This document shows, piece after piece, positions 1 through 64,000 of a DNA stretch of 64,000 nucleotides. The translations under genes were made by a program, and so were the position numbers. The first letter of the stretch is position 1; the number at the start of each line of letters is the position of its first letter. A model generated the notes under the pieces. It had not been told where the DNA came from and ran no database searches. It saw only the letters and a program-made list of their open reading frames with translations. This DNA is from Mobula hypostoma (Eukaryota), in contig NC_086108.1 in NCBI RefSeq assembly GCF_963921235.1, positions 84,694,001 to 84,758,000 of the forward strand, given 5' to 3'.

Positions 1-1702
1 GGATAGCCTTGGATAACTAAGGAAATAAAACGTAGCAAACTAAAAGCTCGTGCATACAAAGTTGCTAAGAGTAATGGGAAACTGGAAGATTGGGAAAACT
101 TTAAAAAGCAGCAAAGGACCATTAAGCGTGACAGATTATGAAAATAAACTACCACTTGTGGGCCTGAAAATAGACAAGTCCCCTGGTCCTGATGGAATGC
201 ATCCCAGGGCACTGAAAGAATTGGCAGAAGTTAAAGTAGAGGCTTTGGTGATAATTTACCAAAATTCTCTGGACTCTGAAAAGGTCCCGGCAGATTGGAA
301 GACAGCGAATGCCACGCCACTGTTCAAAAAAAGGATTTAGGCAAAAGGCAGGTAACTATTGACCAGTTAGTTTAACATCTGTAGTTGGGAAAATGCTTGA
401 AGCTATCAATAACGAAGAAACAGCGAGACATCTGGAAAGAAATGGATCCATTAGGCAGACACAACATGGATTCAGCAGAGGCAGGCCCTTTTTAACAAAC
501 TTACTGGAGCTCTTTGCGGATATAATGAGCATACTGGATAGAAGGGAACAGATGGACCTTATTTACTTGGATTTCCAGAAGGCGTTCAATAAGGTGCTGC
601 ATAAAAGACTTATCCATAAGATAAAGATGCAAAGAGTTGGGGGTGATGTATTAACATGGAAAGAGGATTGGTTAACTAATAGAAAGCAGAGAGTTGGGAT
701 ACATGGGTGTTACTCTGATTGGCAATCAGTGGTGAGCGGTGTGCCACAGGGGTCAGTTCTGGGCCCACAACTGTTCAGGATATACACTAACAATCTGGAA
801 GAGGGGATCGAGTGTAGTGTATCTAAATTTGCTGATGATATTAAATTCAGTGGAAAAGCAAATTGTGCAGAAGATATGGAGAGTTTGCAGAGAGATATAG
901 ATAGGTTAACTGAGTGGGCAAAGGTCTGGGAGATGGTGTACAATTTTGGTAAAGGCAAGGTCATTCACTTTGGAAGGGAAAATGAAAGAGCAGATTATTA
1001 TTTAAAATGGTAAAAAATTGCAGCATGCTGCTCTGCAGAGGGACTTGGAAGTGCCTCTGCATGAATCACGGAAGGTTGGATTGAAGGTGTAGCAAGCTAT
1101 CAAGAAGGCAAACAGAATGTTGGCATTTATTGCTAGAGGGATTGAATTTAAGATCAGAAAGGTTATGTTGCAACTGTACAGGATACTGGTAAGATTGCAC
1201 TTGCAGTACTGCGTGCAGTTCTGGTCTCCTTACTTGAAGTATATACTGGCTTTGGAGGCTGTGCAGAGGTGGTTCACCAGGTTGATTCCAGAGATGAGGG
1301 AATTAGAATGTGAGGAGAGACTAAGTCACCTGGGACTGTACTTGCTGGAATTCAGAAGAATGAAAGGGGTAGATGAGATAGAGGCAGGAAAGTTGTTTCC
1401 AGTAATAGGTGAGAGTAGAACTAGGGGACATAGCTCAAGATTCGGGGAGAAGATTTAGGACGGAGATGAGGAGGAATTGCTTTTCCCAGAGTGGTGAATC
1501 TGTAGAATTCTCCATGCAATGAAGCAGTGGAGACTACCTCAGTGAACATATTTAAGACAAAGTTGGATAGATTTTTGCACAATGGGAAAATTAAGGGTTA
1601 TGGGGAAAAGGCAGGTAGGTGGAGACGAGTCCATGGCCAGATCAGCCATGATCTTATTGAATGGTGGAATAGGCTCGACAGGCTTGCTATTTCTTATGTT
1701 CT
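1..1702 (+). mobile_element. CR1/L3 LINE, 3' part (RT region), decayed; runs off the window's left edge
   Basis: ORF fragments carry KSPGPDG, YLDFQKAF, SGVPQGSVLGP, KFADD and YCVQFWSPY; CR1-type 3' end ...TTCTTATGTTCT. Confidence 0.9.
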
Positions 1703-1903
1703 AAAGGCATCAGGGCAGCTTGAGGGAAAGAGCCATAGTTTTGTCTGTGACTGCAGCAAGACTTGTTCGATAGTATAAGCTGCATGTCCATAAATTCAGA
1801 CAGCTACAATTGTAGGCATCGTTGAAACAGTTCAGTGCAAAATGGGGACTTGATCTGGCTCAATATTCAGAAAGAAAGGTTTTATCCTACAGTTCTTGAG
1901 AAT

Positions 1904-2107
1904 AGCAACGCACATCAAAGTTGCTGGTGAACGCAGCAGGCCAGGCAGCATCTGTAGGAAGAGGTGCAGTTGACGAAGGGTCTCGGCCTGAAACGTCGAC
2001 TGCACCTTTTCCTACATATGCTGCCTGGCCTGCTGCGTTCACCAGCAACTTTGATGTGTGTTGCTTGAATTTCCAGCATCTGCAGAATTCCTGTTGTTTG
2101 CGTTTTA
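1904..2107 (+). mobile_element. Fold-back Penelope-like (pLTR-derived) insertion with hammerhead motif at the loop
   Basis: ~65 bp inverted arms around TGACGAAGGGTCTCGGCCTGAAACGTC; 13 bp TSD AGTTCTTGAGAAT at 1891-1903 and 2108-2120. Confidence 0.8.
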
Positions 2108-2495
2108 AGTTCTTGAGAATTAATTCTTTAGTCACTTTTCTGACCACCTGATCAGTACATTGGCATGCCCCTGCACTCTATAGTTTTATTTCTCTCAAAC
2201 CAATTGTCCAATTTTTAAAATCAAATTCAAACTTTCTAATCAAGGTTCCTAAAAATAAATTTTAATATCAAGCATACTAAAATCACAACCATTGTTCTTA
2301 GCTTGATTGTCAGAATCCCAGCTTTGCTCATTGCCTAAGGATACATCTTATCAGGATCTGGATGTTCTTATAGCTCGAGTACACAGACATCATCACACCT
2401 AGTATGTAGTACAAAATGGCACTCTGAACAAGACAAAACAACATGCCCCAGAAAATACAATGTAATCAAAAATCTGTGAATTATAAATTCCTCAC

Positions 2496-2610
2496 CTCAT
2501 CATATAGTGTACCATTGACATCTGCACCATAAATTGGTGGGTTGAATGTGAGATTTTTCCAATACTTCCGCTCGAGATCATCAAAGTCCGTATATCGAGG
2601 AGTGCAGTAT
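2496..2610 (-). CDS. KDM4A: KDM4A third coding exon (115 nt)
   Basis: (K)[38 protein letters not shown]; tttttcAG acceptor, GTgag donor; phase matches the previous exon. Confidence 0.95.
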
Positions 2611-2939
2611 CTGAAAAAAGATAAACAATGAATAAGGGTACAATTCTAACCAGAAATTCAATTCTGTTTTAAAATGAACCAAACTATACTTTACCAGCTA
2701 GACTGCAGAACAGTACAGCACAATCTGAATATTTTTAAAACTTTGCTGTGCTGGCAGGTCCAAACAAGTTCTCTCTGCTCTCATATTTTAACTTTCATTC
2801 CCATATTAAGAAACACCAGAAGCAATACAACCACAGAATATCAGCAAGGGATCTAATACTAGCATCCAAATCAAATTTCAAGTTGTGAGACATTCTCCTG
2901 CCAACTTTTTCACCCAGTTCCCTTTTGCAGACTACAATC

Positions 2940-3240
2940 ACAGAGACACACCGAACAGACTCTTAAGCCACTAAGTCTGGACTCATCAAGAATCACCCAT
3001 CAATAATTAATCTTTTAATTTATTCTTCTCAAATTCTATCCTCCACCTATATACCAGGAGAAATTTACAATATTTAATTAACCTATCAATGTACAGATTT
3101 AGGATGAGGAAAAGAACCACAGTACTCGGAAATTCCTACAATCACAGAGAGAATTTATAAATGCCATACAGACAGTGCCCAAGGTCCGGAATGAATCCAA
3201 GACTCTGATGCTGAGGCAGCAGCCCTACCAGCTGTGCGTT
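2940..3240 (-). mobile_element. Old tRNA-derived SINE-like remnant
   Basis: Degenerate similarity to the copy at 30040-30236 (tRNA-like head, ...gtctgtatgg...); boundaries approximate. Confidence 0.4.
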
Positions 3241-3579
3241 CTACTCTTACATTAGTGAAGTAAACTACATGTCTTTCATCTCTTTACCTCATATTCTTGA
3301 TTTCTGACTCCACCTCTTTCCCCCTTCTATTATACAATTTTAGAATCAGAAGCCTAAAAAGCCTGACTGGCATGGATAATGATGCAATTCAGGACCACTG
3401 AACCAGGACTCAAAATAGGCTCATTTGAAAATCGAAATTACAATACCTGAAACCTGAAATTAACACAGAAAATGCTAGAAACATTTGGCCAGGGAATATC
3501 TAAGTTATGAGGAACAAAGTTAATGCTTCATGCTGGAAAGAAAGGGTCTTTGGCCAAAAACAGCAACTGCTTCTCTTTC

Positions 3580-5510
3580 CACAAGATCACAAGACAAAGG
3601 AGCAGAAGTAGGCCATTCGGCCCATCGAGTCTGCTCCACCACTCCACCATGAGCTAAACTATTCTCCCATCTAGTTCCAATTTCCGGCTTTTTCCCCATA
3701 TCCCTTGACACCCTGACTGATTAGATACCTATCAATCTCCTCCTTAAACACACTCAAGGATCGGGCCTCCACAGCTGTGGCAACGAATTCCATAAATCCA
3801 CGACCCTCTGGCTAAAAAAATTTCTCCTCACCTCTGTTTTAAATGGGTACTCTCTAATTCTAAGAGTTTGGCCTCTTGTCCTGGACTTACCCACCAAGGG
3901 AAACAGTCTTTCCACATCTACTCCGTCCAACCCTTTCAACATTCAAAATGTTTCTATGAGATCCCCTCTCATTGTTCTATACTCTAATGAATACAGTCCA
4001 AGAGCTGACAAACACTCCTCATATGTTAGCCCCTGCATTCCAGGAATCATCCTCGTAAATCTTCTCTGAACTCTCTCCAACATCAGAACATCCCTTTAAG
4101 ATAGGGGGCCCAAAACTGCACACAGTATTCCCAATGAGGTCTCACCAGTGCCCCACAGAGCCTCATCAACACCTCCTTACTCTGATAGACTATTCCTCTT
4201 GAAATGAATGCCAATATAGCATTTGCTTTCCTTACTGCTGATCCAACCTGGTGGTTAACCTTTAGGGTACCCTGCACGAGGACCCCCAAGTCCCTTTGCA
4301 CTTACGATTTTTGAATTTTCTCCCCATCTAAATAATAATCTGCCCAATTATTTCTTCTTCCAAAATGTATAACCATACATTTCTCAACATTGTATCTCAT
4401 CTGCCATTTCTTTGCCCACTCTCCTAAACTGAGTCTCTTTGCAACCTTTCCGTTTTTTTCAACATTTCCTGCTCCTCCACCTATCTTGGTGTCATCCGCA
4501 AACTTAGCCACAAAACCATTTAATCCATAATCTAAATCATCGACATACACTGTAAAAAGAAGTGGCCCCAACATCAACCCGTGCAGAACACCACTAGTAA
4601 CCAGCAACCAATCAGAATAGGATCCCTTTATTCCCACCCTTTGCTTTCTGCTTATCAGCCAATGCTCCACCCATACCAATATCTTTCCTGTAATTCCATG
4701 GGCTCTCATCTTATTAAGGAGCCCCTTATGCAGCATCTTATCGAAGGCCTTTTGAAAATCCAAATACACAACATTCACAGCCTCTCCCTTATCAATCTTA
4801 TTTGAGATTACCTCCAAAAATTCCAATAGGTTGATGAGGCAGGATCTTCCCTTCAGGAAACCATGCTGGCTTGGGCCTATCCTGTCACGCACCTCGAGGT
4901 ATTTCATAACCTCGTCCTTGAGGATCTACTCCAATAACTTTCCAACTACCGATGTCAGACTGATAGGTCTGTAATTTTCTTTTTGCTGCCTCTCTCCTTT
5001 CTTAAACTACATTTGCGATCTTCCAGTCCTCCGGAACCATGCCAGAGTCTATTGATTCCTGGAAGATCATTTCCAATGCCTCCACAATCTCCAAAGCCAC
5101 CTCCTTCAGAACTCGTGGGTGCACCTCATCCGGTCAGGGAGACTTATCTATTCCTAGCCCATTTAGCTTCCCAAGCACTTTCTCTCTAGCAATCTTGACT
5201 GTACCTAATTCTATTCCCTGAGACTTCTGGCTATCAAGTATGTTGCTAATATCTTCCACTGTGAAGACTGATGCAAAATACTCATTTAGTTCCTCTGCCA
5301 TCTCTTTGTTACCCATTATAATTTCTCCAGCATCATTTTCAATCGATCCTATATCAATCCGTGTCACTCTTTTACTCTTCATATATTTAAAAAAGCTCTT
5401 AGTATCCTTTTTAATGTTAATTGCCAACTTCCTTTCATAATTCATCTTTTCTTTCTAATGACCTTCTTAGTTTCCTTCTGTAAGTTTTTAAAAGTCGTCC
5501 AGTCCTCAGT
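3580..5510 (-). mobile_element. CR1/L3 LINE 3' fragment (RT)
   Basis: QHGFLKGRSCL, YLDFQKAFDK, KFADDTK, YCVQFWAPY; short tandem tail at 3580-3596. Confidence 0.9.
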
Positions 5511-5668
5511 TTGAGTGTCCTCAAACTATTCCATAGATTAGTCTGAGCATACAACAATAAAACAAAATCATGGGTCAAACTTTCCTCATTGTGAAGAGAT
5601 CTTCACTCATTCTTGTTGTGTTAACTCCACTGGCTTGATCCTCAGCATTTAATTTAACTAATGATATA

Positions 5669-7737
5669 CAGTGCAGACATCCCACCTCTCTCGGAAGTTC
5701 CGGAAGTCTCCCGCATATTAATAGTGGCTCCCTGATGCCCGCAAATTATATACAATGTCCCGGAAATCAATTTTTGAGAGAGAGAACAAGAAAGCGCGCC
5801 ATGGCAGAGTGTTCCAAAAAAAGAAAATATAAAACATACATCACCCCAGACTACACTAAAGTGTACCCCTGCCTAATAGGGGTCAAAAATAATGACAGTG
5901 TTGCTCGCTGCACTGTTTGCAACAGTGACTTTTCTATTGCCCATGGTGGGTTAAGACTGTAAAAATCATGTTGAGGTGAGTTTAACAGGTGTCATTTGTT
6001 CATTAGCATAGTTAACATTATTTAAACTAGCTGGCTAGCTGCTAAGGAGCTACTCTATTGCAGACATCCCACCTCTTCGGAAGTTCCGGGAGTCTCCCAC
6101 AAATTGATGGTGCTACCTCCCTGAAAAAAGTTTTTGCAGGGTGGGCTGTCTGTACTAGAAAATTTGTAGAACTTTCTACAGGGTTCACATTTCTGCATAA
6201 ATATCACCGAAAATATGATCAGATCTTCAATCAAGTCATAAAGCTAGATAAAGAGAACCCCATTAAACAAGTAACACAAAAACATCATAGTTTTCATTTA
6301 TATTTATTTATTGAGAAAAATGACCCAATATTACATGTATTTGTTGAAAAAGTATGTGAACCTTTGCTCTCAGTTACTGGTGTGACCTGCATCTGTACAG
6401 CAATAACTTCCACCTCACATTTCCGGTAACTGTTTATCAGTTCTGCACATTGGCTTGGAGGAATTTTAGGCCATTCCTCCTTACAAAACTGCTTTAACTC
6501 TGGGATGTTTGTAGGCTTCCTTGCATGACCTGCTTGCCTCAGGTCCTTCCACAACATTTCTATAGGATTACGGTCAGGTCTTTGAAAATGTGAAATTACT
6601 TCTGCTTAACCATTCTTTGGTAGAATGACTTGTGTTTAGGGTCATTGTCTTGCTGCATGACCCACTTTCTCTTGAGCTTCAGCTCAGAGAGAGATACCCT
6701 GACATATTCCTGTAGAATTTGATGGTAGAATTCAGAATTCATAGTTCTGTCAATGAAGGCAAACCATCCTGTTTCCTGAGGCAGCAAAGCAGGCCCAAAC
6801 CATGACAATGCCAGAACCATGTTTCACAAATGGGGTTAGGTTCATATTCTGGAATGCAGTATTTGCTTTTCACTAAACAAACCGCTTCTCAATTTAGCCA
6901 AAAAGTTCTATTTTGGACTCATCTGTCCACAGAACATTCTTCCAATAGCTTTCTGGCTTATCCACGTAGTCTTTAGGCAGCAACGTTCTTCTTGGAGAGT
7001 AGTGGCTTTCTCCTTGCAAACCTGCCATGCACACCATTGTTGTTCAGTGTTTGCCTGATAGTGGACTTATGAACACTGATATTAGCCAATGTGAGAGAGC
7101 CTGTAGCTCCTTAGTTGTTACCCTCGGGTTCTTTGTGACCTCCTGGAATACTACATGCCTTGCTCTTGGTGTAATTTTTGTTGGTCAACCACGCCTAGGG
7201 AGAGTAACAACAATGTTGAATTGCCTCTGATTGTACACCATCTGTCTCTGACTGTGGATTGGTGCAGCCAAAACTCTTTAGGAATGGTTTTGTATCCTTT
7301 TCCAGCCTGGTGAGCATCAACCACTGTTTTTTTTTCCTGAGGTCCTCAGAAATCTCATTTGATAGAGGCATGGTGCACTTCCAAAAACCTGAGCAGTGAA
7401 GAAATCAGACTTTGGAAGGAAAGACCCAGTTTTATGCTCTTCAAACAGGGCAGGGCCTCCCACACTCATACCTGATTGTCATCTCATTGATTGATACACC
7501 TGACTCTAATATCCCCTTTAAATGAACTGATAATCCAAGCAGTTCATATACTTTTTCCAACAAATGCATGTAATATTGGATCATTTTTCCAAATAAATAA
7601 ATGAATTATGTCTGTGTGTTATTTATTGAATTGGGTTCTCTTTACCTAGATTTGGGAAGATCTGATCACATTTTAGGTCACATTTATGTAGATATAGAAA
7701 ACAATTCTAAAGGGTTCACAAATTTTCTAGCACACTG
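5669..7737 (-). mobile_element. Tc1/mariner DNA transposon, decayed; left TIR interrupted
   Basis: TA TSD; ends CAGTG[insertion]TACTAGAAAATTTGT ... ACAAATTTTCTAGCACACTG; transposase pieces MQQDNDPKH and LKQFCKEEW on the minus strand. Confidence 0.85.
5674..6152 (+). mobile_element. Non-autonomous TIR element with a BED-finger transposase stub (hAT-like), inserted in the Tc1 TIR
   Basis: TIRs CAGACATCCCACC / GGTGGGCTGTCTG; ORF 5735-5962 has ARCTVCNSDFSIAHGG; left end repeated directly at 6061. Confidence 0.65.
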
Positions 7738-8749
7738 TAAGTGACTGTAAATGTTGGAAGAATTCAGCGGGAAGGAATAGATGCAGAATGAATACAAGAA
7801 AGATCAACCAAACCTTTCCCTCCACAGATGGTGCTTGCCCTGCTGATTTCTTCCAGCAGTTTACTTTTTCCACTTGATTCAACTGATGTTGCATCAACTT
7901 TAATAAGGTATACAGTAGCAAGTTCGAGAAGTTTGTGAATGGGGGAGATCAAAAATATTTTTAAATACAACTACTACCTCTCTAAGCATAGCAATGTTTT
8001 CAAATATAATTATACTTTGAGTTTCAATAAGTTTTTTGAAAAGGTGCTACTTAAATCTTTTTTCTACTCTTGAATGCCCACAGCTTGGATGCAAAGATAT
8101 TTTTATTCTGGTGTCAGATAAGCAAATATGTTTTAGTTGTCAAATTATACCTCATGATTCTGATTATGTAAGCTTTTCAAAAAACCAGATACTCATGATA
8201 TACTTACAGACATGAACAGATATTTATCCCTCGGGTTCAAATGGTACTACCAGATAGAAAGTTGCATTCTCTAAAGCTTTTTGCTACATTAATAAGGATA
8301 AGGAGTGAATAGGGATCTTTAAGATGATGAACTAGTTTCACAGGTGGATAAAGAACATGTCGCTTCTTGCAAAGCAGCTGAAAACCAAGGACCATAAATA
8401 AGATGCTCTTAAAATTCAGTCAAAATGTTACCCAGAATTTGGCAGAACATGGAATTCACTGCAATGAATTTAATGCAAAGATACATATTAAAAGGGAAAT
8501 TCAATAAGTAATAGGTATATTAGGCAAGAAAGCAACAGCAGAACTTTTTGATTAATGCACCTTGCTGCAAGTTCTATGCAACTGATATCCGTGTTAAATA
8601 TCAAAGAACAAAAAGAAAATGTACTATTAGAAGCAACTACAGAAATGGAGCAGAATTTCAAAAACATTGCAAGTGTTTTAGATCACGTTTTCGATTTCCA
8701 GTTTTATCAGTCTATTATACTAAAGGATGATACAGAGAGGCTCTCTTAC

Positions 8750-8925
8750 TTGTCGCTGTTAGCTATTTTTCGGAATTCCCGCACAGTGATTGGCTTCTTC
8801 TGAATATTGTACTGTGTGAAGAGGCCTGACTGGCCTGTTACCACCTGTTGAATAGGTGATGGAATTACCAGATCATCAATGTCGTCATAGCTACTACAAG
8901 GCTTCCATTCTTTTGGTGGGACAAC
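8750..8925 (-). CDS. KDM4A: KDM4A second coding exon (176 nt)
   Basis: [58 protein letters not shown](K); aacAG acceptor, GTaag donor. Confidence 0.95.
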
Positions 8926-9364
8926 CTGTTAGGAATATGAATAATTAGCAGAGAAAATTCACAGCTCTTAGCTTCACGATGTTTGAAATATTAAAGTACA
9001 TCCTGGTTTTGTGCAGTAAACTGGGTCATGAGCTACAAGATGCTGACTTTACCCAAGTGTTTAAAGTCACTACTATATATATTTATATCCAAATAAACGT
9101 AGGCATAGCTTGTTGAAAGATCAGCCGCAAGCTATAATTTGCTCTACAGAAATCAATGCAGGACTCTAAACCCAATTTCATTAAAGCACATTTACATGAA
9201 TATAGATCTTGTAAATATCCTCACTTCTTTTTGAGACCTCTGTCAGAGTTGACCATGAATATTGCCTCCAAGCTGTCTAGATATGCAAGCCTGGGCAGTA
9301 TGATATAGTGAGCAAACTGTTACCATGTAAGCAAGCTCCCCCTCTCCATGCATCTCATGAACAT

Positions 9365-12100
9365 TAAGACAATAAGACCGTAAGACAAAGGAGCAGAAGT
9401 CGACCATTCAGCCCATCAAGTCTGCTCCGCCAGTTTATCATGAGCTGATCCATTCTCCCAGTTAGTCCCACTCCCCCGCCTTCTCACCATAACCTTTGAT
9501 GACCTGGCTACTCAGATACATATCAATCTCTGCCTTAAATACACCCAATGACTTGACCTCCACTGCCGCCCGTGGCAACAAATTCCACAAATTCACCAGC
9601 CTCTGGCTAAAAAAATTTCTTCGCACTTCTATTCTGAATGGGCACCCTTCAATCCTTAAGTCATGCCCTCTCGTACTAGACTCCCCCATCATGGGAAACA
9701 ACTTTGCCACATCCACTCTGTCCATGCCTTTGAACATTCGAAATGTTTCTATGAGGTCTCCCCTCATTCTTCTAAACTCCAAGGAATACAGTCCAAGAGC
9801 GGACAAACATTCCTCATATGTTAACCCTCTCATTCCTGGAATCGTTCCAGTGAATCTTCTCTGTACCCTCTCCAACGTCAGCACATCCTTCTTAAATAAG
9901 GAGACCAAAACTGCCCACAGTACTCCAAGTGAGATCTTACCAGCGCCTTATAGAGCCTCAACATCACATCCCTGCTCCTGTACTCTATTCCTCTAGAAAT
10001 GAATGCCAACATTGCATTCGCTTTCTTCACCACCGACTCAACCTGGAGGTTAACCTTAAGGGTATCCTGTACGAGGACTCCCAAGTCCCGTTGCATCTCA
10101 GAACTTTGAATTCTCTCCCTATTTAAATAATAGCCTGGTCGTTTATTTCTTCTGCCAAACACTTTCCAACATTGTATTTCATTTGCCACTTCTTTGCCCA
10201 TTCTTCCAATCTATCCAAGTCTCTCTGCAGACTCTCTGATTCCTCAGCACTACCGGCCCCTCCACCTATCTTCGTATCGTCAGCAAACTTAGCCACAAAG
10301 CCATCTGTTCCATAATCCAAATCATTGATGTACAATGTAAAAAGAAGCGGCCCCAATATTGACCCCTGTGGAACACCACTGGTAACCGGCAGCCAACCAG
10401 AATAGGATCCCTTTATTCCCACTCTCTGTTTCCTGCCAATCAGCCAACGCTCTATCCACGTATGTAACTTTCCCGTAGTTCCATGGGCTCTTATCTTGTT
10501 AAGTAGCCTCATGTGTGGCACCTTGTCAAAGGCCTTCTGAAAATCCAAATATACAACATCCACTGCATCTCCTTTGTCTAGCCTACTTGTAATTTCCTCA
10601 AAAAATTGTAAAAGGTTTGTCAGGCAGGATTTTCCTTTAAGAAATCCATGCTGAGTTCTGCCTATCTTGTCATATGCCTCCAGGTACTCTGTAACCTCAT
10701 CCTTGACAATTGACTCCAACAACTTCCCAACCACCGATGTCAAGCTAACAGGTCTATAATTTCCTTATTGCTTCCTCGCCCCCTTCTTAAATAGCAGAGT
10801 GACATTTGCAATCTTCCAGTCCTCCGGAACCATACCAGGATCTATCGACTTTTGAAAGGTCATCGCTAATGCCTCCGCAATCTCCACAGCTACTTCCTTC
10901 AGAACACAAGAGTGCATTCCATCTGGTCCGGGAGATCTATCTGCCTTTAGACTATTCAGCTTCCTGAGCACTTCCTCTGTCGTACTTGTGACTGCGCACA
11001 CTTCTTTTCCCTGCCACCCTTGAGTGTCCGGTATACTGCTGTCTTCCTCAGTGAAGACTGATGCAAAATACTCATTCAGTTCCTCCGCCATCTCCTTATC
11101 TCCCATTACGATTTCTCCAGCATCATTTTCTATCAGTCCTATCTCTACTCTCACCTGTCTTTTACTCTTTACATACTTGAAAAAGCTTTTAGTATCCTCT
11201 CTATTATTTGCTAGCTTCCTTTCATAGTTCATCTTTTCCCTCTTAATGACCTACTTAGTTTCCTTTTGTAAGCTTTTAAAAACTTCCTAATCCTCTGTCT
11301 TCCCACTAATTTTTGCTTCCTTGTATGCCCTCTCCTTTGCTTTAACTTTGGCTTTGACTTCTCGTCAGACCGGTTGCAGCCTTTTTCCATTTGAAAATCT
11401 CTTTTTTGGAATATACCTGTCTTGCACCTTCCTCACTTCTCACATAAACTCCAGCCACTGCTGCTCTGCTGTCCTTCCCGCCAGTGTCCCTTTCCAGTCA
11501 ACTTTGGCCAGTTCCTCTCTCATGCCAATGTAATTTCCTTTACTTCACTGAAATACCGACACATCAGATTTCCGCTTCTCTTTTTCTAATTTCACAGTGA
11601 ACTCAATCATGTTATGATCACTGCCTCCTAAGGGTTCCTTCACCTCAATCTCTCTAATCACCTCCGGTTCATTACACAATCCCCTAGTGGGCTCAACAAC
11701 AAGCTGTTCTAAAAAGCCACCTTGCAGACATTCTACAAATTCTCTCTCGAGATTCAGTGCCGACCTGATTTTCCCAATCCACTCGCATGTTAAAATCCTC
11801 CACAATTATCATAACACTGCCCTTCTGACAAGCCTTTTCTATTTCCTGTTGTAATTTATAGTCCACATCACTGCAGCTGTTTGGAGGCCTATAAATAACT
11901 GCCATCAGGGTCCTTTTACCCCTGCGATTTTTTAGCTCAACCCATAAAGTTTCTGCATCTTCCGATCCTATATCACCTCTTTCTAATGATTTAATATCAT
12001 TTCTTACCAATAAAGCCATGCTTCCCCCTCTGCCTACCTTCCTATCCTTCCGATACACCGTGTATCCTTGGACGTTCAGCTCCCAGAGACATGCATCCTT
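9365..12100 (-). mobile_element. CR1/L3 LINE, endonuclease plus RT, frameshifted
   Basis: EN motifs VYRKDR, IYRPP, SDHNMI; RT motifs YLDFQKAFDKVPH, GVPQGSILGP, KFADDTK; (TAAGAC) tail. Confidence 0.9.
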
Positions 12101-12368
12101 ATGTGTGGGTATCGCCGCAAGGCAGTGGAGGTTTAAGATTAGAATTTTCCTTCTCCTAGATGAGCTGTCAACCATGGCTGATAAGCCCTAACTGCTTAAA
12201 GTGACCGGTCTTAAGGCACCAGTAACCCGCCTTTGCCCCATCTGTCAGTAGGAATGGCAGTCAGGTTTAGTAGCTAAGCCGCACATGAAGGCAAGGAGCT
12301 GGACTTGACTGTCAGAGGATATTTGAGGCACACGCCATTGCGAGCATCTAATAGGTGGTGGGAGTTTA
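12100..12368 (-). mobile_element. Dispersed repeat, probable RTE-type 5' leader fragment
   Basis: Reverse-complement homolog of 30700-30940; the family assignment is inference. Confidence 0.45.
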
Positions 12369-13388
12369 CTATAACAACCTTAAGTTAAAATATATCAAGC
12401 ACTAAGCACAGTTAACTTTTAAGTATCCAAAAGTCTCAATAAGGCACATTTATATTATTTTATCAATATATTTCAATATCAATTCACTAACCTCCCAAAA
12501 TTCACTCTTCACAATGCTACATGGAATAAAATGCAATCATTTGGATCCTTCAAAAATTTAATATCACAATTTGCTCCTAACTCACTTCAAAGCTGACATG
12601 TTTAATTGTTGTTTGTGAGATTTGAGTACCAGTCTTCATTAGCCAACAGCCTTTGAGACTTGTCATGCAAACTAAGGTGGTTAAGAGCTCTCAAGGGAAA
12701 CTATATCACAATAGAACACTTTTACTCTTTTTGAAATATCGTTTACTGAGCTCGTCACATTTTTCATCTGGGTCTCTGTAACACCCATTAAGGGAACAAT
12801 AGCCTAGAAAAAAAGCTCTGAGTTGCAATTGTAGTAAGTTGCCTGTTCAGGTTAAGTTGAATGAAACTAGAGCTCTCTATATATTTGTCAGTGCTGCCAC
12901 AGTGATACTGCAGGAGGCTCAACATTCCCAAGCTGCAGGGAAGGGGTGGAGGAGGAAGTGAAGAATCATTAGCATTAGTTTGTGATGAAAATCCAATAAT
13001 ACTTTGTTCAAGTGCCTTGTGTAAACTCATGACTTAAAAGTTAACATTCCCTTCATTAAAAAGCTAACAAACTTCTTTTTGGTGCAGCACCAACAACCTG
13101 TCCCTGAATGTGAACAAAAGAGATGGTTGTTGACTTCAGGAGAGCATGGAGCGACCACTCTCCGCTGAACATTGACGACTCCTCCGTTGAGATCGTTAAG
13201 AGCACCAAATTTCTTGGTGTTCACATGGTGGAGAATCTCACCTGGTCCCTCAACACCAGCTCCATAGCCAAGAAAGCCCAGCAGTGTTTCTACTTTCTCC
13301 AAAGGCTGAGTAAAGTCCATCCCCCAACCCCCATCCTCACCACATTCTACAGAGGATGTATTGAGAGCATTCTGAGCAGCTGCATCAC

Positions 13389-13638
13389 ACATCAAAGTTG
13401 CTGGTGAATGCAGCAGGCCAGTCAGCATCTCTAGGAAGAGGTACAGTCGACATTTCGGGCCGAGACCCTTCGTCAGGACTAACTGAAAGAAGGGCTAGTA
13501 AGAGATACCTATCGAAGGGTCTCCGTCCCAAACGTCCACTGTACCTCTTCCTAGAGATGCTGCCTGGCCTGCTGCGTTCACCAGCAACTTTGATGTGTGT
13601 TGCTTGAATTTCCGGCATCTGCAGAATTCCTCGTGTTT
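13389..13638 (+). mobile_element. Fold-back Penelope-like insertion
   Basis: Inverted arms of ~80 bp; TSD GCAGCTGCATCAC at 13376-13388 and 13639-13651; the paralogous Rex1 copy near 20130 shows the single-copy empty site. Confidence 0.85.
13444..13481 (-). ncRNA. Minimal type-I hammerhead ribozyme motif (Penelope-like)
   Basis: Minus strand reads UAGUC-CUGACGA-A-GGG(UCUCGG)CCC-GAAA-U-GUC-GACUG: stem I UAGUC/GACUG, core CUGANGA...GAAA, stem II GGG/CCC, GUC cleavage triplet. Confidence 0.7.
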
Positions 13639-14812
13639 GCAGCTGCATCACTGCCTGGTTTGGGAATTGCACCATCTCGGATCACAAGACCCTGCAGCTG
13701 ATAGTGAGGTCAGCTGAGAAGATCATTGGGGTCTCTCTTCCCACCATTACAGACATTTACACCACATGCTGCACCCGCAAAGCTACCAGTATTGTGAAGG
13801 ACCTCACGCACCTTTCACACAAACTCTTCTCCCTCCTGCCATCGGGCAAAAGGTACCGAAGCATTCGGGCTCTCACAACCAGACTGTGCAACAGTTTCTT
13901 CCCCCAAGCCATCAGACTCCTCAAAACTCAGAGTCTAGACTGACATTCACATCATTTATTATTATATTGTAATTTGTCCTCTACTGTGCCTATTGTCTTG
14001 TTTATTAATTACTGTACTGCCCTGCATTGTTTTGTGCACTTTATGTAGTCCTGATCAGGTCTGTAGTCTAGTGCAGTTTTTATGTCGTTCTACATAGTCT
14101 AGTGTAGCCTTGTACTGTCTCACATAGTCCAGTGTAGTTTTGTGTTATTTCATGTCGCATCGGGGTCCTGGAGGAACTTCGTTTCGTTTTTACTGTGTAC
14201 TGTACCAGCAGCTTATGGTCAAAATGACAATAAACTTGACTTGACTTGAACAAAAGGCCAAATAGATGACTCCAGATAAGGTCACTATATATCATAAGAC
14301 TATCAAGTTCACTTTCACAATTGCTCAAGATGGTGGAAGTCTACTTTCTGAATTCATAGACTCTGTGAAGGTACTGTTGTGCCGTTATGTTACAAGTTAC
14401 AGGATTTTGTCCAGTAGACAAAGAGATGATAGTAAATTTCCAAGTCAGAATGGATTGTGATCTTGAAGGAAACTTGCAATTCCTGGCTTTCACACCCACT
14501 GCTATCCCATTCTCTGAGGTGGTACAGATCTCAGCTTAATAAGGAGAGCTCTACAAAGCATCAGTCACATGAGGTATGCCACACTCTTGCTGTACTACTG
14601 GCAGTGAATCCTTAGGGTAGTGGACAAGACATCAATCAAACAAGCTGCTTTATCTGGGGACATTCTTCTTGAGTACTGTAGATGTAGCCATGCAGGAGTG
14701 CATTTCATCAGTGACATTTACCTCTCTGACAGTAAAATGCCTAGTGTATGATGTGCCAAAGATCTCATGCAAAATACTCAACCTCTGATTAATTTCCTTA
14801 AGCCACAATATT

Positions 14813-17800
14813 TTTTTATATAATTTTTATTGAGCTTTCAAAAAGAATACATGAAAAGATAAAATCTACCCACCCCCCCCTCCCCCCCCATATATATATA
14901 GTCCTACCGAAAAGAAAGAAAGAGAAAAAAAAAGAAGAGCCGCCTGGGTATTGGAAGGTTTCCACATGCTCCATGGGATTCAAAATAAATTTGGTATAAT
15001 TATTCGTTATTTTCCCCAAGTAACCAAATTCTTTGTCGGAGCACTTAAATATGACATCCTATCTTTTGTAAATAAGGGCGCCAAATATTCAAGAATGTTA
15101 GATAATTATCTCTTAAATTATAAGTAATTTTTTCAAGTGGAATAGAACTAGCCATTTCATTATTCCAACGATCCATACTTAAATACGAATCAGATTTCCA
15201 AGTAACTGCTACAGTCTTCTTAGCTACTGCCAATGCAATTTTTATAAATTCTTTCTGATATTTATTCAATTTAAGTTTCGGTTTTATCCCTTCAATATCA
15301 CCTAATAGAAATAATACAGGGTTATGTGGAAGTTGAATTCCAGTAATTTGTTCCAATAAGACTCTTAAATTTATCCAAAAGGGTTGAATTTTAAAACAAG
15401 ACCAAGTAGAATGTAAAAAAGTACCAATTTCTTGATTACACCGAAAACATTTATCAGATAGATTTGAATTTAATCTAGCAACATACATCAAAGTTGCTGG
15501 TGAACGCAGCAGGCCAAGCAGCATCTATAGGAAGAGGCGCAGTTGATGTTTTAATCTATTTATTTTTTGTGGTGTAATATATAATTGGTGTAAAAAATTA
15601 TATTGTACTAATCTAAGTCGAACATTTATTGTATTTGTCATACTGTCCAAAGTCTTGACCAATTTATTTCATCAATATTAATATTCAGATCTGTTTCCCA
15701 TTTTTGCTTTGACTTATGGGTTCCTTGTTTAATTGTCTGTTCTTGAATCAAATTATACATACAAGAAATAAATTTTTTAATTTTCCCTTTTTGAATTAAA
15801 ATTTCAATTTCATTAGCTTTTGGCAAAAACATTGTTTGACCCAGCTTACCTATTAAGTAAGCCCTTAACTGAAAGTAGCAAAAGAAAGTATTATTAGATA
15901 TTTTATATTTATCCTTTAATTGTTCAAATGACATCAATATACCTCGCTCAAAACAATCTCCTATAAATTTAATCCCTTTTTGGTACCAATTATATAAAAG
16001 TTGATTGTCCATTGTAAAAGGAATAAGTCTGTTTTGAAACAAAGGTCTCCTTGCTAATAGAGATTTCTGTGTTTCCTTATCAACATTTATCTTATTCCAT
16101 AGATCAATCAAGTGTGTTAACATAGGAGATTCTTTCTTTTCCCGTATCCATTTAGATTCCCATTTATATATAAAATCTTCAGGTTTATTTTCTCCTATCT
16201 TGTCTAATTCATAAGTTTTATGTCTATGGGAATAGAACGAATAGTCTCTTTCTTTAGGATTGATTCTTCTCCATATATCAATCAAATTTAAATCTTTCAT
16301 CAATGATAAAGTTAGATTTACTACCTTCGATTTTATAACAGCCTTGGTTGATCTATCTAAGACTGGGTCTAAGCAAAAATTGAAGTCGCCTCCAATTAAT
16401 ATTTTTTCATGTGCATCCACCAAATTCAAAAAAGTTTCTTGTATGAATTTTGCATCATTTTCATTTGGTGCATAAATATTCATAAAAGTCCATAGTTCGG
16501 AAAAAAGTTGACAATGTATAATCACATATCTCCCCGCAGAATCAGTTATTACATTTTGTATCCTAATTGGTAACGTTTTATTGATCAAAATTGCTACTCC
16601 CCTCGCTTTTGAATTAAATGAGGCTGCAACAACATTACCCACCCAATCTCTCTTTAGTTTCTGATGTTCTGTTTCTGTTAGGTGCGTTTCCTGTAAAAAA
16701 GCTAAATCTATCTTCATTTTTTTAATATATGTTAAGATTCTTTTTCTTTTCACTGGTCCATTAAGCCCATTAACATTAAAACTCAAAAATTCCAATAAAT
16801 TAGTCATTATTCTTAACAAAGTTACTCCAATCTAAAACATTACTTATCTTCTCAACTCTCATAGTTCCTTGGGGAATCACTTTAAACTTCACCATGACGC
16901 TATGTGTCCCCCCACCCCCCAACCTTCCAGGCAAAAAGAAAAAAAAATAGAAAAAAAAAGAAAAAACAAAATACCCCCCCACTAATGTTGTGAATGAAAA
17001 GATACACAACACTACCCCCCTCCATTTTATGGGTCGCGGAAAAAGCCACGCTTGCACACATGATTAACGTAGCAATCGATCAGTGCTTCTTCCAGCTCCC
17101 CCGCAACAAAAAAAGTTTTATATATATATATATATAAAAACAAAATTAGTATTATTATTCCCAGCTAATTTCCTCCAGTATTAACCTTTCTTACCCCCCT
17201 CATATAATTAATACTATATTTATACTTTCATCCAGCTTCAAAAATCCAACAAATCCATTCTTAAACCCAATCTTCATCTTCATTCTATCTCGCTCTCCTG
17301 AGTTTGTTCGTATCTGGTGAATATTCAGAGAATCTTGCACAAACTGCTCTGCTTTCTGGTAGTCATCAAAAAATCTTTTTTCTCCACCAGACAAAAAAAT
17401 CTTCAAAGTTGCAGGATAACGCAGTATAAATTGATAACCATGCTCCCATAGGGTTTTTTTCACTGGATTAAACTTCTTCCTTTTCTTCAAAAGTTCGTAA
17501 CTTATATCAGGGTAGAAAAAAAACTCTTTTCCCTTTAATTATCAATGGCCCTTTTCTATCTTTGGCAGCTCGAACAGCCGCCTGTAGAATCCTTTCCTTG
17601 TCTTGAAATCTTAAGAATTTTATTAAAATCGATCGTGGATATTGGTCATCTTTTGGTTTTGGTCTTAAAGCTCTATGTGCCCGCTCAATTTCAATTGATC
17701 GAGCCTCCTCTCCCATTTGCAAAACCTCCGGGATCCATCTTTGAAAAAATTCTATTGGCTTTTCTTCTTCCATACCTTCTGTAAGACCAACAATTTTTAT

Positions 17801-18473
17801 ATTATTACGTCTACTGAAATTTTCCAACGTCCACTTTCTCCAAGAGTCGGTTTCTTTCCGAGTTCCAGACAAGCAAATCATTTTCTGTTTTTTCCACTCT
17901 ATCATTCATAAGCCCCATTTCTCTTTCCATCTTCTGAAGCTTCTTTTCCATTTTGTCCTGTCTTTCCATAACTTTATTATAGCATCTCTTTGTGTCTCTA
18001 AGCTCTTCTCTTACTTTCCTTAATTCAGCCGTTGATTGCAATACAGCCTCTCTTATGTTTCTATCATCTCCTTTACTTCCACTCGCTTCCAATTCTTCCT
18101 CCTCTTCTTCATCTGTGTTCTCTGCAGAATCCAGTTCTGACTCTGAGTCATTTTCAATTGCAGTGGGTGTCGGTTCTTGTAGTTTGCGCTGTGTCGCTTT
18201 GCCCATGCACAATTCCGTTGTCTTCTTCGGAGCAGCCTCTGCCACCGCCATTGCTCCCTGTTCTACCGAAGGAGATCCAACCTGAGTCCGAGGCTCCATC
18301 GCAGACTTCTTTTGTTGCGGTTTAGGAGGCATACCGTAAAGTAGTCTTACAAAGTTTATAAAGAGTTTTCAAAAAATATTTACCAACTTTGTTTTATTTA
18401 AACGGTACTTTACTGATTTGTTGCGGGAGAGCTGAATTTACACGTCTCAATCCCACGTCATCACGTGACGCCC
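14813..18473 (-). mobile_element. L1-clade LINE with intact ends, frameshifted ORF1 and an ORF2 lacking the RT
   Basis: ~17 bp TSD CCTTAAGCCACAATATT (14796-14812 / 18474-18490); A-rich tail; ORF1 RRNNIKIVGL, IERAHR; ORF2 EN SFNVNGL, FLQETH, IYAPN, GGDFN; C-terminal C..C..GTFLHSTWSC. Confidence 0.9.
15478..15549. mobile_element. Single-arm fragment of the fold-back Penelope-like element, inside L1 ORF2
   Basis: GCAACATACATCAAAGTTGCTGGTGAACGCAGC...; 9 bp TSD TTTAATCTA (15469-15477 / 15550-15558). Confidence 0.75.
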
Positions 18474-19579
18474 CCTTAAGCCACAATATTGAAGTGATTG
18501 ATCTAATTAATCTCTCATCTGTCATCAATCAACAGTTATCAGTATCTGCTGAAGGGAAAGAGAAAACTTAAGGTACTCAAAACTCACATTAATGACCTAA
18601 AGCTCACAACAAAATGATGTGACTGTTAAAAAAACTAGCTGTGTTATTATTTTGACCACATTTTTAGCTATCAAGAACATCAGTGAATGAGAAGTTTTAG
18701 GCAGATTAGCCAAAATCCCATACAGTTTTGCTCATAAACAGTTATTGCATTATAGCACCCCTTTCACTGTACGGTTTACCTAAGAGACTGCAGATGTTGA
18801 AATCTTAAGCAACAAACAAAATGCTGGAGAACTCAGTGGGTCAGGTAGCATCCATGGAGAGAAATGGATAGTTGATGTTATGGTCAAGATTGTTCACCTG
18901 CAATACTCTTGATTTTGTGTTGCTCACTGGATGGCTTACCAGATCAAAAGCTTGACAAATTTCAAGATTAGCAGTTTTGTTTTGCCTCTTTTGTTAATCA
19001 TAGAAAAATATAGAACAGGAAGTCTGTACTGCGTCCATGCAAGCCACAAATACAGTTTGCATTAATCCTTCTTGTGAGTTTTCCATTAATAACCCTGCAG
19101 ATTATAGATCAAGTGCTTATCCAAATCAAGAAGTGCAAAGAGAACTTCTGCCTCTACCCATTCAGACAGTGTGTGCTGGATCCCCAGCACCTAGAGACTT
19201 TATTTTCTCAACTTCTGTTTAGTTACCTTGCATCTACGCACCAGCCTGCCTCTACCATTATCGAAATCTCTAACTAAAGAGAGGTCAGCTGTCCACTTAA
19301 CCTGCCTAGTAATTAATCTTATATAGCTTAATTAAACTTATCAGTATCCTTTGATCCAACACCTCTTCACTATCACAGATCTCCAACTCCGATAATCTCA
19401 GATCTCCTGTCATGTCTCAAATACTATTACATCTTGTGTGTGTGGAGCAGGCTTGAAAGAGGAAAAGAAAAAAACACTATAAGCATTGAAAGTGTTCTAA
19501 AGGACAGCGAAGATTCAGGTGTGCTTTTGACAATACTTCAATCTACCAGCATTTCTAAGCATGGAAAAATTTGGGCATT

Positions 19580-20200
19580 TGAAGTTAAGTCACTTTTTAT
19601 TGTCATTTCGACCATAACTGCTAGTACAGTACACAGTAAAAACGAGACAATGTTTTTCAGGACCATGGTGCTACATGAAACAATACAAAAGCTACACCAA
19701 ACTACATAAAACAACACAAAACTACACTAGACTACAGACCTACCCAGGACTGCATAAAGTGCACAAAACAGTGCAGGCATTACAATAAATAATAAACAAG
19801 ACATTATGCACAGTAGAGGGCAGTAGGTTGGTGTCAGTCCAGGCTCTGGGTATTGAGGAGTCTGATGGCTTGGGGGAAGAAACTGTTACATAGTCTGGTC
19901 GTGAGAGCCCGAATACTTTGGTGCCTTTTGCCAGATGGCGGGAGGGACAAGAGTTTGTATGAGGGGTGCGTGGGGTCCTTCCTTCATAATTCTGTTTGCT
20001 TTACGGATGCAGCGTGTGGTGTAAATGTCTCTAATGGCGGGAAGAGAGACCCCGATGATCTTCTCAGCTGACCTCACTATCTGATGCAGGGACTTGCGAT
20101 CTGAGATGGTGCAATTTCCGAACCAGGCAGTGATGCAGCTGCTCAGGATGCTCTCAATACAACCTCTATAGAATGTGGTGAAGATGGGGGGTGAGGATGG
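19580..20200 (-). mobile_element. Rex1/Babar LINE 3' fragment
   Basis: FYRGCIESILSSCITAWFGNC; high identity to 13640-14249 in inverted orientation. Confidence 0.85.
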
Positions 20201-20564
20201 TGAGGAACCTTGCTTATTATTAGTGAATATTCCCCTTTCAATGGGAAATTGTGTTTTTATTCCCAAGTTGCACTTTGAAACTTCTGTCCAAACTCAATTT
20301 TACTTGCTGAATTAACCCAGAATATACAGTAATCTCACTGAAATCCCCAAAGCCAAGGTAGATCTGTGCAATTTTAGTGAAGCACCCAAACAAAATTCCA
20401 CATGAACTACTGCAGCCTGTATTTCCCCTGAAATATTACTCTATTCATTGAACCACGTGATACAAGAGTAACCTCAAAAGAGAACTCTAGCATATTTCTA
20501 CAATGAAATGGATATTTTGATTGCTGACAAAGTAAAATTTTTAAATCAGTATTCTCTAATAGAA

Positions 20565-23290
20565 AGAATCAGATTTATTATCACTGGCATGTGACGTGAA
20601 ATTTATTAACGTAGCAGCAGTAGATCAATGCAATACATAACCTAGCAGAGAATAACTAAATAATAATAAACAAGTAAACCAATTACATATATTGAATAGA
20701 TTACAAAATGTGCAAAAACACTAAAAAAAAATGAGGTAGTATCTAAAGATTTAATGACCATTTAGGAATTGGATGGCAGAAGGGAAGAAGCTGTTCTTGA
20801 ATTGCTGAGTGTGTGCCTTAAGGCTTTTGTACCTCCTACCTGATGGTAACAGTGAGAAAAGGGTGCTGGAGGTTCTTAATAATGGACACTGCCTTCCTGA
20901 GACACTGCTCCCTAAAGATGTCCAGGGTGCTTTGTGGGCTAGTTCCCAAGATAGAGCTGACCAGATTTATAACCTTCTGCAGTTTTTTTGGTCCTGTGCA
21001 GTAGCACCCGCCCCCCCCATACCAGACACTGACGCAGCATGTCAGAATGCTCTCCATGGTACAAGAGAAGTTTTTGAGTGTATTTGTTGACATGCCAAAT
21101 CTCTTTAAACTCCTAATGAAGTATAGCCGCTGTCTTGCCTTCTTTATAACTACATTGAAATGTTGGGACCAGGTTAGATCCTCAGAGATCTTGACACCCA
21201 GGAACTTGAAGCTGCTCACTTTCTCCACTTCTGATCCCTCTATGAGGATTGGTATGTGCTCCTTCCGTCTTTCCCTTCCCGAAGTCCACAATCAGCTCTT
21301 TTGTCTTACTGACGTTGAGTGCCAGGTTGTTGCTGTGGCTCCACTCCAATAGTTGGCATATCTCACTCCTGTACGCCCTCTCGTCACTACCTGAGATTCT
21401 ACCAACAATGGTTGTATCGTCAGCAAATTTATAGATGGTATTTGAGCTATGCCTAGCCACACAGTAATGTATATATAGAGAATAGAGCAGTGGGCTAAGC
21501 ACACACCCCTGAGGTGCGCCAGTGTTGGTAGTCAGTGAGGATCCAATTGCAGAGGGAGGTACAGAGGCCCAGGTTCTGCAACTTCTTAATCAGGATTGCG
21601 GGAATGATGGTATTAAATGCTGAGCTATAGTCGATGAACAGCATCCTGACATAGGTGTTTGTGTTGTCCAGGTAATCTAAAGCTGTGTGGAGAACCACTG
21701 AAATTGGGTCTGCTGTTAATCTATGTGGCGATAGGCAAATTGCAATGGGTCCAGGTCCTTGCTGAGGCAGGAGCTCAGTCTAGTCATAACCAACCTCTCA
21801 AAGCATTTCATCACTTTGATGTGAGTGCTACTGGGTGATAGTCATTAAGGCAGCCCACATTATTCTTCTTGGGCACTGGTATAATTGTTGCCGTTTTGAA
21901 GCAAGTGGGAACTTCCACCTGTAGCAGTGAGAAGCTGAAAATGTCCTTGACTACTCTTGCTAGTTGGTTGGCACAGGTTTTCAGAGCCTTACCAGGTACT
22001 CCCTCGGGACTTTCAGCCTTGTGAGGGTTCACTCTCTATAAAGACAGCCTATCATCAGCCTCTGAGACGGAGATCACAGGGTCATCAGGTGCAGCAGGGA
22101 TCTTCATAGCTGTAGTTGTGTTTTCCCTTTCAAAGCCTACATAGAAGGTGTTGAGTTCATCTGGTAGTGAAACATCACTATCATTCATGCTATTACGTTT
22201 CACTTTGTAGGAAGTAATGTCTTGCAGACCCTGCCAGAGTTGCCATGTACCGATGTTGCCTCCGCAAATCATACCTGCTTTTCTGGTACAGGCCTGGGTT
22301 GCCAGACTTGAATGGCACAGATCTGGCCTTCACCAGAAGACGCACCTCATGGTTCATCCACTGCATTTGATTTGGAAAGTACAATAAGTCTTTGTGGGCA
22401 CTCACACATCCACACAGGTTTTAATGAAGTCGGTAACAACTGCAGCATACTTATTCAGGCTCGAAGATGAATCCCTGAATACAGTCCAGTCCACCGATTC
22501 AAAGCAGTCCTGTAGACACTCTTGTTCTCCCCTTGTCCATACCTTCTGGATCCTCACTGCTGGTGCTGCAGTCTTCAGTCTCTGCCTATACTCAGGGAGA
22601 GGAGTACAGCCATGTGATCAGACTTTCCAAAGTGAGGGCACAGTAGGCATTCTTGACGGTGGTGTAGCAATGGTTTAGTGTCTTGTTTCCTCTGGTATTG
22701 CAAGGATGACACTTTACTGCTGGATGTTCCAGTTCTGGTGAGCAGAATTGGGACAGCAGTGATATATTTGTGCACCAAAAGGAGTTGACCATGAGGCACA
22801 CTCCTACACCTCTGCTTTTGAGAGACTCCAGAGATCTATCCTGATGGTGTATAGTAAACCCGTCCATCTGGATCGCTGCAACCAGTATGGAAGGGGTTAA
22901 CCAGAATTCCGTGAAACAAAGGACACACCTAGTCTTAACGTCCCTCTGATTCAGCACCCTGGCTCTGAGATCATTGATTTTATTCACCAGAGACTGCACA
23001 TTCACCAGCAAGATAGTTGGTATAGGGAGATTAAAACTCCGTTTCCTTAAATGCACTTGTAATCCTGATCTACACCCACCCTTCCTCCAAGGTGTCCTCC
23101 GTGAGCTCTTCCGACCACAACTGGTGTCGTTTCCGTTGGTTTTAAGCAGTGATAGTTCATTAAATGCATTAAGACATCTTTGTTGACTATACTGACCTTG
23201 GAAGCAGTTGTGCTTTTTAGCTGTATCAGACAGAAACTGGAATATTTAACCGTATCCAATGAGAGTTCTGTTGCTACTCGAGGCGTGCCT
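20565..23290 (-). mobile_element. Rex1/Babar LINE, long decayed copy (EN plus RT fragments)
   Basis: [48 protein letters not shown]. Confidence 0.85.
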
Positions 23291-23449
23291 AGGCATCCCC
23301 GAAGTAAAAAGTTGTTGAAATGTGGAAAAAAAAATGATGCTTTGAAAACAAAATAGTTTTAAGGCACCAACATTTTCATTTAGACCTGGTTCTGTACAAC
23401 ATTATATTTGCAGATTTGTTATTTTAAATTGAAAAAGGATCTTGTACTT

Positions 23450-24640
23450 TCTCGGCAAATGTCAGGCTCCTTTTCATTGACTACAGCTCTGCCTTTAATA
23501 CCATCATTCCAAATAAACTGATTCTTAAGCTCCGGAACCTGGGCCTTAGCACTCAGATCTGCAGCTGGATCTTCAACTTCCTCACAGACAGGACCCAGGC
23601 TGTAAAAATAGGGGACAAGCTCTCCTCTACAATCACTCTGAGCACCGGTGCCCCACAAGGCTGTGTACTCAGCCCCCTGCTGTACTCACTGTACACCCAT
23701 GATTGTGCAGCCAAGTTTCCATCAAACTTAATATGTAAGTTTGCTGACGACACCACAATTGTAGGCTGTATCTCGGGTAATGATGAGTTTGAGTACAGAG
23801 AGGAAATTAAGAACCTGGTGGCATGGTGCGAAGACAATAACCTATCCCTCAACATCAGCAAGACAAAGGAATTGGTTGTTGACTTCAGAAGGAGTAGCGG
23901 ACCACATGACCCCATTTACATCGGTGGTGCGCAAGTGGAACAGGTCAAAAGCTTTAAGTTCCTCGGGGTCAATATCACAAATGACCTGACTTGGTCCAAC
24001 CAAGCAGAGTCCACTGCCATGAAGGCCCACCAGCGCCTTTACTTCCTGAGAAAACTAAACAAATTTGGCCTGTCCCCTAAAACCCTCACTAATTTTTATA
24101 GATGCACCGTAGAAAGCATTCTTCTAGGGTGCATCACAACCTGGTATGGAAGTTGTCCTGTCCAAGACCAAAAGAAGCTGCAGTAGATCGTGAACACAGC
24201 CCAGCACATCACACAAACCAATCTTCCATCCTTGGACTCACTTTACACCGCATGCTGTCGGAGCAGAGCTGCCAGGATAATCAAGGACACGACCCACCCA
24301 GCCAACACACTGTTCATCCCTCTTCCCTCTGGGAGAAGGCTCAGGAGCTTGAAGACTCATACGGCCAGATTTGGGAGCACCTTCTTTCCAACTGTGATAA
24401 GACTACTGAACGGATCCTGACCCGGATCTGGGCCATACCCTCCAAATATCCGGACCTGCCTCTCGTTTTTTTTTGCACTACATTACTTCCCCTTTTCTAT
24501 TTTCCATTTATGATTTATAATTTAAATTTTTACTATATTTACTATTGATTTGTACTCCAGGGAGCACGAAGCACAGAATCAAATATCGCTGTGATGATTG
24601 TATGCTCTAGTATCAATTGTTTGGCAACAATAAAATATAT
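23450..24640 (+). mobile_element. Rex1/Babar LINE 3' fragment
   Basis: [37 protein letters not shown]. Confidence 0.85.
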
Positions 24641-24648
24641 GAAAAATA

Positions 24649-24895
24649 AACTTTTCTCGGGCTTCCAGCCGGGTACAAGCATCGATTTTAACCGACATTT
24701 TTATGACAAAGTCTACCATCTTCATCAGGGATGTTGCCTAGGCATGTCCAGTCCAGTGATATCTACTGGTGGGATATGGGGGTGGTGGGGGGGTTTATAT
24801 ACCACCAAACTAGACATGCTTTGGTATCATCCTTGATGAAGATGGCAGATGGTTACAACTGATAGCTGTACCCGGCTGGAAGCTCCAGAAGAGTT
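24649..24895. mobile_element. Second fold-back family, Penelope-like, with hammerhead remnants in both arms
   Basis: Arms CTCGGGCTTCCAGCCGGGTACA / TGTACCCGGCTGGAAGCTCCAG and CCATCTTCATCAGGGATG / CATCCTTGATGAAGATGG. Confidence 0.65.
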
Positions 24896-25120
24896 GATCT
24901 ATTCTTAAAAATTACTTATCAGCAAATTGGAGAATGTTGCCTGCAAAAAGCAAATTGTATGCAAAGCAATTTCAGATCAGCTGACTGCCTTATGCAAGAA
25001 ACAATCTGTATATAGTGTCACAAGCACTACTCCAATATAATCTATCCCAAACTTGGAAATGTAGAATATTATTCCTTGAAAAAGTAAAACAACCATAATT
25101 ATGCATATTTCTCAGATTAC

Positions 25121-25258
25121 CTTTGCAAGTCCAGCGCGATGAGCACCTTGCGTTTCTATATACGCTATGTAACGGCTGAAGTTTTGGAATTCTTCCATTG
25201 TGGGATAAAAAGTCATTATCCGAGAATTGGGATTGGGCATTCCTGATTCTGATGCCAT
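25121..25258 (-). CDS. KDM4A: KDM4A first coding exon (JmjN); the exon extends to 25277 with 19 nt of 5'UTR
   Basis: [46 protein letters not shown]; the MASES start is KDM4A-type; ttgtAG acceptor at 25278-25279, GTaatc donor. Confidence 0.95.
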
Positions 25259-25679
25259 GTTTGCCAACTTCAATGATCTACAAATAAAAGTTCGGGAAAT
25301 TGATACTTTGCAAGCAATTTACATAATATTTTCAACGACCAATAACAGCTGATGCTAAAGCAAGTTCAAACTACTGCTACCATTCCACCACTGCCACTTA
25401 GCGTTTCCAGAGAGGACAATAGCACTTAAGATGCTGCACCTCCAAAATACACAACTTATCTTAATTCCGGTATCTAAATGTAAACGATAGCCAAACGTAA
25501 GTATGATGTTCAATATTTGCAGCAGCACTGCAAAATTAATTAAATACTGGTGGTTGAATTACAGCTCACTCCAGGTGGCAGCCATTAATAAGAGTCAACA
25601 CACAATTCAAGAAGTTAAATTAACAATAATAGTGAATGAATAGACTTCAGGGACTGGGACACAAGTGCATTTATTACGC

Positions 25680-26480
25680 CGCCAATAGTACGGTCGGGCG
25701 ATACTGTCAAAACTTGAATTGACCTGTGCAAAGACAGGCGCAATAATAATAATATAAGCTCTCTGCAGCAACATCGGCGGCCTTGGAGCGCTGGAGACAA
25801 GTTCCGAATCCGTGACCGGATACATTCAGTGTCAACAAAGGGCGAGAGCGGACCCCGCACTCATCGCCCGGCGGGTGATCGACCTCACCTCACCCGTCCG
25901 CCGCCCTTCAGCAGCGGGTGACAATGAGGGAGATAGGGGGGCTCGGCCTGTCCTTTTGTCTGCTGCAGGCGTCCTCCCGATCACGCCTTTCATTTTCACT
26001 TTCGGCCCGGCATCACACGCCCACTCCCCTCAGCCCCGAGGTGGGCGAACGTACCGCGACTCCGGCAACCGGACCTGCGCCACCTGGGGCGCTGCTCTTT
26101 AACCCGCTTTGTGGCCGCGGCACGGGGGGTGGGGTAAGCGGAGCGGACGGGCCCGCGGAGGGGGGAGGGGCGAAGACCAGGCCCGTACGCGGCCCTCCTC
26201 CTATTGTTAGAAGCTGTCACCTCCCGCCGCGCCGCGGCGACGGCTCCAGCACGGGGTCCTGATCCCGAGCACGGCCGAGTCCCAGGCCTCTCCCGCGGGC
26301 CCCGCTCTACCGAGCAGCAGCGAGCGGCCCACGGCTTTTTTTTTCTGCCGTCCCCCGATGGTACTTCGCGTCAAACAAACCTCCACACCGCTGTCCTCCC
26401 ACCCCTTCCTTCCGTAGCGTCGGCCCTGGTTGGGGCCCAGCGACACCCTGACCAAAACACACTGCTAGCGGAGCAGGGCG
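25680..26480 (-). promoter_or_regulatory. CpG island, probably containing the KDM4A TSS and non-coding exon 1
   Basis: Sharp rise in GC and CpG in an otherwise CpG-depleted window; GC-box-like GGGGGAGGGGCG; candidate minus-strand donors near 25885-25893; exon limits not determinable. Confidence 0.8.
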
Positions 26481-27260
26481 ATTGGTTAATGCTCCTGTCA
26501 GTCACGCCATTGCTAAGCAAGTTGCGATGCCTCAAGTTACGACTACCGGAAATTATTATTTTTGGGTAAAATGGACATCATCGAGGTTTAAAGTAAAAGC
26601 AGAAAGTTCTTTGATGTATGAGCCAAACAAACTTACGTCTGGGATACAGAGTGTTCCGGACCACCACGGTTTTCTCCTGTCTTTTTTTGCTAAACCCCCT
26701 TTAAAATTTCGACTATCCCTTTCCCTAAACAAGACTACACAATCAACCAATCAACACAAACGTTCCGATCAACACCATAGATTACAAAGTTCACCAATCA
26801 GCTTCGTTAGCCAATGAGCACAGCGACTCCCAATAGAAACTGACCAACAGTGTGCTTCTTTTCCCCTACGTCTGCCAAGATCTAACCAATCAACACACCT
26901 CGGCTTCCAGCCATTCGGAGCCAGTTATCGATATAGTCAGACAATGCCCGTTTGAAACTGGGAAATCAGATGCTTCACGAGCTCCATGATACCCTAAAGC
27001 CACCAGACTGTCCAATCTCAAAAAAAATGAACGAGTAACTAACATCACTTTGCTTTCATCAACCGACCAATAGACATAGGGGCAGTGCGCAGTCGGCCAA
27101 TCTGCAGCTGCATGTCTGGGCCAACCAGGAGAGTCGCGATTTCGCGTCCGTCCAATCGGCATGCAGAGTGCGGCTTCCATTGGTCGCGTGCAAGTCTGCA
27201 CATCCACCGCCTCGTGACCTCCCGGGAGAAGAGCGGGCAGGGCGCAGTTAACTGCGAGGA
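26481..27260. promoter_or_regulatory. CCAAT-box (NF-Y) cluster, KDM4A upstream promoter
   Basis: CCAAT/ATTGG at 26481, 26747, 26794, 26811, 26830, 26886, 27012, 27067, 27097, 27152 and 27179; second CpG-rich patch 27080-27260. Confidence 0.7.
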
Positions 27261-27394
27261 AGGGAAGCTTGTACATCTGACAGTCGAGGCAAAGATCATC
27301 GGGCTAAATGTATTTGCCTTTTTGTTGTCCATTTGTATGCCCGTCATCCTCAATAGCATAAAGCCAGAAAACTACTGCACAGAAATAGGTCTTT

Positions 27395-27760
27395 CGAACC
27401 ATTGAAACTGACTACCGGCATCGGGACCTTAACCCTCTATACTCCTATCATCCAAGTACCAATCGTCTTTTAAATGTTGAAATCGAGCTGGCATGCACTA
27501 CTTCCACACTTACACGACCCCTCACGTTCCCCTTAAACTTTCACCCTTTATCGTTGACCTCGGGAAAGCCTGCTTGCATTTACTGTAACTATACCCCTCA
27601 TAATTTTGTATTCCTCTATCAAATCCAAGAAATAAAGTTGTAACCTATTCAATCTTTTCACTTAACTCAGGTCCTCCAGACTTGGCAGCATCCTTGTAAA
27701 TTTTTCAACTTTATTTACTTCGTTCCCATAGATAGGTGACCAAAATTGCACACATCTTTG
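27395..27760 (-). mobile_element. Old CR1 3' fragment
   Basis: Degenerate CR1 3' sequence (...GGTGACCAAAATTGCACAC); boundaries approximate. Confidence 0.5.
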
Positions 27761-29821
27761 TACAGTGCTTGCATTGCACCTTTAGCACCAGTATGCTTTT
27801 AACAGCAGTGATTTTTTTAAATCCTGATGCACCACTATCTGACGTTTTTGGAAGACCCCATAGTTGTGCATCTAGCTGACCAAACAGTTTGCAGTTTCCA
27901 CTCTCCTGGGCCCAGTTCCAATGCCCCTTTTAAACTCGTTGCTTTTGTTGGTAACCATCCCCTGACATCTTCCTGTTTGTTTTCTGTGTGTCTTTTAAAC
28001 TTGCTGGATTCACTGGAGTTTTACTATGTAATATAAAGTGAATTACAAGCAAGTCAAAGCGCTTAACTGATAATCCAACACCATTAAAATCTCAGACATA
28101 TTGAATTAACAGTTTTTATAAATTAACAACATGACAACATGTCTTTATTAGTGTCTCACACAAATGACAATGGTTCAGAAGCCCATTGAGGATGGTGGAG
28201 GTCTTAGATCAGGTTTTTTTCTAAATCAGCTGGGAGGATTGAAGTCCGGTTCATATTAGAAGAGAAATTCAATGGATGATGGCTGGTCAGCAGAAATCAT
28301 CTGTCAATGGACAAAAAATTGGATGATGTTAGTCATAGAACAATGCCTTTTGGCTGATTCCATCTGGCTTGGTATGTTGATTAGGATTGGTGGGCAGAGT
28401 GATGAAACCCAAGCTCGTTGAGACTGCGTTTCAACATTCAGAATCAAATCACATGTACATTGAAACGTGCAGTGAAATGCGTCGTTTGTGTGAATAACCA
28501 ACACACCTCGGGATGTGCGGGGAGCAGCCTGCGGATACTGCCACACATTCCAGCTCCAAAATAGCATACAAGGAAAAATCTGAAGACGCTGTAAATCCGA
28601 GCAACACACAGAAAATGCTGGAGGAACTCAGCAGGCCAGGGAGCATGCCCACAGTGCTCGACAGAATAACAGGACTAAACAAGCCCCTTACCTCTCCCAC
28701 CTACACATGTGGAGAGTCTTCCAACTCCCACTATAGATACTGCCTGACCTGCTGTGTTGCTCTGGCATTTTGTGTGCCTTATTTGGGCCTCGATTCTCAG
28801 CACCAACCCATAGATGAGCTGACGGCAGGATTCCAAAGTTTTTCCGCTCCTCCTCACACGGACATCCACCTCCCTGGGACAGCTGTAGTGCAGGCCTGGG
28901 TGTCCATCAACTATCACGAAAAGGAGGCCTGACCTCTAATCCCTGTTCCTAAACATTATTCTGACTTCGAACTCTCGACATCGTTGTCCCTAAACCTTAA
29001 ACAACCCACCCATCCCCAAAACTTAAACAAAAACTAAGTCTGAACCACTGAAATCTCAACACAGTAACTAGAGCCAAATCTATAGTAGTAGTGGAATGGG
29101 ATGGTGTGAAGCACAGGTTGGGGAGTTACAGGGTGCCATGCAAGTCAAAAGCAACAATGGTTTCTTTGAAGCCATGTTCTTTATCCCTTTGTCAGCTTTT
29201 CACAAGAGTTAGTTATCTGTGGTGATTTTTATTCAGGTACTCTACGAGGTGTAAACGCACCTCATCCAACTACAGTACTATGCATTTGAATGCCAAGTTT
29301 TTAAGTTATTAACAGGTGCTCACCTTAAAGATTTGTGTACTTACACTCCAGGTCTGCTTATGCTTACAATTTAAATTTAAATTGTAGCACTTAGTTTATC
29401 TTTGCAAATTCCTTAGCAAAAAGTTTCTATTACCTTGGGTTAAATTTCACTTGCTGCATCTTTCCACGTTTCTCTGTTTTGTATCTTCTCAAGAGAAAGC
29501 TGGAAGAAGGAAAAGGTCAAACAGAGAAGATCAGAAAAGATTGAAGCAGAAGGTAACAGAGGCACATAGGGTCACCTGGTTAGTAAAATACAATTGATTG
29601 AAACAGAGTTGCACAATGAGGTAAATTCCTGACCACATTCGTACAATTTCATTCAGGCTTCTAATTTTTTTTATATATACCTCTGAGCTGTTGCTGCCTA
29701 AGATCATTTGCTAATGAACCTCTCAGGGAGCCATACAGCACAAAGTCTTTAAGTACGCCCTTCGGCCTACAGTCTGCATGAATAAAGGAGCATGCATTTA
29801 CACTTATCCCAATTATAATAT

Positions 29822-30011
29822 CGCAAACAGGAGGAAATCTGCAGAAGCTGGAAATTCAAACAACACACACAAAATGCTGGTAGAACGCAGCAGGCCAGGC
29901 AGTATCTATAGGAAGAGGTACAGTCGACGTCTCGGCCTGAAACGTTGACTGTACCTCTTCCTATAGATGCTGCCTGGCCTGCTGCGTTCCACCAGCATTT
30001 TGTGTGTGTTG
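29822..30011 (-). mobile_element. Fold-back Penelope-like insertion
   Basis: ~70 bp near-perfect inverted arms around ...GTCTCGGCCTGAAAC...; 14 bp TSD CCCAATTA(T/C)AATAT (29808-29821 / 30012-30025). Confidence 0.85.
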
Positions 30012-30039
30012 CCCAATTACAATATATCTACATTCCCAT

Positions 30040-30236
30040 AATCACCATCTCCTTCTAGGTTCTATCATTCATATGGGCTAATTGAGAAAGACCAATTAAC
30101 ATACCAACTCATTTGGGATATGGGAAACATTTGGTTGTAGGGAGAACGCGCGGACTCCACACAGACAACACTAGAGACTGGTATTCAATACAGGTCCTAG
30201 GATTGTGAGGAAGTCATTCTGCTAGCTGTGCCACTT
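30040..30236 (-). mobile_element. tRNA-derived SINE remnant
   Basis: Minus strand AGTGGCACAGCTAGCAGA...CCTCAC...GTCTGTGTGGAGT with degenerate A/B-box-like head. Confidence 0.45.
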
Positions 30237-30659
30237 CATTTTTGCATTATTATCTCTAGTCTCAACAATTCTTGAAATACTGACTTACAACATTCCAGAA
30301 AAATGTTATCCTAAAATATGGTCTATGTCTAGCCTGCAATAATCATCATTCTCCATCACCCCATAGTGTACTAGGTACTGTACATTGACTCCTTAAAATT
30401 ACAGTCTTACTTTGTTTGTCATACCTGTTCATGGTTTTGCTCTGTCCCATACTATTTTCTCTTCCAATTCTAGAGCCTCTGGAATATCTGCTTTCTATTT
30501 TGGTCTCCCTAACATTAATCATTCCTTCACTTTTCATTGTTTTCAGCTGACAAGGCCCTGAGCTTAAAAAATCCTTCCCTAAACCTTATCTACTTTATCA
30601 TCTTTTAACTTTTAAATATCTCCTCTAGTATGTCCTCATGTCTCTTGGTTCCTTAAGAT

Positions 30660-31170
30660 TATCATAGCTTGGGGAGAGGGTGGAGTGGTGTTGATGGGGA
30701 AAGCTCCCACCAGCTATTAAATGCTCCCAATGGTGTACATCTCAAATAGCCTTGACAACCATGTCCAGCTGCTGGCCTTCATGTGTGACTTTGCTATCAA
30801 GCCTGGCAGAAATGTTTCTGTGGCAAGCACAGGCACTTTAAAACCAGATGGGGAAATGTCAACAGTGGTTGGCAGGTCATCTAAGAGAAAGAGAAGTCTG
30901 ATCTCAAACCTCCGCTGCCTTGCGGTTATACCCACTCATGGGGAGGCTTCAAGATTAAATCCCAGGGAAATATCCAGAGCTGCAGTTCCTCAGGCAGTCC
31001 CACATTCAGTTCAATGCTGATTGCCGGCAGCTCCTGTGAGGCTGCTTGGAGAGGGGAAGCCTTTTCAAGTAACAGCTTGCTCTCTATATCACACTGCCCA
31101 GGCTTTCGTATCGACTGAACATAGAAAGCTAGAATACAACATCCATGGTTGATCCCAACCAACAGAGGGC
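30660..31170 (+). mobile_element. Dispersed repeat, probable RTE-type 5' leader or non-autonomous derivative
   Basis: Homologous to 12100-12368; the family assignment is inference. Confidence 0.45.
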
Positions 31171-32119
31171 CTATCTGTATCAAATTTCATTTGCAATTGT
31201 TCTGGAACATCATGCTACTTCAGTGGTGCTGTGTACCAACAAAACGATGCAGTATTCATTGGGCAAAAAAACTGGTAAAATTTCTTTAGTCTTGTGGAAA
31301 GCTAATGGGCAACCTTTCACAGGGAAGTGGAATTGTGGGTCCTAGACGGCCATGCTGGATCTACTGTACAAGTATGCCATTTTCCCACTCTTGAAAGTTT
31401 TCCCATCTTTTTGATCAGTAATCTCAAACATCAATGTTACTGAAGCATGGATATGAACATTGCTGTTAATAATAGTTCCAAATACCACAGGCTGATGTTT
31501 GTGCTTCCCCTTGTTTTTGGCTGTTAAAGCTGTCTGTCAAAGTTGTGCATCAACATAGTAATTATGGTGAAACTTAATGGGTGAAAATGCCACTTCTGAA
31601 GAATTGTTTAGAACCTACGAAGGGCATTGTAAATACAGGATCTGGGGTGGGGTCTGTGTGAAAATAATTGGGCTGCAGTTTAGGTTTGAAATTTATTTAG
31701 TGAATTATAATCATATGGCCATGTATTTTCAGGCCCATTCAAAAATGGTTCATGGTCTGTAACGGTTTCTGAAGAATGTCTAACCATAGACTTTCTGTAC
31801 TCAAGTACTGCAACAGGAAGTGCTTTGTTGCTTCATGAGAGTGCATTCAAATTACAACTTTCATTTTCTTCCTTGGTGGTTGATGCTCATATTGATCTAC
31901 AGATACAGCAATCAAGTAAAACGGGAGTCTACAGGCAAACACCTCTTAATGTTATCAATTTTTTGGGGGCATCACACTGGAAATTAATCTGACCTTGCTA
32001 TAAATTCGTATGTAATTTCACTTGCCTGTATTAAGCAATGGGAAGAGAGTGTATTCCCAAAGTTTGCTCATTTTCTTAGCAGATTGATAATCAAACTTTA
32101 GTCCTTCATTGGAAATTTC

Positions 32120-33670
32120 TCGTCTGTGGCTGAACTTGTCCTTGCATTGACTTCACTTCACTTGCTTACTCCAGGTCAACAGCGTAGTAGGGACCTTGCA
32201 TGGGTGTCAGCAGTACTTGTCAGTGAATACTGGCTCCTGCTCCAGTTCCACTGGGACCCCCTCAGTTTCATGTCTGTACTGGTGCTGCTTCACTATTCAT
32301 ATGCAAATAACACATTTCATTCTGCTGCCAATTTCCACCTAGCCAACACTTTGACATAGTCCACAATCAATGCATGTTAACCCGTAGGTTAATTACAAAC
32401 ATGCATTATAAACCTATTGACACCCCAGAACTAACTTGACAACACCTCTCCCACTCTATTTCCAGTAAGGATCATTCCAGCTATGAATGACATGATGAAA
32501 ATCTGGAAGTCAAACCTGACCAGAGGGCTTAAAAAGAGGATTTTCATAGCAGTCATAGAGTCCATTCTCAAGTACGGATGCAAGACATGGACACTCACCA
32601 AGACGATGCGAAAGTCTCTAGATGGTTGCTATACACGAATGCTCTTGATGTGAGTTGGCAACAGCACATGATGAACGTCGAGCTCTATGACAACCCACCG
32701 ATGCTCACCACTAAAATCGAGGTGAGAAGACTGCAACTAGCGGGGCACTGTCTACGCCACCCCGAGCTACCTGCCAGCCTAGTCATCATATGGAAGCCCA
32801 AGCATGGGAGGATGAACCCTGGGCGCCCTCCCAAGACTATGGTCAACACGTTCCTAGAAGACAGTGGCGCGGCTAATGCAGATGAACTGAATACACTGAT
32901 GAGGGAGAGGGAGAAGTGGAGAGTCCGTCATCGTGCCCGACGCTGGCCCCCTAGGCCTGAGTCGACGTAGTACCATTCCAGTCTCTCAATGTCTTTACCA
33001 CCATCACAATTACTCTGATGTTGAGACTTTCCACACCAGTACCTTTAGGTGTTTTCCTTTTCTTAACCACATTTAAAAAAAAATTTTGGAAGTTCTTTGT
33101 TAATCAGGAACAAGGACAGGCCTAATTTTCACCCCATCAGCCTCCATATTGAGTTGATGCATCATCTTCAATAACTTGCACCACCTCCAATTTGATTCCA
33201 TCACCAGGCAAACCTTTCCCTCCCTTTTGCTGCTAGTATTCAGAAATGATTATTCCCTTTGTAACTGTATAGTCTATACTTGAATCTCCACCAATCATTC
33301 ATATTACAAGCATGAAGAATGCACCACCTTCCCTTTTACCTCTTCCCTTTGCACCAGCCAGAGACTCAAACAGTCCTTCCAGTAAAACAGAGATTTACTT
33401 GCACTTTTTCCATTTTAGTGTACTGCACTTAGTAATCATGATATGGTCAACTCGACACTAAAGAAATGCAAACTGAGTTATGATCTGCCTCAGCACCTTC
33501 ATTCAATCAGCAAAGGTGATCTAAGCTTCCAGTCACTTGACACTTTCATTCTCCACTCCATCCCACTCTGGCCTCTCATGAGGAATGGCTCCTCATCTTT
33601 TCACTGAGTACTTTGAATCCCTGGGCAATTTGAATTCTTAGGTCCTTCACAATGAATTTTAATAATTTCT
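32120..33670 (+). mobile_element. Highly decayed autonomous Penelope-like element (RT plus GIY-YIG region)
   Basis: Scattered motifs AELVL, AANFH, YKPIDT, LDNTS, IP.SQ and RFTCT...LVYC occur in the expected order, with many indels. Confidence 0.6.
32481..32973 (+). mobile_element. RTE-clade LINE 3' fragment inserted in the Penelope remnant
   Basis: VSWQQH, RRLQLAGHCLRH, GRPPKT, REKWR; 8 bp TSD CATTCCAG (32473-32480 / 32974-32981). Confidence 0.8.
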
Positions 33671-34358
33671 GTACTTAATCCATTTTCTTCCAGACCATAT
33701 TTTATGAGTAATTAATGCAGAAAAGTGGGTAATTGCAAAGGGTTCACAAACTTTTTCTTGCAACTGTAGCTTTACTTTTCTAAATCACGTTTTCTCTTTT
33801 CAGTCTCCAAGCTCTGACACTGACCTCACCATCACCAGTCTGAGTGGGAGGCAGCTAACCAGCTCACAGGAGGAGGCTTTCTTGAGAAAACTGCAGGATG
33901 AACCCCACCTTTGTCAAATGGGTTCTGACATCAAGAATGAGTTTCAGAGAGTTCCCCTGTGGGGTAAGTGAACATCCCACGATCAATGTTCTGTGGCCAC
34001 CAGTATATACAACACATCACTGGAGGGTGTGGATGAAGTTGAGGAGAGCTTCAACAACCACCTGGAAATACAGTATTTTGAACTAGTAGCCAGAAGAATA
34101 CAAACTTAAGTTCCTCGTGGTAAAGAATGCTTTCTTCCTTCCTTTCCCTCTCTGATTGGCAAACAGCTGGGGGGGGGGGAGGGAAAGTAAGAAAGATTAA
34201 TTCCAGTAGTTACCTTCCTGGCGAATATTTGCAACACATTTTTGTCAGAGACAAGTGCAAGTTCTGATTGGCATCAATGTCTTGACCCAGGTGCAGGTAC
34301 AGCTACCGATTAGATTATGTCGTTCTCTGAGTAAGAGAAAGCAAATCATGAACAATTT

Positions 34359-34449
34359 AAAAACACAAACACGAGGACATCGACAACTCTTCCGACAGAT
34401 GCTGCCTGGCCTGCTGCGTTCACCAGCATTTTTTTAAATGTGTGTTGTA
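34359..34449. mobile_element. Truncated fold-back Penelope-like insertion next to an older copy
   Basis: GATGCTGCCTGGCCTGCTGCGTTCACCAGCA arm; 11 bp TSD ATGAACA(A/G)TTT (34348-34358 / 34450-34460). Confidence 0.65.
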
Positions 34450-37259
34450 ATGAACAGTTTGCTGGAGGTACTCAGTAGGTCAATAGTTCAATCCTTGAGT
34501 TCCTTCAGCATATAGTTTGTTGTTCCGGATTACAGCATGTGCAGTCAGTTATGTCTCCATGAGAATGCAATGGATGCCTGCACCACCTGTTCCATGACAG
34601 GAATAAACCATGCTGTTACCTCCAAGCACACTGGCCCCAAAGGCAGCAGTCACATTGATGTTGTGGGTCTCATGAAGTATGCTTGAATAGCTCCTCTCAG
34701 ACACTACACAGGCACATCCTATACTGCATTGGCCTCACCAAGAACTTCAGAACACACAGAACTGTCGTGGAAACAACTTAATTCTCTCGACTACGTCCTG
34801 TGATCCTTTCCACACCCGTTGTTAAAAACACCGCTAAAAAGTGTTGTTGCAACTTTATCCTAGTGTGTAGTATAAAGTACCAAACAAGGACTGGAATAAT
34901 ATCAGACAATACCCAGTTCTACTGGAAAGCAGAATAATCAGATCTCATTTATTGATAAAATTGTGTTCTATCATGATCAACTGTGATCTGTGGACATACG
35001 TTCAATAGGGCAGATAACATTGCCTTGAGTCATAGGATATAACACTGACAATAGAACGTGGACAGGTTGATTATAAGCAAAATATATAACAATTGTGAAC
35101 CTTTACATATTCGATCTTTGCTGAAAGGTTGAAGTTTCTGTCTAAGTTCAACAAGGAGCAGAGACATGAAAAGCACTGAGTCCTTAACGGTGGAACAAAC
35201 TATAGTAGGACTTTCGGAGTTGCGAGTCACCAACAGATTGGTTTCACACCATCTGGTAAAACATCAACAGATTACGAAGCAGTACTTTGCTGGAACCAGT
35301 TGATAAGTTTTACATTAAAAATATAGAAATGATAAATTTAACTAAAGCTATACTACCTTGATAATCACATTTAAGCAAATTAATCACTGTTTTTTAATTC
35401 AACAGTCAAATCTATTTTAATGGCCTAATGTTTTGCAGTACTGTTCACTGTTCTGCTGAATGAAGTCCAGAAGGGTTGAGGTTTCATTCTCAGTCTTTGC
35501 TGTGTAAGGTTGCATCATTTAGGAGTTATGATTTACTGTCCAATTTATGGCCAAGGACGAGAGGGGAGATTAACATTCAGTTCTCCACCAGTCACTCTTT
35601 GAATAATGATGGGCAAAATAGAATGGTCTTAGTTGTTAGGAGAAATGGCCTACATTTTCTTGAGCATGACCTGTTGCCTGTACACACCACTTGCATTTCC
35701 CACCATCTTGAATGTACTTGCCTCAGATCTGGAAAGCTAATATCCCTGGTTGAGGCAGTCCTGAAGTAAAGCAAAGGGACTTTGGACAGCAGTAAATTTC
35801 CAACAATGTAATTGGATAACTTGATGGACCAGACCAAGCATGGTCATAAATATTTTTTGAAAAGGTTTGATAGACTATAAAGTTCCCCACTTTAGAATTA
35901 GAATTTATTTAAGTCTTACATCCATCCTACAATGTGAGGGAGTAAAAATCTTTGTGTTATGACTCTGTTGTAATGTATGGACATGGGAATTTAAAAGTCT
36001 AATGGGTTGTAGAAAGAAGCTGTCCCGTAGCCTGTTGGTCCTGGCTTTAATACCGCAGTAGTGTTCGCCAGGTGGAAGCAGCTGAAACAGCTTATGGTTG
36101 AGGTAACTAGTGTCCCCACTGGTCTTCCAGACCTTCTTTCAATTTTCAACAATTTGAATAATCAATGCTTCTGAATATCCAGCAGTCAGAAACTTTTAAA
36201 GACTAATAAAAATGTATTGAAAGATTTTTAAAAATACTAAAATGATGAAAAAGCAGTATCACCCTGAAAACAATTAAAACATTATACCTGTACACAAGTA
36301 ATAAAAGACTTACCTTTCTTTACTGGAACAGTATAATTTCTATGAAAGTAACTGTGCTGTTGGATCTTTTCCCAGCTATCACAGGATCCAAAATCAAATT
36401 CCACTGTATAAGTGCTGGTGAAATTGGTAGTGGATCTTGGCCAGTACTTTTGGGAGTGCTGCATTCATGAGTATGGGCTTGCAGTTAAATATGGAACTGT
36501 CAAGATTTATCAGGGTCATTGTGTCAAAATGCTACTCATTGTTTTGAGCAAGCAAATGTAAAAAAAAGAGAACAAGGCGAGGGTGTAAGTAATGCTGTCA
36601 GAACTTAGATCTGTATCACAGGGAGGACTTCTTTTTTGGTCACCAGTGTTAAATGATTGTGATTGCAATGGTGATACTTTTAGTGACCAACAATTGCTTC
36701 CATTGACTTTGATGTGAATGTTCTTTGGGTAGTGAGGCAAAGAATAGTTAATACTCTTGCAGCAGTTCATTGCTTGCAATCTAAGCTAAATGTCCCTCCT
36801 GTGATTTCCAAAGAGAAGCAGAAAGTAAAATGCAAAACTGGGTGTATTAAGACAATATGTTGTGAGGTGATAACTGAAATAAATTGGGAGGGGGTAAGTT
36901 GGGGTGTTCATGCATCTCCAGACACACCATTTCCCTTGAGAACTTTGCCCCTGACTTGAATGACATAGATTTTAGATCCACATGATGGGGTGTGACAATA
37001 TTTACTTCCGAGCAAGTCAATAATCTGTACAAATTGTGTTAATATAATAACCCACATGGAAATCAACTTGCCTCCCCAACAAATTTTTCTTCATGAATGA
37101 TTTAACTATGTCTTCAGTAGCAGTGGTCTTTCGTTCCACTTTAACTGTTCCTGATAATTATGTATTTAAATCTGCATTAAACCAAAATATTGGATTAAAG
37201 ATGATTTAATTTCCAAGAATGAAAAAATACGTAAAAAATCCCCAATGAAGCCACATTGT

Positions 37260-38569
37260 ATAAAACCCGATTACTGAACTTTATTAACATCAAGACTCTT
37301 CCAATGATGATATCATTTATTAACAAATAGAAAACAGACTGTGTATACAACAGAGTAACCCCTACAGCACTATGCATACACAAGGTAAAAATGAGCTTGT
37401 TCCAAACAATTTAATCCCTTCAAATCAGGTTACTGTCTATATCATTCTGACTGATTATATTTGGCATTCATCTACCACCTTTCCCTATTCCACACGCAGT
37501 CTCCCTACTGCATCAGCTCCGTAGATTACAAAAGATTATACCATCACAGAACATTGATCTTCCATAATAGCTCACTGGAAAGTTCAAGCTATTTGTCAGC
37601 AGTCTTGACTCCCACAGAATAATCACTATGGAACAGAGACCAACTGATCTGCTTGGTGAGGAATAGGGTTGTTGTCCCCAGCTCTTCTCTGGGTAGGTGA
37701 TCGGAGGTTTGTACCAAGGTGCGTTGCAGTGTTTACATCAAGTTGGTTGAGATCCAGTTTAAATTCATCTCCAACAGATTGAACAGAATGTTAGGTATTG
37801 AGTATTTTTCTAACTTTTTTATTTGTTTTTTAAAACAAGGAAAGGATCAAATTGGTCATTTTAAGAAACTGTACAAAACCAAAATGTATCCTTGTTTTTT
37901 TTTTATTAAATTCAACTAACAGCACCAGGCTCCTGCTTTATTCAATATTAATAGTTTTGTATTGTATGATATCTGAAGAGAAGACACTTTCATATAAGAG
38001 ATTAAACTTCTGGTTGATTTGTCTATCCCTAGTAGGAGATCAGAAGCTATAATCAGAACAGTGGTTAAGATTCCAGTCACCAGGATTAAATACAGAGCTG
38101 CACTAAAATGGGCAGCTCTGTTGCAAACATAAGGTACTTTTAAATCAGCAGAAAGAATATAAAAACTTAACTGATTACAAAATAAAAAGGCATTTACAAC
38201 ATAAGGGATTCAATTTTGCCAGAAAAAATGACCAATTTTAATAAAAAGGTTTATAAAATGGCACCCCAGTTAAAACCCAAAAGTAAATTGATCCATTGTA
38301 CTTGCGCTAAAATTATAATCAAAAAAGGGAATCTCATGCAAAATAGAATGGATTTGAAATTTGAAAATTATCCCATTCATTTGGAATTAACGCAAGTCAC
38401 CTTAGTTTTTGATCAGTCCAAGAATCATGAGAGAGTTTCAGAGTTGCTGATATCATTACATCTTTGACAATTCACTGTACAGAATAACTGAACAATGATT
38501 TAATATGATATGGCTCAAAAAATCATTTCTGGGTCCTGAAAGTCACATGTTCTGATTGGGTGCTAGAAG
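37260..38569 (-). other. PTPRF: PTPRF 3'UTR
   Basis: Repeat-free AU-rich sequence after the stop codon, ending at tandem AATAAA. Confidence 0.7.
37280..37321 (-). terminator. Tandem polyadenylation signals (AATAAA x2)
   Basis: TTTATT at 37280-37285 and 37316-37321; U/GU-rich tract downstream on the minus strand (37201-37260). Confidence 0.65.
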
Positions 38570-38638
38570 TTACGTTGCATAGTGATCAAAGCTTCCAAGG
38601 TACTCCAGTGCGGCTCGGTAACATAACTGGTACTGGTC
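38570..38638 (-). CDS. PTPRF: PTPRF last coding exon
   Basis: [22 protein letters not shown]; ttccacAG acceptor; TAA stop. Confidence 0.95.
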
Positions 38639-39279
38639 CTGTGGAAAGATACAGAATGATGTTCAGTACAATATCTCCATTTATTACACTGTGAAAACCA
38701 ATAAAAATTTATTAGAAGAATTAAATATTTATGGAAGCCAAACAGAATTCAATAAATTACATGGGATATTACTAAATCTACCTTAATAAAATACAGTGAA
38801 GTTAAAATATCATGGTCACACTCACTTCCAAAGAGATAGGAAAACAAATTCTCATTATTCCTAGCAATAATGGACAGCTTTCTGACCATAATATTAACTA
38901 AGATTCAACAATGATGTAGCCCAGGTCTGTTAGGTAAAGATCTATTTGATGACTCCCCTCCAATACTCTATCCAAGCTTCTCAAAAAAACCAGAAGATGA
39001 TCATGTTCTACAGTTTTGAAGCACACAATAAATCTAAAAACCAGTGAGTATCATAGAAGACAAATGTCCCTCAAAGTCAATGTTAATGTTGACTTTAAGT
39101 ACTTTTTTTAAGGAGGTGTTTTGCTTAACGTAAGTATTTTAGCACAATAAAGAAATTAGTTTGAGCAAAAATGTTAATTTCTGTGGAAACGTGACAGATT
39201 AGATACACACTTTTCAGTATATGCTATGAGTAATTGCACATTTTCTCAATATGGTTACAGTGACTGAGGCCCTTTAACA

Positions 39280-40160
39280 TGCAAGAGAACATGAGGAATA
39301 CAAGATGAACTGGGCCATTTAGCCTGACTTGCCCGCTCCATCTTTCAATAGTATCAGTGTTGATCACTTAATCATCACCTTCCTGCACTAACCCTACATC
39401 CCTTGATCCCTCAATAAACATAAAAATATAGACCCTTGTCTATAACATATTCAGCAAAGAAGTCTCCACTGCCCTTCCGGATACAGAATTCTGAAGATGT
39501 CCTGTCCTCTGTTTGAAGAAATTTCTTCTCAACTCAGTCCTGACCTCTGTCAAGCCCTTTAAGAATTTTTCTAGAGATAATATAACCAGTCTGCTTAAGC
39601 TCTTCAAACAGGATAAAGCACCATTTAGTTTGGTGCAAAAGGAATTTCCTTCCTTCTGGGGAGATGCCAGGTCTGAACCCATTCCTCCAAATGCTGCCTC
39701 ACTGTGACCCTACAAAATTCCAGTAAAATATCTCTACTCTTGTACTCAAATATGCTTGAAATAAAGGTTGTACTTGCACATTAATTTTATCAGTGACACT
39801 GACATCACTCTGAATACCATCATCTTCAACCTCACTCCATCCAAAGTGGATGACTTCGTTACATTTCCACCCACCACGTTGTCACTCATTCTTTGAAGCC
39901 TATCTAGCCCATCTAAAACATGTATTTTCTGACAACCAACACAGACACCTCATTTGGTATACTAAGTATACATGGATATATTTCATATGGTCCCTTCATC
40001 CAAATGGAAATATATTGTGAACAGCTGAAATCCCATGCATTATAGCCTCCCAAGCTGAAAACTACCTGTTTTTCTGTTTTGCCTATTTGCTAATCCTAAT
40101 CATCAATTAACCCTAATTCCATCTGCTCTAATTTTTCTTCATAACCCTTATGTAGTACTT
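39280..40160 (-). mobile_element. Old CR1 fragment
   Basis: RTELRRNFFKQR-like 3' motif; heavily decayed. Confidence 0.55.
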
Positions 40161-41294
40161 TATTGAGTCATCTTGCCATTGATTTGCACTTATGTCTTAT
40201 ATATGGCTGTATAACCATATATTATTCTTGTATATGGTTTCTACAGCTTTTATCTATATATTCTTTCATCCAAAAAAATTGAAAAGGAAAAATATACAAA
40301 AAATATTTTGTGGTTGGAGGGGAACGGTGTTACAGGGATACAAGCAGTGGGAAGCAAGCAGGAATCAGTTGGCTTTCTTGTGTTCTCCTATTGCTATGAT
40401 TCTATAAAAATGATATAACTATTAAAAGTCATAAAATCAATTTTCCTCCCAATTCTGATTCTTCCTTTTCAAGTTCCCCAATCTACACCTATTTATTCCC
40501 CTCCACAGATGCTGTCTGACTTTCTGAATTGCTTCAGTATTTTGTGTGTGTTGGACTTCAGTAAAATATTTAACAAGATTGCACATGGTGGATTGTTTAC
40601 AAGGTTAATTCACATGGGATCTAAGGCAGGCTTGCTAAGGTTTCGTTTGTTCATAATATCCTTCAATACTCCCTTTTCAAGCAACCAACTACTTTTGAAT
40701 AAATTTACAGATTCTCCATTCGGGGGGTATAACTCAAATTAAAGTGAAATAAATTGCTATAAATTCTATCAGGCAAATTGTTATTTGTGAAGGGTACTTT
40801 TGAAAAATTGGCTGCATATAGACTGCACCAGACTGATTAAGTCACACTGATACAGTTGTATTTCTATGCTATACTGACTGTCCTGACTTACATACTATTC
40901 ATAACAAATTACTATAAATTGCACATTGCTCATTTAGATGGAGAAGATGGAGACATAATGTAAAGATTTTTACTCCTCATGTATGTGAAGGATGCAAGAA
41001 ATAAAGTCAATTCAATATTGGAGATTCTTACCTGATCTTATAATACAATTATCTTTGAGAAACAAATGATTTTCCACAGAAATGGTGGCAGTTTTGGGCT
41101 AGACTGCTGTTACATGGCTTTTGTAACTATGAGGAAATTTGGGACATCTGGACAAATGGGGAAGCCCTGAACTTAAGTGTAACAGCTTAATGTGAAATTC
41201 CTGATTGCAACCAAACGTTGGACTCTATGGAGTCCAACAGTGATGCATAAAGTGCTGCAGTTAATTAGAAAGTGTCGGACAACTTGGTAGGTGG

Positions 41295-44200
41295 GATCCT
41301 ACCAAGATGGCGCCACATACGGCGGCCACGTTATGAGCTCCATTCCAACTTTACAGTATACTTATAATTTCTGTAATTTCCTTCATATTTCTTGTTCAAG
41401 TAGCCGATAGTCACATCAGATATGATAGACTGACTCTCCTGGTCGCCGGCGGATGGCATTTACCTTCTGACATTGATATCCCGTTTGCACGATCAATGGG
41501 AGACTCACCTACTACACAGCTGTTACCTCAGAAGTGGCGTCAGAGGCGAGGGAGAAAGGCCGGCGTCCTGGTGAGGTTGAGACAGCGCGCTAATCGGCCG
41601 TTGCTCCCTAGCATACACCTGGCTAACATTCAGTCCCTGGACAATAAACTGTGTGAACTGAGAGCCAGAATCTCCTGTCAGCGGGAAACAATGGAATGCA
41701 ATGTTCTGTGCTTCATGGCGACCTCGCTGACAGAGGAGATACCAGATCATGCCATCGAGCCCTCTGGGTTCTCCCTGTTCTAGGCAGACAGGTGTAAAAA
41801 CCTCTCTGGGAAGAGTAAAGGAGAAGGGGTATGCTTCATAGTCAATAATGCCTGGTGCGACCCCCAGAATGTGCATGCCCTCAAATTGTTTTGTTCCCTG
41901 AATCTAGAGTACTTGGTGCAACTGTGTAGACCTTTCTGGCTGCCTAGGGAGTTCACAGCTGTGTACATTCCTCCACAGGCTGATACTGACCTCGCTCTCA
42001 AGGAGCTGTATGAGACCATCAGCACCCGGAAACTGCATACTTGGAGGCTGTCTTCATCGTTGCCAATGATTTTAATAGATCATCGCTGACTAAAGTCTCT
42101 CCGAAGTTTTGCCAAGACATCCAAGTGAGCACATGGGGAGAAAGCGTTCTTGTCCACTACTACTCTCCCTTCCTCAACCCTTACAAAGTGCTCCTCTGCG
42201 CCCCCCAGATTTGGAAAATCAGATCACTCCTCCATTTTGCTGTTGCTAAAGGACTGGCAGAAGCTGAAACACGAGGTGGCCATAGTTAAAAAAGTGCAAT
42301 GATGGTCTGACCAATTGACCTCCATGCTGCAGGACTGCTTTGATGACGTTGACTGGAATGTCCTCTATGATGAAGGTGTCTTTGAGTTCACAGAAAGAGT
42401 CACGAGTTTCATCCGGAAGTGCATCGAAGATGTTGTCCCCAAGAAATTGGTCAGGGTCTTTCCAAACCAGAAACCCTGGATCAACAGTTCTGTGCGAGCA
42501 GCACTCACCATGTGAGAGAGAGCTTACCCTGCCGGTAATCAGCAAGAGCTCAAAAAACGCAGTCCCGATCTGTGCAAGGTTATCAAGGCAGCAAAAAAAC
42601 AACACAGAGACAAGATTCTGACTCAACTTTCCACCAACAACACACACAACTTATGGCAAGGTCTGCACACCATCGCAGACTTCAAAGCAAAACGCAGTGG
42701 AGTCTCCAACATCAATGCCTCTCTCTCAGATGAGCTAAATCTTTTTTATGCTCAATTCAATGTTGCCAATACTGAGCTCCTCAGGAGCAACTGATGATGC
42801 GACCGGCAGTTTGGTCATCTCTGAGGCCGAAGTACGCAGGTGTTTCCAGCAGATGGGCAGTCGCAAGGCTGCGGGGCCAGATGGCATCCCAGGGTGGGTA
42901 CTCAGGATCTGCACGGCACAACTGGCAGGTGTGCTTACAGACATTGTTAATCTCTCCCTCTCCCAATGTAAAGTGCCCTCCTGCTTCTAAACATCCATCA
43001 TTCTTCCTGTACCTAAAAAGACCACAGGAACCTGTTTGAACGACTAGTGTCCTGTCACACTCACCTCAATAATAAGCAAATGCTTTGAGAGGCTGGTCAA
43101 GGACTACATCTGCAGCATGCTACCGCCCTCACTGGACCCCGTACAATTCACCTACCGACACAACCGATCGACAGACGACGCAATGGCCACAGCTCTACAC
43201 ACCATTCTTACACATTTGGAGAAGAAGGATGCCTTTGTGAGAATGCTGTTCTTGGACTACAGTTCAGCGTTCAACACCATAATTCCCTCCAGGCTCAACA
43301 AGAAGCTCAGAGACCTCGGCCTTCACCCTGCCTTGTGTAGCTGGATCCTGGACTTCCTGTCAGATTGCCGGCAGGTGGTAAGAGTGGGCTCCCTCACCTC
43401 TGCTCCTCTGACCCTCAACACAGGTGCCCCTCAGGGCTGTGTACTAAGCCCCCTCCTTTGCTGTCTGTATACCATGACTGTGTCGCCACCCACAGATCCA
43501 ATCTGCTAATTTGCTGACATCACTACACTGATTGACCTAATCTCAAAATTATAATGAGGCTGCCTACAGATAGGAAGTCATCACCATGGCACAGTGGTGT
43601 CAAGAAAACAACCTCTCCCTCTACATTGCAAAAACAAAGGAGCTGGTTGTGGAATACAGGAGGAATGGAGACAGGGTAACCCCTATTGACATCAATGGAT
43701 CTGGAGTTGAGAGGGTGAACAGCTTTAAATTCCTTGGCATAAACATCACCGAGGATCTCATGTGGCCTGTACATACCAGGAGTGTGGTGAAAAAGGCACA
43801 ACAGTGCCTCATTCACCTCAGATGGTTGAAGAAGTTTGGTATGGCCCCCCAAATTTTAAGGACTTTCTATAGTTGCACAATTGAGAGCATCCTGAATGCT
43901 ATGGGAACTGTACTTCCTTCAATCGCAGGACTCTGCAGAGAGTGGAGCGGACAGCCCAGCACATCTGTAGATGTGAACTTCCCGGTACAGGTGTCCCCCG
44001 CTTTTCGAACTGCGTCGTCTCTGATCTGGGCCGACATTTACGTGTGGGGCGGCACCTAATTAATTAGCTTGTTTATTTCGGCTTTTTTCTTAAAGATGTG
44101 TTGGGTGCGTCTCGGCCACCGCTGCATCCCTGCATGCTTCGCGGATCGGTATCGGTTGGCAGCCTAGAGCGTGGGGACTACTGCACCACCCCAACCTCCG

Positions 44201-44980
44201 ACGACTCAGCCTAACACACCATCATCAGTGTGCCCGATGTCTTCCCGATTCCCGTAAGTGATACTACACCGTACATACGTTATTTCTACTTTATATAGGC
44301 TGTGTATTTTTAGGTGTTATTTGGTATAATTTGGCAGCTTCATAGTTTAAAGGTTACTGGAGAGAGTGTTTTTGCCGAGAGCGCTTGCGTGAGATTTTCA
44401 CTATGGAGAACCGGGCAGGCAATGATTGTAGAGAAGTATTTCTACTTTGTATAGGCTGTATATTTATATCATTCCTGCTTTTACTACATGTTACTGTTAT
44501 TTTAGGTTTTATGTGTTATTTGGCATGATTTGGTAGGTTATTTTTGGGTCTGCAAACGCTCACAAATTTTTCCCATATAAATAAATGGTAATTGCTTCTT
44601 CGCTTTACGACATTCCGGCTTACGAACCGTTTCATAGGAACGCTCTACCTTCGGATGGCGAGGGAAACCTGTATTCAGGACATTTATAAAAACAGGTGTG
44701 TAAAAAGGGCACAAAGGATTATTGGAGACCCGAGTCATCCCAACAACAAACTTTTCCAGCAGCTACTGTCTGGGAAATGGTACCACAGCATAAAAGCCAG
44801 GGCAAACAGGCTCCAGGACAGCTTCTTCCACCAGGCTGCTTAATTCATGCTGACACAACTGTATTTCTACGTTATATTGACTATCCGGTGACTATAATTG
44901 CACATTTAGATGGAGACCTAACATAAAGATTTTTACTCTTCATGTATATGAAAGATGTAAGTCATAAAGTCAATTCAATT
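41295..44980 (+). mobile_element. Rex1/Babar LINE, near full-length, decayed
   Basis: 5' [67 protein letters not shown]; tail ATAAAGTCAATTCAATT. Confidence 0.85.
43988..44671. mobile_element. Non-autonomous pogo/Tigger-like element nested in Rex1
   Basis: TA TSD; TIRs CAGGTGTCCCCCGC / GCGAGGGAAACCTG; the Rex1 sequence resumes after it. Confidence 0.75.
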
Positions 44981-45124
44981 TGCCCACTGAACCTGTTTCA
45001 GGTTAAACCTAGCACATGTATAGTGACTCCATTCATTTAAGTAGAGAAGAATGGCCGAAAGGCAGAAGGAAAAATGTTGAATGATTTACATATGTTTTTG
45101 ATTTAATTCAAATCTATTTAAACC

Positions 45125-45645
45125 GTAAGACATAAGAGCGTTTGGCCCATCAAATCTGCTTTGCTGTTCGATCATGGCTAATTTATTATCCCTCTCAACC
45201 TCATTCTCCTGCCTTCTTCCTGTAACCTTCGATGCCCTTACTAATCAAGAATCTATCAACCTCCACTTTAAATATACCTGACTTGAATTCTACTGATTCA
45301 CCCTCTGGCCAAAGAAATTCCCCATCTCTGTTCTAAATCACTATCCTTGTATTTTGAGGCTGTACCCTTCTGGTCCTAGACTCACCCACTATGAGAAACA
45401 TCATCCCTATGTCCGCTGTATTCAGGCCTTTCAATATTTTCAATAAGATCCCTCCTCATTCTTTTATACTCCAGTGAGTATAGATCCAGAACCATCAAAA
45501 CCACCTCACACATTAATCCATTCATTCTTGGGATCATTCTTGTGAGCCACTTCTGGACCCTCTCCAATATCAGCACATTAGATAAGAGGCCCAAATCTGC
45601 TCACAATACTTGATATGCAGTGTGACCAATGCCTTATAAAGCCCT
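45125..45645 (-). mobile_element. CR1 3' fragment
   Basis: LERVQK..TRMIP, LYSLE, YKALV; (TAAGAC) tail. Confidence 0.75.
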
Positions 45646-46329
45646 TTAATTGTAAGTTTTTTTTGTGTTTGTGCTTTAAGTTGAAAAGAGTCTGTTATTA
45701 CCGCAAGTTGTAACAGATTATCAATATTTTTTAATAACAGAGACAAAGTTATTTTGACAGCTGTTTTGGTTTGGGACACCTCAGCATTTAAAACATTTAA
45801 GTGGCAATTGATGATCAAAGACTCTACCAGGCTGTGGTGAATGAATGGGAGCTGATTTCCTAAAATTCACTGCACAGGACCTGTTCAAGAAAAGAGGAAC
45901 TTTATGAGTGGGAAAGCAGCAGACTTGAGTGGCTTGCTGTTCAATATAAGAATAGATACAGTACGTTAATACTGCACAAATTTGAAGCAAAAGGACGCGT
46001 TTCAATAATCAACATAGCCTAAATATTAACTTGGCTCAATGCTAGTGATGAATTGAAGGATAAGACCGGTCTTGAACAAGCAGAAAAGGGGTGGTCATTT
46101 TATAAAGACTGCTATATGGTATTGTACATTTCCTGTAAGTGATCTGTGTATATCCCAGTATCTTCTTCAGATAGATAGGACAGTAATCCTGACAAAAGTC
46201 TAGCAAATTTAGTTAACACAATTCAGGATCTCAATGACATCGTATTTTCTATGATCAAACAATTCGAGAGTTTATGAAATAAAATGATGATCACAGCAAG
46301 TTACATTTGCAAATTTTTTCATTTAATTG

Positions 46330-46910
46330 GGGAAATGGATTGAAGCCATAATTTAATTTCCCACTCCTAATTGCTCATGGGAAGGTGGTGATGAGCTGCT
46401 GATTGAAGGTGGTTTGAGGGCTGGCATTTGTACAATGCTGGATCTCGCCCCTTGATGGTAAAGGAAAGGTAATATATTTTCAAGATTATGTGTGGCCTGG
46501 AGGGCATTTCTAGATGCTAGTGTACTCATGATTATGGTGCCCTCATCCTTCTCAGCAGTAAAGATTATGGGTTTTGATGGTGCTGTCTAAGGAGTTTTGG
46601 TGAGTTGCTACAGTGTATTCTATAGATAGTACAAACTGTTGCTGCTGTCCCATTCACAGTGGAGAGAGTGAATAGTTGTGGATGGGATGCCATCAAGAAG
46701 ACCACTATGTCATATACGGTGTTGAGCTTGTTGAAGCTGTGCTCATCCATCTTATACCTGATCTGAGTCTTGTAGTTGGTGAACAGGTTTTTGGGAGTCA
46801 GGAGGTGAGTTACTTGCCACAGATTTCTCAGCATCTGACCTGCTTTCATAGCCACATTGTGACTGTAGCTATTTCAATTCAGTTTCCAGTCAATGATTCA
46901 GTAATGTTCA
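46330..46910 (-). mobile_element. Old CR1/L2-group LINE 3' remnant
   Basis: KAGQML..L..VTHLLTP..L.T.YK.QIR-like motif. Confidence 0.5.
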
Positions 46911-47019
46911 TGCCACTCAATTAAATAATAGTAAGGCAAGGTTGATACATTTGAAGCACCTGTTATTTTCGAAGCATTTATTTACACTGTATTTTACTAG
47001 CAATGATTAAATACTCCAC

Positions 47020-47155
47020 CTCTGTCTGAACCATTGCAGGCCGCTGTGTTCGTAAGGTCTTCACAGTCTGAAACATGTCCACAACGCCCTCATATCTCAT
47101 TCGCTCCAGAACAATGCTTAGTGTAATGAATACTCCAGTTCGTCCCACACCAGCA
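47020..47155 (-). CDS. PTPRF: PTPRF D2 exon (136 nt)
   Basis: (S)[53 protein letters not shown] is PTPRF-type; ttctAG acceptor, GTggag donor. Confidence 0.95.
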
Positions 47156-47344
47156 CTAGAATACAGAAGAAACTTATTTCAGACTTCAGAGTTTTATTGA
47201 TTAAATGCATCTTACTTGGGAGGTACTCTATACGGTCTCAGTGGAAAAATAAAAAGCAATTATATTGGAAACAATAAAATTCAGATCTGTCCTAAAATTG
47301 GACAAACATCTAAAAGACAACTTGGACAAGTACATGGGTAGAAA

Positions 47345-47850
47345 CAGAATAAAAATTATTGTTACTAACATATGACATGAAATTTGGCGCTTAGCAGCAA
47401 CAGTAGAGTGTAAAGACAAACATTTATAATGAAAAAAGTAAATAAATAGTGCAAAAATAATGGAAGAATGAGTTTCATGGACTATTCAGAAATCTGATGA
47501 CAGCGAGGAAGAAGCTGTTCCGGAATCACTGAGCGTGGCTCTTCAGGCTCCAAAATCTCCTCCCTGGTGACAGTTAACAGGAAAAGGGCATGTCCTGGAT
47601 GGCGATGTTTTTGATGATGGATGCTATCTTCTTAAGGTACCCTCTCTTAAAGATGTCTTTGATGTTAGAGATGGTCGTACCCATGTGATGGAACTACCCA
47701 AGCCCATAACCCTTTGCAGCCTCTTGCAATCCCGTGCAATGGAGGCTCCCCATCACATTATGATACAACTGTCAGAATGCTCTCCACCGTACATCTGCAG
47801 AAATTTTTAAGCGTCTTTGGTGACCTACCAAATCAATCCAAACACCTGAT
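47345..47850 (-). mobile_element. Rex1/Babar 3' remnant
   Basis: Similar to 20565-21120 (AAGAAGCTGTTC..., CAGAATGCTCTCCA). Confidence 0.6.
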
Positions 47851-48099
47851 GAAATTTAGAGAGATGGGATCAAACATGGGTAAATAACACTAGGTTAGTC
47901 AGGCACTTTGGTTAGCATAGACAAGTTAAACAATGACTCAATGACTTTGACTATGTTCTGTATTCCACTTGAAGAAAGTGTGTATAATAGGAATGAAAAT
48001 TTGGTCATTTACGGTAAGCTTATTAAAGTTCATTACAGTAAGTTGTGCAATTAAATTGTTGATTTATCTGAATTAAAACACCAATATGTTCATCCTTAC

Positions 48100-48254
48100 C
48101 TGCAGTGCACTGTAATGGGCCCATCCTGTCCAAATTGTTCTTTTGTCTTGTGTACTTGTCCAATAAAATCAATGAATCCTTCTCCGGTTTTTGGCACTCC
48201 TTGTTCAGGCCAGTCAATGAAATGGAACTGTCGGATTGTTCGAGACTGTCCATC
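48100..48254 (-). CDS. PTPRF: PTPRF D2 exon (155 nt)
   Basis: [51 protein letters not shown](S); RTIR, PKTG and PITV are PTPRF-type rather than PTPRD/S. Confidence 0.95.
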
Positions 48255-50061
48255 CTATGTTAAAAACAATGGTGAATACTTACAAACAGTGTAACTGGAG
48301 GCTGGGCCACATTTGAATTGAAAATGTTTAAACATAAAATGGGGATAACCAATAAGTTAATGTATTTTCCCTCTTCTCTTGAGTACCCTCTCAAGATAGC
48401 AGGGAAGCCTTAAATACTGTGAATCAGCAGATTCAGTTACTATCTGTACACTCAAAACCTTTTTGCAGTGCTGCTGTGAAAGAGAGAAAACATACTTGGT
48501 AAAGACAAAATTAATACAAACATTAACCTGCCACCACATTGTATTTCCCTATGACAGTCAATAAAATTGAAATAAATGAATGTGAGGAAATGGAAGGATA
48601 TTTTTTATTGTGTAGCAGAGAAGATTAGTTTAGTGGCCGTTTGATTACTAAATTTAATTGGTTTGGCATAACATTGTGGACCAAACGGTCTGTTCTATAT
48701 TCTATAAACCCAAAGTTATATACTAGATTAAAAGTTTTCAACACAATTTTCTGCCAAGGTGAAAATGTTCAAAAGAGTTCTCTTCTAATTAATGGGGTGG
48801 AACCTCTTTGAGGTAGGCTTGCTCGCAGGGCAGCCTTAGGCTACTCAAATAGGTGTAATGAGTGATTGTGATACATGTACTTAAGAAGAAAAGTGTGCAT
48901 ATATTAGATACTAACAATGACTGCTAACACTGCACATATCCTATGGCCTCCAAATAGATAAATGGCCTCCTCCCAAGAGGACTGAACTCCAATTTCTTAA
49001 AGTAACTCTGTGTGTGAGTGGTATTCTCCATTTTGTTGAGTGATTGAATTTTAGAAACCTGATATTGTGTAGCACATAGAAATGTTATGAGACACAAACA
49101 GATTTCTTGGCTACAGGATGACAACAACAACAAAAAAAAATCACAAAACACAGTGCTCATAAAACTCTGACTTCTTTTAAATCACCAAGTATCAAGAAAA
49201 CAAGTACTAATACTTCACTACTGTATGAGACTAACCAATTATTTGCACTATCATGAGTATTAATTTTGACTGCATTGCCATTTCCAAATGGAATACAAGT
49301 TTCCATGATCACATGATACTGTCAAACTAATGTAATTTCTGAATGTATGAATAAATGTAATTTATCGTTTCCTTATGGGCTACATGCTGTAAAGTATGGA
49401 TAACTAAAATTCAAGTTTCAAAAAGTACATTATCATCATAGTTATAGCACACTTTTAAATGCTGACTGCAGTAGGAAACTCTGCAAAAATTAAATTTTCC
49501 AATACTTGCAAAGCAAAGATTTATACAGTCCAATGCAGTGCTCTCAGCCAAAAAAGTGGAATATAATAAACTAAAAAAGTCTACTGTAGACTAGAAAATA
49601 AACCAGAAAAGATGACAAGGGCTTGAGCAGAGCTCACAGACTGACCTGCTGAGTACATTTTAAGCCTTTCATGTCAAGAATAATACAAATACAGAAGGTA
49701 ACAAGGCTCTCCAATGTGCATCCTATATGCCACCTACATATTTGAACCTAACACTGGTGAGACAATCCTGGAACACTTTGAAAATCTTTGCCTCAAATTT
49801 GATGGTAATCAGATTTGCAGTACCTATATTAAAAAAAAACAGCCATTCAAGTAAAAATGGGAAAGGAAAACGGATTTTGAATATCAATGTTTTCATTACA
49901 GACTGCACTGCAGTAAAGTTGAGAGAATTAGTTCTCCATTAATTTTTGTCTGAGATTGGAAACTCTGAGGGGACAACATAACACATAATGCATAAAAGTA
50001 TAAACTGACAGAATAAGCCTCATTTCCACAGAACATTGATATGACTACAGTTCATACCTAC

Positions 50062-50187
50062 CCTGGCATCTGTTACTTTGAACTCTCGCAGGATATACTG
50101 TGGCATGCTATATTCTGCCATTGGATCTACCACAAAGTATTGATACCGGGCAGAACGTTCCGCTGGCCAGTACTGGTGGCACTTTTC
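50062..50187 (-). CDS. PTPRF: PTPRF D2 exon (126 nt)
   Basis: [42 protein letters not shown]; cacCAG acceptor, GTaggt donor. Confidence 0.95.
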
Positions 50188-50254
50188 CTGGTGACAACAA
50201 AGCAAGACATCAGCAAAACTGAGCACAATGAACAAGATACTCCTTATGTACATA

Positions 50255-50425
50255 AACACAAGATTTTCTGCAGACGCTGGCATTTTGAACACAAAGTGCG
50301 GGAGGAACTCAGCAAGTCAGGCAGCACTATGCAGTGGAACACTGATGAAGGGCCTCGATCCAAACTGTCAACCACTGCTGCTGCCTGACTTGCTGAGTTC
50401 CTCTTGTATAGTGTTTGTGTTGCCT
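50255..50425. mobile_element. Older, diverged fold-back Penelope-like copy
   Basis: Arms GAGGAACTCAGCAAGTCAGGCAGCA / TGCTGCCTGACTTGCTGAGTTCCTC around CTGATGAAGGG...GTC (50342). Confidence 0.65.
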
Positions 50426-50516
50426 CTTATGCAGATCACTTTTAAATAAAATTGTTTTCAAACAAGTGGCATTCCACATCTCATTTACTGCTCTTAAAAC
50501 TATATTTAATATTTTG

Positions 50517-50642
50517 AAAAACGAGGAAATCTGCAGATGCTGGATTTTCAAGCAACACACATAAAAGTTGCTGGTGAACGCAGCAGGCCAGGCAGCATCT
50601 CTAGGAACAGGTACAGTCGACGTTTTGGGCCGAGAGTGTTGC
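50517..50642 (-). mobile_element. Fold-back Penelope-like insertion with a 7-nt second arm
   Basis: 13 bp TSD ATTTAATATTTTG (50504-50516 / 50643-50655); ends GTGTTGC. Confidence 0.8.
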
Positions 50643-51071
50643 ATTTAATATTTTGGCTGGCTTCTGATGTGTTAGATTCACTAGTGTTCTACCATTTCTG
50701 AGATAAACAACCTGTCTTTGCAAGTAATTTCTACAAGAACATTAGTAATTTTCATCTTTGTTTGGAATAAGCTATTTAAGAAAGTGATCATATTCATAGG
50801 TAGTAAGGTCACAATAACTACAAACATTTTAGCTACTAATACCATCGGAACTGATGCTGAGTAAAAATTGATTGATATGGAGAAAAGCCACTTCCAAACT
50901 TCTTCCATTACACACTATACCTTTAAAAACTATGAAGGGCAAATTAATCAGATTGTCAATCCTGGTGAATTTTAAATGTAGTACTCACAGCTATTAATTA
51001 CCAAATAAACAGTGAACCATCTCCCTCAGTGTTTGGTGCAGTTCAATATACTATAAATGAGCATTACTTAC

Positions 51072-51198
51072 TCGACCCATTTCTCGTAATTTTGTGAGCA
51101 TTACAACAATTGTGGAATTGTGCTCCCATAGCATACGCCAGAAATCTTCTGTGGTCTCTGCCAGAGGTCCCTGTGTGGCAATGTAGGCCTTTTGCTGC
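51072..51198 (-). CDS. PTPRF: PTPRF D2 exon (127 nt)
   Basis: (R)[42 protein letters not shown]; aacAG acceptor, GTaagt donor; the upstream exon was not found in the window. Confidence 0.95.
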
Positions 51199-51744
51199 CT
51201 GTTTATTATAGAAACAGACCAGTTAGAAACACGTGGCACAGCATTTTCAGCCCATTCAACCATAAACTAAGAAGTTTGCTGCTACACCCAGCAGTTCTTC
51301 AAGTGTTACTGCAGTATAGTTCCAGCTAAGTCTCAAAGTATGTCTTAGCTGACTGTTTTTATTAACTCGTTGTTGTCACAACCTATGCAATGATCCTATC
51401 TGTGTGGAAAGCCCTAATTTCATGCAGGGCTTTGCTATGGAAAATCTCCCCTGCTCCTACAAATCTCTGCAGGAAATTCTATCTCATCTAAATCAAAACC
51501 ATCTTACTGAGGTCAATGCGAAGCTGATATTAGTTGCTACTGAAAACAAAACTTGTCCCATTATCTCCTAGAAAAGTTTAACACAAATTCAGCATTAACC
51601 TACCGGCAGGAAGGAGGAAACACAGCTACAATTTAAAGGTAATTTAAATCATAAAAGGCACCTCCTTTTCCATTGAAAGCAATGAATGGGTCCCTGGGCA
51701 GAGTGCTCTGAAATGATGGCATCTTTTGGACATAAAATTTTAGA

Positions 51745-52557
51745 TAAAGATGGACCGAAAGACTGTGGAACCGTGTGCTGTGGTCAGATGAGTCCACATT
51801 TCAGCTAGTTTTCGGAAAAAACAGGTGTCGAGTTCTCCGTGCCAAAGATGAAAACGACCATCCAGATTGTTATCAGCAAAAAGTGCAAAAGCCAGCATCT
51901 GTGATGGTATGGGGGTGCATCAGTGCCCAAGGCATGGGTGAGTTGCATGTATGTGAAGGTACCATTGACTCTGAGGCGTATATTCGGATTTTAGAGAGAC
52001 ATACGTTGCCGTCAAGGTGACGTCTGTTCCCAGGACGTCCATGCTTATTTCAGCAGGACAATGCCAGACCACATTCTGCACGGGCTACAACAGCGTGGCT
52101 TTGTAGACAGAGTGTGTGTGATTGACTGGCCTGCTGCCAGTCCAGATCTATCTCCTATTGAAAATGTATGGCACATCATGAAGAGGAGAATCAGACAACG
52201 GAGATCACGGACTGTTGAGCAGCTGAAGTCTTACATCAAGCAAGAATGGACAAAATTTCCAATTGCAAATCTACTACAATTAGTATCCTCAGTTCCAAAA
52301 CGATTAAAAAGTGTTATTAAAAGGAAAGGTGATGAAACACAATGGTAAACATGCCTCTGTCCCAACTTCTGTTGAGTGCGTTGCAGCCATCAAATTCTAA
52401 ATTTGTGTTTACAAAATACAATTAAGTTGGTCAGTAAAACTATTGAAAATCTTTTCTTTGTACTTTTGTCAGTTAAAGAAAGGTTCACGTGAATTAACAT
52501 ATCACTGTTTTTATTGCATTTTGGAAAATATCCCAACTTTTCTGGAAATGGGGTTTG
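51745..52557 (+). mobile_element. Tc1 transposon, 3' half (DDE domain plus right TIR)
   Basis: WSDES, VMVWG, QQDNA, SPDLSPIENVW; ends ...GAAATGGGGTTTG|TA. Confidence 0.85.
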
Positions 52558-54134
52558 TAAAATGTAGTAATCATTCTTGTGCTAAAGACATTTATTTGAC
52601 AATAGATTAAATTTTTCTTCACTTTAATATAATCTTGTATTCTTCTTTGCAAATTTTTAAGAAATTTCCCACATTTAAACAAACCAAACTGTTTACCACT
52701 TAATATATCTCTGTTAGGTTATTTCTAATAAACCATCAGACAGTTATCTGTTTTCTTTATATTTCTCTATCTTGAGAACCTGAATTTTTCACTACGTAGC
52801 CAAAACTGAATGCATTTTCATGACCTTATCTGTCAAAGCACAGTAAGCATTTAAACATGATTTCCTTTGATGAATATGCTATTATTCCAATCATATAATT
52901 CAGTTTTTAAATTTCTGCTGATCACTGTTTAGTATTGGCTATGAAAACCAAATGTCACTTCATTAAGGGGTGTGCGCATGTGTGCGTGTCTCTCTCTCTC
53001 TCTCCCTCCCTGCCTTGGCTCATCTGACATGATTGCCCCTATCTACATGTTTTAACCAGGTAATTCTGTGCCTGCTCCTTAAGCACTTTCTCTGAATCAA
53101 CTCACTTTTCAAATTTAGTGTAAAATGTAAATTGGACCAATACACTGAGTTTGAAGCTATTGAAGTAAATTCAAAACAATGGGAGATTAAAAATTGACCA
53201 TGATGCACCACACACTGTACTCCAAATTCAAATCTGACAGAACTTTTGAGTTTTTGCCTTTTTATGATTTCCTATCCATTTCCAAATTTTCATCCTCCAA
53301 TCAACTTGAGCTACTAAATGGAACTTTGTGATTTTGCATTTATAAGTCAAAATGCTAAATCATTGAACTTTACACTTTTCCCATTAGAAACCTGCAGGAA
53401 GGTTAGAAAAGGACATGATGGTAACAGGAAGCTTAACTGGTTGAACTTCATGCATTATTCCACCAGATGGAGGCAAAACTCTAATAGAAACACTGGTATC
53501 TTCCCAGCCTCCAATGTAACAAAAATCCTCTTTTTTTAATCATCCATAATTATCTGCTTTATTAAGTACATACTTCAAATGAGCATAACGTGTCTTTATA
53601 AAATCTAAATAATTAAAAAAAGCTGTGACCCACCTAAAATCAGTTGCAGCAAAGACCGAGATAACTAGTTTAGAAAAGAAATTAAAATTCACTTCAAACT
53701 GATTTTCCATGTGGGATCTAAAGCTCCTGTACTGAATTGAAATATATATTGTAACCTTTACAGATGGTCTAAAGCACTCAGGGAAAGAAGAATCAAAATG
53801 TCAGGATATTAGCTGGTGGTAAATATAAACATATTGAGTAGCGAGACATCTACCATAAAACTCTCAGTTGTCATGTTTTCTTTGTCAGACTATTAGCCCA
53901 TGAATAACACTTAGTTGAACGCTTCTCCTTATTAGATTGTACACTCCTGGGGTTTTACAAATGCATAAATATTTCCAGTACAACAGTATCGATCTCCAAA
54001 GAACTAGGATTATTATACAAAAACAACATACGAAACTTCATACAGCAATGTATACCATTCAATATTCCAAACAAATATTTGAGTTGGCTTTCTTCTGTTC
54101 ATACAGTCACACTGAGGTTAAGGTTATCAATGTA

Positions 54135-55725
54135 CAGTGCCTTGAAAAAGTTTTCAGCCCCTACAACTCATTTTCACATTTTACTCTCATTTTCTAAACT
54201 TAAAATGTTTTGAAGCAGGATTTTTTGAGCTAATCTACAAAACATTGTGAATCACGTCAAATCAAAAGAAAAATTCCAACACCTATCAACAACTTACCAA
54301 AAATTAAAAACCAAAATAAAGGTGACAAAATATTCATTCTCTTTATAATTACTATGCTAACCTTCCTCAGGAACAATGGTGGAGTATACCAACTCACCCA
54401 ATTTCATGATGTAAGATCACCTGTTTTCAAAGAATTTATAAGAATAAATACTCCCTCTCTCTGCAAGGTCCAATAGAATGGTAAAATTTCAACAGACCAA
54501 ACCAAAATGAAGACAAAAGCGCATTCAAGGCAAGTCAGGAAAATGATAATAGAGAAGCACAAATCTGGGGGAAGGTACAAGACCATCTCAAAAGCACTGA
54601 ACATACCTCAGAGCTCAGTGCAGTCAATCAGAAAAAAAAAAGGAAAAAATATGAAATCACAGCCACATTGCCTATATCAGGGTGCCCTCAAAACTTAAGT
54701 CACCAGAAAAGAATGGCACATGTAAAATAGGCTACTGTGATGCCAATAGTCACTCTGAGTGAGCTGGAGGAATCAGTCGCTACAACTTAAGATAAAGTTC
54801 ATGGCTCTACATCTCTAAGGCCTTGCACAAAATGGGTATTTATGCAAGAGTGGCAAAGAAGTAGCCTTGGTTAAAATAAAAAAAAATATCCTTGCCTGTA
54901 AAGACTTTTTAAAGCGTCCTTTAGAAGATACTATAATGATGTGGAAGGTCACATGGTCAGATGAGACTGAAGTGGAACTTTTTGGCATTGACACAAAGCA
55001 ATACATGTGGTGTAAATCTATAATACTCCACATCAACCAGGTAACGCTGTTCATACTATAATGTCTGGTGGAGGTAGCATCGGGTAATGGAGATGCTTTT
55101 CAGCAACAGGGATTGGAAATCTAGTCAGAATTGATGGGAAGATAAATGCTGCTAAATACAGAGAGATCCTGGATTAAAAACCTGCCAGAAATCTTAAACT
55201 AGGGAGGAAATTCGTCTTTCAGCAGGACAGCAACCCAAAGCAAACAGCCACAGCAAGCATGGAGTGGCTCCAAATAAAGAAAATTATGTCCTGAGTGGCC
55301 CTGTAGAGTTCTGACCTTAACCCGAACAAACTTCTCTGGCAGGATCTTAAGACTGCTGTCCACCACTGCTCCCCAAGTAACCTGGCACGGCTTGAGCAAT
55401 TTTGCAAGGTGGAATGGGCTAAACTTGTCCGTCACATTGTGCAAAGCTAATAGTGATTTATCCAAAAAGACGACTGGCTGTAATAGCTGTGAGAGGTGGA
55501 TCAATTAAGTACTCAGCCAAGGGTGATGAATACTTCTGAACTGCTGACATTTCAATTTTTTTAAATTTTTCATGCTTTACAATTTTCCGTTTCTGGGGCT
55601 GTAACATGAATAAAGGGAGCATGTGATTCACAATAAAAATTCTCAGTTAAATTGATCAAGATCTCTGGTTGTAATATTTATTTATGTGAGAAAAACTGTT
55701 GGGGGCTGAGTACTTTTATAATGTC
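54135..55725 (+). mobile_element. Tc1 transposon, decayed full-length copy
   Basis: TA|CAGTGCCTTGAAAAAGTTTTCAGCCCC left TIR, GGGGCTGAGTACTTTT right TIR; GRYKTISKAL, WSDETEVELFG. Confidence 0.85.
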
Positions 55726-55848
55726 TTCAGATATAGCTCTGTAGAGCCCTGCTGTTCAAAATAGAGAGTATCATTTCTGTGGCAGGACTTGAACCCTCAA
55801 CTCTCTGTCAAAGAAGTGAGAATGCTACCAGCATAATCACATTATACT

Positions 55849-56591
55849 CAGTGAATTCTAGTTAACTGGGACACACCAAGACCAGTACGTTTTGGCCCAA
55901 TACAGAGGCTGCACTAATTAGCCAAAGTTTCATGGAAATAGTTCAAAAGGCTCAAAAAAGACAAACTATTATTTGATTGAGTAACAAATAAAATACAGAA
56001 TGAATTAGAACACAACCAAAACTACGACAGTACTATAAAACTGGGTATTAGTTCCTAAATAGGTATCGATGGAGGAATTCATTTAACTTTGGCATATTCC
56101 TTTGATTGAATGTAAATGAACAAAATCAGTGCAGACAGCTAGTGCAGATTGTGAGCTACCTTGGAACAGTGCTTTCAACTATTACGTTCTCAAATCTTCA
56201 TTTTAATTGTAACATTTAAAATGATTGTCTTTACCTTCAACTTCTTTGTAGTTCCTAACTTGTTGAAGAAGTGAAATAGTTTAATCTTCACTCCTAGCTG
56301 TTTCTGACATCTCCAAGCCAGAATGCTTGAAATGGCAGTGAGGAAAAGAGTTCTAAATTGTCTTACTGTTTATTACTCACCAACTTATCAGTACAAAAAT
56401 CACTGCTTTTTGAACACAAATACGCAAGTAATGCTAGTGAGAAAATGTTTGATAAGAGTGTCCTGCCCCAATTAAGTGGCACAGTGTCCCACATAAAACG
56501 AAGGGAATCCTGGCTATTTTCTTGATTCATTTTTGTTTTTTTTAAGAGTTGTTCCAAACGAGCAACTGTCCCAATTAACCAGAATCCACTG
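55849..56591. mobile_element. Non-autonomous pogo/Tigger-like element
   Basis: TIRs CAGTGAATTCTAGTTAACTGGGACA / TGTCCCAATTAACCAGAATCCACTG|TA. Confidence 0.7.
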
Positions 56592-57996
56592 TACAGCTAT
56601 AATTTTAGCACAGTCAACATTTTTATGGCCTTGAAATAGCGTTTTACCTATTCAAGGCAGTTAAGTATAAAATGAAGGATTTCAGGTACTGAATTAGATA
56701 GGAGAAATTGTGTTTGGTTTTCTAGGGGGACTAAAAGAAAGGTCATGTTAAATCAAGACAATTCTAAATAGTGTAAATAGAAGGCATTTGTTTCAGTAAC
56801 AGCTGGTTCAATTTAATACTGTGGGTAGAACATTTTTTACATTAAAATTATATTTAAGGTCAGAGCTCTCTGGGTAAGTAATAGAGACAGTCAATCAGCT
56901 TCAAAAAAGGAATTGGTGGCAGAGATAATTAACTTTCACATCAATGGGGAAGGTGTGGGAAATGGGACTGATAGCATTGTTCCTACTGTCATGGACTTGA
57001 TGGACTGAATGGTTTCATTCTGGTCATAATGGTTCTATGGCCGAGGTATAGAGTAAGCAACAATTTTATTGAATGGTGTTGTAAGCCTGTATGGTCTACT
57101 GCTAATTTACTTATGTGCTTATGACGTGCACAATCATCTAGCATGAGGAAATAAGTTTTCCCAAAGATCCTATCAAAATTTATTCCTTAAGCAGAAACAT
57201 CAATAGATTTTTATTCATTTATTTCCATTTGTGCTTGATGTTGGCTACAGTAATTCCTTATTGTGTAACAGGAATTGCACTCCAAAGTGGGATTCCCTTC
57301 ATTTATTTGGGACACCATGCTGTGTAATTAGGATAGGATATTGCTACTGAACAATTTCTGACTAGTGCAGGTCACACGCATGTCAGAAACTACACCGTGC
57401 TTAGTTTTTAAGTTTTAAGTTTTAAAATAGTTTTAAAAATAGTGCCAGTTGCATGTGCCATGCCAAATTGACACAAAAAGATTTGACACTATCCGAAGGT
57501 ATTATCCTACTGGACCAAATTAAAAGCCATTTACCTAACACCACTCATCATCCGCAGGCAGAGATAACTGGAGTGCCAAAATCTACAATTGCATGCTTGA
57601 TTCATCAGCAAGATACACTTCAAGAAGAATTGGCATTACGTGACAGACAACACAGAACATTCCAAAAACGAAAGCATGAAGGTAGGGGTTCAGATATTGA
57701 AGAGGACCGCAGTCAATTGTTTTCCATTGTAACTGGATGAAGTGTGCGTGTCTGAATGTTAAAAAAAAAGTCAGAGGAGCTAGCTAAATAGCTGGTCATG
57801 AAGATTTTAACCCAATGGATGGTTGATGGAAATGGTGGCACCACATTAAGTTCAAGAAAGCGGGGGACTTCCGGGTCATCAAGGGAATGGTGGCGTAAGG
57901 AAAAGGTCTCTCGACAAAAAAGAAGGTAAACTGCCCCAAAATCGAATTTAGACAAATACTTAATATTGCATAACTATATTAATAAAAGGGGCAAGG

Positions 57997-58974
57997 ATGA
58001 TGTCTAAGAACAAGAATAAAAAGTCCGCTTCGAAGGCTGATAAACATAAAGAGATGCAGCAAGGCGACGGGCCTAGCTCCCCCACGGCAAGCCAGGACGG
58101 AGATAATGAGGGGGAATCGGTGACTCTGTCTTTGATTCTCGGAGAGATTCGCGAGTTCCGACAAGATAACAGCAAACAGCTGGAAGATATTAAAGGAGAA
58201 ATAGTAAAAACTAACTCGCGGATAGATGAAGCCGAAGCGAGGATTGTTGGAATTGAAGAGAAGCTACAAAACGCCGAGGAAGTGATAGCAGAAATGCTGA
58301 AGCTACAAGACCAGCTCCAGTGGAAACTAATAGATCAAGAAAGCCGCTCGAGAAGGGAAAATGTGAGGATCTACGGAGTTCCCGAAGGAAAACCCGGATT
58401 GATGATTCCCTTCGTGGAGAAGCTGCTTAGAGAGAACCTTGATATACCGGCCGCAAAAGACCTACAGATAGAAAGGGCTCACTGCGCGTTGGCACCACAG
58501 CCTCCGGCAGGCACCTAGCCCAGATCGATTCTGATCAGATTTCTCAGTTACAGAACGAAGGAAGAGGTGCTTAAAAGAGCATGGCAAAAGAAAGGTTTCA
58601 TGTGGAACAACTGCAAAATCAGTTTAGACCACGACTACGCACCGGGGATTCTTGCCAGACGGAAGGAATATACAGAAACACGGAGAGTCCTGAAGGAAAA
58701 CAACATCAGATTCCAGACCCTGTATCCAGCTCGGCTGAGAGTCTTTTACGACGAAGGGACAAAAACTTATGCTACGGTGGAGGAGGCAACGTTGGACCTG
58801 GCGGACCGGGGACTACCTACTAAAGTTATCACCCAACCGGAGTCGCTACTGGAGAGGATTCGGCAGAAGTCGTGGCAGTTAGTGGGGCGAGGACGCTCCA
58901 CTCGAACCACAGTGTCAAACTACAAGGAAAAGCTGCAAATATTCAGACACGAATGTACAGAGCATACAGATTAA
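57997..58974 (+). pseudogene. L1 ORF1 (coiled coil, RRM, CTD) with one in-frame stop
   Basis: RSRRENVRIYGVPE, IERAH, YPARLRV; TAG at 58516-58518, same frame continues to 58974. Confidence 0.85.
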
Positions 58975-59336
58975 TTAAGAGAAATGACTGAAAAGAGTAA
59001 ATCGGACTTAAACGTAAAATGAAAACTGGTAACTGAAAATAAACTAGGCGGAATAACTTGAATGATAGCAATATGGTCGAGACATAAATAGGAGAAAATT
59101 CTCTATGATTATTCAAACTGCTGAGGGCCCTCTAACACAGGCTGAAGATAGAGGTTATCCCTCTGAACTGAGGCGGGTCGGTGCTCAGGCCTCACTGTGG
59201 GAAGTCGGGAAAAATTTTCAAATGTTATACGTTCAGAAATGTCTAGGGTGTGGTTATATGTCTTGGTTTACTGTTGAGAAGGGATTGCTTACTGTTTGGT
59301 TAGAAAAGGAGAGTGCTTTTTTTCTACTAGAAAAAA

Positions 59337-62300
59337 ATGCAAACTGAATTGGTAAAAATAATTTCCTATAATGTTAATGGGGTTTTGAATCCAATTAAAA
59401 GAAATAAGATTATGTCTAAATTGAAAAAAGAGAGGGCACAAATAGCTTTCCTCCAGGAAACACATATGAGCCAATCTGAACATGGAAAATTAAAAAGAAT
59501 TGGCTTTAAGCATGTATTTTATTCATCATATAAATTGAGTCACAAAAGAGGGGTAGCTACTTTAATAACAGGTACTCTTAATTATGAACATATTTCAGAG
59601 ACTAGAGACAAAGAAGGACGGTTTGTAAAAATCACAGGAAGAATAGAAGGTACAGAAATAACATTGCTGAATGTTTATGCTCCTCCAGGTAGTGAATGGT
59701 CATTTTATAGACACATTTTTGACCTAATGGTCAGTTCTCGAGGGGTAGTAATTTGTGGAGGGGATTTTAATATTAGATTAAATCCTATATTAGATTCTTC
59801 AAGAATAGTTACTCAGAATAAACCTCTGACTCGGAAAGTGAATTCATTGATGGAGGAGTTGGGAATTATAGATGTCTGGAGGGAATTACACCCTACTAGT
59901 AAAGATTATACATATTACTCTTTCCCTCATTCAGCCTATTCAAGCATAGACTATTTCTTTATCTTTAATACAGATAGACTCAGGATAAAAAACTGTAATA
60001 TTGCAACAATTGATCTGTCGGATCATAGCCCAGTCTCTACGTCTCTAATCCTGGAAAGGAAAATGAGGAAAACACTATGGAGGCTAAACTCACATATACT
60101 CAATAACCCGAAAGTAATGGAGAGATTAAGGGGAGAAATCAAAGAATATCTAGACCTTAATGACACGGGAGAAACATCACCAGTGATTTTATGGGATACA
60201 TTGAAAGCTGTACTGAGAGGGAAAATTATTTCCATTACTACTCACATGAAAAAAATCAATGCACAAAAATTAGTAGACCTTCAAGGAAAATTAAAACAAC
60301 TTCAAGTTGTAGATAGCAACAAAAATAATTCAAATCGAAAACAGGAAATTAGGAAATTGCAAAGTGAAATTGATGATATTTATACGTTGGAAACTCAAAG
60401 AAATTTTCTTTACCTGAGACAAAAGAATTATGAAGTAGGAGGTAAATCAGCTAGATTATTAGCATATAAATTACGAAAACAACAAGCAGACAATACAATT
60501 CATAAAATAAAGAATCCAAAGACAAAGCTTGTGGAGAGTACAATAGGGAAAATTCAAGAGAGTTTTGAAACATATTATCGAGAGCTGTACTCCCAACCCC
60601 GGGCCCCCAATGAGCCCTATATAGACAGTGTATTGAATTTTTTAGATCTACCTAAACTTACAGATTTACAAAATGAAAGCTTATTAGAACCAGTAACTGT
60701 CAAAGAACTGAACGTGGCCATCTCTAGGTTAAAGGCTGGAAAGTCCCCGGGTTCTGATGGGTTTACCTCAGAGTGGTACAAGTCCCTGAAGACACAGTTA
60801 GCCCCATTACTACTTAACACCTTTAATTGGATCTTGCAGAGAGGAGAAACTCCACCTTCCTGGAGAGAAGCGATTATTTCAGTTATTCCTAAAGAGGGTA
60901 AAGATAAACTAGAATGTGGCAATTATCGGCCAATTAGTGTTCTTAATTTAGATTACAAACTATTTACATCTATATTAGCGCGCAGATTGGAAAAGCTTTT
61001 ACCTGGCCTAATCCATTTAGACCAGACTGGATTTATTCAACAAAGACAAACACAGGACAACATAAGGAGAACTCTGCACATATTAGAACAGGTTAATAAG
61101 AACGAGACAGAGACAATGGTAGTAGGATTGGACGCTGAGAAAGCTTTTGATTCAGTTAGTTGGGCATTCTTATACAGAGTGTTAGGAAGATTCGGCTTTC
61201 AAGAAAGGTTTATTAAAGTAATTCAGACTCTATATGACAGCCCTACAGCCCGAATTAAGATAAATGGGGACCTCTCTGACTCCTTCATTTTAGAGAGAGG
61301 CACTAGACAGGGATGCCCAATTTCTCCTCTCCTTTTTGCGCTATATATTGAACCACTTGCCCAACTAATAAGACAGAGCGAAATCGTAAAAGGTATCAAG
61401 GTGGCAGGGATTGAACAGAAAGTGGCGTTATTCGCAGATGATGTTTTGGTCTATCTGAGTGAACCAGAAAAATCATTTATAGGATTGTTTACACTGTTGG
61501 ATGACTTTGGGAAAATATCAGGTTATAAAATAAATGTAAAGAAAACGCAGGTTATGTCCCTAAATTATATACCATCCAAAAAATTGCAGGATACATACCA
61601 TCTTAAGTGGGAAGCTAAATCATTAAAATATTTAGGAATAACCCTGCCGAAGGATCTTTCAACACTGTCACAGGTAAATTATGGGCCATTAATCTCAGAG
61701 ATAAAAGCAGATATGCATAGATGGAATCTTATCCCCTTTTTAAGTTTAAATTCAAGGATAAATATTATAAAAATGAATATTCTTCCTCGGTTATCATATC
61801 TTTTCCGTACTTTACCAGTGGAGGTGGATGATAATCAATTCAGGGAATGGGACAAATGGATTTCCCGCTTCATTTGGCAAGGAAGGAAACCTAGAATTCG
61901 ATATAACACCTTACAGTTAGGGAAGGAAGGAGGAGGTATGATTCTTCCTTGCCTGAGAAATTATTTTTATGCCTCACAGATAACCCCTCTGTTATATTGG
62001 TGTAATAGGGAATATAAGGCTAGATGGAAGGAAATAGAATTTGGATTAGTTGACAGTTTTCCTCTTCAGGCCTCAATAGCCGACAAAGGATTGATGGCCC
62101 AGTTGGAAAAATTTAATAATGCTTGGATAAATCTTACATTAAAAGTATGGCAGAAGGTGGTTAATTCATAACATGTTAAAACTCTTTAGATGGTGTGCAT
62201 ATGATACCGAATTCCTTCCCAACAGAGGAGATAAAAGATTTGAGCTATGGATAAAGAAAGGTCTTACAACCTACCTCTCATTTATAGATAAAAGAGTATT

Positions 62301-63114
62301 ACAAAGTTTCCAAATCCTGCAGGACAAACATGGCCTAGAACATAATGACTTTTTTAGGTACCTTCAAATACGAAACTATGTTAACCAGAGTTGTAGATAT
62401 ACAGACCTATCAACAGTAGAATTAGAATTTTTCAAGATTCTGAATTCGGCTTGCAGTTCAATACCCAGTAAATCAGTTTCTCGCCTATATAATGCACTCT
62501 CCCATGCTAAAAATGTAAATACACTGTATATTAAAGAGAAGTGGGAGAAAGAAGCGGGGTTGGTACTTTCAGAGGAGGCTTGGGGGAAAATCTGCAGCTT
62601 TCAATGGTCCTCGACTAATTCTTTGACTTGGAGAGAACATTGTTGGAAAAACATTATAAGATACTTCAAGACCCCATATCAGGAAAAATATAAAGATACA
62701 AATGTGATGTGTTGGAGAAGGTGCGGCTCCAAGGAGGCAAATCATTTTCATATTTTCTGGGATTGCCCTAAATTAAGTCTATTTTGGGAAGGTATTCATA
62801 GGACATTAGTTGAGGTACTTAGGTCCCAGATACCTCTGAACTTTGAGACGCTCTATTTGGGGCATGTATTGTTCCTTGAACAGAAGGAAGATATAAAGTT
62901 GCTGCAGGCCCTCTTAGCGGCAAGTAAGAAATCAATCACTAGAAAATGGCTAAATCCAATACCACCTACATTAGAAGATTGGTACGAAATTATCTTGGAA
63001 ATATTTAAAATGGAAAAGTTGACTTACTCCCTGAGAACTCAAAAAGAAACATTTTATCAAATCTGGAATAAATGGATTGAATATATAACCCCAATGCGAG
63101 CAGACTTTAGATGA
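59337..63114 (+). pseudogene. L1 ORF2 (APE endonuclease, RT, C-terminal Cys region) with one frameshift
   Basis: 944 aa plus 313 aa; SYNVNG, LQETH, GGDFN, SDH, LDAEKAFD, GTRQGCPISP, LFADD, KYLGI, CWRRCG..HIFWDC; break at ~62170. Confidence 0.9.
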
Positions 63115-64000
63115 CTCTCCTAATGATTTATATTGCTCTTCTCATCAACACAGTAATATTGCTAACGTAAGCACCCCTAGTCTAAATGTTTGTTTTTTTT
63201 TGGAAAATAGAGAATTAACACAAGTAAAAGGAAAGATTTGGGAAAGGGATAAAAAAAAAGAAAAAATTAAGTAAATAAGTACATAGGGATTGGATAATTA
63301 TGTCTGCGGGCAGGAACAAGCACGAACAAATTGGGATATAAACACCTACAATGGTTGGTATATAGGCTTGTATGCAACATTTTGGACCAGTGGAAATGGT
63401 CCAGAAGGGTTGTATGGAAACTATTATTACCATTTTTCTTAACAACTAATTTCATTACTTAGCCTAATAGGTTAGATTTACCACAGTACATAATTATCTA
63501 TTTAAATGTTTATTTTCCTTTTATATCATCTCAATGTGTACTTAAGAATGTATAAATAATTGTAGTTTTATACATATAAAAAATGGAAAAGGTTATATGT
63601 GTGAAAAAAGTACATGATAATTGTGAATTCCTTATCCAAATAAAAATAAAATTAAAAAAAAAGTTCAAGAAAGCACATGGCAAGAAAGATGGTGTTGACA
63701 CTGTAAGTGCAGAAACATGGAAATCAACAAAATTCCCTGACTTGCATCAAAAATTTTGCGTCCAATGGCAGTGAAATAGGCCTTTTCTATCGTGCCACAC
63801 TGAAGGGTTTTCTCGGCTACAAACATGCAACACTATCAGGTTCAAAGAAAATAACAGATTGCATAATGGATCGATTATCTGCACTAGGTGTCTGCTCTGA
63901 TTTTGTTCATTTACAGTTAACCAAAAGAATACAACAGCGTACACTGGATGAATTTCTGTGTCAATAAATTTTCGGTACCAATACACAGTTTTATAACACA

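What the first reader, a model, noticed from the sequence alone, without database searches (positions are those of the whole stretch)
1891..50655. Family of short fold-back, TSD-flanked insertions built around the hammerhead
Seen: six young copies (1904, 13389, 15478, 29822, 34359, 50517), each with its own 9-14 bp TSD, plus older diverged copies (~3450, 7740, 18780, 28570, 40440, 50255). Most share one ~40 nt unpaired end (...GCATCTGCAGAATTCCTCGTGTTTGC). The inverted arm begins at nearly the same point (GCAACACAC) but has variable length, from 7 nt to over 100 nt, and the junctions mostly fall in or next to the ribozyme. Inference: these are not MITEs (long variable TSDs, asymmetric ends). 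They look like independent abortive Penelope insertions in which second-strand priming or template switching creates an inverted pLTR, with truncation focused at the ribozyme structure.
Basis: partly seen in the sequence, partly recalled or inferred. Interest (0 to 1): 0.75.

Follow-up and report, generated by a model that had tools for sequence, protein, structure and literature searches.

The report
Truncated head-to-head Penelope retroelement ends
These short hairpin-shaped insertions are real and look like the dead, truncated ends of Penelope-like jumping genes in a ray-type genome, laid down in a pattern already described for this class; their extra value is that the shape of each copy hints at how these elements paste themselves into DNA.

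Summary
The six young copies and their 9-14 bp TSDs are real; one TSD is confirmed by an empty-site paralogue. One young copy (15478) is single-armed and tail-less, so not a fold-back. The unit carries a minimal type I hammerhead and has two target-side ends about 40 nt apart; all 9 callable two-armed loci use one of each, head-to-head. This is the published Penelope-like 'inverted truncated copy plus tail' anatomy in miniature, and this scan noted it before in two other shark-type genomes. No RT/GIY-YIG parent could be linked here (no genome held). Every junction differs, so it is not a fixed MITE/SINE. Refinements: in 4 loci neither arm can be a copy of the other, which favours priming from both target nicks over fold-back copying; 8 of 11 young arm ends lie inside the ribozyme, but 7 of those 8 run past the cut site, so structure or self-complementarity, not cleavage, is the likelier cause; older copies show weaker focus (3 of 8). 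Known kind, useful natural dataset.

The parts
1891..2120 (.). Young copy 1904 with 13-bp TSDs (1891-1903, 2108-2120): tail-less arm 1904-1975 on minus (+68 to about +2/-4), tail arm 1971-2107 on plus (-27 to about +110); 4-5 nt overlap in the ribozyme hairpin register
13376..13651 (.). Young copy 13389 with 13-bp TSDs (13376-13388, 13639-13651) inside a LINE fragment: tail-less arm to 13506 on minus (to about -58), 6-nt spacer, tail arm 13513-13640 on plus (-24 to +104)
   Evidence: empty-site paralogue
13445..13481 (-). The only complete minimal type I hammerhead: 5-bp helix I, CUGACGA core, bulged A, short G-C helix II, GAAA, 2-nt palindromic helix III (substituted in this copy; family majority restores the palindrome)
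   Evidence: variant table
13479..13500 (-). Pyrimidine tract and AG just 5' of helix I, 3'-splice-site-like; 3 of 4 ray gene models that exonise the unit enter it here
   Evidence: sequence; use as a splice site is inference
15469..15558 (-). Young copy 15478 with 9-bp TSDs: single tail-less arm (+67 to -5/-7), no fold-back
29808..30025 (.). Young copy 29822 with 14-bp TSDs: tail arm 29822-29930 on minus (+105 to -3/-5), tail-less arm 29929-30011 on plus (-18/-16 to +66); junction at the -18..-4 quasi-palindrome; folds to a long hairpin (z -22.7)
34348..34460 (.). Young copy 34359 with 11-bp TSDs: 19-nt tail-end arm 34359-34377 on minus (+92 to about +110), tail-less arm 34377-34449 on plus (-5/-4 to +66); the two arms share no sequence
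34459..34551 (.).
   Evidence: (E 1.7e-4, not in the model)
50504..50655 (.). Young copy 50517 with 13-bp TSDs: tail arm 50517-50635 on minus (to -17), 7-nt tail-less arm 50636-50642 on plus (+61 to +67)
18776..18925 (.). Older copy: tail arm on minus reaching into the ribozyme (at least -6, by eye -17 to -28), short tail-less arm on plus; no TSD found
28563..28787 (.). Older copy: tail arm on minus to +21, about 80 nt of unrelated sequence, tail-less arm on plus from about +15
50243..50433 (.). Older copy: tail arm on minus to about +4, tail-less arm on plus from -28; degenerate 8-nt TSD candidate
7744..7867 (.). Older copy: significant plus arm (7798-7862), weak minus arm; tail side not callable
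40476..40555 (+). Older copy, single recognisable arm ending at the inner end
3456..3582 (.). Possible very old head-to-head copy cut by a LINE at 3583; not significant
   Evidence: (E 4.7)

Best explanation
These are dead-on-arrival insertions of the 3' end (pLTR) of an endonuclease-bearing Penelope-like retroelement of rays, each made once and not copied again. Steps: (1, inferred from PAc biochemistry) the element's protein makes two staggered nicks 9-14 bp apart in mostly AT-rich DNA; (2, inferred; geometry shown) each nick primes its own cDNA on the element RNA, one from the outer start (+99..+110) and one from the inner start (+60..+68), which gives two outward-facing arms and a tail on one side only; (3, shown for 2 loci) both arms derive from the same source sequence; (4, shown in young copies) synthesis usually ends within the ribozyme region, mostly past the cut site, so the template was uncleaved; (5, inferred) the two cDNA ends are joined by short homology, self-complementary ribozyme sequence or filler, and repair fills in the TSD. 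If only one nick primes, a plain truncated copy results (15478).
For: TSDs and empty site. One inner and one outer end in 8 of 8 loci scored (0.5^8 = 0.004) and in a ninth found there (34459). Arms not nested in 13389, 34359, 50255 and probably 29822. Arm pairs share 4 (29822), 2 (1904) and 0 (13389) non-majority states, against at most 1 in 33 between-locus pairs. Hammerhead topology fits the minimal PLE type of PMC4209133. PMC11167929: the Anolis PLE protein cuts and extends both strands, prefers AT-rich DNA, starts at two sites that bound the tail, uses uncleaved RNA and is predicted to be a dimer. PMC8557442 and PMC3846280: inverted truncated copy, 30-40 bp one-sided tail, 8-10 bp TSDs. 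8 of 11 young arm ends in -33..+5; simulated P <= 1e-4 for that window and <= 0.03 for any 39-nt window under geometric arm lengths; long tail and tail-less arms end at the same mean RNA position (-17) despite starts about 39 nt apart (n = 4 and 5).
Against: No RT/GIY-YIG ORF was linked to the unit. Later deletion at the centre of a long palindrome could produce non-nested arms from a fold-back product. Shared variants could come from conversion between arms or from two RNAs of one source locus; 13389 shows none. Only 3 of 8 old arm ends lie in the ribozyme. The statistics rest on 6 loci, a post hoc window and a geometric null; PLEs without ribozymes also give short insertions (median 128 bp, PMC9977147 passage). 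One TSD (13389) is GC-rich. Read-laying gave no usable genome-wide junction map.
Confidence: 0.6

Rival explanations
1. Same element, but the inverted arm is made by self-priming or template switching: one cDNA folds back at the ribozyme hairpin and is copied, the second end being fixed by a nick or stop (close to the self-priming idea of PMC3846280 and to the first reader's template switch).
For: 1904 joins in the exact hairpin register (-26..-23 pairs with -4..-1; monomer fold) and 29822 in a 12-of-15 quasi-palindrome whose self-duplex energy is the lowest of 50 windows along the unit. Arms share private variants. Palindromes at inverted junctions are reported in PMC3846280.
Against: 34359 has two arms with no shared sequence; 13389 and 50255 have tail-less arms reaching 34 and 32 nt further upstream than the tail arm; 50517 would need a 78-nt jump without homology; the fixed inner end matches an in vitro RT start type rather than a stop.
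Confidence: 0.13
2. Dual priming: two separate RNAs, one per protomer, are copied from the two nicks (possibly paired through the palindromic helix III of a dimeric ribozyme).
For: Overlapping arms need strand displacement if one RNA serves both; four arm ends lie at -3..-7 or may do so, at the helix III palindrome; minimal hammerheads are thought to act as dimers. Dual priming is described as a possibility for L1.
Against: Arms of one insertion share subfamily variants that differ between insertions, and two free RNAs give no obvious reason for strict one-inner, one-outer use (9 of 9).
Confidence: 0.12
3. The template is a short non-autonomous RNA (retrozyme-like or mini-PLE) whose 5' end lies near the ribozyme, so the arms are nearly full-length copies of a short RNA rather than truncations of a long one.
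For: Arm ends gather near the ribozyme; no ORF link found; a splice-acceptor-like site abuts helix I; non-autonomous PLE derivatives exist.
Against: Ends are ragged over 30 nt rather than sharp; one arm runs to -58 through the acceptor-like site; none of the 13 loci in the window is a head-to-tail array.
Confidence: 0.12
4. A self-replicating hairpin SINE or MITE with a fixed master.
For: High abundance: 40,624, 51,592 and 12,084 contigs laid in three organisms' runs; short length.
Against: All junctions in the window differ; TSDs vary from 9 to 14 bp; ends are asymmetric; each of the 5 joints in table 5 rests on one contig per run (12 of 33 rows of table 5c shown, so weak).
Confidence: 0.03

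Closest known systems
Insertion units of canonical EN+ Penelope-like elements (inverted 5'-truncated copy, one-sided 30-40 bp tail, TSD): PMC8557442 (passages seen), PMC3846280 (part 2 and passages seen), PMC8969392 (passages seen)
   Same: Head-to-head arms, one-sided tail of about 37-43 nt, variable TSD, heavy 5' truncation, hammerhead near the 3' end.
   Different: Here both arms are cut down to under 140 nt, so no ORF is present and the whole insert is a 70-250 nt hairpin or fragment; parent ORF not shown.
PAc, Poseidon of Anolis carolinensis: PMC11167929 (parts 1-2 of 4 of the text, text of Fig. S1; Fig. S2 is an image and gave nothing; the GenBank supplement could not be read)
   Same: Two start sites bounding the tail downstream of the ribozyme, both strands used, AT-rich targets, uncleaved template; the two starts share a short repeated motif in both (my reading of Fig. 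S1 letters, and of the window).
   Different: Different sequence (GU-rich starts here, AC-rich there); that paper does not, in the parts read, assign the two starts to the two nicks of one insertion or describe junctions at the ribozyme; no ORF start conserved in this unit.
Minimal type I hammerheads of metazoan PLEs, including close pairs on opposite strands in Schistosoma: PMC4209133 (parts 1-2 of 4 seen)
   Same: Short helix I, bulged base before helix II, G-C first pair, palindromic 15.2-16.2; motif mostly in truncated copies; pairs 100-700 bp apart on opposite strands noted; intron end at helix I in D. virilis.
   Different: Helix II here is 3-4 bp, shorter than the 7-8 bp given for Schistosoma; 12 of 13 loci have lost part of the motif; activity untested.
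L1 twin priming and dual priming: PMC2837659 (passages seen)
   Same: Two inverted pieces inside one TSD, each primed from a target nick, joined with little or no homology.
   Different: In L1 the second priming site is variable, the product is usually an inversion with deletion and is a minority; here both starts are fixed, arms usually overlap, and two-armed products are the majority (5 of 6 young).
Animal non-LTR retrozymes: bioRxiv 10.64898/2026.07.22.740005 (part 1 and passages seen)
   Same: Non-coding, hammerhead-bearing, PLE-related, present in a chondrichthyan.
   Different: Defined as head-to-tail tandems with a complete ribozyme per unit; these are dispersed, head-to-head and mostly ribozyme-broken.
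MITEs
   Same: Short, inverted-repeat, TSD-flanked, abundant.
   Different: No fixed length, no symmetric terminal repeats, no fixed TSD length, no shared junction.

Membership tests
EN+ Penelope-like elements (truncated insertion units) | Single ORF with telomerase-like RT and GIY-YIG endonuclease joined to this end sequence | tested here: inconclusive
   No genome; 0 GIY-YIG hits in 178 ORFs >=75 aa; protein searches found only exonised copies in 4 ray gene models. Absence is expected of truncated copies.
EN+ Penelope-like elements (truncated insertion units) | Minimal type I hammerhead near the 3' end | tested here: met
   Descriptor hit at 13480 minus, 1 vs mean 0.04 in 100 shuffles; majority palindrome. 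Rfam has no hit.
EN+ Penelope-like elements (truncated insertion units) | Adjacent inverted 5'-truncated copy, head-to-head | tested here: met
   5 of 6 young and 4 clear older loci.
EN+ Penelope-like elements (truncated insertion units) | 30-40 bp tail at one end only | tested here: met
   9 of 9 callable two-armed loci, of 11.
EN+ Penelope-like elements (truncated insertion units) | Variable-length TSD, AT-rich target preference | tested here: met
   9-14 bp; 5 of 6 TSDs 69-92% AT, one 38%.
EN+ Penelope-like elements (truncated insertion units) | Partial direct tandems (pLTR formation) | tested here: inconclusive
   None among the 13 loci; one joint (13483 to 13382) can only be a direct tandem at the inner end.
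EN+ Penelope-like elements (truncated insertion units) | Clade placement by RT phylogeny (Poseidon, Neptune, Nematis) | not testable with these tools
   No linked protein.
Hammerhead ribozyme (active) | Self-cleavage | not testable with these tools
   Predicted monomer and dimer folds take an alternative long hairpin, not the active fold; contigs cannot show RNA ends.
MITE | Symmetric terminal inverted repeats, fixed length, fixed short TSD | tested here: not met
Self-replicating SINE | Shared fixed 5' end or junction among copies | tested here: not met
   All junctions differ; a Pol III promoter or tRNA head was not searched for.
Non-LTR retrozyme | Head-to-tail tandem units each with a complete hammerhead | tested here: not met
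   1 complete motif in 13 loci, none in tandem.

The most novel reading that the evidence does not exclude
Penelope-like elements normally insert by programmed twin priming: a dimeric protein primes both target nicks at two fixed sites on one RNA, which explains the tail, the inverted copy and the TSD at once; and the hammerhead matters here not by cutting but as a folded, self-complementary block where both polymerases stop and their cDNA ends anneal, turning most events into short hairpins. Ray genomes would then hold a very large natural record of this reaction. A side lead: 2 of 12 listed joints land exactly on -1, which, if they are direct repeats, would be template jumps onto ribozyme-cut RNA in vivo.
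Probability: 0.25. Interest if true: 0.65.

Novelty: new member of a known kind. Interest (0 to 1): 0.35.

Why it matters
How PLEs make their inverted copies and tails, and what their hammerheads do, are stated as open in the papers read (PMC11167929: later steps not validated; PMC8557442: HHR function unclear; PMC3846280: self-priming hypothesis). These miniature inserts show both target junctions and the internal junction within 250 bp, at about one locus per 5 kb in this window (13 in 64 kb), so a ray assembly could decide between twin priming, dual priming and fold-back by counting alone. They also scatter near-perfect hairpins and cryptic splice acceptors through introns, and will be mis-annotated as MITEs or miRNA precursors.

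Tried and rejected
Whole-genome survey: no genome held. Pattern scans of viral (1 match) and metagenome (16 matches) contigs: none extended beyond the motif neighbourhood at convincing scores, read as chance. Rfam: 5 matches, all below gathering score, generic hairpin or sRNA models. Read-laying (contigs only): the top loose ends at -30..-32 look like a truncation hot spot but their consensus is the upstream sequence of an older subfamily, so they mark a homology boundary and were rejected as evidence; depth fall-off was not used (edge effects, not a copy number); 448 loose-end rows and 21 rows of table 5c were not shown, and 5c does not print whether a joint is direct or inverted, so its clustering (from -31..-44 to -6..+23 in 8 of 12 shown rows) is left as a lead. 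No RNA-specific difference stood out in the one possible RNA run. Coding in the unit: the frame open in young copies is not evidently kept in older ones; protein searches gave 0 hits, 2 real of 6 and 4, all host gene models with an exonised copy. 'Arms end at the cleavage site': rejected, only the 1904 tail-less arm is compatible. [quoted passage not shown]
Full report
Observation. The repeat is real. Six young copies sit at the stated coordinates with TSDs of 13, 13, 9, 14, 11 and 13 bp and inserts of 204, 250, 72, 190, 91 and 126 nt. Random position pairs gave a comparable repeat of at least 9 nt in 11 of 3000 trials and of at least 13 nt in 0 of 3000. Copy 13389 interrupts a LINE fragment whose paralogue in the window carries the 13-mer once, which proves insertion and duplication. 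A profile of young arms finds older copies at 18780, 28570, 50255, 7800 and 40500; 3450 is not significant; an extra old copy lies at 34459-34551. That makes 13 loci in 64 kb, counting the doubtful one. Contigs of three organisms hold the unit in tens of thousands, and four named ray gene models (Mobula, Hemitrygon) contain it, so the host is most likely a ray (inference).

The unit. I number from the predicted ribozyme cut. The left arm of 13389 holds a complete minimal type I hammerhead: a 5-bp helix I, the CUGACGA core, one bulged base, a short G-C helix II, GAAA and a two-base helix III (1 descriptor hit, mean 0.04 in 100 shuffles). This copy has a substitution in helix III; about 78-92% of laid depth at that position carries the base that makes it palindromic. 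This fits the PLE motif of PMC4209133. Rfam reports no hammerhead. The other 12 loci lack part of the motif. Just 5' of helix I lies a pyrimidine tract and AG, in both subfamilies (window; loose-end consensus); three of the four gene models enter the unit at that point, and D. virilis Penelope has its intron end at helix I. Downstream, the unit has two target-side ends, +60..+68 and +99..+110, both after a similar GU-rich motif; in three single-arm folds the tail pairs back with the region after the ribozyme, though with no better energy than shuffles (z 0.19, 0.18, -0.87), and the majority sequence folded otherwise.

Anatomy. Two-armed loci are head-to-head, with both RNA 3' ends facing the target. 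One arm has the outer end and the other the inner end in 8 of 8 loci scored (p = 0.004 if independent) and in the ninth found there; 2 further two-armed candidates cannot be called. 15478 is a single tail-less arm. Arm 5' ends in young copies: tail arms -27/-22, -24, -5/-3, +92, -17; tail-less arms +2/-4, about -58, -18/-16, -5/-4, +61, -7/-5. No two junctions are the same. Junction types: 4-5 nt overlap (1904), 2 nt within a 12-of-15 quasi-palindrome (29822), 1 nt (34359), none (50517), 6-nt filler (13389).

What it is. This is the published PLE insertion anatomy: an inverted 5'-truncated copy and a 30-40 bp tail often at one end only (PMC8557442), head-to-head with 8-10 bp TSDs (PMC3846280); close opposite-strand ribozyme pairs were noted in Schistosoma. 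Membership therefore rests on four non-coding hallmarks (my confidence about 0.85). MITE, fixed SINE and retrozyme readings fail their defining tests. After I had stated this reading, the scan's notes showed two earlier reports of the same pattern in shark-type genomes; they are not independent evidence.

How it works. The Anolis PLE protein nicks and extends both strands, prefers AT-rich DNA, starts reverse transcription at two internal sites that bound the tail, works on uncleaved RNA and is predicted to be a dimer (PMC11167929). The simplest join of that biochemistry with this anatomy is twin priming from two fixed starts. The discriminating evidence is non-nested arms: in 34359 a 19-nt tail end faces a 70-nt tail-less arm with no shared sequence; in 13389 and 50255 the tail-less arm reaches 34 and 32 nt further upstream than the tail arm while lacking the tail; 29822 is alike but ambiguous within the quasi-palindrome. 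Neither arm can be a copy of the other unless the centre was later deleted, which remains possible. The arms of one insertion share non-majority states (4 in 29822, 2 in 1904, 0 in 13389; at most 1 in 33 between-locus pairs), pointing to one source per event and several sources in the family; conversion between arms could mimic this.

The ribozyme focus. 8 of 11 young arm ends, and at least one in each of 6 loci, lie within -33..+5. Under geometric arm lengths with a detection floor, simulated P was at most 8.5e-5 for that window and at most 0.028 for any 39-nt window. Long tail and tail-less arms end at the same mean position (-17) although their starts differ by about 39 nt, which suggests position rather than length, on 4 and 5 arms. 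Seven of the eight run past the cut, so cleavage is not the main cause; the region folds as one long hairpin and holds the most self-complementary window of the unit, which could stall the enzyme or help the two cDNA ends anneal. Against this: only 3 of 8 placeable old arm ends lie there, the sample is small, and ribozyme-less PLEs also give short insertions. Read-laying could not settle it: its strongest loose ends are a subfamily boundary, and the listed joints lack a stated orientation.

Novelty and verdict. The class, the tail, the inversion and the ribozyme are known. I found no listing that assigns the two starts to the two nicks or reports junctions at the ribozyme, but key subscription papers and some supplements (an image figure and a GenBank file of PMC11167929) were not seen. 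Verdict: real, a new member of a known kind, interest 0.35; the most novel reading has probability about 0.25 and would deserve about 0.65.

Noticed in passing
   Followed up: partly
window 13479-13500 (minus); proteins P0003, P0004, P0011: Splice-acceptor-like site at helix I; 3 of 4 ray gene models (STARD3NL, an unnamed protein, SIRT3) enter the unit at the same residue, a fourth (CoA synthase) begins inside it. Possible recurrent exonisation or annotation artefact.
   Followed up: partly
window about 50056-50193 (minus): Exon-like stretch matching the protein-tyrosine phosphatase domain (PF00102), about 60 nt from old copy 50255; the nearby hairpins are probably intronic.
   Followed up: no
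table 5c, positions 13449 (two rows) and 13483 to 13382: Two joints land exactly on -1 (the 5' product end of the ribozyme); orientation not printed. One joint is a direct tandem at the inner end.
   Followed up: partly
table 5, 13477 to 13432: A 46-nt direct step back spanning the ribozyme, one contig each in three runs (two organisms); possibly one shared locus.
   Followed up: no
window 28647-28730: About 80 nt of unrelated sequence between the arms of the old 28570 copy; filler, capture or later insertion.
   Followed up: no
window 13376-13388: The TSD end matches the element's inner end at 6 of 7 bases and the site is GC-rich, suggesting priming helped by base pairing at this locus.
   Followed up: partly
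window 57964-63114 (+) and 15048-18368 (-): Two L1/Tx1-like elements; the first has ORF1-like frames and a 946-aa endonuclease-RT frame followed by a frameshifted 323-aa frame.
   Followed up: no
window 51748-52345 (+): DDE_3 (Tc1/mariner-like) transposase remnant.
   Followed up: no
window 363-1455, 3583-5510, 9374-12187, 19718-24183, 43048-44056: Many decayed RT-bearing LINE fragments (CR1/L2-like by recall); ALKBH8_N hits come from these LINE frames.
   Followed up: no
window about 25750-26570: GC-rich stretch that reads like a CpG-island promoter or first exon (seen in ORF translations only).
   Followed up: no

Follow-up and report, generated by a model that had tools for sequence, protein, structure and literature searches.

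A likely inert relic: a CpG-decayed minimal hammerhead on a fold-back Penelope-like stub within a KDM4A intron, where a long hairpin is predicted to lock it

Results

KDM4A and an intact-looking hammerhead core in its intron

The window, i.e., the whole 64-kb stretch of Mobula hypostoma DNA analysed here, carries coding exons of a KDM4A-like gene, hereafter KDM4A, on its minus strand: the first coding exon (25121..25258, with the ATG at 25258), located by sequence search and a JmjN profile match, and the next coding exon (8750..8925), separated by an intron of 16,195 nt (8926..25120) with GT..AG borders. In a PDB sequence search the 46-aa first coding exon scored higher with KDM4A (72.9 bits) than with KDM4B (59.8) or KDM4C (51.9), and it also fits KDM4A better than KDM4D. 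A CpG island at 25000-27500 (observed/expected 0.84-0.95) lies upstream of this exon and likely represents the KDM4A promoter together with a non-coding exon. The window further holds a long element (57964-63111, plus strand) in which fragments of ORF1 accompany an ORF2 that is open over 946 aa and, inside the KDM4A intron, a second, broken element like it (15048-18368, minus strand); judging from their translations, we take both to be L1/Tx1-like.

Read along the minus strand, positions 13481-13444 give UAGUC CUGACGA A GGG UCUCGG CCC GAAA U GUC and, beyond the predicted scissile bond between C13449 and G13448, GACUG, letter for letter as in the original prediction. Sequence, comparison with the core matches in the window, and folding identify 13444..13481 (minus strand) as a minimal type-I hammerhead motif with a helix I of 5 bp including one G-U, a helix II of 3-4 bp, the CUGANGA core (here CUGACGA), an extra A between 9 and 10.1, the G10.1-C11.1 pair, GAAA and a GUC cleavage site of the NUH type; every catalytic core letter is intact. 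Where 44/54 family copies have the palindrome ACGU, the motif has AUGU, which pairs by wobble only and is still self-complementary via tandem G-U pairs. The claim that the motif lies in sense orientation within a KDM4A intron holds, as the gene is on the minus strand and its intron runs from GT 25120 to AG 8926.

Eight CUGANGA...GAAA matches occur in the window, and inspection by eye showed that only 13444..13481 also has both helices, I and II, together with an NUH site. Rfam returned no match at the gathering threshold across the 64-kb window. A minimal-hammerhead descriptor had 20 matches in 800 kb of random genome and none in the same DNA reversed or complemented; likewise, exact 34-mer controls read backwards were absent from the genome. 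The motif is thus not a chance match.

A fold-back stub inserted into a LINE

The motif sits within a 250-bp insert (13389-13638) flanked by two identical 13-mers, the left (13376..13388) and right (13639..13651) copies of a target-site duplication on the plus strand. Sequence comparison resolves the insert into an inverted, tail-less pLTR arm that carries the motif (13389..13506, minus strand), a junction of 6 nt (13507..13512), and the direct pLTR 3′ end with the tail of a Penelope-like element (PLE) (13513..13638, plus strand). From a start 58 nt upstream of the cut site, the minus arm takes in the whole core and ends ∼40 nt short. The plus arm starts inside the hammerhead, where it lacks CUGA and retains a mutated remnant, and ends at the long 3′ end of the family; it is antisense to the motif and is transcribed ahead of it in the orientation of the KDM4A pre-mRNA. 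The two arms stand head-to-head and are 90% complementary over 96 nt, with 30 nt between them. A two-arm element had been proposed, with 13513-13600 as its inverted arm. The two arms are borne out, and their roles are the reverse: the inverted arm is the ribozyme-bearing 13389-13506, and the tail belongs to 13513-13638, the primary 3′ end. The features of an insertion unit of endonuclease-bearing (EN+) PLEs are all present, namely the inverted 5′-truncated pLTR, the tail on one arm and the target duplication; the stub contains no ORF sequence.

The stub splits a LINE 3′ fragment (13087..14306, plus strand), recognized through other copies and PF09004; we take this LINE to be Rex1/Babar- or RTE-like. 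Its other copies run unbroken across the insertion site, and the window copy at 23428-24183 matches RVT_1 and PF09004. The insertion joint (13375-13639, with 13 shared letters) was found in 4/4 sequencing runs. In run X23, contig 25 (1,733 nt) matches the window over 12503-13086 and again over 14307-14800, the two stretches being separated by 53 nt; the flanks are ∼91% alike, and both the LINE and the PLE are absent from the orthologous site. This absence rests on one of four runs, as the other three break at the repeat. Insertion into the KDM4A intron was recent.

A sister fold-back stub of the same family (1904..2099) lies in the next KDM4A intron, and neither of its arms has a whole core; its plus strand reads GAAACGTC at 1990-1997. 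Additional PLE stubs, from its own subfamily or from older ones, are found at 29825-30012, 28542-28776, 15474-15551, 50517-50635 and 34384-34447. The other PLE stubs of the window, 1904-2099 included, comprise several fold-back pairs, none with a whole core.

Two more cores in KDM4A sense, both with an intact ACGU and with U in place of C11.1, lie beyond the window start. One is located between KDM4A exons ∼21 kb downstream of the motif (∼8.0 kb beyond the window start); the other, ∼27 kb downstream (∼14.0 kb beyond), is probably still inside KDM4A. The exons outside the window were placed by motifs that we presume to be those of KDM4A.

The parent Penelope-like family

The end of a GIY-YIG ORF is followed, immediately downstream, by family copies, and the best Atlas matches to the family carry PF01541 (score 0.97). 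Full pLTR-ORF-pLTR units with RVT_1 are present in the genome, although RVT_1 was only weak and sub-threshold in two long ORFs. Pfam detected no family in two PLE fragments, and a PDB sequence search on the PLE gave nothing meaningful. The motif class therefore lies in the pLTR of an element with reverse transcriptase (RT) and GIY-YIG, in support of the predicted assignment to PLE-type minimal hammerheads. Four family translations (L051, L053, L063 and L064) contain the linker CKRNKCYTC, which fits the CX2-5CxxC pattern between RT and the C-terminal GIY-YIG by which PMC8557442 defines Neptune and Nematis. Judged by sequence, membership in the Neptune or Nematis clade is indicated by this CX4CxxC linker, which precedes an endonuclease at the C-terminus.

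The genome still contains open frames of 800-935 aa. Two partial-tandem pLTR-ORF-pLTR units (L252:1-5416 and L253:996-4943) have 935-aa open frames. These ORFs stop short of the GIY-YIG frame, probably because the query sequence is frameshifted. In full units the long ORF has its first in-frame ATG ∼140 nt after the hammerhead, and the extra 35-40 nt correspond there to the beginning of the ORF-bearing region. The 3′ ends of family copies fall into two groups, at ∼+55 to +72 and at ∼+100, and these two groups define the PLE tail described in PMC8557442, PMC3846280 and PMC11167929. An adjacent inverted arm accompanies 38/66 and 32/43 truncated copies in two sets; inverted arms are routine in this family.

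Copy number and sequence decay

In the 3.48-Gb genome we counted 6,478 exact parent 34-mers, 989 34-mers identical to 13444..13481 including its C-to-T change, and 65,433 exact tail 25-mers. Extrapolation from the 20 descriptor matches, which came from 80 random 10-kb stretches, gives ∼87,000 descriptor-positive cores genome-wide (53,000-134,000). An intact-looking hammerhead is thus expected about every 40 kb, and its lying in gene-sense orientation is no sign of function.

The proposed origin of AUGU by CpG decay of ACGU agrees with the variant counts and with a natural parent-type copy, from which the inverted arm differs at 5 of 118 nt, two of them at CpG. At the palindrome CpG, G-to-A changes, which break the palindrome, outnumber the wobble-keeping C-to-T changes (1,257 versus 989 copies), so no force appears to keep the dimer helix. 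We had considered selection for a wobble-kept palindrome and rejected it, as the breaking variant is the commoner one. At the CpG of core positions 7/8, harmless C7-to-T changes (1,021 copies) are more frequent than core-killing G8-to-A changes (652), and the non-CpG core positions show only 2 changes in 535 cells among 54 young copies; weak selection acting on source elements is one possible cause, a sequence-context bias another. A large subfamily, comprising 33/54 young copies, has U at 11.1.

The prediction would have been contradicted by a lack of covariation in helices I and II across genomic copies, and covariation was indeed no higher than in shuffled controls: 53 distinct copies contained a single double-change cell, a value reached in 470/500 shuffles, and all other helix I/II changes were one-sided. 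For this comparison 9 of the 64 aligned rows were left out beforehand (one with a large deletion, one coreless, three spanning inversion junctions and four near-duplicate young copies) and the window copy was added. Dead copies of closely related masters from one genome are a poor place to look for covariation, of which they can show little.

These data also bear on whether the motif could be a domesticated intronic ribozyme of the RECK/CTCL/DTNB kind, which the host retains so as to adjust how KDM4A RNA is processed. It would fit that the motif is intronic, in sense, and that the gene is a conserved one, and domestication of intronic hammerheads has been proposed (PMC6155905). The orthologous site, which is empty in a relative whose flanks are 91% alike, already goes most of the way to refuting this reading: conservation of the RECK type is lacking in run X23, the one informative run of four. 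Moreover, the motif is nested in a young LINE, has decayed like its 989 twins, and shows neither a helix III nor covariation above shuffles; our literature search found no paper that joins KDM4A, hammerhead ribozyme and intron. We consider domestication extremely improbable, and a host role for 13444..13481 is not supported. Nor did a special significance for KDM4A hold up, given that the motif is one of 989 identical 34-mers, that the orthologous site is empty in one relative, and that at least one further sense core lies in another KDM4A intron.

The core is predicted to be locked by the opposite arm

As an isolated 38-47-nt RNA, the motif is predicted to form helices I and II with pair probabilities of 0.90-1.0, while the isolated 47-nt fold would be no more stable than its shuffles (z -0.70). 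With both arms, the 291-nt RNA is predicted to form a hairpin of -189.2 kcal/mol (z -18.55). The calculated cost of adopting the hammerhead shape is 7.3 kcal/mol in the 78-nt context of its own arm and 33.6 kcal/mol with both arms present. All energies come from nearest-neighbour calculations at equilibrium, which take no account of protein, Mg2+ or A-to-I editing. As a prediction, the suggested sequestration of the core by the opposite arm is thus upheld by the 33.6 kcal/mol penalty and the -189.2 kcal/mol hairpin. Transcription of KDM4A proceeds towards lower coordinates, so that the antisense arm precedes the core, and in the predicted fold the nascent RNA would already be paired. Dimerization should likewise be impaired: the intermolecular 4-bp helix III is calculated at +1.2 kcal/mol for AUGU compared with -3.1 for ACGU, i.e., ∼4 kcal/mol weaker per dimer, and the double-hammerhead fold at -9.2 compared with -30.7 for the competing cofold.

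Could the stub nevertheless give rise to a low rate of cleavage in KDM4A pre-mRNA, with a family copy as its pairing partner in trans or with help from a PLE protein, the hairpin being an off-switch opened by editing or proteins? The core is intact and the isolated motif is predicted to fold helices I and II; sense cores with ACGU lie ∼21 kb and ∼27 kb downstream, the 800-935-aa ORFs survive, and a PLE protein activates the anole hammerhead in vitro (PMC11167929). Against this stand the predicted 33.6 kcal/mol penalty and the antisense arm being made first, the dimer helix weakened by AUGU, the far more stable competing cofold, and the distance of tens of kb to the partner cores. We regard such cutting as very unlikely. 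Slightly less credible still, in our view, is that any importance of the stub would lie in its being a double-stranded RNA hairpin of 90 bp, a substrate for A-to-I editing or small RNAs and not a ribozyme. The length, complementarity and close spacing of its arms and the very stable predicted fold would suit this, and small RNAs from rotifer PLE inverted repeats are mentioned in PMC3846280. Hairpins of this kind number in the thousands, which would make editing incidental and not a function.

5′ ends of short family copies avoid the cut site

If element RNAs cleaved at the hammerhead served as templates, 5′ ends could be expected to mark the cut site as a footprint. We took the first 100 exact tail copies on contig C1, of which 34 extended at least 170 nt upstream and 66 were shorter. 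In this first set, 22/66 short copies have their 5′ end 28-37 nt ahead of the cut site (p 1.6e-7 when tested for an even distribution from -57 to -8), as do 11/23 solo copies, several of which abut the target duplication. A second set of 73, several of whose copies share insertions with the first, placed 13/43 truncated copies at this front edge (p 0.014, and only 0.24 when compared with 20 nt downstream), and a random sample 3/23 (p 0.55). The front-edge peak is likely real but uneven. Only 2/66, 1/23 and 0/43 truncated copies had 5′ ends within 2 nt of the cut site, where a cleavage footprint was not seen. Avoidance of the cut site is consistent across the three sets, and short copies that start at the front edge rather than at the cut site suggest uncleaved templates. 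The stub at 13389-13638 falls outside this cluster, its ribozyme arm starting at -58.

The front-edge site combines initiator-like and 3′-splice-site-like letters with a 7-bp hairpin that overlaps helix I; its TCAGT or TTAGT resembles the presumed initiator consensus. In three parent copies, helix I is predicted at 0.81-0.95 with at most 8 nt of upstream sequence and at 0.05-0.09 with 30 nt. A branch-point-like heptamer, pyrimidines and a CAG at the site prompted us to consider spliced templates as the origin of the 5′ cluster; we rejected this, as solo copies abut target duplications and share no upstream exon. D. virilis Penelope has an initiator-type internal promoter (PMC2377424) and an intron that ends at helix I (PMC4209133).

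A tentative model, which we put forward as possible though doubtful, is that the family hammerhead is gated by where the RNA starts. Element RNAs would begin ∼30-37 nt before the cut site, over TCAGT/TTAGT, and only these would fold helices I and II; read-through RNAs, for instance from host introns, would be shut by the small upstream hairpin, and the short copies would be fossils of start-site RNAs that were copied uncleaved. If true, start gating would explain the tolerance of a vertebrate for some 10^5 intact cores and make the role of PLE hammerheads directly testable. The 5′-end statistics themselves bear on whether PLE hammerheads cut their template, a question that PMC8557442 and PMC11167929 leave open.

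Discussion

We conclude that 13444..13481, a minimal hammerhead with CpG decay, sits on the inverted arm of a PLE stub of 250 bp within a KDM4A intron and is very probably an inert relic, which a long hairpin is predicted to lock. According to this reading, a PLE ribonucleoprotein would have copied the pLTR end of its own RNA at a staggered cut inside the LINE, leaving the 13-bp duplication and the known head-to-head pair of pLTRs, one arm with a 30-40-nt tail and one without. Deamination of methyl-CpG may later have turned ACGU into AUGU. In KDM4A pre-mRNA, the antisense arm, made first, would capture the hammerhead core during its synthesis. Since a tandem partner is lacking, the dimer palindrome is weakened and a PLE protein is probably absent, cleavage should be negligible, and the intron with its stub would be spliced out as usual. 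For KDM4A, the stub is very probably without importance, a piece of repeat debris.

Our literature search found no paper joining Penelope, Neptune, shark and hammerhead ribozyme; supplements, which lie outside such a search, might name sharks or rays.

The amniote hammerheads in RECK, CTCL and DTNB (PMC6155905) are also of type I and intronic. They are conserved across amniotes, whereas 13444..13481 is lineage-restricted, repetitive and devoid of helix III. Non-LTR retrozymes (bioRxiv 10.64898/2026.07.22.740005) resemble the stub in being PLE-derived and non-coding with a type I hammerhead, and 42-44% of their copies are in introns; the same preprint reports one of nine Xenopus dimers as active and eight as uncleaved. 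Retrozymes consist of at least two tandem units with a whole hammerhead in each; in contrast, the stub at 13389-13638 is single and inverted, with one whole core and a coreless inverted partner.

In the green anole, the hammerhead of Poseidon_Ac cleaves in vitro only with the PLE protein, cleavage is dispensable for insertion, and the cut site is not where any reads terminate (Frangieh et al. 2024, PMC11167929). As in Poseidon_Ac, the hammerhead of our family lies at the pLTR-ORF junction, two 3′-end classes define the tail, and genomic copies run through the cut site. Unlike there, where the start codon is at stem II, the ATG here is ∼140 nt downstream of the cut site, and the two elements belong to different PLE clades.

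EN+ PLE units of the Neptune/Nematis type combine an inverted 5′-truncated pLTR with a 30-40-bp tail (PMC8557442, PMC3846280). Full copies of our family match them in having a single ORF with RT, a CX4CxxC linker and GIY-YIG at the C-terminus. The stub, which unlike full EN+ units has no ORF sequence, shares their head-to-head pLTR arms, the tail on one arm only and the target duplication.

The closest counterparts of the motif itself are the minimal hammerheads in the pLTRs of metazoan PLEs, whose monomers were inactive and dimers weak (Cervera and De la Pena 2014, PMC4209133), in agreement with the review PMC6765202. Helix II is shorter here (3-4 bp versus 7-8 in Schistosoma), 13444..13481 has lost the perfect palindrome, and the ∼87,000 cores are ∼10 times the 4,000 of coelacanth and 9,000 of Xenopus, counts obtained with different descriptors. 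In line with those ribozymes, the motif is of type I with a helix I of 4-5 bp, an extra base (A9/G10.1) and G10.1-C11.1, lies in a pLTR and lacks helix III; at 15.2-16.2, where its family is palindromic as they are, this copy pairs by wobble only. Like them, too, it belongs to mostly dispersed single copies of truncated PLEs, among which pairs on opposite strands have been noted.
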